Below the pieces are notes generated by a model, which was given only the letters and a program-made list of their open reading frames with translations, was not told the DNA's origin and made no database searches. A DNA stretch of 64,000 nt. Origin: Macrostomum lignano (taxonomy: Eukaryota). How positions within the stretch are numbered: position 1 is the first letter of the stretch; each line of letters starts with the position of its first letter. The stretch covers positions 47,920 through 111,919 of the forward strand of contig NIVC01003202.1 of NCBI GenBank assembly GCA_002269645.1, written 5' to 3'. Shown piece after piece: positions 1-64,000 of the stretch. Both the position numbers and the translations under genes were made by a program.

Positions 1-2942
1 GCTAACACAAAAATTTGTGAGGATTGGAGCACTATACTTAGATTCCTTGCCTATGAGCTTGGTGTCAGCTATAGAAGTGCTCATAATATCATGCATGAGC
101 AACTGGGCCACACAGACCTGTGCTCAGTGGGTACCCTATCTTCTCACTCTAGAGCAGCAAGCAAAGAGGATGTACAAGATCCTAGCTAGATTTAAACTCT
201 ATCTATAATCTAAGACTATAAGTTATATAAGCCCCAATAGATAAAAACAAGGCAGTTGTTATTGTTATAGTGACTATACAAATAGCACAACATTATTTTT
301 ATGGTTAACAAACCAGAAATGTATGATGCATCCCAAAATGCGTCCTATGAGACCAAAAATGTGTCCTTATCAATTGAATCAATATCTAGACTATATTATA
401 TTAACTATATTCTAATATAATATTAAGTACTGAATAGTGAGGAATAGTAAATAGGCCTACTCGATACAGACATTCACAATACATTACAATAAATAGCCTA
501 GGGCTAGGCCTAGGCCGCCTAGTTGTCAAAATATTGTGCATAACTCACAATCAAAGCTTATAAATAATCTTTTAAAACTATGAATTCATAAACCCGAATA
601 TAATCCACAGCCACACTTATACTAAAGGCCAAAAGCGGAAAAGCCCAGGAACCAAAAGATCTTACAGTTATTTTTTCTACAATACTGAATAATGATCGAG
701 TGAGAATTGATAAATAATGTAATAAGCATACTCAACTAATTGACTGTCGAAAAAATAAAATTAAATTAGTTTTCATTGGAAATATTAATTTTAAAATTCG
801 CGCGCGGTAAAGTAAATATTGATACTGGGCCGTCAGTATTAAACCAAAAAATCTGCTTATTGTTGACATTTTTAATAATCTACAATCTTTTGTCTTTAGT
901 TTCATTTTCAAATCTTTGTTTAAAAGTATTTATACACATTAAACCACAGCACTATTTTAATCTTTTTTTCGGAGAATAAGTCGGGAGAATTGTGTGCTGC
1001 ATGCATGTGTGTGCATTGCGAGTGTGCGTGTGTGAGTGAGCAATGAATGAACCAAGGATCAGAATTTCATCTTTCTAAAACGTTTGATCGGAGGTTTCGG
1101 ACATTAGCGCTTTAGAGTGCAGAAACTACATATAGCTGAAACGTCCTGGCCTCCGGCTTTCACACTCCTGATTATGGTCTGCAGCCCCAGAGACAAGAGT
1201 CACGAAGATGTGGCGAGCAGCTATAGGTCCTATAGTTATGAGAATATAGCAAGAGGATGGGTTGTATGATTTTGTTTGAATCGGAGACTGATCGATAGGT
1301 GGATCGATTGGGCCGACAAACAGTCAGGGTGCTGCAGCAGCGTATATTTGATGACTGCTGTCGTTTGCTCTTATACGTACGTGTATAGCTTAATTGGTGA
1401 TGCAGAGGCCGGGTGACCCAAAAGTAAAAAGTGACAATTTTCAGCAATAAGAGCAATTTAAATGTGCCAGTCACTTCTGAGTTCACCACATGCAGCTGTA
1501 CATGGTAGATCCGGGGAGGCTGGTGCCCGGAGAGGGCTCAATGATAGTTACATGGTAGATGTACATGTATTTTAACCTCCGCTTTTGCGGGTACGCAGGC
1601 GCCTGTTTGGCATTCATAGAGAAGGGAAGGAGTCCGTGGCGGAGAGAGCATAGAGCTGGGGCGTGGTATACCGTACGTAGTCCAGATTAAGGTGGGGAAG
1701 AGGCCGATGACCGGGGGGGGGGCGGTTGTTCGAGGGGCAGGCCACGCCGCTGCCCGTAAATAGTTTTCTATAGCAGCGGATTTATTATACAAAGCGTAGA
1801 ATTTTCTGATTGGACGAGCCCGGGGGATGGCTAGCTCGACTCTGATTAGCTGAGCTCTAGACCCCAAAAATCCTATATTAATTCACTGGGTGGTCTCTCA
1901 GATCCCAGCAGGGAACTTGAGAGTTGCAGTCATCATGTATATCATAAAAAAACTGGAAAAAGCTTTTTCCAGACATCCTGTACCAAAAGTGAGAGCTAAA
2001 CTTAACGCAATCATACATGTAGATCAAAATCGGCACAGACCAGGTTGACCTCTAGACGTAAATAACTTGACAAAAAATAAACCTTGCTTTAAGTTGAAGT
2101 ACAGTATGTCCTAGAAAGTAGTAAAACAGATCCCGGATTGAATAAATAATAAAAACCAGGACTAGCCTACAAGGAGTAAAGAGGAGATTGCAAAAATGCG
2201 TCCTCATCAATTGAATCAATATAGGATAAATCCAACAGTATCATTATTGCAATATGTGGCTGCTTTACAACAATTACGTATTAAGTTAAATAAATATTCG
2301 ATTCGAGAGTATCCATCAAAATTGTAGTTTGAACAAGGTTTTACTTGAAAATCGAGTTATTTACGTAAGACCCATACAAAAATAATAAAATTTTAATTTC
2401 TATTGTATTTATTAAGTCAAATAACTACTGCATGGAATAACTTCTTGATGTACGGGATAGGATTTACATTTACATTACATAATAATAATAATAGATTACA
2501 CCTGCTCCATTGGCCAGATGTGCAACCGACAGCTCAGCCGCAGCTTTATAAGATAATTTACCGGTGTAAGAATCGATTTGTCAAAAATAGGTATATTCAA
2601 TAAAAGTGCTTGTTAGGAGCTAGGGAGGGATAAAAAATGTCTGCGAACGGACACTACTAGAGTTGCTGAGCGGTATAAATATTGAATGCTTAAATTAAAC
2701 TGTAGGTGAAAAGCAAAAACTTGCTTTAATAAGAATACTGCAGACGAGGAAAAGGTTAATGGCATTTCATAAAACAATAAATGTAACAAGAATATAAGCA
2801 GAAGCTTACAAAAATATACAAACCATAATTTTTAAAAATGGTTGCTATGACACAAATGCGTTGCCAGGCCTCCCTATTGGCTGGCACAAGTGCGATTTGA
2901 GCCTCCTGAGGCCTGAAGAGAGATTGTTGCCGAGAGTACTCA

Positions 2943-3085
2943 GCCTCACTCCCTGACACAGCCCCTCTCTGCACTCCCTGACACAGGCACAGTCACCTCT
3001 GCACTCCCTGACCCACCTCATGGGCACAGTAACCTCTGCACTCCCTGACCCACCTCATGGGCACAGTCACCTCTGCACTCCCTGA
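2943..3085. repeat. 37-bp minisatellite (ctctgcactccctgacccacctcatgggcacagt.ac) just 3' of the paralogue B stop
   Basis: About 3-4 partly degenerate copies visible. Confidence 0.85.
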
Positions 3086-3102
3086 GCGCTGTACAAATTA
3101 CA

Positions 3103-3334
3103 TCACAACCGCTGACGAATTGCTTCTTCGTAGCTTGGTGGCGGAGTGGAGTCCACTTCTCGCTGCATTTGTGGAGGCAACAGCGGCTGCTGTGTCGATG
3201 GCGGCGGCGGCGGTGGCAGCGGCGGCGGCGGCTGCAGCGGCTGCGGCAACGGCGATGGACGTGACTGCGAATGTGCAGCATCAATAGCAGCAGGAGCCAG
3301 ATGTACAGCCACAGGCTCTTCGGTGTTTGAAGAT
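3103..3334 (-). CDS. Paralogue B exon 3 (Pro-rich cytoplasmic tail ending PPPSYEEAIRQRL*); full protein about 400 aa
   Basis: Phase-2 acceptor gcccag|A; Pro-rich ORF with PPSY motif; TGA stop at 3103-3105; same architecture as paralogue A exon 3. Confidence 0.7.
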
Positions 3335-3449
3335 CTGGGCATGGCAACGGAAGTTTGCTAGTTTTTTCAGGTAGCTAGGCTACGCTTAGTTTATTTCCGT
3401 AATAAATTAGCCACTTAGTTTATGCGAAATAATGGGATAAAAGGCGCTC

Positions 3450-3755
3450 GAGGATCTGGGAGGACAGTGATGAAACTTGAAGGATCTGGGAGGACAGTGA
3501 TGAAACTCGGGGATCTGGGAGGACAGTGATGAAACTCGGGGATCTGGGAGGACAGTGATGAAACTCGGGGATCTGGGAGGACAGTGATGAAACTCGGGGA
3601 TCTGGGAGGACAGTGATGAAACTCGGGGATCTGGGAGGACAGTGATGAAACTCGGGGATCTGGGAGGACAGTGATGAAACTCGGGAATCTGGGAGGACAG
3701 TGATGAAACTCGGGGATCTGGGAGGACAATGATGAAACTCGGGGATCTGGGAGAC
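3450..3755. repeat. 29-bp minisatellite (ggatctgggaggacagtgatgaaactcgg), paralogue B intron 2
   Basis: Direct tandem copies. Confidence 0.95.
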
Positions 3756-3801
3756 TGCAGGCGGTGAAACTCGGGCTCAGTGATCATCTAAGATGACTAA
3801 C

Positions 3802-4315
3802 CTGGAAATACAGCAGCATCTCCGAGCGTAATAGAAAAAGAACACGATAGCCAGGATGAAGATGACCAGGGTGACTATCAGAGCTCGATGACCGTCATTT
3901 CCGCTGCTATTCAAGTCAGGCGGCGTGTATTTCGGATACTCTGGAGCCGCAGGCTGCCTTGGTGTATCGTAGCACTTTGAACAAGTGCTAAACTCCATTG
4001 ACAAGCCGAAACATGGATAATTTATGTAAGAAAATGCCAAGCCTATGTCAGTAGATGCGGTCCTTTTCGACTTCCACACTGTGCCATTGCTGCACGCGCA
4101 ATCTCTGAAGCGAGCTCGAGGCATCATGGATTCTTTCAATGAGCAGTCGCAGCTGGTCCACGAGCTCCAGACACACCATCTGCACCTGTTCGGCTGCCTG
4201 CTGTCGGATTCCATCTTTGTTAAACGCCATCGATGCTCAGATATTGCGCCAGCTGAGCAACTGCCTGGTTGGCCAGGGCAGCTGCACTGACGATTGCGCG
4301 TTGACAGAAACACGC
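3802..4315 (-). CDS. Paralogue B exon 2 (RxRxC, second TSP1-like repeat, TM helix, CCC)
   Basis: Acceptor tctttcgcag|GC; encodes VFLSTRNRQCSCP...CRWCVWSSWTSCDC...RFRDCAC...ALIVTLVIFILAIVFFFYYARRCCCIS; donor AG|GTTAGT (phase 2). Confidence 0.8.
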
Positions 4316-4375
4316 CTGCGAAAGACGATAGAAAAGTGGGGAGTTGAAATTTCTTTATCGATTGAACGGGATCTC

Positions 4376-5135
4376 TATAGCTGGCGCACCCCCCCTCTGT
4401 AGCTGGCGCCCCCCTCTGTAGCTGGCGCCCCGCTCTGTAGCTGGCGCCCCCTCTGTTGCTGGCGCCCCGCTCTGTAGCTGCCGCCCCCCTCTGTTGCTGG
4501 CGCCCCGCTCTGTTGCTGGCGCCCCGCTCTGTAGCTGGCGCCCCCCTCTGTAGCTGGCGCCCCGCTCTGTAGCTGCCGCCCCCCTCTGTTGCTGGCGCCC
4601 CGCTCTGTTGCTGGCGCCCCGCTCTGTAGCTGGCGCCCCCCTCTGTAGCTGGCGCCCCGCTCTGTAGCTGCCGCCCCCCTCTGTAACTGGCGCCCCCTCT
4701 GTAGCTGGCGCCCCCTCTGTAACTGGCGCCCCGCTCTGTAGCTGGCGCCCCCCTCTGTAGCTGGCGCCCCGCTCTGTAGCTGCCGCCCCCCTCTGTTGCT
4801 GGCGCCCCGCTCTGTAGCTGCCGCCCCCCTCTGTTGCTGGCGCCCCGCTCTGTAGCTGCCGCCCCCCTCTGTTGCTGGCGCCCTCTCTGTAACTGGCGCC
4901 CCCTCTGTAACTGGCGCCCCCTCTGTAGCTGGCGCCCCCTCTGTAGCTGGCGCCCCCTCTGTAGCTGGCGCCCCGCTCTGTAGCTGCCGCCCCCCTCTGT
5001 TGCTGGCGCCCCCTCTGTTGCTGGCGCCCTCTCTGTAACTGGCGCCCCCTCTGTAACTGGCGCCCCCTCTGTAGCTGGTACCCCCTGTAGCTGGCGCCCT
5101 CTCTGTCGGTAGCGCCCCCTGTAGCTGGCGCCCTC
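4376..5135. repeat. GC-rich 18-21-bp minisatellite (ctgtagctggcgcccc..t), paralogue B intron 1
   Basis: Direct tandem copies with a GGCGCC core. Confidence 0.95.
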
Positions 5136-5242
5136 TTTATAGCTAAAACCCATTACTCCGAAAAGACATCCATATATAGCACGCAATAATATCTCCAACG
5201 GACAATTTCAGCGCCAGAGGCAATTCGAACGATTTAAAGAAC

Positions 5243-5699
5243 CTTTCGCATCGCTAGGAATGTCCTGTAAGTCAGCCACGTTATGTGGCGTCGCCCGCTT
5301 CGGCACCTGGTCCCTGCACGCAAAGGACCATTCGCTCCAGAAATTCCAAGGGCACCAGTTGGCCACAGGGTGCAATGCCTGGTCATAGACGGGTTCTCTG
5401 CTGCACTGGTGCAGGAATCTGTCAATGCCGACGAGATGTTTTTTATAAACGCATGGACACTCGATGCCCATTGATTTTTGCTCTGCAGCGCTGAGTACTA
5501 TTTCATCAGACTGACTGTCCTTGTCATCGGTGCACCGGACAGCTCTGCTCAGCTTGCAGTGGCTAATGTTCTCATAACTTAACCTAAAATAGCTTGGACA
5601 GACGCAGCGCCATGGACCCTGCTCACAGTTGACATTGCCAGTGTTAATTGTCTCCAAATGCGGTGACATAGACACCAGAAGCAGATATGATAGAAGCAT
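5243..5699 (-). CDS. TSP1-like/PPxY type-I membrane protein, paralogue B, exon 1 (signal peptide + Cys-rich/TSP1-like region)
   Basis: ATG at 5699; hydrophobic N-terminus MLLSYLLLVSMS; WCPWNFWSEWSFAC motif; donor AAAG|GTTCTT (phase 1) matches the phase-1 acceptor at 4315. The donor is non-ideal and was chosen by phase and paralogue alignment. Confidence 0.7.
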
Positions 5700-6759
5700 A
5701 TGTGGGGCTCTGTAACACGGTGTTGAATGGCTTTTTGTCAGGATGATAAAACACTTCGGCTAATTTTTATGGAATTTTGCAACTTACTCTATGATAAAAG
5801 TCTCATATACGCTTCTATATGGTAAAAACTAAGTTTCTAACACATAATCAACATTGCTTTTGTCAGCCTAGTTGATAGTTACGGCAACCAATTGTATCGC
5901 CTATGTGTCATTGATCGGGTATTGGCTAGAGTTATTTAATGCAACAGAATTGTGATTACAAATTACAATCCCGATCCAATAATCGATGAGTGCTTAAATT
6001 TCTATGGCAGCGCTCATTTGGCCATAGATATTTAAGCAACCCACTCACATTTAGGCATTTAGGACTTGTCCATCTTTAGGCACTGTCTTGTCCATAGTCT
6101 TGTCCACGGTCTTGTCCATAAGCATAGACAGAAAAAAGGTAAGCGAGTTGATGATTCGGCCATAGACATCAGCACAAAGGATTCTCTCTCTTTTTCAGTT
6201 TTCCAAACTGTTATTGAATTTTTTTGAGCTCATAAAATCGAACTCCATTAAGTAAAGATCAGAATTATCAACTTGGGTGCTTTTTATCAACAACCTGCTT
6301 GCCTTTTTTATTTCAAATTGATTTCAAATTTTCAAATTGCTTAAGAGTAACTATCAACTTGCCTGACAAAAGCAATATCAATTATCAATAAAAGCTAATG
6401 ATGACAAAAGAATAAATGAAAGGAGAACGTAACGAGAACACATTTATGCAAGTTTCAGCATGTAGTTCGTACCATGAAGCTTAGTTCATTGATAATAAAA
6501 GCGCTGTATGGTCAGATAAAAGTTATAAACAGATGCGTAAAAAACAATAAAGACTGTTTCTAACACTGTTAAAAATTGGCTGTAGACTCAATTTAATTCA
6601 GGTGAATTTTGTACTATAGATACTAATGGCTTAGGTTGCTTAATTACATAAAGACTGGGATGGTAATCGCATTAATATAGAACAAGACATCGGAATACAT
6701 GTACATGCATACATGTAAATCGAGACTCGTACTAAAGATCTTTGGCGAAGTCTCGAACG

Positions 6760-6949
6760 TTAGGTCACCAGTTTTATGGCCTCTTCGTAAGAAGGTGGCA
6801 GAGGATTCAACGAGCTGTCGTCTGCAATGCGAGGCGGGGCAGCAGACGGGGTGCCATGGCCTGCTGGCGGAGGCAAGGAACATGATTGCAAGAGCTCTTG
6901 TTCTTGCTGCTGCTGCTGCTGCTGCTCCCTCTGGCGCTGCTGTTGTTGA
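6760..6949 (-). CDS. Paralogue A exon 3 (poly-Q, ends LPPSYEEAIKLVT*)
   Basis: Acceptor cattcttgcag|T (phase 2); poly-Gln; PPSYEEAI shared with paralogue B; TAA stop. Confidence 0.7.
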
Positions 6950-7208
6950 CTGCAAGAATGTTTTAAATTATGTCCATAAATTTCATATCTCTGATGTACC
7001 ACTGAGCACATACTAAATGTCTAAATATGTTTAAGTAAAACCAAGAAATTGAAAGAAATTCTTTCTTTCTTCTAAGAAAGAAGTGCTTTGACAATGAGCT
7101 GAGTTGACTGAACCGAAATAAGATGTACATGTAATGGACACGCAGAAAGATCAAAAGGTCTGAGCCGAGTAAATCCCAGCGCAAAATGTACAAGAGGAGC
7201 GCACTCAC

Positions 7209-7698
7209 AGCCGGTCACTCCGTCGAGTTGCCCGACAGATGCAGCACAGGCAGAGCAGCACACCCAGCGGAATGGACACCATTATTAACATCGGCTTGCT
7301 AAATATTAGTCCCAGATCCGTTTTCGAATTTCTTTTCGGCGTAGTTGACGACGAACTCGAGAGCCTGGGTTCGCACCAGCACAGTTGAGTGTCGATGCCG
7401 GAGCCGCTGCAGCCAGACGCTGTTGGCGTGCCAAATTGACAGACTCGTTTGCGACGTTTTTTCACCCAAGTCGCGATCTGCGACAAGCAGCTGCAGTCAT
7501 CGGACCAGGCGGATCAGGGGCACCAGGCCGACTGACGGCTAGCGGGGATCAGCAGCTCGCCGTTCACTGCGAGATCGGCGGTCCGCGGTGTGAAGGCCAC
7601 CTGCTGACTGGGGCCGGAGCACTGGGTGCCGTATCTGCCTTTGGGACAGCGGCAGTGCCGGCTGCGCTGTCTCAGCCACAGGGAGCCGTTGTTGATGT
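7209..7698 (-). CDS. Paralogue A exon 2 (in-frame TGA at 7514-7516 within WCP[TGA]SAWS; TM helix; Cys cluster)
   Basis: Acceptor attattttgcag|AC; ORFs 7514..7726 and 7205..7486 are the same frame separated only by TGA; LWLRQRSRHCRCP, KRRKRVC, TM PMLIMVSIPLGVLLCLCCIC; donor CT|GTGAGT (phase 2). Confidence 0.7.
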
Positions 7699-7854
7699 CT
7701 GCAAAATAATCGTTTTCCTGGTTCACTTGTAAATTCTGATCATGCTCACCAATGACTTATTAACTCTTATCAGATTATCTTCAACTCATGGACGTATGGG
7801 CTCATGAACCCTCATCACACTCGTATTCATGAACTCACCCATGAACTCACTCAT

Positions 7855-8535
7855 AAGCTTACTCATGAACTCATTCGCAAACTCATTCACTGATAAACTT
7901 ACCCATAAACTCACTCATGAACTCACTCGCAAACTCATTCACTGATAAACTTACCCATAAACTCACTCATGAACTCACTCGCAAACTCATTCACTGATAA
8001 ACTTACCCATAAGCTCACTCATGAAATCATTCGCAAACTCGTTCACTGATAAACTTACCCATAAATTCACTCATGAACTCACTCGCAAACTCATTCACTG
8101 ATAAACTTACCCATAAACTCACTCATGAACTCACTTGCAAACTCATTCACCGATAAACTTACCCATAAACTCACTCATGAACTCACTCACAAACTCATTC
8201 ACTGATAAACTTACCCATAAACTCACTCATGAACTCACTCGCAAACTCATTCACTGATAAACTTACCCATAAACTCACTCATGAACTCATTCGCAAACTC
8301 GTTCACTGATAAACTTACCCATAAACTCACTCATGAACTCACTCGCAAACTCATTCACTGATAAACTTACCCATAAACTCACTCATGAACTCATTCGCAA
8401 ACTCGTTCACTGATAAACTTACCCATAAACTCACTCATGAACTCATTCGCAAACTCGTTCACTGATAAACTTACCCATAAACTCACTCATAAACTCATTC
8501 GCAAACTCATTCACTAATAAACTTACCCATAAGCT
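7855..8535. repeat. 52-bp minisatellite (actcatgaactcactcgcaaactcattcactgataaacttacccataaactc), paralogue A intron 1
   Basis: About 13 copies. Confidence 0.95.
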
Positions 8536-8619
8536 CACTCATAATCTCACTCATGAACTGAGCCACAAACTCAGTCACTAGTTGCTCACGAACTAAAAAG
8601 AGAAGTTCATTAAGCTCAC

Positions 8620-9016
8620 GCTCATACTCTGACAGAGCGCTGGAGAGCCAGGAGTGTTTTTCTAAAATGGCATCGATTCAGGCGTAGCTCCAAGACTGCC
8701 AGCTCTGCCAAGAGCACCACATCGGATGGAAGCTGGTGTATGACAAGAATCGGGGTTTAGACAGACAGTTGAATGAGTACTGGGATCTGCAACTTATGCC
8801 TTTAACTCCCTGGCGAAGTTGATCATACTCTCGCAGAATGAAGGAAGAGCAATTCTTCTCTCTAAAAAGGATGCATTCTGTCTGATGCTCCTTGCACTGC
8901 CATTCAGACCATTCGCAGCCAGATGATTTCAGCTCAGGATAAAATACAACTTCAGCTGTGGCCATGGCCAGCAGATTAAACATTACACCCAGTATTGCAA
9001 TTAGTGCTGATTGCAT
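8620..9016 (-). CDS. TSP1-like/PPxY membrane protein paralogue A, exon 1 (in-frame TGA at 8678-8680; probable pseudogene or null allele)
   Basis: ATG at 9016; signal peptide MQSALIAILGVMFNLLAMATA; CEWSEWQC and WCSWQSWQSWSYA[TGA]; donor C|GTGAGC (phase 1) gives 34 residues between the TGA/Cys position and the RxRxC Cys, identical to paralogue B. Confidence 0.65.
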
Positions 9017-11044
9017 CAGGAAGGAAATGCTCTGAAGTTTAAATCAAAATAGAGTATAATAATTATTAGATAAATTTCTTATAAAGATATAAATTGCTAA
9101 ATAGACTTAGAATTAGGTCTTAACTTGAAAAAGTTTTTATTTGCAATTTTGATTTTTGTAATACCTTACTTTGATTCAATGAATAAAGGAGATAAAACTC
9201 AATAATACAATAGACTGGGTGAATAGACTAATAATATTAAAAAAAGTTAATGCTAGCCTATCAATAAAAAGTTTATATTTAAGCCTACTCTATAATATAG
9301 CTATGATATTTCCATTATAAAATTTGCAATATAGCTTTTAATTTTGCAGCATAGCTTTAATAGGCTATAGTTAGGACCTAAAAACTAGTTACCAATGATA
9401 ATTAAATAAAAATATAAAACAATTTAATTAAAAAAGAACAATTAGTTATTAATACATTGATTTTTGCTATATTATTTTAAGAAAGACTAGAGGCAGAAAA
9501 GACAATCAACCAAATTTAGACTGAGATCGGATTCTCTAGGCAGATACACAATACAGATGCAAGTCGCCACATTTTTAGCTACAATCTCAATTTTTTTAAA
9601 AATAAAAAAACATTTTTAGGAAAAGTGACAATATTAAATAAAAAATAGGATAACAAAGAATAAAGACTTGACAGTATGTTTTGTTTGATGATAAAAATAT
9701 CACAACAGAACACAGGCACAGAACATAACAGGATGAAATGAAAATTGAGATTATAATTATACAAATGCTAGCTATAAATAAGATGGAGAAAAGTAAACAT
9801 CAAATTGCTAATTAATTAAAAAGTACCACTTCTACAACTTTAAAAACTTTCCAGTACTACTTTTGGACAATGCGAAGTTTATAGCTTATAATAATAAACC
9901 GGCATTTTTTCGGCCCAGTGTGAAGTTTCGAGCGTGAGCACCTTCTGATATTACGATACTTCTCCGCAACGTAAGGAGAATTAGGCTTCGTGGAAACTGT
10001 TATTTTCAAATGTCACGATTCAAACAAAACGCGATATTTGCAAACACTTCGTTATATCAACTGTATAAATTTTACAAAACAAAAGCTTAATGTAAAGTAA
10101 ATTTTCTGCTCGTATACGTTACGAATCAGCACGTGGCTCCTATCTGGTCATCCAGATTTGACATAAAGCAGATATCTTGCCTTCAAAATGTTGATTAGAA
10201 TTCCGTTGGCACATGTATTCGCGGAATATTCCAGTGCTTCATGACATGATCAAACCACGACGTCTGTTGACCAATGCTGTCTTCGTCTCAAATTCCAGCT
10301 ATCGATTTCTTCTTCTTCTTCCTCCTGCTTAAGTAATCCATACATGTAAGTACATGTACTACATGCATGTAGACGTGGCATGTTCAATAAAGCAAATTAA
10401 ATTAACTCACTTATCTTTACTTTAAACTGGTAGTACATTTATGTAATCTCTATCTTTATTCAATATTTTATTGAAATAGCTTATGCTTTGAGTGGAAGAG
10501 TTGTAAAAATAAGAAGAGTGGAAGATGAGTGTGAATATGCATCGTAAATGTGCATGTCTCGATCCCCAGCAGAGCAATGTCTTTGACTCTGAGTTAGAAA
10601 ATCGAACTACATGTAAATGTCGTACATTCAGGTTTAAAGCTTTTATCACCATGACTTAGGCCGTTTGCCGACCCCTTATTTAAGTAGCCCTTTCTAACTA
10701 CCTGAGTAGTCCGCGCGGTTACATAGTAAATTCGTCGAAAAATGTTGTCGGTCACATTCATATGATCTGCCGCCGATTGGCAATTGGCTGAGCACCCGGT
10801 GAGCAGACTCGGGTAATTAATGCGAGTTTTAAGCTTGTAAGTTCGAAAACCAAGAAACTCGTGAACACGGGAAAGCGATTAGACTCGAGATTCAAATATT
10901 GTTTCGCATTGGCTTTACAAAAACTACGACAAATCTGAATCTGCAGATTTTTTCGGATTTATAAATCCCAACAGAAATTACTCGCAAGAGCAGCTTAAGA
11001 AGCAAATAGAAAGCAAAAACTTTCTCGTACTACTTTCGAAGAAT

Positions 11045-11220
11045 ATGAAGTTTCGAGCTTGTGAAGTTTTGAGCTTGTGCACGAAGTTTCGAGCTTGTGA
11101 AGTTTTGAGCTTGTGCACGAAGTTTCGAGCTTGTGAAGTTTTGGGCGTGTGAAGTTTCGAGCGTGTGAAGTTTTGGGCGTGTGATGTTTTGAGCGTGTGA
11201 AGTTTTGAGCGTGGAAGTTC
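11045..11220. repeat. Degenerate 16-bp repeat (gaagtttcgagcttgt)
   Basis: Tandem copies; isolated related copies near 9920 and 11283. Confidence 0.8.
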
Positions 11221-11392
11221 AAGGACCACTGTATATGGCCATATGCAGTGGTCCTTGGTGAAGTTATTAGCGTTTTGCTTGTGAAGTTTCGAGCTCGTGC
11301 ATAAAATATTTAGTGCTTTGTGAAACTCTCCCGTTTTGTTTTTGATGACACAAAACAAGCTTATGGCTAAAAAATACATTCATATGACATAC

Positions 11393-11448
11393 TGCTGTAT
11401 CATACAGTATCATACAGTATCATACAGTATCATACAGTATCATACAGT
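11393..11448. repeat. 10-bp repeat (tatcatacag) x5
   Basis: Directly visible. Confidence 0.9.
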
Positions 11449-12213
11449 ACGTACGTCAAATTGTCAACCATGCATTTGCGATCAGCGATCAACTCTAACG
11501 GTAAATTAAAAAAGCAGATGTAAAAACTCTTCATCGGAATTGGCATCCGATTTTATTGCAATAAATTTTCGGGACTTTTCAAACTGAACAATTAATAGCG
11601 TCTCTTCTGTTTCATTTTGTTTATTTAAATCCTGCTAATTAAACACCCGCTTAAGTTGTAGTAATTGATACGGGGATGGGGTTGGCAGCCACTAGAAAAC
11701 CATTTTTAAACATTGCTGGGCAGTTCAGATCAGTTCTTATAGTTTCCTTTTTAGTTTTTGTAGACGCACACTTGTTAGAATTTTGAGCTCCAAGCAATCA
11801 TCGCTCTACCTGAAATTGCAGTAGAGGGGACAGGGTGTGGGAACAAAATGAATTAAAATATCGATTGTAACAAAAATTTCAATGCACCTGCCTTAAACCT
11901 TCATCATTCATTCAAGCTTGTTTACACAATTGCTATTGTGCCACGCCCTAGTTGGAATTCAAAGATAAAATTGTGTTGCAATTACCACAGCTCTTTTTTC
12001 GAACTGCTTTCGAATCAGATTAGCTACGAGGATAGATTAGATTTTAACGCTAGAGTAGTTTATACGACCTCGTGGTTGTTGACACTCCATAGAAACTATG
12101 CAGCACAGTCACTTTAATGAAAAAGGTTCAATTTGAATTTCAAATAGGCCTTTCTAGCTAGGACTTCAAATTAGTCTGTTGAAGGATGTTACTTGACAAG
12201 ATTGGCTTCTTGC

Positions 12214-15200
12214 TTCTCCCCATGAATCCCAGGAGTTGCTCACTCACTTCTTGCCGAAATTCTCCCCATGAATCCCAGGAGTTGCTCAATCACTTCTTGC
12301 CGAAAATCTCCCCGTGAATCCCAGGAGTTGCTCACTCACTTCTTGCCGAAAATCTCCCCATGAATCCCAGGAGTTGCTCACTCACTTCTTGCCGAAATTC
12401 TCCCCATGAATCCCAGGAGTTGCTCACTCACTTCTTGCCGAAATCTCCCCATGAATCCCAGGAGTTGCTCACTCACTTCTTGCCGAAATTCTCCCCATGA
12501 ATCCCAGGAGTTGCTCACTCACTTCTTGCCGAAATTCTCCCCATGAATCCCAGGAGTTGCTCACTCACTTCTTGCCGAAATTCTCCCCGTGAATCCCAGG
12601 AGTTGCTCACTCACTTCTTGCCGAAATTCTCCCCATGAATCCCAGGAGTTGCTCACTCACTTCTTGCCGAAATTCTCCCCATGAATCCCAGGAGTTGCTC
12701 ACTCACTTCTTGCCGAAATTCTCCCCGTGAATCCCAGGAGTTGCTCACTCACTTCTTGCCGAAATTCTCCCCATGAATCCCAGGAGTTGCTCAATAACTT
12801 CTTGCCGAAATTCTCCCCATGAATCCCAGGAGTTGCTCACTTCTTGCCGAAATTCTCCCCGTGAATCCCAGGAGTTGCTCACTCACTTCTTGCCGAAATT
12901 CTCCCCATGAATCCCAGGAGTTGCTCACTCACTTCTTGCCGAAATTCTCCCCATGAATCCCAGGAGTTGCTCACTCACTTCTTGCCGAAATTCTCCCCGT
13001 GAATCCCAGGAGTTGCTCACTCACTTCTTGCCGAAAATCTCCCCGTGAATCCCAGGAGTTGCTCACTCACTTCTTGCCGAAATTCTCCCCGTGAATCCCA
13101 GGAGTTGCTCACTTCTTGCCGAAAATCTCCCCGTGAATCCCAGGAGTTGCTCACTTCTTGCCGAAATTCTCCCCGTGAATCCCAGGAGTTGCTCACTTCT
13201 TGCCGAAATTCTCCCCGTGAATCCCAGGAGTTGCTCACTTCTTGCCGAAATTCTCCCCATGAATCCCAGGAGTTGCTCACTTCTTGCCGAAATTCTCCCC
13301 ATGAATCCCAGGAGTTGCTCACTTCTTGCCGAAATTCTCCCCATGAATCCCAGGAGTTGCTCACTTCTTGCCGAAATTCTCCCCATGAATCCCAGGAGTT
13401 GCTCACTCACTTCTTGCCGAAATTCTCCCCATGAATCCCAGGAGTTGCTCACTTCTTGCCGAAATTCTCCCCGTGAATCCCAGGAGTTGCTCACTCACTT
13501 CTTGCCGAAATTCTCCCCGTGAATCCCAGGAGTTGCTCACTCACTTCTTGCCGAAATCTCCCCATGAATCCCAGGAGTTGCTCACTCACTTCTTGCCGAA
13601 ATTCTCCCCATGAATCCCAGGAGTTGCTCACTCACTTCTTGCCGAAATTCTCCCCATGAATCCCAGGAGTTGCTCACTTCTTGCCGAAATTCTCCCCGTG
13701 AATCCCAGGAGTTGCTCACTTCTTGCCGAAATTCTCCCCATGAATCCCAGGAGTTGCTCACTCACTTCTTGCCGAAATTCTCCCCGTGAATCCCAGGAGT
13801 TGCTCACTCACTTCTTGCCGAAATTCTCCCCATGAATCCCAGGAGTTGCTCACTCACTTCTTGCCGAAATCTCCCCATGAATCCCAGGAGTTGCTCATCA
13901 CTTCTTGCCGAAATTCTCCCCATGAATCCCAGGAGTTGCTCATCACTTCTTGCCGAAATTCTCCCCATGAATCCCAGGAGTTGCTCACTCACTTCTTGCC
14001 GAAATTCTCCCCGTGAATCCCAGGAGTTGCTCACTCACTTCTTGCCGAAATTCTCCCCATGAATCCCAGGAGTTGCTCACTCACTTCTTGCCGAAATTCT
14101 CCCCATGAATCCCAGGAGTTGCTCACTTCTTGCCGAAATTCTCCCCGTGAATCCCAGGAGTTGCTCACTCACTTCTTGCCGAAATTCTCCCCATGAATCC
14201 CAGGAGTTGCTCACTCACTTCTTGCCGAAATTCTCCCCATGAATCCCAGGAGTTGCTCACTTCTTGCCGAAAATCTCCCCGTGAATCCCAGGAGTTGCTC
14301 ACTCACTTCTTGCCGAAATTCTCCCCATGAATCCCAGGAGTTGCTCACTCACTTCTTGCCGAAATCTCCCCATGAATCCCAGGAGTTGCTCATCACTTCT
14401 TGCCGAAATTCTCCCCATGAATCCCAGGAGTTGCTCACTTCTTGCCGAAATTCTCCCCATGAATCCCAGGAGTTGCTCACTTCTTGCCGAAATTCTCCCC
14501 ATGAATCACAGGAGTTGCTCACTTCTTGCCGAAAATCTCCCCATGAATCCCAGGAGTTGCTCACTCACTTCTTGCCGAAATTCTCCCCGTGAATCCCAGG
14601 AGTTGCTCACTCACTTCTTGCCGAAAATCTCCCCATGAATCCCAGGAGTTGCTCACTCACTTCTTGCCGAAATTCTCCCCGTGAATGCCAGGAGTTGCTC
14701 AATCACTTCTTGCCGAAATTCTCCCCGTGAATCCCAGGAGTTGCTCACTCACTTCTTGCCGAAATTCTCCCCGTGAATCCCAGGAGTTGCTCACTTCTTG
14801 CCGAAATCTCCCCATGAATCCCAGGAGTTGCTCACTTCTTGCCGAAATTCTCCCCGTGAATCCCAGGAGTTGCTCACTTCTTGCCGAAATTCTCCCCATG
14901 AATCCCAGGAGTTGCTCACTTCTTGCCGAAATTCTCCCCATGAATCCCAGGAGTTGCTCACTTCTTGCCGAAATTCTCCCCATGAATCCCAGGAGTTGCT
15001 CACTTCTTGCCGAAAATCTCCCCGTGAATCCCAGGAGTTGCTCACTCACTTCTTGCCGAAATCTCCCCATGAATCCCAGGAGTTGCTCACTCACTTCTTG
15101 CCGAAATCTCCCCATGAATCCCAGGAGTTGCTCACTCACTTCTTGCCGAAATTCTCCCCATGAATCCCAGGAGTTGCTCACTTCTTGCCGAAATTCTCCC

Positions 15201-18200
15201 CATGAATCCCAGGAGTTGCTCACTCACTTCTTGCCGAAATTCTCCCCATGAATCCCAGGAGTTGCTCACTCACTTCTTGCCGAAATTCTCCCCGTGAATC
15301 CCAGGAGTTGCTCACTCACTTCTTGCCGAAATTCTCCCCGTGAATCCCAGGAGTTGCTCACTCACTTCTTGCCGAAATTCTCCCCATGAATCCCAGGAGT
15401 TGCTCACTCACTTCTTGCCGAAATTCTCCCCATGAATCCCAGGAGTTGCTCACTCACTTCTTGCCGAAATTCTCCCCATGAATCCCAGGAGTTGCTCACT
15501 CACTTCTTGCCGAAATTCTCCCCGTGAATCCCAGGAGTTGCTCACTTCTTGCCGAAATTCTCCCCATGAATCCCAGGAGTTGCTCACTCACTTCTTGCCG
15601 AAATTCTCCCCGTGAATCCCAGGAGTTGCTCACTCACTTCTTGCCGAAATTCTCCCCATGAATCCCAGGAGTTGCTCACTCACTTCTTGCCGAAATTCTC
15701 CCCATGAATCCCAGGAGTTGCTCACTTCTTGCCGAAATTCTCCCCATGAATCCCAGGAGTTGCTCACTCACTTCTTGCCGAAATTCTCCCCATGAATCCC
15801 AGGAGTTGCTCACTTCTTGCCGAAATTCTCCCCGTGAATCCCAGGAGTTGCTCACTCACTTCTTGCCGAAATTCTCCCCATGAATCCCAGGAGTTGCTCA
15901 CTCACTTCTTGCCGAAATCTCCCCATGAATCCCAGGAGTTGCTCATCACTTCTTGCCGAAATTCTCCCCATGAATCCCAGGAGTTGCTCACTTCTTGCCG
16001 AAAATCTCCCCATGAATCCCAGGAGTTGCTCACTTCTTGCCGAAATTCTCCCCATGAATCCCAGGAGTTGCTCACTTCTTGCCGAAATTCTCCCCATGAA
16101 TCCCAGGAGTTGCTCACTCACTTCTTGCCGAAATTCTCCCCGTGAATCCCAGGAGTTGCTCACTCACTTCTTGCCGAAAATCTCCCCATGAATCCCAGGA
16201 GTTGCTCACTCACTTCTTGCCGAAATTCTCCCCGTGAATCCCAGGAGTTGCTCACTCACTTCTTGCCGAAATTCTCCCCGTGAATCCCAGGAGTTGCTCA
16301 CTCACTTCTTGCCGAAATTCTCCCCGTGAATCCCAGGAGTTGCTCACTTCTTGCCGAAATTCTCCCCATGAATCCCAGGAGTTGCTCACTTCTTGCCGAA
16401 ATTCTCCCCGTGAATCCCAGGAGTTGCTCACTTCTTGCCGAAATTCTCCCCATGAATCCCAGGAGTTGCTCACTTCTTGCCGAAATTCTCCCCATGAATC
16501 CCAGGAGTTGCTCACTTCTTGCCGAAATTCTCCCCATGAATCCCAGGAGTTGCTCACTCACTTCTTGCCGAAATTCTCCCCATGAATCCCAGGAGTTGCT
16601 CACTCACTTCTTGCCGAAATTCTCCCCATGAATCCCAGGAGTTGCTCACTCACTTCTTGCCGAAATTCTCCCCATGAATCCCAGGAGTTGCTCACTTCTT
16701 GCCGAAATTCTCCCCATGAATCCCAGGAGTTGCTCACTCACTTCTTGCCGAAATTCTCCCCATGAATCCCAGGAGTTGCTCACTCACTTCTTGCCGAAAT
16801 TCTCCCCATGAATCCCAGGAGTTGCTCACTTCTTGCCGAAATTCTCCCCATGAATCCCAGGAGTTGCTCACTCACTTCTTGCCGAAATTCTCCCCATGAA
16901 TCCCAGGAGTTGCTCACTCACTTCTTGCCGAAATTCTCCCCATGAATCCCAGGAGTTGCTCACTCACTTCTTGCCGAAATTCTCCCCATGAATCCCAGGA
17001 GTTGCTCACTCACTTCTTGCCGAAATTCTCCCCATGAATCCCAGGAGTTGCTCACTTCTTGCCGAAATTCTCCCCATGAATCCCAGGAGTTGCTCACTCA
17101 CTTCTTGCCGAAATTCTCCCCATGAATCCCAGGAGTTGCTCACTCACTTCTTGCCGAAATTCTCCCCATGAATCCCAGGAGTTGCTCACTCACTTCTTGC
17201 CGAAATTCTCCCCATGAATCCCAGGAGTTGCTCACTCACTTCTTGCCGAAATTCTCCCCATGAATCCCAGGAGTTGCTCACTCACTTCTTGCCGAAATTC
17301 TCCCCATGAATCCCAGGAGTTGCTCACTCACTTCTTGCCGAAATTCTCCCCATGAATCCCAGGAGTTGCTCACTCACTTCTTGCCGAAATTCTCCCCATG
17401 AATCCCAGGAGTTGCTCACTCACTTCTTGCCGAAATTCTCCCCATGAATCCCAGGAGTTGCTCACTCACTTCTTGCCGAAATTCTCCCCATGAATCCCAG
17501 GAGTTGCTCACTTCTTGCCGAAATTCTCCCCATGAATCCCAGGAGTTGCTCACTCACTTCTTGCCGAAATTCTCCCCATGAATCCCAGGAGTTGCTCACT
17601 CACTTCTTGCCGAAATTCTCCCCATGAATCCCAGGAGTTGCTCACTTCTTGCCGAAATTCTCCCCATGAATCCCAGGAGTTGCTCACTTCTTGCCGAAAT
17701 TCTCCCCATGAATCCCAGGAGTTGCTCACTTCTTGCCGAAATTCTCCCCATGAATCCCAGGAGTTGCTCACTCACTTCTTGCCGAAATTCTCCCCATGAA
17801 TCCCAGGAGTTGCTCACTCACTTCTTGCCGAAATTCTCCCCATGAATCCCAGGAGTTGCTCACTCACTTCTTGCCGAAATTCTCCCCATGAATCCCAGGA
17901 GTTGCTCACTCACTTCTTGCCGAAATTCTCCCCATGAATCCCAGGAGTTGCTCACTTCTTGCCGAAATTCTCCCCATGAATCCCAGGAGTTGCTCACTCA
18001 CTTCTTGCCGAAATTCTCCCCATGAATCCCAGGAGTTGCTCACTCACTTCTTGCCGAAATTCTCCCCATGAATCCCAGGAGTTGCTCACTCACTTCTTGC
18101 CGAAATTCTCCCCATGAATCCCAGGAGTTGCTCACTCACTTCTTGCCGAAATTCTCCCCATGAATCCCAGGAGTTGCTCACTTCTTGCCGAAATTCTCCC

Positions 18201-21200
18201 CATGAATCCCAGGAGTTGCTCACTCACTTCTTGCCGAAATTCTCCCCATGAATCCCAGGAGTTGCTCACTTCTTGCCGAAATTCTCCCCATGAATCCCAG
18301 GAGTTGCTCACTTCTTGCCGAAATTCTCCCCATGAATCCCAGGAGTTGCTCACTCACTTCTTGCCGAAATTCTCCCCATGAATCCCAGGAGTTGCTCACT
18401 CACTTCTTGCCGAAATTCTCCCCATGAATCCCAGGAGTTGCTCACTTCTTGCCGAAATTCTCCCCATGAATCCCAGGAGTTGCTCACTCACTTCTTGCCG
18501 AAATTCTCCCCATGAATCCCAGGAGTTGCTCACTCACTTCTTGCCGAAATTCTCCCCATGAATCCCAGGAGTTGCTCACTCACTTCTTGCCGAAATTCTC
18601 CCCATGAATCCCAGGAGTTGCTCACTCACTTCTTGCCGAAATTCTCCCCATGAATCCCAGGAGTTGCTCACTCACTTCTTGCCGAAATTCTCCCCATGAA
18701 TCCCAGGAGTTGCTCACTTCTTGCCGAAATTCTCCCCATGAATCCCAGGAGTTGCTCACTCACTTCTTGCCGAAATTCTCCCCATGAATCCCAGGAGTTG
18801 CTCACTCACTTCTTGCCGAAATTCTCCCCATGAATCCCAGGAGTTGCTCACTCACTTCTTGCCGAAATTCTCCCCATGAATCCCAGGAGTTGCTCACTCA
18901 CTTCTTGCCGAAATTCTCCCCATGAATCCCAGGAGTTGCTCACTCACTTCTTGCCGAAATTCTCCCCATGAATCCCAGGAGTTGCTCACTTCTTGCCGAA
19001 ATTCTCCCCATGAATCCCAGGAGTTGCTCACTCACTTCTTGCCGAAATTCTCCCATGAATCCCAGGAGTTGCTCACTCACTTCTTGCCGAAATTCTCCCC
19101 ATGAATCCCAGGAGTTGCTCACTCACTTCTTGCCGAAATTCTCCCCATGAATCCCAGGAGTTGCTCACTCACTTCTTGCCGAAATTCTCCCCATGAATCC
19201 CAGGAGTTGCTCACTCACTTCTTGCCGAAATTCTCCCCATGAATCCCAGGAGTTGCTCACTCACTTCTTGCCGAAATTCTCCCCATGAATCCCAGGAGTT
19301 GCTCACTCACTCTTGCCGAAATTCTCCCCATGAATCCCAGGAGTTGCTCACTTCTTGCCGAAATTCTCCCCATGAATCCCAGGAGTTGCTCACTCACTTC
19401 TTGCCGAAATTCTCCCCATGAATCCCAGGAGTTGCTCACTCACTTCTTGCCGAAATTCTCCCCATGAATCCCAGGAGTTGCTCACTCACTTCTTGCCGAA
19501 ATTCTCCCCATGAATCCCAGGAGTTGCTCACTCACTTCTTGCCGAAATTCTCCCCATGAATCCCAGGAGTTGCTCACTCACTTCTTGCCGAAATTCTCCC
19601 CATGAATCCCAGGAGTTGCTCACTCACTTCTTGCCGAAATTCTCCCCATGAATCCCAGGAGTTGCTCACTCACTTCTTGCCGAAATTCTCCCCATGAATC
19701 CCAGGAGTTGCTCACTCACTTCTTGCCGAAATTCTCCCCATGAATCCCAGGAGTTGCTCACTCACTTCTTGCCGAAATTCTCCCCATGAATCCCAGGAGT
19801 TGCTCACTCACTTCTTGCCGAAATTCTCCCCATGAATCCCAGGAGTTGCTCACTCACTTCTTGCCGAAATTCTCCCCATGAATCCCAGGAGTTGCTCACT
19901 CACTTCTTGCCGAAATTCTCCCCATGAATCCCAGGAGTTGCTCACTCACTTCTTGCCGAAATTCTCCCCATGAATCCCAGGAGTTGCTCACTTCTTGCCG
20001 AAATTCTCCCCATGAATCCCAGGAGTTGCTCACTTCTTGCCGAAATTCTCCCCATGAATCCCAGGAGTTGCTCACTTCTTGCCGAAATTCTCCCCATGAA
20101 TCCCAGGAGTTGCTCACTCACTTCTTGCCGAAATTCTCCCCATGAATCCCAGGAGTTGCTCACTCACTTCTTGCCGAAATTCTCCCCATGAATCCCAGGA
20201 GTTGCTCACTCACTTCTTGCCGAAATTCTCCCCATGAATCCCAGGAGTTGCTCACTCACTTCTTGCCGAAATTCTCCCCATGAATCCCAGGAGTTGCTCA
20301 CTCACTTCTTGCCGAAATTCTCCCCATGAATCCCAGGAGTTGCTCACTTCTTGCCGAAATTCTCCCCATGAATCCCAGGAGTTGCTCACTTCTTGCCGAA
20401 ATTCTCCCCATGAATCCCAGGAGTTGCTCACTTCTTGCCGAAATTCTCCCCATGAATCCCAGGAGTTGCTCACTTCTTGCCGAAATTCTCCCCATGAATC
20501 CCAGGAGTTGCTCACTTCTTGCCGAAATTCTCCCCATGAATCCCAGGAGTTGCTCACTTCTTGCCGAAATTCTCCCCATGAATCCCAGGAGTTGCTCACT
20601 CACTTCTTGCCGAAATTCTCCCCATGAATCCCAGGAGTTGCTCACTCACTTCTTGCCGAAATTCTCCCCATGAATCCCAGGAGTTGCTCACTCACTTCTT
20701 GCCGAAATTCTCCCCATGAATCCCAGGAGTTGCTCACTTCTTGCCGAAATTCTCCCCATGAATCCCAGGAGTTGCTCACTCACTTCTTGCCGAAATTCTC
20801 CCCATGAATCCCAGGAGTTGCTCACTCACTTCTTGCCGAAATTCTCCCCATGAATCCCAGGAGTTGCTCACTCACTTCTTGCCGAAATTCTCCCCATGAA
20901 TCCCAGGAGTTGCTCACTCACTTCTTGCCGAAATTCTCCCCATGAATCCCAGGAGTTGCTCACTCACTTCTTGCCGAAATTCTCCCCATGAATCCCAGGA
21001 GTTGCTCACTCACTTCTTGCCGAAATTCTCCCCATGAATCCCAGGAGTTGCTCACTCACTTCTTGCCGAAATTCTCCCCATGAATCCCAGGAGTTGCTCA
21101 CTCACTTCTTGCCGAAATTCTCCCCATGAATCCCAGGAGTTGCTCACTCACTTCTTGCCGAAATTCTCCCCATGAATCCCAGGAGTTGCTCACTCACTTC

Positions 21201-24200
21201 TTGCCGAAATTCTCCCCATGAATCCCAGGAGTTGCTCACTCACTTCTTGCCGAAATTCTCCCCATGAATCCCAGGAGTTGCTCACTCACTTCTTGCCGAA
21301 ATTCTCCCCATGAATCCCAGGAGTTGCTCACTCACTTCTTGCCGAAATTCTCCCCATGAATCCCAGGAGTTGCTCACTCACTTCTTGCCGAAATTCTCCC
21401 CATGAATCCCAGGAGTTGCTCACTTCTTGCCGAAATTCTCCCCATGAATCCCAGGAGTTGCTCACTCACTTCTTGCCGAAATTCTCCCCATGAATCCCAG
21501 GAGTTGCTCACTCACTTCTTGCCGAAATTCTCCCCATGAATCCCAGGAGTTGCTCACTTCTTGCCGAAATTCTCCCCATGAATCCCAGGAGTTGCTCACT
21601 TCTTGCCGAAATTCTCCCCATGAATCCCAGGAGTTGCTCACTTTCTTGCCGAAATTCTCCCCATGAATCCCAGGAGTTGCTCACTCACTCTTGCCGAAAT
21701 TCTCCCCATGAATCCCAGGAGTTGCTCACTTCTTGCCGAAATTCTCCCCATGAATCCCAGGAGTTGCTCACTCACTTCTTGCCGAAATTCTCCCCATGAA
21801 TCCCAGGAGTTGCTCACTCACTTCTTGCCGAAATTCTCCCCATGAATCCCAGGAGTTGCTCACTCACTTCTTGCCGAAATTCTCCCCATGAATCCCAGGA
21901 GTTGCTCACTCACTTCTTGCCGAAATTCTCCCCATGAATCCCAGGAGTTGCTCACTCACTTCTTGCCGAAATTCTCCCCATGAATCCCAGGAGTTGCTCA
22001 CTCACTTCTTGCCGAAATTCTCCCCATGAATCCCAGGAGTTGCTCACTCACTTCTTGCCGAAATTCTCCCCATGAATCCCAGGAGTTGCTCACTCACTTC
22101 TTGCCGAAATTCTCCCCATGAATCCCAGGAGTTGCTCACTCACTTCTTGCCGAAATTCTCCCCATGAATCCCAGGAGTTGCTCACTCACTTCTTGCCGAA
22201 ATTCTCCCCATGAATCCCAGGAGTTGCTCACTTCTTGCCGAAATTCTCCCCATGAATCCCAGGAGTTGCTCACTCACTTCTTGCCGAAATTCTCCCCATG
22301 AATCCCAGGAGTTGCTCACTCACTTCTTGCCGAAATTCTCCCCATGAATCCCAGGAGTTGCTCACTCACTTCTTGCCGAAATTCTCCCATGAATCCCAGG
22401 AGTTGCTCACTTTCTTGCCGAAATTCTCCCCATGAATCCCAGGAGTTGCTCACTCACTTCTTGCCGAAATTCTCCCCATGAATCCCAGGAGTTGCTCACT
22501 TCTTGCCGAAATTCTCCCCATGAATCCCAGGAGTTGCTCACTTCTTGCCGAAATTCTCCCCATGAATCCCAGGAGTTGCTCACTTCTTGCCGAAATTCTC
22601 CCCATGAATCCCAGGAGTTGCTCACTCACTTCTTGCCGAAATTCTCCCCATGAATCCCAGGAGTTGCTCACTCACTTCTTGCCGAAATTCTCCCCATGAA
22701 TCCCAGGAGTTGCTCACTCACTTCTTGCCGAAATTCTCCCCATGAATCCCAGGAGTTGCTCACTCACTTCTTGCCGAAATTCTCCCCATGAATCCCAGGA
22801 GTTGCTCACTCACTTCTTGCCGAAATTCTCCCCATGAATCCCAGGAGTTGCTCACTCACTTCTTGCCGAAATTCTCCCCATGAATCCCAGGAGTTGCTCA
22901 CTCACTTCTTGCCGAAATTCTCCCCATGAATCCCAGGAGTTGCTCACTCACTTCTTGCCGAAATTCTCCCCATGAATCCCAGGAGTTGCTCACTCACTTC
23001 TTGCCGAAATTCTCCCCATGAATCCCAGGAGTTGCTCACTCACTTCTTGCCGAAATTCTCCCCATGAATCCCAGGAGTTGCTCACTCACTTCTTGCCGAA
23101 ATTCTCCCCATGAATCCCAGGAGTTGCTCACTCACTTCTTGCCGAAATTCTCCCCGTGAATCCCAGGAGTTGCTCACTCACTTCTTGCCGAAATTCTCCC
23201 CATGAATCCCAGGAGTTGCTCACTCACTTCTTGCCGAAATTCTCCCCATGAATCCCAGGAGTTGCTCACTTCTTGCCGAAATTCTCCCCATGAATCCCAG
23301 GAGTTGCTCACTTCTTGCCGAAATTCTCCCCATGAATCCCAGGAGTTGCTCACTTCTTGCCGAAATTCTCCCCATGAATCCCAGGAGTTGCTCACTTCTT
23401 GCCGAAATTCTCCCCATGAATCCCAGGAGTTGCTCACTCACTTCTTGCCGAAATTCTCCCCATGAATCCCAGGAGTTGCTCACTTCTTGCCGAAATTCTC
23501 CCCATGAATCCCAGGAGTTGCTCACTCACTTCTTGCCGAAATTCTCCCCATGAATCCCAGGAGTTGCTCACTCACTTCTTGCCGAAATTCTCCCCATGAA
23601 TCCCAGGAGTTGCTCACTCACTTCTTGCCGAAATTCTCCCCATGAATCCCAGGAGTTGCTCACTCACTTCTTGCCGAAATTCTCCCCATGAATCCCAGGA
23701 GTTGCTCACTCACTTCTTGCCGAAATTCTCCCCATGAATCCCAGGAGTTGCTCACTCACTTCTTGCCGAAATTCTCCCCATGAATCCCAGGAGTTGCTCA
23801 CTTTCTTGCCGAAATTCTCCCCATGAATCCCAGGAGTTGCTCACTTCTTGCCGAAATTCTCCCCATGAATCCCAGGAGTTGCTCACTTCTTGCCGAAATT
23901 CTCCCCATGAATCCCAGGAGTTGCTCACTCACTTCTTGCCGAAATTCTCCCCATGAATCCCAGGAGTTGCTCACTCACTTCTTGCCGAAATTCTCCCCAT
24001 GAATCCCAGGAGTTGCTCACTCACTTCTTGCCGAAATTCTCCCCATGAATCCCAGGAGTTGCTCACTCACTTCTTGCCGAAATTCTCCCCATGAATCCCA
24101 GGAGTTGCTCACTCACTTCTTGCCGAAATTCTCCCCATGAATCCCAGGAGTTGCTCACTCACTTCTTGCCGAAATTCTCCCCATGAATCCCAGGAGTTGC

Positions 24201-27200
24201 TCACTCACTTCTTGCCGAAATTCTCCCCATGAATCCCAGGAGTTGCTCACTCACTTCTTGCCGAAATTCTCCCCATGAATCCCAGGAGTTGCTCACTCAC
24301 TTCTTGCCGAAATTCTCCCCATGAATCCCAGGAGTTGCTCACTCACTTCTTGCCGAAATTCTCCCCATGAATCCCAGGAGTTGCTCACTCACTTCTTGCC
24401 GAAATTCTCCCCATGAATCCCAGGAGTTGCTCACTTCTTGCCGAAATTCTCCCCATGAATCCCAGGAGTTGCTCACTCACTTCTTGCCGAAATTCTCCCC
24501 ATGAATCCCAGGAGTTGCTCACTCACTTCTTGCCGAAATTCTCCCCATGAATCCCAGGAGTTGCTCACTTCTTGCCGAAATTCTCCCCATGAATCCCAGG
24601 AGTTGCTCACTTCTTGCCGAAATTCTCCCCATGAATCCCAGGAGTTGCTCACTTCTTGCCGAAATTCTCCCCATGAATCCCAGGAGTTGCTCACTTCTTG
24701 CCGAAATTCTCCCCATGAATCCCAGGAGTTGCTCACTCACTTCTTGCCGAAATTCTCCCCATGAATCCCAGGAGTTGCTCACTTCTTGCCGAAATTCTCC
24801 CCATGAATCCCAGGAGTTGCTCACTCACTTCTTGCCGAAATTCTCCCCATGAATCCCAGGAGTTGCTCACTCACTTCTTGCCGAAATTCTCCCATGAATC
24901 CCAGGAGTTGCTCACTCACTTCTTGCCGAAATTCTCCCCATGAATCCCAGGAGTTGCTCACTCACTTCTTGCCGAAATTCTCCCCATGAATCCCAGGAGT
25001 TGCTCACTCACTCTTGCCGAAATTCTCCCCATGAATCCCAGGAGTTGCTCACTCACTTCTTGCCGAAATTCTCCCCATGAATCCCAGGAGTTGCTCACTC
25101 ACTTCTTGCCGAAATTCTCCCCATGAATCCCAGGAGTTGCTCACTCACTTGCCGAAATTCTCCCCATGAATCCCAGGAGTTGCTCACTCACTTCTTGCCG
25201 AAATTCTCCCATGAATCCCAGGAGTTGCTCACTTCTTGCCGAAATTCTCCCCATGAATCCCAGGAGTTGCTCACTTTCTTGCCGAAATTCTCCCCATGAA
25301 TCCCAGGAGTTGCTCACTCACTTCTTGCCGAAATTCTCCCCATGAATCCCAGGAGTTGCTCACTTCTTGCCGAAATTCTCCCCATGAATCCCAGGAGTTG
25401 CTCACTTCTTGCCGAAATTCTCCCCATGAATCCCAGGAGTTGCTCACTTCTTGCCGAAATTCTCCCCATGAATCCCAGGAGTTGCTCACTTCTTGCCGAA
25501 ATTCTCCCCATGAATCCCAGGAGTTGCTCACTCACTTCTTGCCGAAATTCTCCCCATGAATCCCAGGAGTTGCTCACTCACTTCTTGCCGAAATTCTCCC
25601 CATGAATCCCAGGAGTTGCTCACTCACTTCTTGCCGAAATTCTCCCCATGAATCCCAGGAGTTGCTCACTCACTTCTTGCCGAAATTCTCCCCATGAATC
25701 CCAGGAGTTGCTCACTCACTTCTTGCCGAAATTCTCCCCATGAATCCCAGGAGTTGCTCACTCACTTCTTGCCGAAATTCTCCCCATGAATCCCAGGAGT
25801 TGCTCACTCACTTCTTGCCGAAATTCTCCCCATGAATCCCAGGAGTTGCTCACTCACTTCTTGCCGAAATTCTCCCCATGAATCCCAGGAGTTGCTCACT
25901 CACTTCTTGCCGAAATTCTCCCCATGAATCCCAGGAGTTGCTCACTCACTTCTTGCCGAAATTCTCCCCATGAATCCCAGGAGTTGCTCACTCACTTCTT
26001 GCCGAAATTCTCCCCATGAATCCCAGGAGTTGCTCACTCACTTCTTGCCGAAATTCTCCCCATGAATCCCAGGAGTTGCTCACTCACTTCTTGCCGAAAT
26101 TCTCCCCATGAATCCCAGGAGTTGCTCACTCACTTCTTGCCGAAATTCTCCCCATGAATCCCAGGAGTTGCTCACTCACTCTTGCCGAAATTCTCCCCAT
26201 GAATCCCAGGAGTTGCTCACTCACTTCTTGCCGAAATTCTCCCCATGAATCCCAGGAGTTGCTCACTCACTTCTTGCCGAAATTCTCCCCATGAATCCCA
26301 GGAGTTGCTCACTCACTTCTTGCCGAAATTCTCCCCATGAATCCCAGGAGTTGCTCACTCACTTCTTGCCGAAATTCTCCCCATGAATCCCAGGAGTTGC
26401 TCACTTCTTGCCGAAATTCTCCCCATGAATCCCAGGAGTTGCTCACTTCTTGCCGAAATTCTCCCCATGAATCCCAGGAGTTGCTCACTCACTTCTTGCC
26501 GAAATTCTCCCCATGAATCCCAGGAGTTGCTCACTCACTTCTTGCCGAAATTCTCCCCATGAATCCCAGGAGTTGCTCACTCACTTCTTGCCGAAATTCT
26601 CCCCATGAATCCCAGGAGTTGCTCACTCACTTCTTGCCGAAATTCTCCCCATGAATCCCAGGAGTTGCTCACTCACTTCTTGCCGAAATTCTCCCCATGA
26701 ATCCCAGGAGTTGCTCACTCACTTCTTGCCGAAATTCTCCCCATGAATCCCAGGAGTTGCTCACTTCTTGCCGAAATTCTCCCCATGAATCCCAGGAGTT
26801 GCTCACTTCTTGCCGAAATTCTCCCCATGAATCCCAGGAGTTGCTCACTTCTTGCCGAAATTCTCCCCATGAATCCCAGGAGTTGCTCACTTCTTGCCGA
26901 AATTCTCCCCATGAATCCCAGGAGTTGCTCACTCACTTCTTGCCGAAATTCTCCCCATGAATCCCAGGAGTTGCTCACTCACTTCTTGCCGAAATTCTCC
27001 CCATGAATCCCAGGAGTTGCTCACTCACTTCTTGCCGAAATTCTCCCCATGAATCCCAGGAGTTGCTCACTCACTTCTTGCCGAAATTCTCCCCATGAAT
27101 CCCAGGAGTTGCTCACTCACTTCTTGCCGAAATTCTCCCCATGAATCCCAGGAGTTGCTCACTCACTTCTTGCCGAAATTCTCCCCATGAATCCCAGGAG

Positions 27201-30200
27201 TTGCTCACTCACTTCTTGCCGAAATTCTCCCCATGAATCCCAGGAGTTGCTCACTTCTTGCCGAAATTCTCCCCATGAATCCCAGGAGTTGCTCACTTCT
27301 TGCCGAAATTCTCCCCATGAATCCCAGGAGTTGCTCACTTCTTGCCGAAATTCTCCCCATGAATCCCAGGAGTTGCTCACTCACTTCTTGCCGAAATTCT
27401 CCCCATGAATCCCAGGAGTTGCTCACTCACTTCTTGCCGAAATTCTCCCCATGAATCCCAGGAGTTGCTCACTCACTTCTTGCCGAAATTCTCCCCATGA
27501 ATCCCAGGAGTTGCTCACACTTCTTGCCGAAATTCTCCCCATGAATCCCAGGAGTTGCTCACTCACTTCTTGCCGAAATTCTCCCCATGAATCCCAGGAG
27601 TTGCTCACTCACTTCTTGCCGAAATTCTCCCCATGAATCCCAGGAGTTGCTCACTCACTTCTTGCCGAAATTCTCCCCATGAATCCCAGGAGTTGCTCAC
27701 TCACTTCTTGCCGAAATTCTCCCCATGAATCCCAGGAGTTGCTCACTCACTTCTTGCCGAAATTCTCCCCATGAATCCCAGGAGTTGCTCACTCACTTCT
27801 TGCCGAAATTCTCCCCATGAATCCCAGGAGTTGCTCACTCACTTCTTGCCGAAATTCTCCCCATGAATCCCAGGAGTTGCTCACTTCTTGCCGAAATTCT
27901 CCCCATGAATCCCAGGAGTTGCTCACTTCTTGCCGAAATTCTCCCCATGAATCCCAGGAGTTGCTCACTCACTTCTTGCCGAAATTCTCCCCATGAATCC
28001 CAGGAGTTGCTCACTCACTTCTTGCCGAAATTCTCCCCATGAATCCCAGGAGTTGCTCACTTCTTGCCGAAATTCTCCCCATGAATCCCAGGAGTTGCTC
28101 ACTTCTTGCCGAAATTCTCCCCATGAATCCCAGGAGTTGCTCACTCACTTCTTGCCGAAATTCTCCCCATGAATCCCAGGAGTTGCTCACTCACTTCTTG
28201 CCGAAATTCTCCCCATGAATCCCAGGAGTTGCTCACTCACTTCTTGCCGAAATTCTCCCCATGAATCCCAGGAGTTGCTCACTCACTTCTTGCCGAAATT
28301 CTCCCCATGAATCCCAGGAGTTGCTCACTCACTTCTTGCCGAAATTCTCCCCATGAATCCCAGGAGTTGCTCACTCACTTCTTGCCGAAATTCTCCCCAT
28401 GAATCCCAGGAGTTGCTCACTCACTTCTTGCCGAAATTCTCCCCATGAATCCCAGGAGTTGCTCACTCACTTCTTGCCGAAATTCTCCCCATGAATCCCA
28501 GGAGTTGCTCACTCACTTCTTGCCGAAATTCTCCCCATGAATCCCAGGAGTTGCTCACTCACTTCTTGCCGAAATTCTCCCCATGAATCCCAGGAGTTGC
28601 TCACTCACTTCTTGCCGAAATTCTCCCCATGAATCCCAGGAGTTGCTCACTCACTTCTTGCCGAAATTCTCCCCATGAATCCCAGGAGTTGCTCACTTCT
28701 TGCCGAAATTCTCCCCATGAATCCCAGGAGTTGCTCACTTCTTGCCGAAATTCTCCCCATGAATCCCAGGAGTTGCTCACTCACTTCTTGCCGAAATTCT
28801 CCCCATGAATCCCAGGAGTTGCTCACTCACTTCTTGCCGAAATTCTCCCCATGAATCCCAGGAGTTGCTCACTTCTTGCCGAAATTCTCCCCATGAATCC
28901 CAGGAGTTGCTCACTTCTTGCCGAAATTCTCCCCATGAATCCCAGGAGTTGCTCACTTCTTGCCGAAATTCTCCCCATGAATCCCAGGAGTTGCTCACTC
29001 ACTTCTTGCCGAAATTCTCCCCATGAATCCCAGGAGTTGCTCACTCACTTCTTGCCGAAATTCTCCCCATGAATCCCAGGAGTTGCTCACTCACTTCTTG
29101 CCGAAATTCTCCCCATGAATCCCAGGAGTTGCTCACTCACTTCTTGCCGAAATTCTCCCCATGAATCCCAGGAGTTGCTCACTCACTTCTTGCCGAAATT
29201 CTCCCCATGAATCCCAGGAGTTGCTCACTCACTTCTTGCCGAAATTCTCCCCATGAATCCCAGGAGTTGCTCACTCACTTCTTGCCGAAATTCTCCCCAT
29301 GAATCCCAGGAGTTGCTCACTCACTTCTTGCCGAAATTCTCCCCGTGAATCCCAGGAGTTGCTCACTCACTTCTTGCCGAAATTCTCCCCATGAATCCCA
29401 GGAGTTGCTCACTCACTTCTTGCCGAAATTCTCCCCATGAATCCCAGGAGTTGCTCACTCACTTCTTGCCGAAATTCTCCCCATGAATCCCAGGAGTTGC
29501 TCACTCACTTCTTGCCGAAATTCTCCCCATGAATCCCAGGAGTTGCTCACTCACTTCTTGCCGAAATTCTCCCCATGAATCCCAGGAGTTGCTCACTCAC
29601 TTCTTGCCGAAATTCTCCCCATGAATCCCAGGAGTTGCTCATCACTTCTTGCCGAAATTCTCCCCATGAATCCCAGGAGTTGCTCACTTCTTGCCGAAAT
29701 TCTCCCCATGAATCCCAGGAGTTGCTCACTTCTTGCCGAAATTCTCCCCATGAATCCCAGGAGTTGCTCACTCACTTCTTGCCGAAATTCTCCCCATGAA
29801 TCCCAGGAGTTGCTCACTTTCTTGCCGAAATTCTCCCCATGAATCCCAGGAGTTGCTCACTCACTTCTTGCCGAAATTCTCCCCATGAATCCCAGGAGTT
29901 GCTCACTTTCTTGCCGAAATTCTCCCCATGAATCCCAGGAGTTGCTCACTCACTTCTTGCCGAAATTCTCCCCATGAATCCCAGGAGTTGCTCACTCACT
30001 TCTTGCCGAAATTCTCCCCATGAATCCCAGGAGTTGCTCACTCACTTCTTGCCGAAATTCTCCCCATGAATCCCAGGAGTTGCTCACTTCTTGCCGAAAT
30101 TCTCCCCATGAATCCCAGGAGTTGCTCACTTCTTGCCGAAATTCTCCCCATGAATCCCAGGAGTTGCTCACTCACTTCTTGCCGAAATTCTCCCCATGAA

Positions 30201-33200
30201 TCCCAGGAGTTGCTCACTCACTTCTTGCCGAAATTCTCCCCATGAATCCCAGGAGTTGCTCACTCTTGCCGAAATTCTCCCCATGAATCCCAGGAGTTGC
30301 TCACTTCCAAATGAATCCCAGGAGTTGCTCACTCACTTCTTGCCGAAATTCTCCCCATGAATCCCAGGAGTTGCTCACTTCTTGCCGAAATTCTCCCCAT
30401 GAATCCCAGGAGTTGCTCACTCACTTCTTGCCGAAATTCTCCCCATGAATCCCAGGAGTTGCTCACTCACTTCTTGCCGAAATTCTCCCCATGAATCCCA
30501 GGAGTTGCTCACTCACTTCTTGCCGAAATTCTCCCCATGAATCCCAGGAGTTGCTCACTCACTTCTTGCCGAAATTCTCCCCATGAATCCCAGGAGTTGC
30601 TCACTCACTTCTTGCCGAAATTCTCCCCATGAATCCCAGGAGTTGCTCACTCACTTCTTGCCGAAATTCTCCCCATGAATCCCAGGAGTTGCTCATCACT
30701 TCTTGCCGAAATTCTCCCCATGAATCCCAGGAGTTGCTCACTTCTTGCCGAAATTCTCCCCATGAATCCCAGGAGTTGCTCACTTCTTGCCGAAATTCTC
30801 CCCATGAATCCCAGGAGTTGCTCACTCACTTCTTGCCGAAATTCTCCCCATGAATCCCAGGAGTTGCTCACTTCTTGCCGAAATTCTCCCCATGAATCCC
30901 AGGAGTTGCTCACTTCTTGCCGAAATTCTCCCCATGAATCCCAGGAGTTGCTCACTTCTTGCCGAAATTCTCCCCATGAATCCCAGGAGTTGCTCACTCA
31001 CTTCTTGCCGAAATTCTCCCCATGAATCCCAGGAGTTGCTCACTCACTTCTTGCCGAAATTCTCCCCATGAATCCCAGGAGTTGCTCATCACTTCTTGCC
31101 GAAATTCTCCCCATGAATCCCAGGAGTTGCTCACTTCTTGCCGAAATTCTCCCCATGAATCCCAGGAGTTGCTCACTTCTTGCCGAAATTCTCCCCATGA
31201 ATCCCAGGAGTTGCTCACTCACTTCTTGCCGAAATTCTCCCCATGAATCCCAGGAGTTGCTCACTTCTTGCCGAAATTCTCCCATGAATCCCAGGAGTTG
31301 CTCACTTCTTGCCGAAATTCTCCCCATGAATCCCAGGAGTTGCTCACTTCTTGCCGAAATTCTCCCCATGAATCCCAGGAGTTGCTCACTCACTTCTTGC
31401 CGAAATTCTCCCCATGAATCCCAGGAGTTGCTCACTCACTTCTTGCCGAAATTCTCCCCATGAATCCCAGGAGTTGCTCACTCACTTCTTGCCGAAATTC
31501 TCCCCATGAATCCCAGGAGTTGCTCACTTCTTGCCGAAATTCTCCCCATGAATCCCAGGAGTTGCTCACTTCTTGCCGAAATTCTCCCCATGAATCCCAG
31601 GAGTTGCTCACTTCTTGCCGAAATTCTCCCCATGAATCCCAGGAGTTGCTCACTCACTTCTTGCCGAAATTCTCCCCATGAATCCCAGGAGTTGCTCACT
31701 CACTTCTTGCCGAAATTCTCCCCATGAATCCCAGGAGTTGCTCACTCACTTCTTGCCGAAATTCTCCCATGAATCCCAGGAGTTGCTCACTTCTTGCCGA
31801 AATTCTCCCCATGAATCCCAGGAGTTGCTCACTCACTTCTTGCCGAAATTCTCCCCATGAATCCCAGGAGTTGCTCACTCACTTCTTGCCGAAATTCTCC
31901 CCGTGAATCCCAGGAGTTGCTCACTCACTTCTTGCCGAAATTCTCCCCGTGAATCCCAGGAGTTGCTCACTCACTTCTTGCCGAAATTCTCCCCATGAAT
32001 CCCAGGAGTTGCTCACTCACTTCTTGCCGAAATTCTCCCCGTGAATCCCAGGAGTTGCTCACTCACTTCTTGCCGAAATTCTCCCCATGAATCCCAGGAG
32101 TTGCTCACTCACTTCTTGCCGAAATTCTCCCCATGAATCCCAGGAGTTGCTCACTTCTTGCCGAAATTCTCCCCATGAATCCCAGGAGTTGCTCACTCAC
32201 TTCTTGCCGAAATTCTCCCCGTGAATCCCAGGAGTTGCTCACTCACTTCTTGCCGAAATTCTCCCCATGAATCCCAGGAGTTGCTCACTCACTTCTTGCC
32301 GAAATTCTCCCCATGAATCCCAGGAGTTGCTCACTTCTTGCCGAAATTCTCCCCGTGAATCCCAGGAGTTGCTCACTTCTTGCCGAAATTCTCCCCATGA
32401 ATCCCAGGAGTTGCTCACTCACTTCTTGCCGAAATTCTCCCCATGAATCCCAGGAGTTGCTCACTCACTTCTTGCCGAAATTCTCCCCGTGAATCCCAGG
32501 AGTTGCTCACTCACTTCTTGCCGAAATTCTCCCGTGAATCCCAGGAGTTGCTCACTCACTTCTTGCCGAAATTCTCCCCATGAATCCCAGGAGTTGCTCA
32601 CTCACTTCTTGCCGAAATTCTCCCCATGAATCCCAGGAGTTGCTCACTCACTTCTTGCCGAAATTCTCCCCATGAATCCCAGGAGTTGCTCACACTTCTT
32701 GCCGAAATTCTCCCCATGAATCCCAGGAGTTGCTCACTTCTTGCCGAAATTCTCCCCATGAATCCCAGGAGTTGCTCACTTCTTGCCGAAATTCTCCCCA
32801 TGAATCCCAGGAGTTGCTCACTCACTTCTTGCCGAAATTCTCCCCATGAATCCCAGGAGTTGCTCACTTCTTGCCGAAATTCTCCCCATGAATCCCAGGA
32901 GTTGCTCACTTCTTGCCGAAATTCTCCCCATGAATCCCAGGAGTTGCTCACTTCTTGCCGAAATTCTCCCCATGAATCCCAGGAGTTGCTCACTCACTTC
33001 TTGCCGAAATTCTCCCCATGAATCCCAGGAGTTGCTCACTCACTTCTTGCCGAAATCTCCCCATGAATCCCAGGAGTTGCTCATCACTTCTTGCCGAAAT
33101 TCTCCCCATGAATCCCAGGAGTTGCTCACTTCTTGCCGAAAATCTCCCCATGAATCCCAGGAGTTGCTCACTTCTTGCCGAAAATCTCCCCATGAATCCC

Positions 33201-34514
33201 AGGAGTTGCACACTCACTTCTTGCCGAAATTCTCCCCATGAATCCCAGGAGTTGCTCACTTCTTGCCGAAATTCTCCCCATGAATCCCAGGAGTTGCTCA
33301 CTTCTTGCCGAAATTCTCCCCATGAATCCCAGGAGTTGCTCACTTCTTGCCGAAATTCTCCCCATGAATCCCAGGAGTTGCTCACTCACTTCTTGCCGAA
33401 ATTCTCCCCATGAATCCCAGGAGTTGCTCACTCACTTCTTGCCGAAAATCTCCCCATGAATCCCAGGAGTTGCTCACTCACTTCTTGCCGAAATTCTCCC
33501 CATGAATCCCAGGAGTTGCTCACTTCCTGCCGAAAATCTCCCCATGAATCCCAGGAGTTGCTCACTTCTTGCCGAAATTCTCCCCGTGAATCCCAGGAGT
33601 TGCTCACTTCTTGCCGAAATTCTCCCCATGAATCCCAGGAGTTGCTCACTCACTTCTTGCCGAAATTCTCCCCATGAATCCCAGGAGTTGCTCACTCACT
33701 TCTTGCCGAAATTCTCCCCATGAATCCCAGGAGTTGCTCACTCACTTCTTGCCGAAATTCTCCCCATGAATCCCAGGAGTTGCTCACTTCTTGCCGAAAT
33801 TCTCCCCATGAATCCCAGGAGTTGCTCACTCACTTCTTGCCGAAATTCTCCATGAATCCCAGGAGTTGCTCACTCACTTCTTGCCGAAATTCTCCCCGTG
33901 AATCCCAGGAGTTGCTCACTCACTTCTTGCCGAAATTCTCCCCGTGAATCCCAGGAGTTGCTCACTCACTTCTTGCCGAAATTCTCCCCGTGAATCCCAG
34001 GAGTTGCTCACTCACTTCTTGCCGAAATTCTCCCCGTGAATCCCAGGAGTTGCTCACTCACTTCTTGCCGAAATTCTCCCCATGAATCCCAGGAGTTGCT
34101 CACTCACTTCTTGCCGAAATTCTCCCCATGAATCCCAGGAGTTGCTCACTTCTTGCCGAAATTCTCCCCATGAATCCCAGGAGTTGCTCACTCACTTCTT
34201 GCCGAATTTCCCCGTGAATCCCAGGAGTTGCTCACTCACTTCTTGCCGAAAATCTCCCCATGAATCCCAGGAGTTGCTCACTTCTTGCCGAAATTCTCCC
34301 CGTGAATCCCAGGAGTTGCTCACTTCTTGCCGAAATTCTCCCCGTGAATCCCAGGAGTTGCTCACTTCTTGCCGAAATTCTCCCCATGAATCCCAGGAGT
34401 TGCTCACTCACTTCTTGCCGGAATTCTCCCCATGAATCCCAGGAGTTGCTCACTCACTTCTTGCCGAAATTCTCCCCATGAATCCCAGGAGTTGCTCACT
34501 TCTTGCCGAAATTC
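12214..34514. repeat. 22.3-kb tandem satellite, 46/42-bp monomers (gaatcccaggagttgc[tcac]tcacttcttgccgaaattctccccat), roughly 500 copies
   Basis: Directly visible; long and short monomers differ by one TCAC; copy number estimated from length. Confidence 0.99.
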
Positions 34515-34798
34515 GAGCCAAATCGCAGGCTGCCTCGAAAGCCGCGCTTCTCCTGCTGGGCCTCATCAAATCCAGCGTCTTCGCCTGGCAACTCGCCCAC
34601 CAGCCTGTCCAGTTGGCGCAGTCGAAGAGCGTCGGCGAGCGTCAGCCAGTCGGCCTGATCACCGGCAGCCAGACTCCGGCTAAGCTGATGAGGCTGCCGC
34701 TGTTGGAATCGGCCTGACAGAGGAGAAGTCGGCAGGCAGTTGGCGGCCAGAATCGCGCAGGCCGAAAGCAGTAGAAAGGCGGCAAGCAGTCGGGGCAT
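34496..34798 (-). CDS. Neuropeptide precursor (100 aa); predicted mature amidated peptide GFRGSLRFGSNF-NH2
   Basis: ATG at 34798 (gcgccATG); signal peptide MPRLLAAFLLLSACAILA; acidic/helical pro-region; KR cleavage site, 12-mer, then Gly-Lys-Lys-stop amidation/cleavage signal; acceptor ttctgcag 13 nt before the ATG. Confidence 0.85.
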   Translation of the reverse strand: MPRLLAAFLLLSACAILAANCLPTSPLSGRFQQRQPHQLSRSLAAGDQADWLTLADALRLRQLDRLVGELPGEDAGFDEAQQEKRGFRGSLRFGSNFGKK

Positions 34799-35414
34799 GG
34801 CGCGACCTGGGCTGCAGAAGGTTCGAGAGGCAGTGCGGCGATGGTAAGTGACTGAAATCTGAATTACCGGCAGGAGAGAGCACAATGCGCTGCTTTTTCG
34901 CTAATGAAACCAACAGAGTGTAGCTGGAAAATGCTTTTAACGACAAGCTCTCGAATAGCTTTTTTGTTTTAACGACTACAATGCTTTAAAAATCTCTTCT
35001 GCTTTGAGAGCGATTTTTTGTTGCTGCTTTATTGTCTTTTTTGCTTCCTCCGAATGCATTTTTAGCAAACACTCGAGACTAAGGCGCGCAGACACGGACT
35101 GAGGGACCTGAAAAAAGAGAGGCAGGCTTCGCAAAATTGGCAGAAGCCGCCTCCGTGCATTTTTGATTGAATTCCGTAGCAGTCAGTCAAAAAATTTCTT
35201 AGCTTGATTATTCCCTAACAAGAGAAATCTATTTCGATGCGATAGAAAATATTTGCCTGATCAATATATCTGGTATTATCACAGACAGTGGCATCACCGC
35301 TGGGGGGGGGCAGGGGGGACATGTCCCCCCAGTGTAGAAGCTACGGAGGGACATGCCAATGCTTTGTCCCCCCCACCCTGTCACCCGTTGTGGAAATCAA
35401 TAATTTTGCTTTAG

Positions 35415-35880
35415 GGCGCCAAAATATAGCGCCTTCGGCGCCAAAATGAGTGTCCGTCTGCGGCGCCAAAATGAGTGTCTGTCTGTGGCGCCAAAATGGG
35501 TGCCTCCGGCGCCAAGATGGGTGCCTGCGGCGCCAAAATGGGTGCCTGCGGCGCCAAAATGGGTGCCTGCAGCGCCAAAATGGGTGCCTGCGGCGCCAAG
35601 ATGGGTGCCTGCGGCGCCAAAATGGGTGCCTGCGGCGCCAAAATGGGTGCCTGCGGCGCCAAAATGGGTGCCTGCGGCGCCAAAATGGGTGCCTGCGGCG
35701 CCAAAATGGGTGCCTGCGGCGCCAAAATGGGTGCCTCCGGCGCCAAGATGGGTGCCTGCGGCGCCAAAATGGGTGCCTGCGGCGCCAAAATGGGTGCCTG
35801 CGGCGCCAAAATGGGTGCCTGCGGCGCCAAAATGGGTGCCTGCGGCGCCAAAATGAGTGCCTGCGGCGCCAAAATGAGTG
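35415..35880. repeat. 21-bp minisatellite (ggcgccaaaatgggtgcctgc)
   Basis: Tandem copies; source of six-frame periodic ORFs. Confidence 0.97.
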
Positions 35881-36552
35881 TCTGTGTGTACAAGTGCTCC
35901 CGTGTGCAAGTCCAAAACGTTGAATTTGTACACGGGAAGTTTTAAAAGGCAATAATTTTAATTGGAAGAGTCGCTAGTTCGGGTTTGCATTTCTGAAAGT
36001 ACAAAAGCGGACCAAATAGGCAGCTGAGCGTTGAGTTCCTTCATTCAATCTATCATTGCGGGGGGTGACTCACCGATGTGCTGCTATTTCGAAAGATGAG
36101 TTCTCAGCTGCTGTTAAACAGGCGCAGGAGTGGAGTAGAGAGATGGAAAAATGATTTTCAGCTCCTTTTATGGCGTCAAAATTGAGAGGCGCCAACCAAT
36201 CAGCTGCTCTCTAACCGACTAAGACACTGAACTGAGATACTCCTGATTGATTTATGACCGAGTACTGGAGCCAGTGAAGATGCTGCATATAGCTACTGAA
36301 AATTGATACTTTGAATACAGAAAGCACCAGCGAACAGTCAGTGATCCGGCCAAATATGATTGACTGACAGGATGTGCTCAACACTGGGTGGATCAGGCTT
36401 AGGCTTTGATTTTGCGTCGGAAACTTCATACTGCCGATTGATGTCGGATTCTGGAACAGTCGCCGGGAGCAATGATTTTATCTTTTTTAGCTTTCCTTAT
36501 ATTTCTGAACTAATATTTTCCGTTGCTTCCTTTCTTCGAAACAGGAGTACAA

Positions 36553-38515
36553 TTGTCTGACACACAGACTCCAATGCGAGTGTCTGACACACAGACTCCA
36601 ATGCGAGTGTCTGACACAGACTCCAATGCGAGTGTCTGACACAGACTCCAATGCGATTGTCTGACACACAGACTCCAATGCGATTGTCTGACACACAGAC
36701 TCCAATGCGATTGTCTGACACACAGACTCCAATGCGATTGTCTGACACACAGACTCCAATGCGATTGTCTGACACACAGACTCCAATGCGAGTGTCTGAC
36801 ACACAGACTCCAATGCGAGTGTCTGACACAGACTCCAATGCGAGTGTCTGACACAGACTCCAATGCGATTGTCTGACACACAGACTCCAATGCGATTGTC
36901 TGACACACAGACTCCAATGCGATTGTCTGACACACAGACTCCAATGCGATTGTCTGACACACAGACTCCAATGCGATTGTCTGACACACAGACTCCAATG
37001 CGATTGTCTGACACACAGACTCCAATGCGAGTGTCTGACACAGACTCCAATGCGAGTGTCTGACACAGACTCCAATGCGATTGTCTGACACACAGACTCC
37101 AATGCGATTGTCTGACACACAGACTCCAATGCGATTGTCTGACACACAGACTCCAATGCGATTGTCTGACACACAGACTCCAATGCGAGTGTCTGACACA
37201 GACTCCAATGCGAGTGTCTGACACAGACTCCAATGCGATTGTCTGACACACAGACTCCAATGCGATTGTCTGACACACAGACTCCAATGCGATTGTCTGA
37301 CACACAGACTCCAATGCGATTGTCTGACACACAGACTCCAATGCGATTGTCTGACACACAGACTCCAATGCGATTGTCTGACACACAGACTCCAATGCGA
37401 TTGTCTGACACACAGACTCCAATGCGATTGTCTGACACACAGACTCCAATGCGAGTGTCTGACACAGACTCCAATGCGAGTGTCTGACACAGACTCCAAT
37501 GCGATTGTCTGACACACAGACTCCAATGCGATTGTCTGACACACAGACTCCAATGCGATTGTCTGACACACAGACTCCAATGCGATTGTCTGACACACAG
37601 ACTCCAATGCGATTGTCTGACACACAGACTCCAATGCGATTGTCTGACACACAGACTCCAATGCGATTGTCTGACACACAGACTCCAATGCGATTGTCTG
37701 ACACACAGACTCCAATGCGATTGTCTGACACACAGATTCCAATGCGAGTGTCTGACACAGACTCCAATGCGATTGTCTGACACAGACTCCAATGCGATTG
37801 TCTGACACACAGACTCCAATGCGAGTGTCTGACACACAGACTCCAATGCGAGTGTCTGACACAGATTCCAATGCGAGTGTCTGACACAGACTCCAATGCG
37901 AGTGTCTGACACAGACTCCAATGCGATTGTCTGACACAGACTCCAATGCGATTGTCTGACACAGACTCCAATGCGATTGTCTGACACACAGACTCCAATG
38001 CGAGTGTCTGACACACAGACTCCAATGCGATTGTCTGACACACAGACTCCAATGCGATTGTCTGACACACAGACTCCAATGCGAGTGTCTGACACAGACT
38101 CCAATGCGATTGTCTGACACACAGACTCCAATGTTAATGCATGCGATTGTCTGACACATAGACTCTAATGTGAGTGCATGCGATTGTCTGACACACAGAC
38201 TAATGTGAGTGCATGCGACACGGGACTACTTAATTTTTGTTTACTACTATCGTAATGCAATCGTAATGCAATGTGAATGCATGTGATTGTCTGATACATA
38301 GACTCCAATGTGAGTGCATGCGATTGTCTGACACACAGACTAATGTGAGTGCATGCGATTGTCTGACACACAGACTCCAATGTGAGTGCATGCGATTGTC
38401 TGACACATAGACTCCAATGTGAGTGCATGCGATTGTCTGACAGACTCCAATGTGAGTTAATGCGATTGTCTGACACACAGACTCCAATGTGAGTGCATGC
38501 GATTGTCTGACATAG
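36553..38515. repeat. 27/25-bp minisatellite (tgtctgac[ac]acagactccaatgcga(t/g)), with diverged copies at 38135-38515
   Basis: Tandem copies; source of the 530-549-aa periodic ORFs. Confidence 0.97.
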
Positions 38516-39477
38516 ACTTTATTCTAAAGTTCCAATTCTAATTACAGTGATATCTTTATAAAAATAAACCGGTACCGACCTACTTGAAGTAGATGACTTA
38601 GTATAAATTGCAGTTAAATTGTATTCCTGTTTCAAAAGTTATGAAATAATTTTTAAAAATTCATTTGAACGGCCAGGTTTTTACGTGATTAAAAGAAAAA
38701 TAACTAATTATATTTTACGCAATGGTTTATAGTTCATGGCAACAGCTTGGCAAAGTTAATACATTATAATTTTTGCGTACTATAGTACTATACTTTATCA
38801 ATCGGCTTGTTCATTCTCTGCATTTCAGTCCAAGAGCTTCGAGTATAGGCCATGTCCAGACAGTAAATCTTCCTTGTTTAGTACTTAACGCTCTACTGAA
38901 AGTACTACAATGAGTTTGTAATTCTTAATAACAATTAGCGATACAAAAATTCTTAATTAAATACTGTTCTTTAAACTCACACTCGCTCGATGAGGAGAAC
39001 TCAGTTAATGAAGCGCATTTTTCTACGTATAAGCCAAGGACAACTAGAAATAGAAAAAAGCTGAAATAAAAGTACATTGCAGCCTTCAATTCGTTACATT
39101 GGCTGAAGTGGGTCAGGTGTGTGTGTGTGTTTGTGTCTAAAAACAAGGACCACTGACTGCTAATACGAAGGTAGAAGCTGGTTACCTTTGACTGGAGCGA
39201 ACTTTGATAAGCTCGAATAAGTTTAAAATTTTCGAAATGGTTTAAGTTGTATTTGACCAGACAGAAACTGATTGACAAGATCGAATTTTTGACAATGTGA
39301 AATTTCAAGCTTGTAAAATGCCCTTACTGTAATTATTTAAACCTATTTTGTTGACTTCAACTTCAATACAACTTCACATCGCTAATCTATACTAACAAGA
39401 TGGCGAAGCATTCTACTGGCTCTTAAGAGTTAAAGTTACTCCCGCCGTTTACCCAAACGAAATCGTTTAGAAGGGCA

Positions 39478-39824
39478 TCAGCACCTGTTGTCGTCCATCA
39501 GCTCGCTTGAGCAGTTCAAGCTGGTCGACTGGCCGTCGGCAATATCGACGCCGCCTTCGCCGACGTCCCCGAAGCCTCGGACAGCGTCATCGGCTAGGCC
39601 GCTGCTGTCGCCGGCGTTTCCGCCGCCAGTTTCGTCCAGGTCGCCTGTCGAGTCGCGACTTGTCCACGACTGCTCCTCGGCCGAGGCGAACAGCAGGTAC
39701 ACCACCCCGGCCACTACCTGGGTGGCCGCGGCGCTGCTCAGGGCGATCTGCCATTCGAATTTGATGCGGTCGCGGTCGTCGCGGCTGCGCACGATCAGGG
39801 TGGCGATCACTGTGGACATCATGC
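39478..39824 (-). CDS. SLC17: SLC17 transporter exon 4 (last); full CDS 1722 nt = 573 aa
   Basis: gcccag|GC ATG ATG: GMMSTVI...EWQIAL...YLLFASAEEQSW (VGLUT GMVCP...EWQ.VF...Y..FASGE.Q.W), acidic tail, TGA stop; all phases consistent. Confidence 0.92.
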
Positions 39825-39923
39825 CTGGGCGGGCGGGGGTGGCTGCCGAGTCAGTTGGGTTCTAAGAAAAACTTTTTGCCACAATTGCCTTGCTGCCTTG
39901 CTAGTTGTTTTGCTCTGTGTAAT

Positions 39924-40242
39924 GGGGCTGCAGCCTAGTGGTTGGAGCGTCGGATTCGCGATTGAAAGGTCGGGGGTTCGATTCACGACCCGCTCGGAAA
40001 AAATGTGTCCTTGAGCAAGACAACTAACTCTGCATTGCTTCAGTTCACCCAGCTGTAAAATGGGTGCCAGCATTAGCTGGGGTAATTGAGGTTGTGTGTG
40101 ACCACCCCCCCAGTCCTTGGACTGAACAGCCGTACGCAGCCTTCACATGCGCCGCGCAATAGCTGCGGCTGAGCTGTCGGTTGCACATCTGCCCATCAGG
40201 GCAAGATGTAATCTATTATAATTATTATTATTACTACTAATA
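39924..40242 (+). mobile_element. tRNA-derived CORE-type SINE in SLC17 intron 3 (antisense to the gene)
   Basis: A-box-like gcagcctagtgg, B-box ggttcgattc (39975-39984), then tgtgtccttgagcaagacaactaactct...cagttcacccagctgtaaaatgggt resembling the MIR CORE domain (TGTGACCTTGGGCAAGT...CAGTTTCCTCATCTGTAAAATGGG), and an (ATT)n tail. Confidence 0.8.
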
Positions 40243-40462
40243 GAAGTAAAAGGAGGCGCTTTTTCTGCACCGTCCTTTTTTACTTTTTTTTACTTTTTAC
40301 TTCTATTCTATTTTCTATTTACGCTTTTTAAAACACGCACAGTTCATGCTTCAATGCTTTACTCAGCTTGAATTCCACTCTGACATTTGAGTCCAGTTTC
40401 CGTCAAATTGGAAGCTGCAATCCCATTTGTCACGATATGCATAATCTGAAATTTTATTAGTC

Positions 40463-41537
40463 CTTGATGAACCCCATTCAGTGTCCTTGATGAACCCCAT
40501 TCAGTGTCCTTGATGAACCCCATTCAGTGTCCTTGATGAAACTCATTCAGTGTCCTTGATGAAACCCATTCAGTGTCCTTGATGAACCCCATTCAGTGTT
40601 CTTGATGAAACTCATTCAGTGTCCTTGATGAACCCCATTCAGTGTCCTTGATGAAACTCATTCAGTGTCCTTGATGAAACCCATTCAGTGTCCTTGATGA
40701 ACCCCATTCAGTGTCCTTGATGAAACTCATTCAGTGTCCTTGATGAAACCCATTCAGTGTCCTTGATGAACCCCATTCAGTGTCCTTGATGAACCCCATT
40801 CAGTGTCCTTGATGAACCCCATTCAGTGTCCTTGATGAACCCCATTCAGTGTCCTTGATGAACCCCATTCAGTTTCCTTGATGAAACTCATTCAGTGTCC
40901 TTGATGAACCCCATTCAGTGTCCTTGATGAACCCCATTTAGTGTCCTTGATGAACCCCATTCAGTGTCCTTGATGAACCCCATTCACTATGCTTGATGAA
41001 CCCCATTCAGTGTCCTTGATGAACCCCATTCAGTGTCCTTGATGAAACTCATTCAGTGTCCTTGATGAAACCCATTCAGTGTCCTTGATGAACCCCATTC
41101 AGTGTTCTTGATGAAACTCATTCAGTGTCCTTGATGAACCCCATTCAGTGTCCTTGATGAAACTCATTCAGTGTCCTTGATGAAACCCATTCAGTGTCCT
41201 TGATGAACCCCATTCAGTGTTCTTGATGAAACTCATTCAGTGTTCTTGATGAACCCCATTCACTATGCTTGATGAAACCCATTCAGTGTCCTTGATGAAC
41301 CCCATTCAGTGTTCTTGATGAAACTCATTCAGTGTCCTTGATGAACCCCATTCAGTGTCCTTGATGAACCCCATTCAGTGTCCTTGATGAACCCCATTCA
41401 CTATGCTTGATGAAACCCATTCAGTGTCCTTGATGAACCCCATTCAGTGTTCTTGATGAAACTCATTCAGTGTCCTTGATGAACCCCATTCAGTGTCCTT
41501 GATGAACCCCATTCAGTGTCCTTGACGAACCCCATTC
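40463..41537. repeat. 23-bp minisatellite (tccttgatgaaccccattcagtg)
   Basis: Tandem copies in SLC17 intron 3. Confidence 0.97.
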
Positions 41538-41714
41538 TGTGTTCAAATCCTCCCACATGTCCTAAAGCTCTAAAAGACCGCAAACGTGAATTTTGGGTAG
41601 CAATAAAAATGCCTAATTAAATTACAGGTGATAAAAATTGCTGTTGACAAGCATTGCGTCTGAGTTTTATGGTCGCGGCAACCCCAGTACACGCTGGCTT
41701 GAGCCGTAATATTG

Positions 41715-44675
41715 ATTGACTGAATTGACTGCAGTGTGTGTCTGAATTGACTGCAGTTTTTGTCTGAATTGACTGCAGTTTGTGTCTGAGTTGACTGCAG
41801 TTTGTGTCTGAATTGACTGCAGTTTGTGTCTGAATTGACTGCAGTTTGTGTCTGAATTGACTGCAGTTTGTCTGAATTGACTGCAGTTTGTCTGAATTGA
41901 CTGCAGTTTGTGTCTGAATTGACTGCAGTTTGTGTCTGAATTGACTGCAGTTTGTCTGAATTGACTGCAGTTTGTCTGAATTGACTGCAGTTTGTGTCCC
42001 AATTGACTGCAGTTTGTCTGAATTGACTGCAGTTTGTGTCTGAATTGACTGCAGTTTGTCTGAATTGACTGCAGTTTGTGTCTGAATTGACTGCAGTTTG
42101 TCTGAATTGACTGCAGTTTGTGTCTGAATTGACTGCAGTTTGTGTCCGAATTGACTGCAGTTTGTGTCTGAATTGACTGCAGTTTGTGTCCGAATTGACT
42201 GCAGTTTGTCTGAATTGACTGCAGTTTGTGTCTGAATTGACTGCAGTTTGTGTCTGAATTGACTGCAGTTTGTCTGAATTGACTGCAGTTTGTGTCTGAA
42301 TTGACTGCAGTTTGTGTCTGAATTGACTGCAGTTTGTGTCTGAATTGACTGCAGTTTGTCTGAATTGACTGCAGTTTGTCTGAATTGACTGCAGTTTGTG
42401 TCTGAATTGACTGCAGTTTGTGTCTGAATTGACTGCAGTTTGTGTCCGAATTGATTGCAGTTTGTGTCCCAATTGACTGCAGTTTGTCTAAATTGACTGC
42501 AGTTTGTGTCTGAATTGACTGCAGTTTGTCTGAATTGACTGCAGTTTGTGTCTGAATTGACTGCAGTTTGTCTGAATTGACTGCAGTTTGTGTCTGAATT
42601 GACTGCAGTTTGTGTCCGAATTGACTGCAGTTTGTGTCTGAATTGACTGCAGTTTGTGTCCGAATTGACTGCAGGTTGTCTGAATTGACTGCAGTTTGTG
42701 TCTGAATTGACTGCAGTTTGTGTCCGAATTGACTGCAGTTTGTGTCCGAATTGACTGCAGTTTGTCTGAATTGACTGCAGTTTGTGTCTGAATTGACTGC
42801 AGTTTGTGTCCGAATTGACTGCAGTTTGTGTCTGAATTGACTGCAGTTTGTGTCCGAATTGATTGCAGTTTGTGTCCGAATTGACTGCAGTTTGTCTGAA
42901 TTGACTGCAGTTTGTGTCTGAATTGACTGCAGTTTGTCTGAATTGACTGCAGTTTGTGTCTGAATTGACTGCAGTTTGTGTCTGAATTGACTGCAGTTTG
43001 TGTCTGAATTGACTGCAGTTTGTCTGAATTGACTGCAGTTTGTCTGAATTGACTGCAGTTTGTGTCCGAATTGACTGCAGTTTGTCTGAATTGACTGCAG
43101 TTTGTGTCCGAATTGACTGCAGTTTGTGTCCGAATTGACTGCAGTTTGTCTGAATTGACTGCAGTTTGTGTCTGAATTGACTGCAGTTTGTGTCCGAATT
43201 GACTGCAGTTTGTGTCCGAATTGACTGCAGTTTGTCTGAATTGACTGCAGTTTGTGTCCGAATTGACTGCAGTTTGTCTGAATTGACTGCAGTTTGTGTC
43301 CGAATTGACTGCAGTTTGTCTGAATTGACTGCAGTTTGTGTCCGAATTGACTGCAGTTTGTCTGAATTGACTGCAGTTTGTGTCCGAATTGACTGCAGTT
43401 TGTCTGAATTGACTGCAGTTTGTGTCTGAATTGACTGCAGTTTGTGTCTGAATTGACTGCAGTTTGTGTCTGAATTGACTGCAGTTTGTGTCCGAATTGA
43501 CTGCAGTTTGTCTGAATTGACTGCAGTTTGTGTCTGAATTGACTGCAGTTTGTGTCCGAATTGACTGTAGTTTGTCTGAATTGACTGCAGTTTGTGTCTG
43601 AATTGACTGCAGTTTGTGTCTGAATTGACTGCAGTTTGTGTCCGAATTGACTGTAGTTTGTCTGAATTGACTGCAGTGTGTGTCTGAATTGACTGCAGTT
43701 TGTGTCCGAATTGACTGCAGTTTGTCTGAATTGACTGCAGTTTGTGTCTGAATTGACTGCAGTTTGTGTCTGAATTGACTGCAGTTTGTGTCTGAATTGA
43801 CTGCAGTTTGTGTCCGAATTGACTGCAGTTTGTCTGAATTGACTGCAGTTTGTGTCTGAATTGACTGCAGTTTGTGTCCGAATTGACTGTAGTTTGTCTG
43901 AATTGACTGCAGTTTGTGTCTGAATTGACTGCAGTTTGTGTCCGAATTGACTGTAGTTTGTCTGAATTGACTGCAGTTTGTGTCTGAATTGACTGCAGTT
44001 TGTGTCTGAATTGACTGCAGTTTGTGTCCGAATTGACTGCAGTTTGTCTGAATTGACTGCAGTTTGTGTCTGAATTGACTGCAGTTTGTGTCCGAATTGA
44101 CTGTAGTTTGTCTGAATTGACTGCAGTTTGTGTCTGAATTGACTGCAGTTTGTGTCTGAATTGACTGCAGTTTGTGTCCGAATTGACTGCAGTTTGTCTG
44201 AATTGACTGCAGTTTGTGTCTGAATTGACTGCAGTTTGTGTCTGAATTGACTGCAGTTTGTGTCTGAATTGACTGCAGTTTGTGTCTGAATTGACTGCAG
44301 TTTGTGTCTGAATTGACTGCAGTTTGTGTCTGAATTGACTGCAGTTTGTGTCTGAATTGACTGCAGTTTGTGTCCGAATTGACTGCAGTTTGTGTCTGAA
44401 TTGACTGCAGTTTGTCTGAATTGACTGCAGTTTGTCTGAATTGACTGCAGTTTGTCTGAATTGACTGCAGTTTGTCTGAATTGACTGCAGTTTGTGTCTG
44501 AATTGACTGCAGTTTGTGTCTGAATTGACTGCAGTTTGTGTCCGAATTGACTGCAGTTTGTGTCTGAATTGACTGCAGTTTGTGTCTGAATTGACTGCAG
44601 TTTGTCTGAATTGACTGCAGTTTGTGTCTGAATTGACTGCAGTTTGTCTGAATTGACTGCAGTTTGTCTGAATTG
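41715..44675. repeat. 22/20-bp minisatellite (ctgaattgactgcagttt[gt]gt)
   Basis: About 3 kb of tandem copies in SLC17 intron 3. Confidence 0.98.
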
Positions 44676-45049
44676 GTTAGAAGAAACGCAGCACCTCTAC
44701 CTGCTGGAGATACAAAAGCAAAAAATAGAAAAAATCAAAGCTAACAAAAAGACAAACAGGAAATAATGTGTTTTTTCATGGCAGGATTTTCATCTAAGGT
44801 CATTTTTGCCTTCACGACCCGTAGCCATTCAGCTACAAGTGTTCGTTATTCACGCCTCTGTCGCCAACTCCCGAGAGAGCAGTCACGCTTAAGGAATTGC
44901 CAATCACAAGACAGACAGAATTAAATTAGCTGCCTTTATTAATATTTAAGACACTTCTGTTTGTTTGATAAATACAAATCAAATACAGAATATGAGAGGA
45001 AAGTGTATGGAATGCTAATTCTTTGTTGATGTTTTTTATTCATTCTCAA

Positions 45050-45742
45050 TGTTCACTAATTCTCGATATTCACTAATTCTCAATATTCACTCATTTTCAA
45101 TATTTACTCATTCTCAATATTCACTCATTCTCAATATTCACTCATTCTCAATATTCACTCATTCTCAATATTCACTCATTCTCAATATTCACTCATTCTC
45201 AATATTCACTCATTCTCAATATTCATTCATTCTCAATATTCACTCATTCTCAATATTCACTCATTCTCAATATTCACTCATTCTCAATATTCACTCATTC
45301 TCAATATTCACTCATTCTCAATATTCACTCATTCTCAATATTCACTCATTCTCAATATTCACTCATTCTCAATATTCACTCATTCTCAATATTCACTCAT
45401 TCTCAATATTCACTCATTCTCAATATTCACTCATTCTCAATATTCACTCATTCTCAATATTCACTCATTCTCAATATTCACTCATTCTCAATATTCACTC
45501 ATTCTCAATATTCACTCATTCTCAATATTCACTCATTCTCAATATTCACTCATTCTCAATATTCACTCATTCTCAATATTCACTCATTCTCAATATTCAC
45601 TCATTCTCAATATTCACTCATTCTCAATATTCACTCATTCTCAATATTCACTCATTCTCAATATTCACTCATTCTCAATATTCACTCATTCTCAATATTC
45701 ACTCATTCTCAATATTCACTCATTCTCAATATTCACTCATTC
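45050..45742. repeat. 17-bp minisatellite (attcactcattctcaat)
   Basis: Near-perfect tandem copies. Confidence 0.98.
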
Positions 45743-45956
45743 TTAGTATCCTCTGATTTTCAATTCCCCGGTGCACTTTGCCAGTTACAAAAAAATTCTA
45801 ATCTACGAGCTATTAGAGCTCAGTAAGAGCCCCATAGCTCCGGGTTTACAGAACAGGGAGAAGGTCGTTAATCAAATTTCTCTTTGGCCAGATCAAAATC
45901 GATCGGCCGCCTTCACCAGCCTAGCATTCACTGAGCTCGCGAGCTCGGCAACTCAC

Positions 45957-46064
45957 CTGTGAAGGTGCTGATGCTGTTAGCGAAACCCATCACGAGGCCA
46001 CAAAAGTTTGGCGCCAGCTCCATCACGTTCACGGCGTAGCCCGCCACGGCAAGGCCCGAGAAGC
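45957..46064 (-). CDS. SLC17: SLC17 transporter exon 3
   Basis: tcgcag|GC TTC TCG: GFSGLAVAGYAVNVMELAPNFCGLVMGFANSISTFT (VGLUT [30 protein letters not shown]); donor G|GTGAGT; follows an 80-nt intron. Confidence 0.92.
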
Positions 46065-46144
46065 CTGCGAGCGGTTATTGGTCACGTGATCAAGCCGGCG
46101 ACTGCTTAGTCACGGTTCGGAGACTGGAGAGGAATTTCACTTAC

Positions 46145-46309
46145 CGAGAGCCAGCGACAGCAGAATTGTTGCCACAACGGCGTCGTTGGCGAATCCCAGG
46201 GCAACGAAGAAGAAGGCCTTGAGACCGAAGCCCAGGCCGGCGAACAGCTTGCGGATTGCCGTCCAGTTCAGGCTGGTTTTCAGCTTGATGAAGTCGGCCA
46301 GGAACCCGC
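46145..46309 (-). CDS. SLC17: SLC17 transporter exon 2
   Basis: ccgcag|GC GGG TTC CTG GCC GAC: [32 protein letters not shown]...LSLAL (VGLUT GGQIADFLRS...VRKLMNCGGFG); donor G|GTAAGT; 165 nt, phase 1-1. Not in the ORF track. Confidence 0.92.
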
Positions 46310-46339
46310 CTGCGGTTCGGGTGGGTGCTGCCTGCTGAC

Positions 46340-46858
<519 letters not shown>

Positions 46859-47331
46859 CTGCAACCTCCCTACACTGGTTAGCTGAACTAGTGTCAAAGA
46901 CAAACATCCAAAGCTACAAAAACTGTACCACTGCTCCCTGTGCCAGCATCCAACATCCTTAATCTGTCTGTTGTACGCAGGGTGTTTGCTCTGCTCATGT
47001 CCCCCACCGGGGCGGGAGTTCTCCGCAGCTGTCAGGTTCTCACACCCCATGAGTCCCCCCCGCGCTGAGAGCCCGAAGCATTTCATTGAATAAACCAAAA
47101 TTGCGCAGCAGAGTTCAGCTCAAACGATAACGATTTACGCATCGCAATTATGCAGCCACACGAGCCAATGCATTTTGAGTTGATAAAAGACAGCGCTAGT
47201 TATCAAAAAAATTCTGGGTACCTTGTGCTGGCTAAAATTAGAACAGGAACGCAATCACTGAGGCACCTGGACTTTATGAATATTACTCTGATGTACTTTG
47301 AATTCTGTTTGCCTTCACTGACCCCTTTGTA

Positions 47332-47968
47332 CGGTCCTTATCTCTCTGACCCTTCCACGGTCCTTATCTCTCTGACCCTTCCATTGTCCTTATCTCTCTG
47401 ACCCTTCCACGGTCCTTATCTCTCTGACCCTTCCACGGTCCTTATCTCTCTGACCCTTTCACGGTCCTTATCTCTCTGACCCTTCCACGGTCCTTATCTC
47501 TCTGACCCTTCCACGGTCCTTATCTCTCTGACCCTTCCACGGTCCTTATCTCTCTGACCCTTCCACGGTCCTTATCTCTCTGACCCTTCCACGGTCCTTA
47601 TCTCTCTGACCCTTCCACGGTCCTTATCTCTCTGAGCCTTCCACGGTCCTTATCTCTCTGACCCTTTCACGGTCCTTATCTCTCTGACCCTTCCACGGTC
47701 CTTATCTCTCTGACCCTTCCATTGTCCTTATCTCTCTGACCCTTCCACGGTCCTTATCTCTCTGACCCTTCCACGGTCCTTATCTCTCTGACCCTTCCAC
47801 GGTCCTTATCTCTCTGACCCTTCCACAGTCCTTATCTCTCTGACCCCTTCCACGGTCCTTATCTCTCTGACCCTTCCACAGTCCTTATCTCTCTGACCCT
47901 TCCACGGTCCTTATCTCTCTGACCCCTTCCACGGTCCTTATCTCTCTGACCCTTCCACAGTCCTTATC
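47332..47968. repeat. 26-bp minisatellite (cttatctctctgacccttccacggtc)
   Basis: Tandem copies. Confidence 0.97.
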
Positions 47969-48689
47969 TACACGTCGCAGTTCACCATTTGAAAAGACAA
48001 GGCTAAAAGCGCTGAACGGAGGGCTTGTGCATTGCTCCATTGCCAATAAATTCACTAAACCATGCTAAAAGAGAGAAAGTCAAAGCCTCCAATAAGTCTA
48101 TCAAAGCGTATTCCAGATTTTGATCAGATCATGAATGAAAACTTATTAATGAAAGTGACTAAGGGCTTGAAAATGAGAAAGTATGCCTGCGTAGAAGTTT
48201 GTGAATATTTTTTCCGTTTTTTGTGTTCTCAGCAGCGTCCGCCCCTCCGCGGCTCTCCGTTATCCAGGTGAGTAGTTATGGTAGGTGGGGGGCTGCTGCA
48301 GAGCAACCCAAACGCTGCTATTCATTCCTGCTATCCTTCTTCCAGGGTAGGTGAGGTTGCGTTGCTGGGCTGTTAGACATTCTGAGAGCTGCACTGGGGG
48401 GGGGGGCGATACGGGAGAATTGAGCTCAGCGCGATGAGTTTGGGGAGGTTGAGTTGGGGTGCTGCGCCCCAATACCTGCCCTCCCAGCCTAATATCGTGC
48501 ATAATACAGAAGCCATTTGTATGAATTGATGGCTCTGAGGGCTCCGGCCTTTCGGATGTTATTGTGGAGTTCCATTTGGTTGAAAATGAGTATAAAATTT
48601 TTATATTTATAGCTATATGCACTAGATAACAAAGCCAGTGTGCGTTCAGTTGTGACTATTTGTATAGTTTTCGAGAAACTATAGTCATA

Positions 48690-50090
48690 CTCGTACTATA
48701 GTCATAGTATCTCATTATTGCCATACTATAGTATCTCTTTTGTCATGCTATAGTATCTCATTATAGCCATACTATAGTATCTCATTTGTTATGCTATAGT
48801 ATCTCATTATAAGCCATACTATAGTATCTCATTATTGCCATACTATAGTATCTCATTATTGTCATACTATAGTATCTCTTTTGTCATGCTATAGTATCTC
48901 ATTATTGTCATACTATAGTATCTCTTTTGTCATGCTATAGTATCTCATTATAGCCATACTATAGTATCTCATTATAGCCATACTATAGTATCTCATTATT
49001 GCCATACTATAGTATCTCATTATTGTCATACTATAGTATCTCTTTTGTCATGCTATAGTATCTCATTATAGCCATACTATAGTATCTCATTTGTTATGCT
49101 ATAGTATCTCATTATAGCCATACTATAGTATCTCATTATTGCCATACTATAGTATCTCATTATTGTCATACTATAGTATCTCTTTTGTCATGCTATAGTA
49201 TCTCATTATAGCCATACTATAGTATCTCATTTGTTATACTATAGTATCTCTTTTGTCATGCTATAGTATCTCATTATTGCCATACTATAGTATCTCTTTT
49301 GTCATGCTATGGTATCTCATTATTGCCATACTATAGTATCTCATTATTGCCATACTATAGTATCTCTTTTGTCATACTATAGTATCTCTTTTGTCATGCT
49401 ATAGTATCTCATTATTGCCATACTATAGTATCTCTTTTGTCATACTATAGTATCTCTTTTGTCATGCTATAGTATCTCATTATAGCCATACTATAGTATC
49501 TCTTTTGTCATGCTATAGTATCTCATTATTGCCATACTATAGTATCTCTTTTGTCATGCTATAGTATCTCATTATTGCCATACTATAGTATCTAATTTGT
49601 CATGCTATGGTATCTCATTATTGCCATACTATGGTATCTAATTTGTCATGCTATAGTATCTCATTATTGCCATACTATAGTATCTTATTTGTCATGCTAT
49701 GGTATCTCATTATTGCCATACTATAGTATCTAATTTGTCATGCTATGGTATCTCATTATTGCCATACTATAGTATCTAATTTGTCATGCTATAGTATCTC
49801 ATTATTGCCATACTATGGTATCTAATTTGTCATGCTATAGTATCTCATTATTGCCATACTATAGTATCTTATTTGTCATGCTATAGTATCTCATTATTGC
49901 CATACTATGGTATCTAATTTGTCATGCTATAGTATCTCATTATTGCCATACTATAGTATCTTATTTGTCATGCTATGGTATCTCATTATTGCCATACTAT
50001 AGTATCTCATTATTGCCATACTATAGTATCTTATTTGTCATGCTATGGTATCTCATTATTGCCATAATATAGAGTCTCATTGTCATACTA
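48690..50090. repeat. Composite AT-rich minisatellite of 22-24-bp subunits sharing tatagtatctc
   Basis: Alternating tatagtatctcattattgccatac and tatagtatctcttttgtcatgc units. Confidence 0.95.
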
Positions 50091-50407
50091 TGGTATGTCT
50101 ATAATTTTTTTATAGTATTAAAAAGAACAAAAATACTTTTTTCTCTAGCTGTCGGTTTGTAAAAATCTTGCAGGGGAATTATGGATGAGATTCTGTTTGA
50201 GGAGGGGAAGTGAGTTTCAATAATAAAGGCAGACAAAACAGATGACTGCGAGAGAGAAGAGACGGAGTGAGGGCCGGGTGAGAGACGTTATGGCTGAAAA
50301 CGTGTGTGAATTGGAAATATTGTCTGTCACTCGACTGTTGTCCTCGTGTGGATTTGTTCATAGCTGCCGACAGTGGAAGCAGAGCTTCATGAGATTGGGA
50401 CAGAGAG

Positions 50408-50880
50408 GATAGAGATCACGCAGGGAGTGGATAGAGATCACGCAGGGAGTGGATAGAGATCACGCAGGGAGTGGATAGAGATCATACAGGGAGTGGATAG
50501 AGATCATACAGGGAGTGGATAGAGATCATACAGGGAGTGGATAGAGATCATACAGGGAGTGGATAGAGATCACGCAGGGAGTGGATAGAGATCACGCAGG
50601 GAGTGGATAGAGATCACGCAGGGAGTGGATAGAGATCATACAGGGAGTGGATAGAGATCATACAGGGAGTGGATAGAGATCATACAGGGAGTGGATAGAG
50701 ATCATACAGGGAGTGGATAGAGATCATACAGGGAGTGGATAGAGATCATACAGGGAGTGGATAGAGATCATACAGGGAGTGGATAGAGATCACGCAGGGA
50801 GTGGATAGAGATCACGCAGGGAGTGGATAGAGATCACGCAGGGAGTGGATAGAGATCACGCAGGGAGTGGATAGAGATCA
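50408..50880. repeat. 22-bp minisatellite (ggatagagatca(cg/ta)cagggagt)
   Basis: Two variants in runs; begins about 25 nt inside SLC17 intron 1. Confidence 0.97.
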
Positions 50881-50905
50881 TGCAGCATTAGGAGCAGGTA
50901 CTCAC

Positions 50906-52007
50906 CAATCGGCACGAACAGGGAGCGAGCCAAGAAAGGAAATGACAGCAGGAAGATGGTCCTGGCAATGTCGGTGTTGTACATCTGGTGATAGTAGCTC
51001 TGCATGCACACGGAGCTGATCTGGAAGGTCCAGTCATCCGCAGCGTAGGTGAAGAAGATGGCATACACTGGCCTGGACTTGAAGATCTCCTTCCAGGGCA
51101 CCCGGATCCTGCGATCAGCGTACAGCACCTTCTTCTTGACCGCCGTCTCCAGGTATTGCCGCTCCCGCTTGCCTAGCCGCTGATCCTTTGGCGGCTTCTC
51201 GTCGATCAGGCGCCACCAGAAGATGCACCAGATCAGGCCGATGTTGGCGTAGATGTAGAACACCACCGCCCAGCCCCAGGCGTTCTCGATCTCCTGGCAC
51301 ACCGGCAGGCCGATCAGCGGGCCGAGAGACACCCCGATGACGGCGGAGCACAGCAGCGAGGAGCGCTCAGTCTCCGGGCCCCAGAAGCGGAGGGTGCCGA
51401 ACACGGCGGGGACCAGGCAGCCCTCGGCGAGGCCCTGCAGCAGCCGGAGCAGCACAATGATGGCGATGGAGGCGGAAATATCGGCGGCGATCTGGGTCAC
51501 CAGCGGCAGGAATAGGTTCAGACCGCAGGTCAGCGCCACGGAGCAGCCCAGCAGCAGGGAGCTGTCGTGGTGCACAGTCAGGTAGCCACCAATGGGACTG
51601 GCCACCAGGTAGCCAATGAACAGAGAGTTCTCAATGAGATCGTTGGCCATGTTCTGCCAGGGCATCGGCCGGTGGGTGCTTGGCTGGAACATGCCGTTGC
51701 TGCCGCTGCCTCCAGGCTTGCCAACGACCGGCTCGCCGGCTGGATGGACGGTGGACGACGTGGCGGCTGAGGCTGACGCGGCTGAGGCGGCGGCGACCAC
51801 AGCGGCCGAGCTGGAGTTGGAGGCGCTGCGCTTATTTAAATAGTCCATGATGGCCACCATCTCCGCCCGCATGCCGATCACGACGGTGAGGCCGAGCGAG
51901 CACAGCAGCGCGATCAGGTAACGCTTGCGGCCCGGCCCGCAGCAGCAGAACTCGTTGCGACGCGAACGTCGAATTGAAGCACCCGAAGCTGACGCTGCGG
52001 CTGACAT
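50906..52007 (-). CDS. SLC17: SLC17 family (VGLUT/EAT-4-like) MFS transporter, exon 1
   Basis: CCCGPGRKRYLIA, GMRAE, RLLQGLAEG, WGPETERS, WGWAVVFY, VPWKEIFKSRPVYAI correspond to VGLUT motifs (CTCFGLPRRYIIA, GIRCN, RILQGLVEG, WAPPLERS, PW..F.S.PVYAI); donor G|GTGAGT (phase 1). Confidence 0.93.
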
Positions 52008-53468
52008 GGCTGAGTTCCTCTCTTCTGGAGCTGCTGCTTCTAGGCTTCTAGACCCGCTTTTACGCGATAGTTGAAGCTATGGAAGGGGGGGGGTGGGTTG
52101 GAGAATTCTTCCAAGGGATGGCTGGATTGGACAGGGCAGGGAGCTTGAAGTGCATTGTCCCCTGCCCCCTGTCCCACCCGATCTCACGGCCCTAAAAAGC
52201 AGCGAGTGTCAGGAAGGCCAGGTGAACGGATTTGCGTGGCAGCTCTGGATTAGGCAGAGCCGTCTGTATTGAAAAAGCGAGTGAGGAGAATTAAAACCCT
52301 TAGCTTGTCTTTTTTCAATGAACGAATTCTCTCATGGGATTTGCGCGCGCGAGATTCTGCTGGACAAGAAAAATATTCGTAGATTTGTCTCAGGGTGACC
52401 TCGCGTGTTACCCGACGCTCGATGCAGAGGCCGAGTGACCCTCTAATGAGTGACCCTAGAGTAAAATGATAATCATTCCGTTCTGCCCATTCCGCTGGCT
52501 CTTGAGCACATGCTGTTGCGCAGTCACGCACTCATGCACACGCTCACGCAGGGTGTACAGCGGTCCTGACTGTCTAATCGTCAGGCATGTACACTCTCTG
52601 TGCCTTGGGTATTGGCCCTCATGGTTGCGAATCACGCGACACAAGCCCCAAATGAAGGTGGAATCAAGCTAGAGGTCTGGCGCGAGAGTCTGGCGCGCCT
52701 ACCACTGAGCTGCTCTGCGCCTGTTCAAAATTGTACTTTTAATGAAAAAGAGTCAGAAGTCGCACGCCATGGCAACTACACCCAGCAACATATTTAAGCT
52801 TCCACCCGTGAAACCAACGGTCATCAACTGTTCTCAGATTTCAGCCCTAAAGTGACGCGATTCACACTACGCCCGCGGCTCTCGTCTCATCTGCGGGTGA
52901 TGCAGTTTGCGTCACAAGGCCCGGCTTAGGCTGGTGAGGAGAGAATGGAGAGTTGGTGTCGGAACTGGTCTTGGAGCGGAAACTTGAAAAATATTGCGGA
53001 GTGTAGCTGGGTTTTTTATCAACCAATGCAGAAGGAAAAGGCCTCGCAGAACAAGTGTTCAGTTTACTTATGCATGAGAAAGCGCATGCATTGGCAGAAA
53101 CTTTCTAGCAAAAGCAACAAGTTAAGGTCCCATCTCCAGAGTGGAGGACCACAGCCAGGTCGTGCTTGAGTGCCTTCGCCGCTTCAGCCGCTGCTGCTAT
53201 TGCTGTTAATGCTCTCCCAGGGGAAATTAGCCGCTTGCCTTGTTCCGGCTTCAATCAAAAAATTCTTCTTATTTTGATTCATCTCCCTTTCCTTTTGACT
53301 GGTTGCTCCTGCTTGTTGCAGAGTCTGAACTGATGCACTTCAAAGATCTAGAAATTCTGGGAATTTCTGCTTCTAGCTCGTAAAGCAGAACGGAAACTCC
53401 TGATTGCATCTCTTATAGCTGAGAGTTGAACGGTTTGAGCTCTTTAGTAGCTAGCAGTAATTAAGCTC

Positions 53469-54020
53469 TTGGCTCCGCTAATTTCTATTTCTGAATTGCC
53501 AATTCAAACTGCAGGAAGGGAGGAGGCCGGAGGGGACGAGCAGTCACGGTTCAAAGTGACTTCCCAGCTTTGGGAGGGGGGGAATATTGTAACTGCACCA
53601 TCAGTTGATGGAGGGGCCGGTCTGCAAAAGACAGCTAGGGAAATCCAGGCAGCTCTAAAAGGAATCAAACAGGCAGTAGAAGGGGAAAAGGGCAGGACGA
53701 AGGCACCCAGGCGCAGAGACAGGAGAAGGGAGGGCAACTCAAGCTCAAGTTGAAGGGAGGAAACGAGCTGGCCCACCTGCTGGGCATGCACGGATAATAA
53801 AAGGGGTCCCGGCTGGTCAGAAAAAGAGGATTTAGAGGTTACAAAAGGAAGTGCTGCAAGGCAAGAAGAAGGAGATTGAGCGACTCATTAATCATCTCAG
53901 AAATGAGGCAGCTATTCTCGCAACACTCCGGGGCTGAACTCGAGTCGAGGCTGAGAAAGCCCTGCATCAGGCGGAGTCAAGTGCGCAGGAGACCCACGGA
54001 TACCCCGGGACATGGCTAAT
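53469..54020 (+). pseudogene. Possible decayed coding relic (charged/coiled-coil-like, multiple stops); origin unknown
   Basis: ORF 53469..53753, then a stop-interrupted frame RLQKEVLQGKKKEIERLINHLRNEAAILATLRG*TRVEAEKALHQAES; no recognisable family motif. Confidence 0.2.
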
Positions 54021-54377
54021 CTGACATTCGACAGCGCTCCGATTCACATGAACTCAGCCTAGATTGCCTCGATTCGAATCTCCAGGCAGGATTCGAGTTG
54101 GGACTAGACAGGTTAATCTGATTAATTTCGAGGCGCGCACCACTTCACTGGGACTCGGGTCAATACAGATCTGAGGCCTCACTCAGCTTTGCAGTGATGG
54201 ATGAGTCAGATCGATGTGCATTAAAAATCCCTGCAGACAAGCATAGGTGATTAGCTATTTAATTAGTCCGCCTGTTGCACCTGCGGAATAGCTTTAAATT
54301 CAATATCGAAGAAAATAGAAGTACTCAGCGTAATAATCTAGTTGTGTCAACCATCAACACAGCCAGGTCTGTGAGCT

Positions 54378-54637
54378 GTACATAAGCTATACACAAGCTG
54401 TACACAAGCTGTACACAAGCTGGACACAAGCTGGACACACGCTGTACACAAGCTGTACACAAGCTGTACACAAGCTGTACACAAGCTGTACACAAGCTGT
54501 ACACAAGCTGTACACAAACTGTACACAAACTGTACACAAGCTGTACACAAGCTGTACACAAGCTGTACACAAGCTGTACACAAGCTGTACACAAGCTGTA
54601 CACAAGCTGTACACAAACTGTACACAAGCTGTACACA
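54378..54637. repeat. 11-bp minisatellite (tacacaagctg)
   Basis: Tandem copies. Confidence 0.95.
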
Positions 54638-55352
54638 CAATCACACCAGAACATCCTGAAGTCGATCGATTGTATTGACTTTTCGTGTTTTTTGTCGAAT
54701 ATTTAATTTATCTATCACAGAAATAATCTAGCAAGATGTTTCAATATGCTCGTTCAATAAATATTGACCTCGTAATTAGTGTAATTATTGTATTACGCTC
54801 GAAGTTTAAAAGTTTCGAATCGATGGCTTCTTTGTTTTACTTACGAGCTCTCTGAAATCCGGGCAAGAGCATAATTAAACCGCTAATTGCCTTCATCCTT
54901 TTTTATCGATCTATTTGGGCAGCAATTGTTGAGTTCCTAAAACTCAATTCCGTGCAGATAAGCATAATAGCAAAGCAAATATTGAAAATCTTTTTTATTT
55001 TAATAATATGCGGTGGAGTAGTGAAATATAATATAATATGTAGTATACGATCGTATAATCCAAAATTAAAAAAACAGATTTAAACCGGAAATGGTCACTG
55101 ATGGGGGAATTATTAGCGCACTATTGTAGCAGAAATTCATCAAAAAAGTAATTACACAGCTTGTGCAGCCGCTCGTCCTTGAGGGCAGTTCGATTTCTCT
55201 GACTGTCCTGCAGCCGAGAGCACAAATTTTTCTGGACAAACAAGAAAACTGCAGACAGCCTCGGCACCGATGATGTCCTTACTAAATGAATTTCTGTGTC
55301 TGCATGGCCCAGTATTTCCTAGAAAGCGAGTTGTTTCCTAGAAACATTTGTA

Positions 55353-55740
55353 GGCCACTCAGCACATTTGTGTGTAAACTACTTTCAGTTGAGTAGTAAG
55401 TTAAACAGAAGCGTTTGAAAGTAGGCTCATTTAATTATTGGCTCTTACCCCCCCCCCCCCAGCTTAAACTCTTCAACAGCGCCTTCCCACACTACCCCGT
55501 CTCAATTTTTATTTCCTTTCTCAGAATTCCAGCCTAATTGCTGCCATGTACATTTCTGTGGACTGGCCAATGTACATTATTGCAGAACCAATTAGCAAGT
55601 TAAACTGTTTAGGCCTGCAAGCTTGGGCTTCTAAACTTAGCAAAGTCATTTTAGCCACCTTTGTTTTTATAAAATAGCTTATCTATTCTTATTTGCTACT
55701 GAACTGAAAGTAGACAGCTGTTTCACTATGCCCGAGTGGC
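55353..55740. mobile_element. MITE-like element, copy 1 (imperfect terminal inverted repeats starting GGCCACTC)
   Basis: Left ggccactcagcacattt...ctactttcagttgagtag versus right-end reverse complement gccactcgggcatagt...ctactttcagttcagtag; internal C-run; homologous to 56427-56862. Confidence 0.65.
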
Positions 55741-56426
55741 GCATTCACAATAGTTATTTTAGTATCTGTGGCTTTAACGAAGTTGTTGCGTTTTAAAAAT
55801 ACAAATAGAAACTTCACAAGCGACTTATGGCTGAATTCATTTCTGTATTCAAACCTGAAGCGGTCATGAGGGAATGCTTTAATTTATCATGGAACAGCCA
55901 TATGAAGGATTTGTTTATTATCACCTGAAGTACTTAGCAATCCAGAATGGTTGAGCTAGCACTAAAACCAATCCTTAATCTCAACCCGGAAGTGTGTAAT
56001 AAAGCACTCAGGCTTAGAAAATCAAGTTACCACTATTAAAGGAATACACCTACAAGCGTGAAGACGAATTTCCCTGAAAGAAAATATGGTAGGGGTGAGT
56101 GTGTGACCATCGTAACAGACCTTCGTTTACAAATTACAATGCAAGTAAAATAGCCAGGAAAAGTCCTTTACAAACAAGAACTCTTTGTTAGAAAGAAGCG
56201 ATTTACAAATCAGAAAGCAAAATACAATAAATTTATTACAAATCTGTAGCTCGTACTAGATCTAACAGCACCAAATCAACTACTGTCTGGGGAGATCGAA
56301 ACACGCATAACCAAGTCTACATGCAATGCTATCGTAAATTCAGACAGAGGGTGGGAGAAAAGGTTAATTTCTTGGTAAAAAGGAAGTCCTGTAGTATCAG
56401 GATTTTTTCTATTAAATAACTGGATG

Positions 56427-56862
56427 GGCCACTCGGCGCATATTTGCGTGTAAGCTACTTTCAGTTCAGTAGAAAGTTAAATAAAAAAGCATTTTAATGT
56501 ATTTTTGACAGGACTCGTTTATTGGCTCTCTTAACCCCCCCCCCCACCTCAGCCTCGTACCCCCCCCTGACTGGGTTTCCCCACCAAACCCCACCAAAAC
56601 CTCTTACCCCCACCCCCGGCCCTACCGCCCAATTTTTATTGCCTTCTTCAAGTGGTTGCAGCCTAGCACTAAAGCTGCCTACCATGTACATTCTCAGCGG
56701 TGCTGGCTAATGTACATTAACGGCTGCGCCAATAGCAAGCCGTTTACCAGCTGCAAGTTCCTCCAGCTGCCTTTCTTTTTATAAAATAGCTTACAGATGC
56801 TTCCTTACTACTGAAATTAAAATAGATAAACTTTTAGGCCAAACAAATATGCCCAGCTGGCC
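56427..56862. mobile_element. MITE-like element, copy 2
   Basis: Left ggccactcggcgcatatttg versus right-end reverse complement ggccagctgggcatatttg; shares internal blocks (attggctc+C-run, ccatgtacatt, tttttataaaatagctta) with copy 1. Confidence 0.65.
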
Positions 56863-57110
56863 TAGCTAGTCATCTAGTTTATATAAATTTAGTATCAGGG
56901 GTGTAGCCTGGGAGAGGGCAGGGAGGGCATCGCCCCCCCCCAATAGGCTGAAGAAAGTTATGGGGGGCCCTTAACTTAGCCGCACTGATTTGACACCTCT
57001 GTTCCCAAGGTTAGCAGTGCCTTAGTAACTAAATTAGTCTTGACAACTGAGATAAGGATTACGATTGTTAAGATTCCATAACGCTGAAGTGTTGCGCGAA
57101 TCACGTGACC

Positions 57111-58016
57111 CTACACTCGGCTGCAGGCATCTGTCGACCACGCGTGCCATCGTCGTCGCAGATGTCGCCGCCTGCGCAGCCGGCGCGGCCACAGCAGGCT
57201 GGCCAGCCGTCGATTCGCCCAGCACAGCGGCACCGTCACCAGCAGGCCTTGCAGGCTCAGCAGGCTGATCTGTGCGCACCTGGCCGCCTCCAAGCCCCAA
57301 CCGCCGACGCCGACATTTGACGATTCCAGCAGGTCGCCGGGCAGCAGTTCGAGTAGCAGAAGGCCGCCAGTCAGCAGGCAGAGACTGGCGGCGGCCTTGG
57401 CGAGAGCCAGCGCCCTGGCCAGCCTGCGGCCGCTCGGCTGACTGGCGGCGGCCCGGCTGAGGCAGATGCGCAGCGACCAGGCGCTGATGGCCAGGCTGCT
57501 CAGCAGAAGGCAGCCTGCAGGAAGGCGCACAGCGTAGGAGAACACCGAGCTGCTGTTCCGCTTCACCAGCAGCCAGGAGTTGCCGCCGTCCCGGCCTGGC
57601 GGCAGCAGGTGCACGGAGAAGTACACCACGGCGATGAGGCAGGGCGACCCCCAGCCGAACAAGTTTGCCGCGTTGGCGGCGCTGTAAGGAAACAGCCGGC
57701 CTGCGGCCTGGGAGCTGCGGCCGGCCCTGGCCAGGGTGTCCACGTGCAGGCAGAGCGACTCGGCCAGCAGCCAGCCGAAAATAGTGCAGTAGGTGGCGGC
57801 GTCGGCCAGCTCAGCGGCGGCGGTCAGCGTCTGGGTAGTCAGCGACGGCCGGCCGGAGACGCAGGCGGAGACGGCTGGCCAAGTGACGATGCGGAAGGAC
57901 CTGACGCTGTAGTGGCCGATGAAGGCGCACAGAAGGCTGCGATGGACGCGGAGCTTCAGCGATGTGGCAGTGGCAGGGGGGGTTGTATTTTGAAGGGAGC
58001 AGCGGCATCTTTGTGA
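57111..58016 (-). CDS. Divergent secretin-family (class B) GPCR, main exon (TM2-TM7, C-tail)
   Basis: Open frame from acceptor ctccatcag|TCA to TAG; LRVHRSLL (TM2), FGWLLAESLCLH (TM3, cf. W.L.EG.YLH), FGWGSP (TM4), VRLP (TM5), LAKAAASL (TM6), SLQGLLV..LCWAN (TM7, cf. SFQGFFV..YCF.N). The 5' acceptor choice is tentative. Confidence 0.8.
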   Translation of the reverse strand, partial: SQRCRCSLQNTTPPATATSLKLRVHRSLLCAFIGHYSVRSFRIVTWPAVSACVSGRPSLTTQTLTAAAELADAATYCTIFGWLLAESLCLHVDTLARAGRSSQAAGRLFPYSAANAANLFGWGSPCLIAVVYFSVHLLPPGRDGGNSWLLVKRNSSSVFSYAVRLPAGCLLLSSLAISAWSLRICLSRAAASQPSGRRLARALALAKAAASLCLLTGGLLLLELLPGDLLESSNVGVGGWGLEAARCAQISLLSLQGLLVTVPLCWANRRLASLLWPRRLRRRRHLRRRWHAWSTDACSRV

Positions 58017-58102
58017 CTGATGGAGCTGGCTGGCAGCTGCATGGGCTCCAGTGTGTGTGCCTGCAAGCTTCTACCCGAGATGCTGATCGAAAAAAAAATA
58101 GA

Positions 58103-58272
58103 GGAGGGTGACGGCAGCCCAGCAACTGCATGAGCATCTGGGAGGGTGACGGCAGCCCAGCAACTGCATGAGCATCTGGGAGGGTGACGGCAGCCCAGCA
58201 ACTGCATGAGCATCTGGGAGGGTGACGGCAGCCCAGCAACTGCATGAGCATCTGGGAGGGTGACGGCAGCCC
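58103..58272. repeat. 38-bp minisatellite in the GPCR intron
   Basis: ggagggtgacggcagcccagcaactgcatgagcatctg, about 4.5 copies. Confidence 0.95.
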
Positions 58273-58327
58273 AGGGAACCAAGGACCCAACAGTACACAC
58301 TTGCTCAAGGCCCCACGCTGCAGTCAC

Positions 58328-58479
58328 CTGCTTGCATGACGGCGCACCGCTGACCCGCCTCCTCTGCGCCCGTCCCAGCAGCGCGGCAGCGGACAGCAGC
58401 ACTGGAGTAGACAGCAGCATCATGGCCAGTTCCAGCAGCAGCGGTCGCTGATCCCGCCTGTGCACCAGCTGGCTGAAGC
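58328..58479 (-). CDS. Class B GPCR upstream exon (putative TM1)
   Basis: ggacag|GC acceptor; hydrophobic LLLELAMMLLSTPVLLSAAALLG followed by basic RAQRRR; donor CAG|GTGACT (phase 0) matches the 58016 acceptor. Confidence 0.6.
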
Positions 58480-58809
58480 CTGTCCGCAGGCAAGCTGATA
58501 AATTCCACATGCTCACGAGAGTTCAATTATCTTATCCACTATATTGACCACTTAAGCATCAGAACGGTGCAATTTTAAAAGCAAATGCAGTTTGGGGTTG
58601 CATGGTGTAGGTCTGTCGGGTGCGAGTCTATTTATAAAATAAAGTTTTCACGCCCACTCAAGCCGGTAATAGGCTAGGCTAGATTCAAGTCCAATCAGCA
58701 GTAGAGCACTGATGTACATATACTGCGAGTGTACATCATTTAGAATACTGTGCGTAGGTGTTTGCACGGCTGGCTAGGGATGTTGCACTCGTACTTTAAA
58801 TGTGCATAC

Positions 58810-58855
58810 CTGTATTGTATACGTAGTGTCTTGAAGTTAAATTGTACAGCCTCAT
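58810..58855 (-). CDS. Candidate first exon of the GPCR (MRLYNLTSRHYVYNT-G)
   Basis: ATG at 58855; strong donor CAG|GTATGC in phase 1 matching the 58479 acceptor; N-glycosylation sequon NLT. Short and AT-rich, so it could be chance. Confidence 0.3.
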
Positions 58856-59261
58856 AAAAATTTGACTACCCTTAGCTGATCGCCCAAGATTATTTACACC
58901 TACCGGTACACGACACTTGCGGCGGCAATTGGTTAAAAAATTATGCCCTCGCCAGGCTTACATGTAATTGCATTTGAAAACTGCGGACATAGCACCAATC
59001 TAATCCCAACTCGCTCCTTACTACTGCTACTATATATACAGATTACTGACAAACTACTGCTCATAGAACGCTCTTCGTCTTCTTGATATTTTGGGTAGGG
59101 TTTTATTAACAGGTACCAAAGCAACCGATGTAACCAAAACTGTCCGAACTACATGCAGCAGCACCAGAGCGTTGCTGACATCAAAGTCTGTAAGAAGACA
59201 ACGAAGCGTCTCATAACTTAAGTCTTGTAGTCAGTTGGCAATGGCACGAAAGTGGCACTAC

Positions 59262-59440
59262 TGGGAGTGACTGACAGCTGGAGAACTGGGAGTGACTGAC
59301 AGCTCAGAACTGGGAGTGACTGACAGCTCAGAACTGGGAGTGACTGACAGCTGGAGAACTGGGAGTGACTGACAGCTGAGAACTGGGAGTGACTGACAGC
59401 TGAGAACTGGGAGTGACTGACAGCTGAGAACTGGGAGTGG
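59262..59440. repeat. 24-bp minisatellite (gaactgggagtgactgacagct..)
   Basis: About 7 copies. Confidence 0.93.
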
Positions 59441-60475
59441 AGGCAGTTTTAAATGAAAATAATTTAAATTCCCAACTGGAAGACAATGCAATAGCTGCAG
59501 CAGTATTAGCATAGAGAATTTCTGACATAATGAAAGCATTACTTTGGTTTCTTAGTAATAAACCAATAGCAAAATCCATAATTTATATTCAATTATTATT
59601 AATATAATTATTATACAAAAGGCTCTAACGCAGTGTTGCAGAAACAACAGAACACAATAGAGCTTGACAGAGCGCGTTCAAATAAAAAATAAAGTAGCGA
59701 GTATAGCCAAAACTGATAAAAATGGATCCAGGATCAGAGAGAGTTAAGAGGCCAAATGAATATTGAAGTCAATGATAAATATTATAGAAGGCAAGCACAA
59801 ACAAGCTAAAGCCCCATATAAGCCTGACACAACAATAATTCAATAATTAGTGCTCAAAATTCGCACAACAATCTGAAACAGGGCAGAGTCAACAAGCAAC
59901 AAACGGATATGGGCTCAGCCAGTTTGTTCGAAACCTGTCAATCAAGTTCCAACATGAAAAGCGTTATAGTACACATATTAAAGAATAATATAAACTAGCT
60001 ATTGAGATCTCGGCCTAGTGTTCAGTGCTACTTTATACTTACTACTTATAATCGATAAAAGCAATAAAAACAGTAGTATTAGTAGATTTGTTAGCTTCAA
60101 TCGAAATTGCAATATTTAAAATAATTTAATTGTCTAAAACACTGACGCAGCTTGCATAGGAGGGAGGCATGGGGGCAATCGAAAACGCAAAATGACAATC
60201 AGGTCAGAGATTTTTACACATTACAAGAGCAGATTGCGCTGCATGTATCAGGAATTCTAAAGACTATAAAAACAGCACAACACATATTGGTTATAAGTGG
60301 TCGAAAATTAATTAATTTGTTAATTGAGGGAACGTATAGCAAAGCTGTGCAAATTAAACACTCTAAACAGAGGCTAACGGAGACAAAAAATCCAACACAG
60401 AATCATCTATTTACAAATCAATTTTGATTTTTTTCATTTTTTAATTCATTTGAGTGGGCTTACAGTTGTCCACGT

Positions 60476-61085
60476 AAGGGGTCCATGGCCTACTGAGATA
60501 CGAGGGGTCCATGGCCTACTGAGATATGAGGGGTCTATGGCCTACTGAGATATGAGGGGTCCATGGCCTACTGAGATATGAGGGGTCTATGGCCTACTGA
60601 GATATGAGGGGTCCATGGCCTACATATATGAGGGGTCCATGGCCTACTGAGATATGAGGGGTCCATGGCCTACTGAGATATGAGGGGTCCATGGCCTACT
60701 GAGATATGAGGGGTCCATGGCCTACTGAGATATGAGGGGTCTATGGCCTACTGAGATATGAGGGGTCCATGGCCTACATATATGAGGGTCCATGGCCTAC
60801 TGAGATATGAGGGGTCCATGGCCTACTGAGATATGAGGGGTCCATGGCCTACTGAGATATGAGGGGTCCATGGCCTACTGAGATATGAGGGGTCTATGGC
60901 CTACTGAGATATGAGGGGTCCATGGCCTACATATATGAGGGGTCCATGGCCTACTGAGATATGAGGGGTCCATGGCCTACATATATGAGGGGTCCATGGC
61001 CTACTGAGATATGAGGGGTCCATGGCCTACTGAGATACGAGGGGTCTATGGCCTACTGAGATATGAGGGTCCATGGCCTACTGAG
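60476..61085. repeat. 26-bp minisatellite (gaggggtccatggcctactgagatat)
   Basis: Tandem copies with a shorter cctacatatat variant. Confidence 0.96.
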
Positions 61086-61164
61086 AAACAAGGGCTCTAC
61101 TGCTTCTCTAGACTACACATGTTAATAAGAATTTAACACTCTACAGAAGGTCCGAGAAAAGCCG

Positions 61165-61225
61165 ACACACACACACACACAGAGAAAGAGAGAGAGAGAC
61201 AGAGAAAAAGAGAGAGAGAGAGATA
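61165..61225. repeat. (AC)n-(AG)n microsatellite
   Basis: Directly visible. Confidence 0.85.
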
Positions 61226-61471
61226 CACACTACGAAAATGATAAAACTACTGACTTATTCGCAAATCCATCCAATAAATAGTATGGTTTACAATTGTGGT
61301 GCAGCTGCTCACCGGGGAAACGCCTGGCAGTATTCGCTCTATTCATGTAGCCATGGTAACAATGAATGTAAAATAGAAAAGAAATAGATTTCTGTTCGTA
61401 TTGAGATTCCCGAACACCACCGCTCTATAGACTAAGAGATTTTCTGGCTCATAAACTAAAGTATACTATAG

Positions 61472-62283
61472 GACCTGTGAGCACACCAAAGGACCTGTGA
61501 GCACACCAAAGGACCAGTGAGCACACCAAAGGACCAGTGAGCACACCAAAGGACCAGTGAGCACACCAAAGGACCAGTGAGCACACCAAAGGACCAGTGA
61601 GCACACCAAAGGACCAGTGAGCACACCAAAGGACCAGTGAGCACACCAAAGGACCAGTGAGCACACCAAAGGACCAGTGAGCACACCAAAGGACCAGTGA
61701 GCACACCAAAGGACCAGTGAGCACACCAAAGGACCAGTGAGCACACCAAAGGACCAGTGAGCACACCAAAGGACCAGTGAGCACACCAAAGGACCAGTGA
61801 GCACACCAAAGGACCTGTGAGCACACCAAAGGACCAGTGAGCACACCAAAGGACCAGTGAGCACACCAAAGGACCAGTGAGCACACCAAAGGACCAGTGA
61901 GCACACCAAAGGACCAGTGAGCACACCAAAGGACCTGTGAGCACACCAAAGGACCCGAGCACACCAAAGGACCAGTGAGCACACCAAAGGACCTGTGAGC
62001 ACACCAAAGGACCAGTGAGCACACCAAAGGACCAGTGAGCACACCAAAGGACCTGTGAGCACACCAAAGGACCCGAGCACACCAAAGGACCAGTGAGCAC
62101 ACCAAAGGACCAGTGAGCACACCAAAGGACCAGTGAGCACACCAAAGGACCAGTGAGCACATCAAAGGACCAGTGAGCACACCAAAGGACCAGTGAGCAC
62201 ATCAAAGGACCAGTGAGCACACCAAAGGACCAGTGAGCACACCAAAGGACCAGTGAGCACACCAAAGGACCCGAGCACACACC
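61472..62283. repeat. 20-bp minisatellite (gtgagcacaccaaaggacca)
   Basis: About 40 copies. Confidence 0.98.
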
Positions 62284-62542
62284 AAAATGGTAATTTAGGA
62301 CACAAGAAGACCAGCTGTAAACAGCAAAAATAGCAGCCCATTTAGTCGGAGAAGTCTCAGAAACAGTACAGTTCGTACTTTAGTACCGGTTGGAAAAATC
62401 ACAGGAATAAAAAGTTTCAAACATAACAACAACAATGTTAAATGTTAACAATGTTAACAAACAAAAGCAGACACTAAACAAGAAAAGAGCAGACCCACTG
62501 CTGTCCAAGCCGCAATGCAGCTGCTCAATATTGGTCACAAGC

Positions 62543-63033
62543 TCACAGCATAAAAACGGACGAATCGTCAACTGTGCCGGCCGCTGACGTCGGTACGGCG
62601 TTAGACAGCACGTCGACAGACTCGGGTCCGACTGCCTCGGCTGAGACTGCCACCGAGTCCGAATTGACGCCTGTGGCGCCGTTGAACAGAGAGTCCAGCA
62701 CTTGGCTGCTCAGCTGCATGTAAGAAGCGGCGGTTGATGCCGGAGCCACCGCGGCCTGAGCCGGCACCGCCACAGTCGGATCGGTGACCGGAGACCAGGC
62801 GGGCAGCGGCAAGCCGACAGCGCTGGCGCCGCCTCCGCCAACCTGCTGATGATCAACCGTCTGCTCGGCTGGCTGTAGGCTGACATTCCAGTCCATAGCC
62901 GAGTTGCCAAGGTCAGGCAGAAGCTCCTGACTGGCTGCGGAGGCGGCGCTGTAGTGCGCAGACTCCTGCTGCTGCTGCTGCTGCTGCTGACTGCGGCAGC
63001 TCTCCTCAATCAGCTTGTTCAACTGGGCTGCCA
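62543..63033 (-). CDS. NFAT5: NFAT5-like gene, probable last exon (poly-Q, Ser/Ala-rich low-complexity region)
   Basis: ttgctttgcag|TG GCA (phase 1); QQQQQQQQ; open to TGA at 62543; a Q/S-rich C-terminal region is typical of NFAT5-type proteins. Confidence 0.6.
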
Positions 63034-63075
63034 CTGCAAAGCAATTAGAAAGACTCGCTTACTGATTCAGCCTTC

Positions 63076-63520
63076 CAGTGCATTCTCCGCTCTCACCCAG
63101 TGCATTCTCCGCTCTCACCCAGTGCATTCTCCGCTCTCACCCAGTGCATTCTCCGCTCTCACCCAGTGTATTCTCCCTCACCCAGTGCATTCTCCGCTCT
63201 CACCAGTGCATTCTCCGCTCTCACCCAGTGTATTCTCCGCTCTCACCCAGTGTATTCTCCGCTCTCACCCAGTGCATTCTCCGCTCTCACCCAGTGCATT
63301 CTCCGCTCTCACCCAGTGCATTCTCCGCTCTCACCAAGTGCATTCTCCGCTCTCACCCAGTGCATTCTCCGCTCTCACCCAGTGCATTCTCCGCTCTCAC
63401 CAGTGTATTCTCCGCTCTCACCCAGTGCATTCTCCGCTCTCACCCAGTGCATTCTCCGCTCTCACCCAGTGTATTCTCCGCTCTCACCCAGTGCATTCTC
63501 CGCTCTCACCCAGTGCATTA
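63076..63520. repeat. 22-bp minisatellite (cagtgcattctccgctctcacc) in the NFAT5-like intron
   Basis: About 20 copies. Confidence 0.96.
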
Positions 63521-63596
63521 TCCGCTTTCTCATTCTCCAAACTATCCCAAAACATCCTTAAAGCTTTCCCACACAGCCCCTATGCTACAAACTCAC

Positions 63597-63707
63597 TAGG
63601 CGACACGCAGGACAGCGACGGCTTCAAGTCGCCCGGACTGTCGCTGCCAGTGGCTGCAGCGGCTGCTTTTAGCAGTGTGACGGCCGACAAATCGTTCGGA
63701 CAGGTAA
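63597..63707 (-). CDS. NFAT5: NFAT5-like gene, internal exon after the IPT domain
   Basis: cacttcag|TT ... CCT A|GTGAGT; 111 nt, open, phase 1-1, linking the flanking exons. Confidence 0.65.
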
Positions 63708-63869
63708 CTGAAGTGTTGTCAGCGATGCTTGCATTAGTGTACTTTAGACCTATGCTTAGCGTTTAAATCTCCATCTACTATACTAACAGTAAAAGTATAA
63801 GTAAGTAGCAGGTAAAATAACAAAAAACGATTGTTATGCAGAACATGCCAAAAACCAAATCAGACTCAC

Positions 63870-63991
63870 CAGGCTTATAGGTGAAATAGAATGGCTCGGA
63901 CACCGAGGCCGCAGTGGATCACCACCTGCACCGTGAGCGGGTTCTTCAAGTCCGGATTGCCGTACGGCGGAATCCGGCAGATTAAGTGAGT
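63870..63991 (-). CDS. NFAT5: NFAT5/Rel-type transcription factor, end of IPT/TIG domain (1-nt frameshift within the exon)
   Basis: ctcgcag|ACT CAC TTA: THLICRIPPYGNPDLKNPLTVQVVIHCG then, one base out of frame, SVSEPFYFTYKP-G|GTGAGT; matches the HL...PPY...P..V...SEP..F.Y.P end of the RHD IPT domain; exon is 122 nt where 3n+1 is expected. Confidence 0.7.
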
Positions 63992-64000
63992 CTGCGAGAA

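What the first reader, a model, noticed from the sequence alone, without database searches (positions are those of the whole stretch)
11809..34798. A 22-kb satellite born from the last codons of a neuropeptide gene, possibly forming an intron whose removal regenerates the same C-terminus
Seen: the precursor ends ...GGC TCG AAT TTC GGC AAG AAG TGA GCA ACT CCT GGG ATT CAT GGG GAG, and from AAT onward this is the satellite monomer. Every one of roughly 500 units therefore repeats the amidation signal and stop (N-F-G-K-K-*). The same bases overlap a donor-like site (AAG AA|GTGAG). Beyond the array is a strong acceptor (ccctgtcccctctactgcaatttcag|G TAG at 11810/11809), followed by AATAAA at 11620-11625 and 11552-11557. 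Joining the donor at 34500 to this acceptor gives AAG AA+G TAG, i.e. K-K-stop again. The far array end (gggag-aagcaagaag) shows microhomology to the unit start, consistent with origin by local duplication. Inference: the array is an exon/intron-junction amplification inside a 22.7-kb terminal intron, and spliced and unspliced readings encode the same peptide.
Basis: partly seen in the sequence, partly recalled or inferred. Interest (0 to 1): 0.8.

Follow-up and report, generated by a model that had tools for sequence, protein, structure and literature searches.

The report
Giant minisatellite spanning an exon–intron junction
In one of three copies of a small flatworm (Macrostomum lignano) peptide-hormone gene, the last five codons plus the start of the final intron have been copied head-to-tail 499 times (22 kb); public gene models splice the whole array out, so this is an unusually large example of a repeat type already known from human genes, not a new kind of element.

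Summary
Window 34513..12216 (minus strand) holds 499 head-to-tail units of 46 or 42 bp. The first unit consists of the last 15 coding bases (N-F-G-K-K) of a 100-aa secreted precursor plus the first 27 intron bases.

456 of 499 units keep NFGKK-stop, and 472 of 499 keep the donor AAGAA|GTGAG.

The window is Macrostomum lignano contig NIVC01003202.1. The deposited, RNA-seq-guided CDS runs from ATG 34798 to TAG 11806.

Two homeologous copies have the same boundaries and the same join but only 49 and 50 units.

Intron retention, use of any pseudo-donor, or an alternative acceptor 4 nt downstream all leave the mature peptide GFRGSLRFGSNF-amide unchanged.

The class is known: minisatellites whose first monomer spans an exon–intron boundary occur in human F7, IFI6, CBS, LMNB2 and PDGF. 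What is new here is the scale, the position at the stop codon, and the tenfold difference between homeologs.

No junction reads could be inspected. The array length rests on a single assembly. The precursor has no detectable homologues.

Most likely this is a neutral, tolerated repeat expansion. Interest is moderate.

The parts
36074..36258 (-). Exon 1 (5' UTR). The 5' end is approximate. The donor is catcg|gtgagt at 36074|36073. This copy has an in-frame TAG, so the CDS starts at the ATG in exon 2.
   Evidence: The partial products P0001 and P0003 read through the equivalent exon in L002 and L003. The window translation shows the stop.
34812..36073 (-). Intron 1. It contains a 21-bp minisatellite at 35415-35884.
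34500..34811 (-). Exon 2. The CDS starts at ATG 34798. It encodes a signal-peptide-like N-terminus, then KR-GFRGSLRFGSNF-G-KK. The last Lys codon is split after its second base (phase-2 intron).
34494..34502 (-). Authentic 5' splice site GAA|GTGAGC, cut at 34500|34499. Bases 34498-34496 are the in-frame TGA that is read if the intron is retained.
   Evidence: The deposited CDS requires this donor.
12216..34513 (-). Minisatellite of 499 units (319 of 46 bp, 141 of 42 bp). Unit 1 consists of the last 15 exon bases plus the first 27 intron bases. It holds 472 donor copies and 456 NFGKK-stop copies. The core is homogenised and the edges are diverse.
12206..12215 (-). AAGCAAGAAG: either a truncated terminal unit or ancestral microhomology at the distal array junction. 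It is identical in all three gene copies.
11810..12205 (-). Unique 3' part of intron 2. It ends in a pyrimidine tract and cag. A single ATTAAA lies at 12118-12113. The whole 22,690-nt intron has no AATAAA on the sense strand.
11806..11809 (-). G + TAG: the last base of the Lys codon and the stop codon of the deposited CDS. A second acceptor, tag|A (11806|11805), gives the UniProt model that ends KKAMIAWSSKF.
11530..11805 (-). Rest of exon 3 (3' UTR), with AATAAA at 11625-11620 and 11557-11552. The 3' end is approximate. Markers specific to this copy are T at 11768 and a TA insertion about 11741.

Best explanation
This is a minisatellite (VNTR) whose first monomer spans the exon 2 / intron 2 boundary of Mlig017077. 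That gene is a three-exon Macrostomum lignano gene for a small secreted precursor with one C-terminal amidated peptide.

**Origin (inferred).** A 42-bp segment, made of the last 15 exon bases plus the first 27 intron bases, was duplicated locally before the three homeologous copies diverged. The array then changed length by unequal exchange or slippage. It stayed at about 50 units in two homeologs and grew to 499 units (22.3 kb) in this one, which has a homogenised core.

**Splicing (shown by deposited models).** The array lies inside the terminal intron. The pre-mRNA is spliced from the most upstream donor (34500|34499) to the acceptor at 11810|11809.

**Why it is tolerated (inferred).** The intron is phase 2 and begins GTGAG. 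Exon 3 contributes only G + TAG. As a result, retention, use of any pseudo-donor, or use of the acceptor 4 nt downstream all yield the same mature peptide. Selection therefore does not act on array length through the protein, and the array could expand neutrally in a genome where tandem repeats are very common.
For: - **Array anatomy and boundary inside the CDS:**
- **Same two boundaries in three syntenic copies:** unit counts are 499, 49 and 50. The upstream flanks are 99% identical and the proteins are identical.
- **Homogenised core, diverse edges:** 0-8% variant units in the core against about 45-50% at the edges. Some variant types are shared with the short arrays.
- **Deposited CDS ranges:** all end at cag|G TAG in the three copies, and my exon reconstruction reproduces PAA82775.1.
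- **Independent model:** UniProt A0A1I8JLI3 uses the same donor with an acceptor 4 nt downstream.
- **Annotation method and genome background:** the annotation is RNA-seq and transcript based, and simple and tandem repeats make up 15% of the genome (PMC5730564).
- **Three gene copies are expected:** the assembly holds three homeologous subgenomes (PMC10733133).
- **No poly(A) signal:** the intron has no AATAAA on the sense strand.
- **All splice outcomes give the same peptide:**
- **No sign of constraint within units:** variation sits at a few positions, namely the GTGA indel, one CpG site, and G-to-T at donor position +5.
- **No extra RNA features:** no special RNA fold (z = +0.41) and no Rfam match.
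- **Precedent:** human minisatellites whose first monomer spans an exon–intron boundary, in which the most upstream donor is chosen (PMC1557585).
Against: - No RNA reads were inspected. Junction reads are nearly identical between the three copies, so support for splicing across 22.7 kb in this particular copy may come from multi-mapping reads.
- The 22.3-kb length rests on one long-read assembly that later work describes as partly chimeric.
- 329 pseudo-donors (GTGAGT) match the donor consensus better than the authentic GTGAGC. Exclusive use of the first site is therefore not self-evident.
- There is no outgroup, so the direction of origin and neutrality are both inferences.
- The 22.7-kb intron is about 16-20 times the mean intron length in this genome.
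Confidence: 0.75

Rival explanations
1. The expanded copy is not what is expressed, or the array length is an assembly artefact. Real transcripts would come from the two 49-50-unit homeologs (intron about 2.6 kb). The 22.7-kb intron model in this window would then exist only because identical junction reads multi-map.
For: - Exon 2 differs between copies at only two synonymous sites. Exon 3 differs at a few positions.
- Two of the three copies have short arrays with nearly the same unit order.
- 36% of the assembly length lies in chimeric scaffolds, and multi-mapping bias is documented (PMC10733133).
- The mean intron is 1.1-1.4 kb.
Against: - The array shows no multi-kb exact self-duplication of the kind expected from assembler looping. 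The longest informative shared block is 12 units.
- It has the edge/core structure of a natural array.
- The promoter region, splice sites and CDS of this copy are intact.
- Other arrays in the window also differ 2-3 fold between copies.
Confidence: 0.2
2. The array arose in a 3' UTR and the intron came later. The ancestral gene would have ended at AAG AAG TGA with a short 3' UTR. The array grew in that UTR, the GTGAG donor is a by-product of 'G TGA G', and splicing to a downstream acceptor arose or was recruited secondarily.
For: - The TGA directly follows KK.
- Exon 3 contributes no amino acid.
- Two acceptors 4 nt apart are both used in public models, and both leave the mature peptide unchanged.
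- An ATTAAA lies about 100 nt after the array end, at 12118. It could have served an ancestral UTR of about 150 nt.
Against: - All three copies conserve a strong pyrimidine tract and the acceptor, with a TAG directly behind it.
- All deposited models are spliced.
- A single ATTAAA in about 400 AT-rich bases is not unlikely by chance.
Confidence: 0.15
3. The monomer is a pre-existing, genome-wide satellite that landed next to the gene. The gene's amidation signal and stop codon would then be derived from the repeat.
For: - Tandem repeats make up 15% of the genome and 58% of this window.
- The whole genome could not be scanned for the monomer.
Against: - The core of the unit is absent outside the array in the 64-kb window and in 2 x 24 kb of homeologous sequence, even allowing up to 5 errors.
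- Translated units match nothing among 5.8 billion proteins.
- Each of the more than 25 other arrays in the window has its own unrelated unit.
- The proximal boundary falls exactly where the sequence stops being unique CDS. The distal junction carries a partial unit, as expected for an in-situ duplication.
Confidence: 0.05
4. The array is functional. About 470 U1-binding donor copies and 22 kb of G-rich transcript could tune the output of this homeolog. Possible routes are transcriptional delay, pseudo-donor use producing isoforms sensitive to nonsense-mediated decay, or protection from premature polyadenylation.
For: - 329 pseudo-donors are closer to consensus than the authentic site.
- Donors from unit 3 onward would put the exon junction more than 55 nt downstream of the stop codon.
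- Strand GC skew across the array is strong, about 0.37 in magnitude.
- Length differs tenfold between homeologs.
Against: - The distribution of unit variants shows no constraint.
- No RNA structure.
- Comparable arrays are common throughout this genome.
- In the human F7 precedent the pseudo-sites stay silent.
Confidence: 0.1

Closest known systems
Human F7 intron 7 37-bp VNTR (Borensztajn et al. 2006, PMC1557585)
   Same: - The first monomer spans the exon–intron boundary.
- The authentic 5' splice site is therefore followed by a series of identical pseudo-sites competing for one acceptor.
- The most upstream site is the one used.
- Copy number is variable.
   Different: - F7 has 5-9 repeats; this locus has 49-499.
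- The F7 monomer contains 4 exon bases; this one contains 15.
- The F7 array follows an internal exon; this one follows the last coding exon, so each unit also repeats the amidation/cleavage signal and a stop codon.
- Most pseudo-sites here are closer to consensus than the authentic site.
- Here the length variants sit in homeologs within one genome, not in population alleles.
- F7 donor choice was tested experimentally; donor choice here was not.
Human IFI6 (6-16), CBS intron 13, LMNB2 and PDGF intron 4 boundary-spanning minisatellites (as summarised in PMC1557585)
   Same: - All are tandem arrays that reiterate a splice donor at an exon–intron boundary.
- In LMNB2 and PDGF only the authentic donor is used.
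   Different: - Those arrays have 10-26 units.
- In IFI6 and CBS the two nearest pseudo-sites are also used and change the protein.
- Here pseudo-site use could not change the peptide.
Invertebrate amidated neuropeptide precursors (signal peptide, dibasic sites, C-terminal Gly)
   Same: - An N-terminal hydrophobic signal-like segment.
- The layout KR-peptide-G-KK at the C-terminus.
- A short, single-peptide precursor.
   Different: - No sequence relative outside M. lignano, no Pfam family, and no expression or peptide data seen here.
- The UniProt name 'Preprosomatostatin' is not supported.

Membership tests
Minisatellite whose first monomer spans an exon–intron boundary (F7 IVS7 type) | Head-to-tail array of 10-100-bp units | tested here: met
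   Period 46/42 bp, 499 units, 96% matches.
Minisatellite whose first monomer spans an exon–intron boundary (F7 IVS7 type) | The first monomer contains the end of the exon and the authentic 5' splice site | tested here: met
   Unit 1 is the last 15 coding bases plus GTGAGC.... The same holds in L002 and L003.
Minisatellite whose first monomer spans an exon–intron boundary (F7 IVS7 type) | The donor sequence is reiterated in the intron as pseudo-sites | tested here: met
   472 of 499 units keep AAGAA|GTGAG.
Minisatellite whose first monomer spans an exon–intron boundary (F7 IVS7 type) | The array is removed as part of an intron, using the most upstream donor | tested here: met
   This is indirect evidence. 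Deposited transcript-based CDS ranges end at cag|G TAG in three copies, and the exon reconstruction reproduces the deposited protein. Reads themselves were not available.
Minisatellite whose first monomer spans an exon–intron boundary (F7 IVS7 type) | Downstream pseudo-sites are silent | not testable with these tools
   This needs RNA-seq or Iso-Seq junction counts.
Minisatellite whose first monomer spans an exon–intron boundary (F7 IVS7 type) | Variable copy number | tested here: met
   499, 49 and 50 units in the three homeologous copies. Population alleles were not tested.
Amidated neuropeptide precursor | Signal peptide, dibasic cleavage sites flanking the peptide, and a C-terminal Gly before the basic pair | tested here: met
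   Read directly from the sequence: MPRLLAAFLLLSACAILAANC..., then ...EKR-GFRGSLRFGSNF-G-KK. No signal-peptide predictor was available.
Amidated neuropeptide precursor | Homology to a described peptide family | tested here: not met
   Only the M. lignano cluster itself was found. No Pfam family at E up to 10. The exhaustive HMMER search gave only two hits to long proteins with several short matched stretches, which I take to be repetitive sequence and did not inspect further. The peptide string appears in no paper.
Amidated neuropeptide precursor | Neuronal expression and a detected mature peptide | not testable with these tools
   This needs in situ hybridisation and mass spectrometry. The calculated monoisotopic mass of the amidated peptide is 1342.69 Da.
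Somatostatin / allatostatin-C type precursor (UniProt name of A0A1I8JLI3) | Somatostatin family signature and a disulfide-bonded peptide with two Cys | tested here: not met
   No Pfam hit. The predicted peptide has no Cys.
Dispersed or genome-wide satellite DNA | The same monomer occurs at many unrelated loci | tested here: inconclusive
   The monomer is absent outside the array in the window and both homeologous loci. There are no protein-level hits and no metagenome hits. The M. lignano genome as a whole could not be scanned.

The most novel reading that the evidence does not exclude
Array length acts as a switch between homeologs. In the 499-unit copy, hundreds of donors that are equal to or stronger than the authentic one, together with 22 kb of G-rich repeat, would divert or delay splicing. 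This could work through pseudo-donor use giving long-3'UTR isoforms prone to nonsense-mediated decay, or through slow or aborted transcription. Repeat expansion at the exon–intron junction would then be silencing one of three neuropeptide gene copies after the recent whole-genome duplication. If instead the first donor is still chosen faithfully, that would show 5'-to-3' 'first-site' donor selection operating over about 470 competitors in an invertebrate.
Probability: 0.12. Interest if true: 0.6.

Novelty: new member of a known kind. Interest (0 to 1): 0.35.

Why it matters
**A natural test of donor choice.** One authentic 5' splice site is followed by about 470 copies of itself, most of them slightly better matches to consensus, and all compete for a single acceptor. 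The protein outcome is buffered, so the array is free to vary.

**A built-in comparison.** Three homeologs in one inbred animal carry 49, 50 and 499 units. RNA-seq with copy-specific SNPs could therefore show how array length affects donor choice, intron removal and expression.

**How fast these repeats change.** The flanks differ by only about 1%, yet the array length differs tenfold. This shows how quickly minisatellites remodel genes after the recent genome duplication in M. lignano.

**A caution for annotation.** The array and its neighbours create many spurious ORFs of 110-550 aa. One public name for the gene product, 'Preprosomatostatin', is unsupported.

Tried and rejected
- **Homologues of the precursor.** The word-indexed search found only its own cluster. 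Pfam gave nothing at E up to 10. The exhaustive HMMER search over 1.84 billion representatives gave two hits to long proteins with several short matched stretches, which I take to be spurious. The peptide family therefore stays unassigned.
- **'Preprosomatostatin' label.** Rejected.
- **Monomer elsewhere.**
  - The translated units, both strands concatenated, gave no hit among 5.8 billion proteins.
  - An exact 29-mer found nothing in JGI metagenome contigs.
  - An approximate search found nothing outside the array in the window, L002 or L003.
  - None of these is a scan of the M. lignano genome.
- **RNA structure.** The first 200 nt around the junction folds no better than shuffled sequence (z = +0.41). 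There are no Rfam families anywhere in the window.
- **Selection on units.** The per-position variation shows no constraint or decay specific to the donor or coding part, beyond slippage-prone and CpG sites.
- **Simple slippage between the two GCAAGAAG copies as the founding event.** This would predict a 37-bp unit, not 42 bp. The distal AAGCAAGAAG may therefore just be a truncated unit (my reasoning).
- **Literature.** No paper holds the gene id or the peptide string. The Koziol et al. 2016 flatworm neuropeptide paper is not in the library.
- **Subgenome assignment.** I tried to assign the three copies to the S, L1 and L2 subgenomes from flank identities. The result was inconsistent and I left it open.

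Full report
**What is in the sequence.** Tandem Repeats Finder reports one array at window 12214..34514 with period 46, 498 copies, 96% matches and score 37,661. I parsed it unit by unit on the minus strand, which is the sense strand of the gene. This gives 499 units between 34513 and 12216, 22,298 bp in total.
- 319 units are 46 bp (AATTTCGGCAAGAAGTGAGTGAGCAACTCCTGGGATTCATGGGGAG).
- 141 units are 42 bp and lack one GTGA.
- The remaining 39 units are other lengths: 38 differ from these by 1-2-nt indels and one is a 28-bp partial unit.

Just upstream lies an ORF that starts at ATG 34798. It encodes MPRLLAAFLLLSACAILAANCLPTSP...EKRGFRGSLRFGSNFGKK and has a TGA at 34498-34496. The first array unit begins at the AAT (Asn) codon, so it consists of the last 15 coding bases plus 27 downstream bases.

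456 of 499 units keep the full NFGKK-stop string. 472 keep AAGAA|GTGAG, 329 as GTGAGT and 143 as GTGAGC.

**Where the window comes from, and what is already annotated.** An exact look-up of the 100-aa protein identifies the window as Macrostomum lignano, assembly GCA_002269645.1 (Mlig_3_7), contig NIVC01003202.1. The deposited 100-residue product covers 22,993 bp, which maps to window 34798..11806. That range runs from the ATG to the TAG that follows the proposed acceptor by one base.

A CDS that ends at this TAG can only be continuous if the donor in unit 1 (34500|34499) is used. Any later donor would leave the unit-1 TGA in frame.

The same protein cluster contains two further genomic copies: Mlig017077g3 on NIVC01000452.1 (L002) and Mlig017077g1 on NIVC01002080.1 (L003). 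Their deposited ranges also end at cag|G TAG. Their 'partial' products begin with a translated 5' UTR exon. Joining exon 1, exon 2 and 'G TAG' in L002 reproduces PAA82775.1 exactly.

In the window copy, exon 1 carries an in-frame TAG. This explains why its CDS is recorded as complete at 100 aa.

A fourth, independent model (UniProt A0A1I8JLI3, 109 aa) ends ...GKKAMIAWSSKF. This is the product of the same donor joined to a second acceptor 4 nt downstream, tag|A.

The Mlig_3_7 annotation was built from RNA-seq (STAR, StringTie, TACO) and mapped de novo transcripts (PMC5730564). These joins therefore reflect transcript evidence, although I could not inspect reads.

**Gene anatomy.**
- Exon 1 runs from about 36258 to 36074 and is 5' UTR.
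- Intron 1 runs from 36073 to 34812 and contains a 21-bp minisatellite.
- Exon 2 runs from 34811 to 34500.
- Intron 2 runs from 34499 to 11810 and is 22,690 nt. Of this, 22,284 nt are array and 406 nt are unique.
- Exon 3 starts at 11809 and ends near 11600 or 11530.

Intron 2 has no AATAAA on the sense strand and a single ATTAAA at 12118. The mean intron in this genome is 1.1-1.4 kb, so intron 2 is a strong outlier.

**All readings give the same peptide.** Four cases were translated:
- splicing to acceptor 1 gives ...GKK-TAG;
- intron retention gives ...GKK-TGA;
- use of any pseudo-donor leaves the unit-1 TGA in frame;
- acceptor 2 adds nine residues after the KK cleavage site.

This follows from two simple facts: the intron is phase 2 and begins GTGAG (AA|G TGA G), and exon 3 supplies only G + TAG. 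The mature product predicted by standard prohormone processing (established knowledge) is GFRGSLRFGSNF-amide in every case. Donors from unit 3 onward would place the exon junction more than 55 nt downstream of the stop codon. In vertebrates this marks a transcript for nonsense-mediated decay; whether the same holds in flatworms is unknown to me.

**Comparison of the three copies.** L002 and L003 are syntenic with the window.
- The 850 bp upstream of the array are 99.1-99.4% identical. The coding sequences differ at two synonymous sites in total, and the proteins are identical.
- Both array boundaries are the same in all three copies. These are GGCTCG|AATTTC... proximally and ...GGGGAG|AAGCAAGAAGCC distally.
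- L002 has 49 units and L003 about 50, in nearly the same order of variant units.
- The first unit is the 42-bp type in all three copies.

The window array has diverse edges: 23 of the first 50 units and 48 of the last 99 are not one of the two main types. Its core is homogenised, with 0-6 variant units per 50. This is the usual signature of expansion by unequal exchange.

The array therefore predates the divergence of the copies and grew about tenfold in this one. M. lignano is a recent hidden polyploid whose assembly holds three homeologous subgenomes that differ by about 1.4-2.4% in SNPs (PMC10733133). That accounts for the three copies.

Other arrays in the window also differ between copies. 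(TCTG)n has 123 copies against 362; the 22-bp array has 138 against 68; the 27-bp array has 60 against 22. Tandem arrays cover 58% of this window, or 36% without the main array.

**Is the monomer private to this locus?** The 27-nt core of the unit is absent outside the array in the window, L002 and L003, even with up to five errors allowed. Translated units match nothing among 5.8 billion proteins. An exact 29-mer is absent from JGI metagenome contigs. Each of the other arrays in the window has its own unrelated unit. This argues against a dispersed satellite, but the M. lignano genome itself could not be scanned.

**Is there anything beyond a neutral repeat?**
- Variation among units is concentrated at the GTGA indel, an A/T at unit position 2, a CpG site (CACGG/CATGG) and a G-to-T at donor position +5. 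No pattern suggests selection for or against the donor or coding part.
- The junction region folds no better than shuffled sequence (z = +0.41).
- Rfam finds nothing in the window.
- The precursor has no detectable relatives, and the 'Preprosomatostatin' name is unsupported. 'Neuropeptide precursor' therefore rests only on its signal-like N-terminus and the KR...G-KK layout.

**Comparison with what is known.** Minisatellites whose first monomer spans an exon–intron boundary, so that the authentic donor is followed by identical pseudo-sites, are described for several human genes (PMC1557585):
- F7 intron 7 (37 bp, 5-9 copies);
- IFI6/6-16 (25 pseudo-sites);
- CBS intron 13;
- LMNB2;
- PDGF intron 4.

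In F7 only the most upstream site is used. Pseudo-sites with higher U1 complementarity do not compete unless they match the consensus perfectly.

The present locus meets the structural criteria of this class, and through the deposited models it meets the 'most upstream donor' criterion as well. It differs in four ways:
- scale (49-499 units);
- position at the stop codon of the last coding exon;
- most pseudo-sites being one consensus match better than the authentic site at position +6;
- the length variants sitting in homeologs of one genome.

**Verdict.** The object is a new and extreme member of a known kind of repeat, most likely a neutral expansion that is tolerated because the peptide is buffered against every splicing outcome.

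Open points are direct junction reads for this copy, the true array length, pseudo-donor usage, and the direction of origin. The array may have arisen in an existing intron, or in a 3' UTR that later became an intron.

Noticed in passing
window, whole; e.g. 46340-46830, 41720-44675, 36552-38133, 35415-35884: About 27 separate tandem arrays cover 58% of the window, or 36% without the main array. Each has its own unit. Copy numbers differ 2-3 fold from the homeologous loci: (TCTG)n 123 against 362, the 22-bp array 138 against 68, the 27-bp array 60 against 22.
   Followed up: partly
window 36211-36240 (minus strand, exon 1): Relative to g1 and g3, this copy has an indel in the 5' UTR exon that creates an in-frame TAG. 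This is why its CDS is deposited as complete (100 aa), while the other two are 'partial' and read through the UTR.
   Followed up: yes
window 11805-11810: There are two acceptors 4 nt apart, cag|G and tag|A. Two public protein models differ only by which one they use: 100 aa against 109 aa ending KKAMIAWSSKF. In L003 the bases after the TAG differ (ATT in place of AGC), so the 9-aa extension is not conserved.
   Followed up: yes
UniProt A0A1I8JLI3 (P0004): The public name 'Preprosomatostatin' has no support. There is no Pfam match, no similarity to human preprosomatostatin, and no Cys in the predicted peptide.
   Followed up: yes
window 50856-52007 (-) and 57111-57743 (-): These are large exon-like ORFs from neighbouring genes. 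One matches the Major Facilitator Superfamily (MFS_1, E = 6.5e-26). The other is a C-terminal fragment of a secretin-family 7TM receptor (7tm_2, E = 2.4e-5).
   Followed up: partly
window 12216-34513, 35341-35952, 36487-38159, 41570-42472, 45049-45756, 61449-62280: Tandem arrays generate many long spurious ORFs on both strands, from 110 to 549 aa. In the 42-bp units of the main array, two of the three sense frames are open. This is a hazard for ORF-based annotation.
   Followed up: no
window 8678-9016 (-) and 5208-5699 (-): These ORFs have Cys/Trp-rich motifs such as CEWSEWQC and WCSWQSWQSW, reminiscent of thrombospondin type 1 repeats. They have no Pfam match at E up to 0.01. They probably belong to the 403- and 405-aa genes called downstream in L002.
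   Followed up: no
window 12001-34000: Strand GC skew across the array is about -0.37 on the plus strand, so the transcribed sense strand is G-rich with two G-runs per unit. I did not test whether this promotes R-loops or array instability.
   Followed up: no
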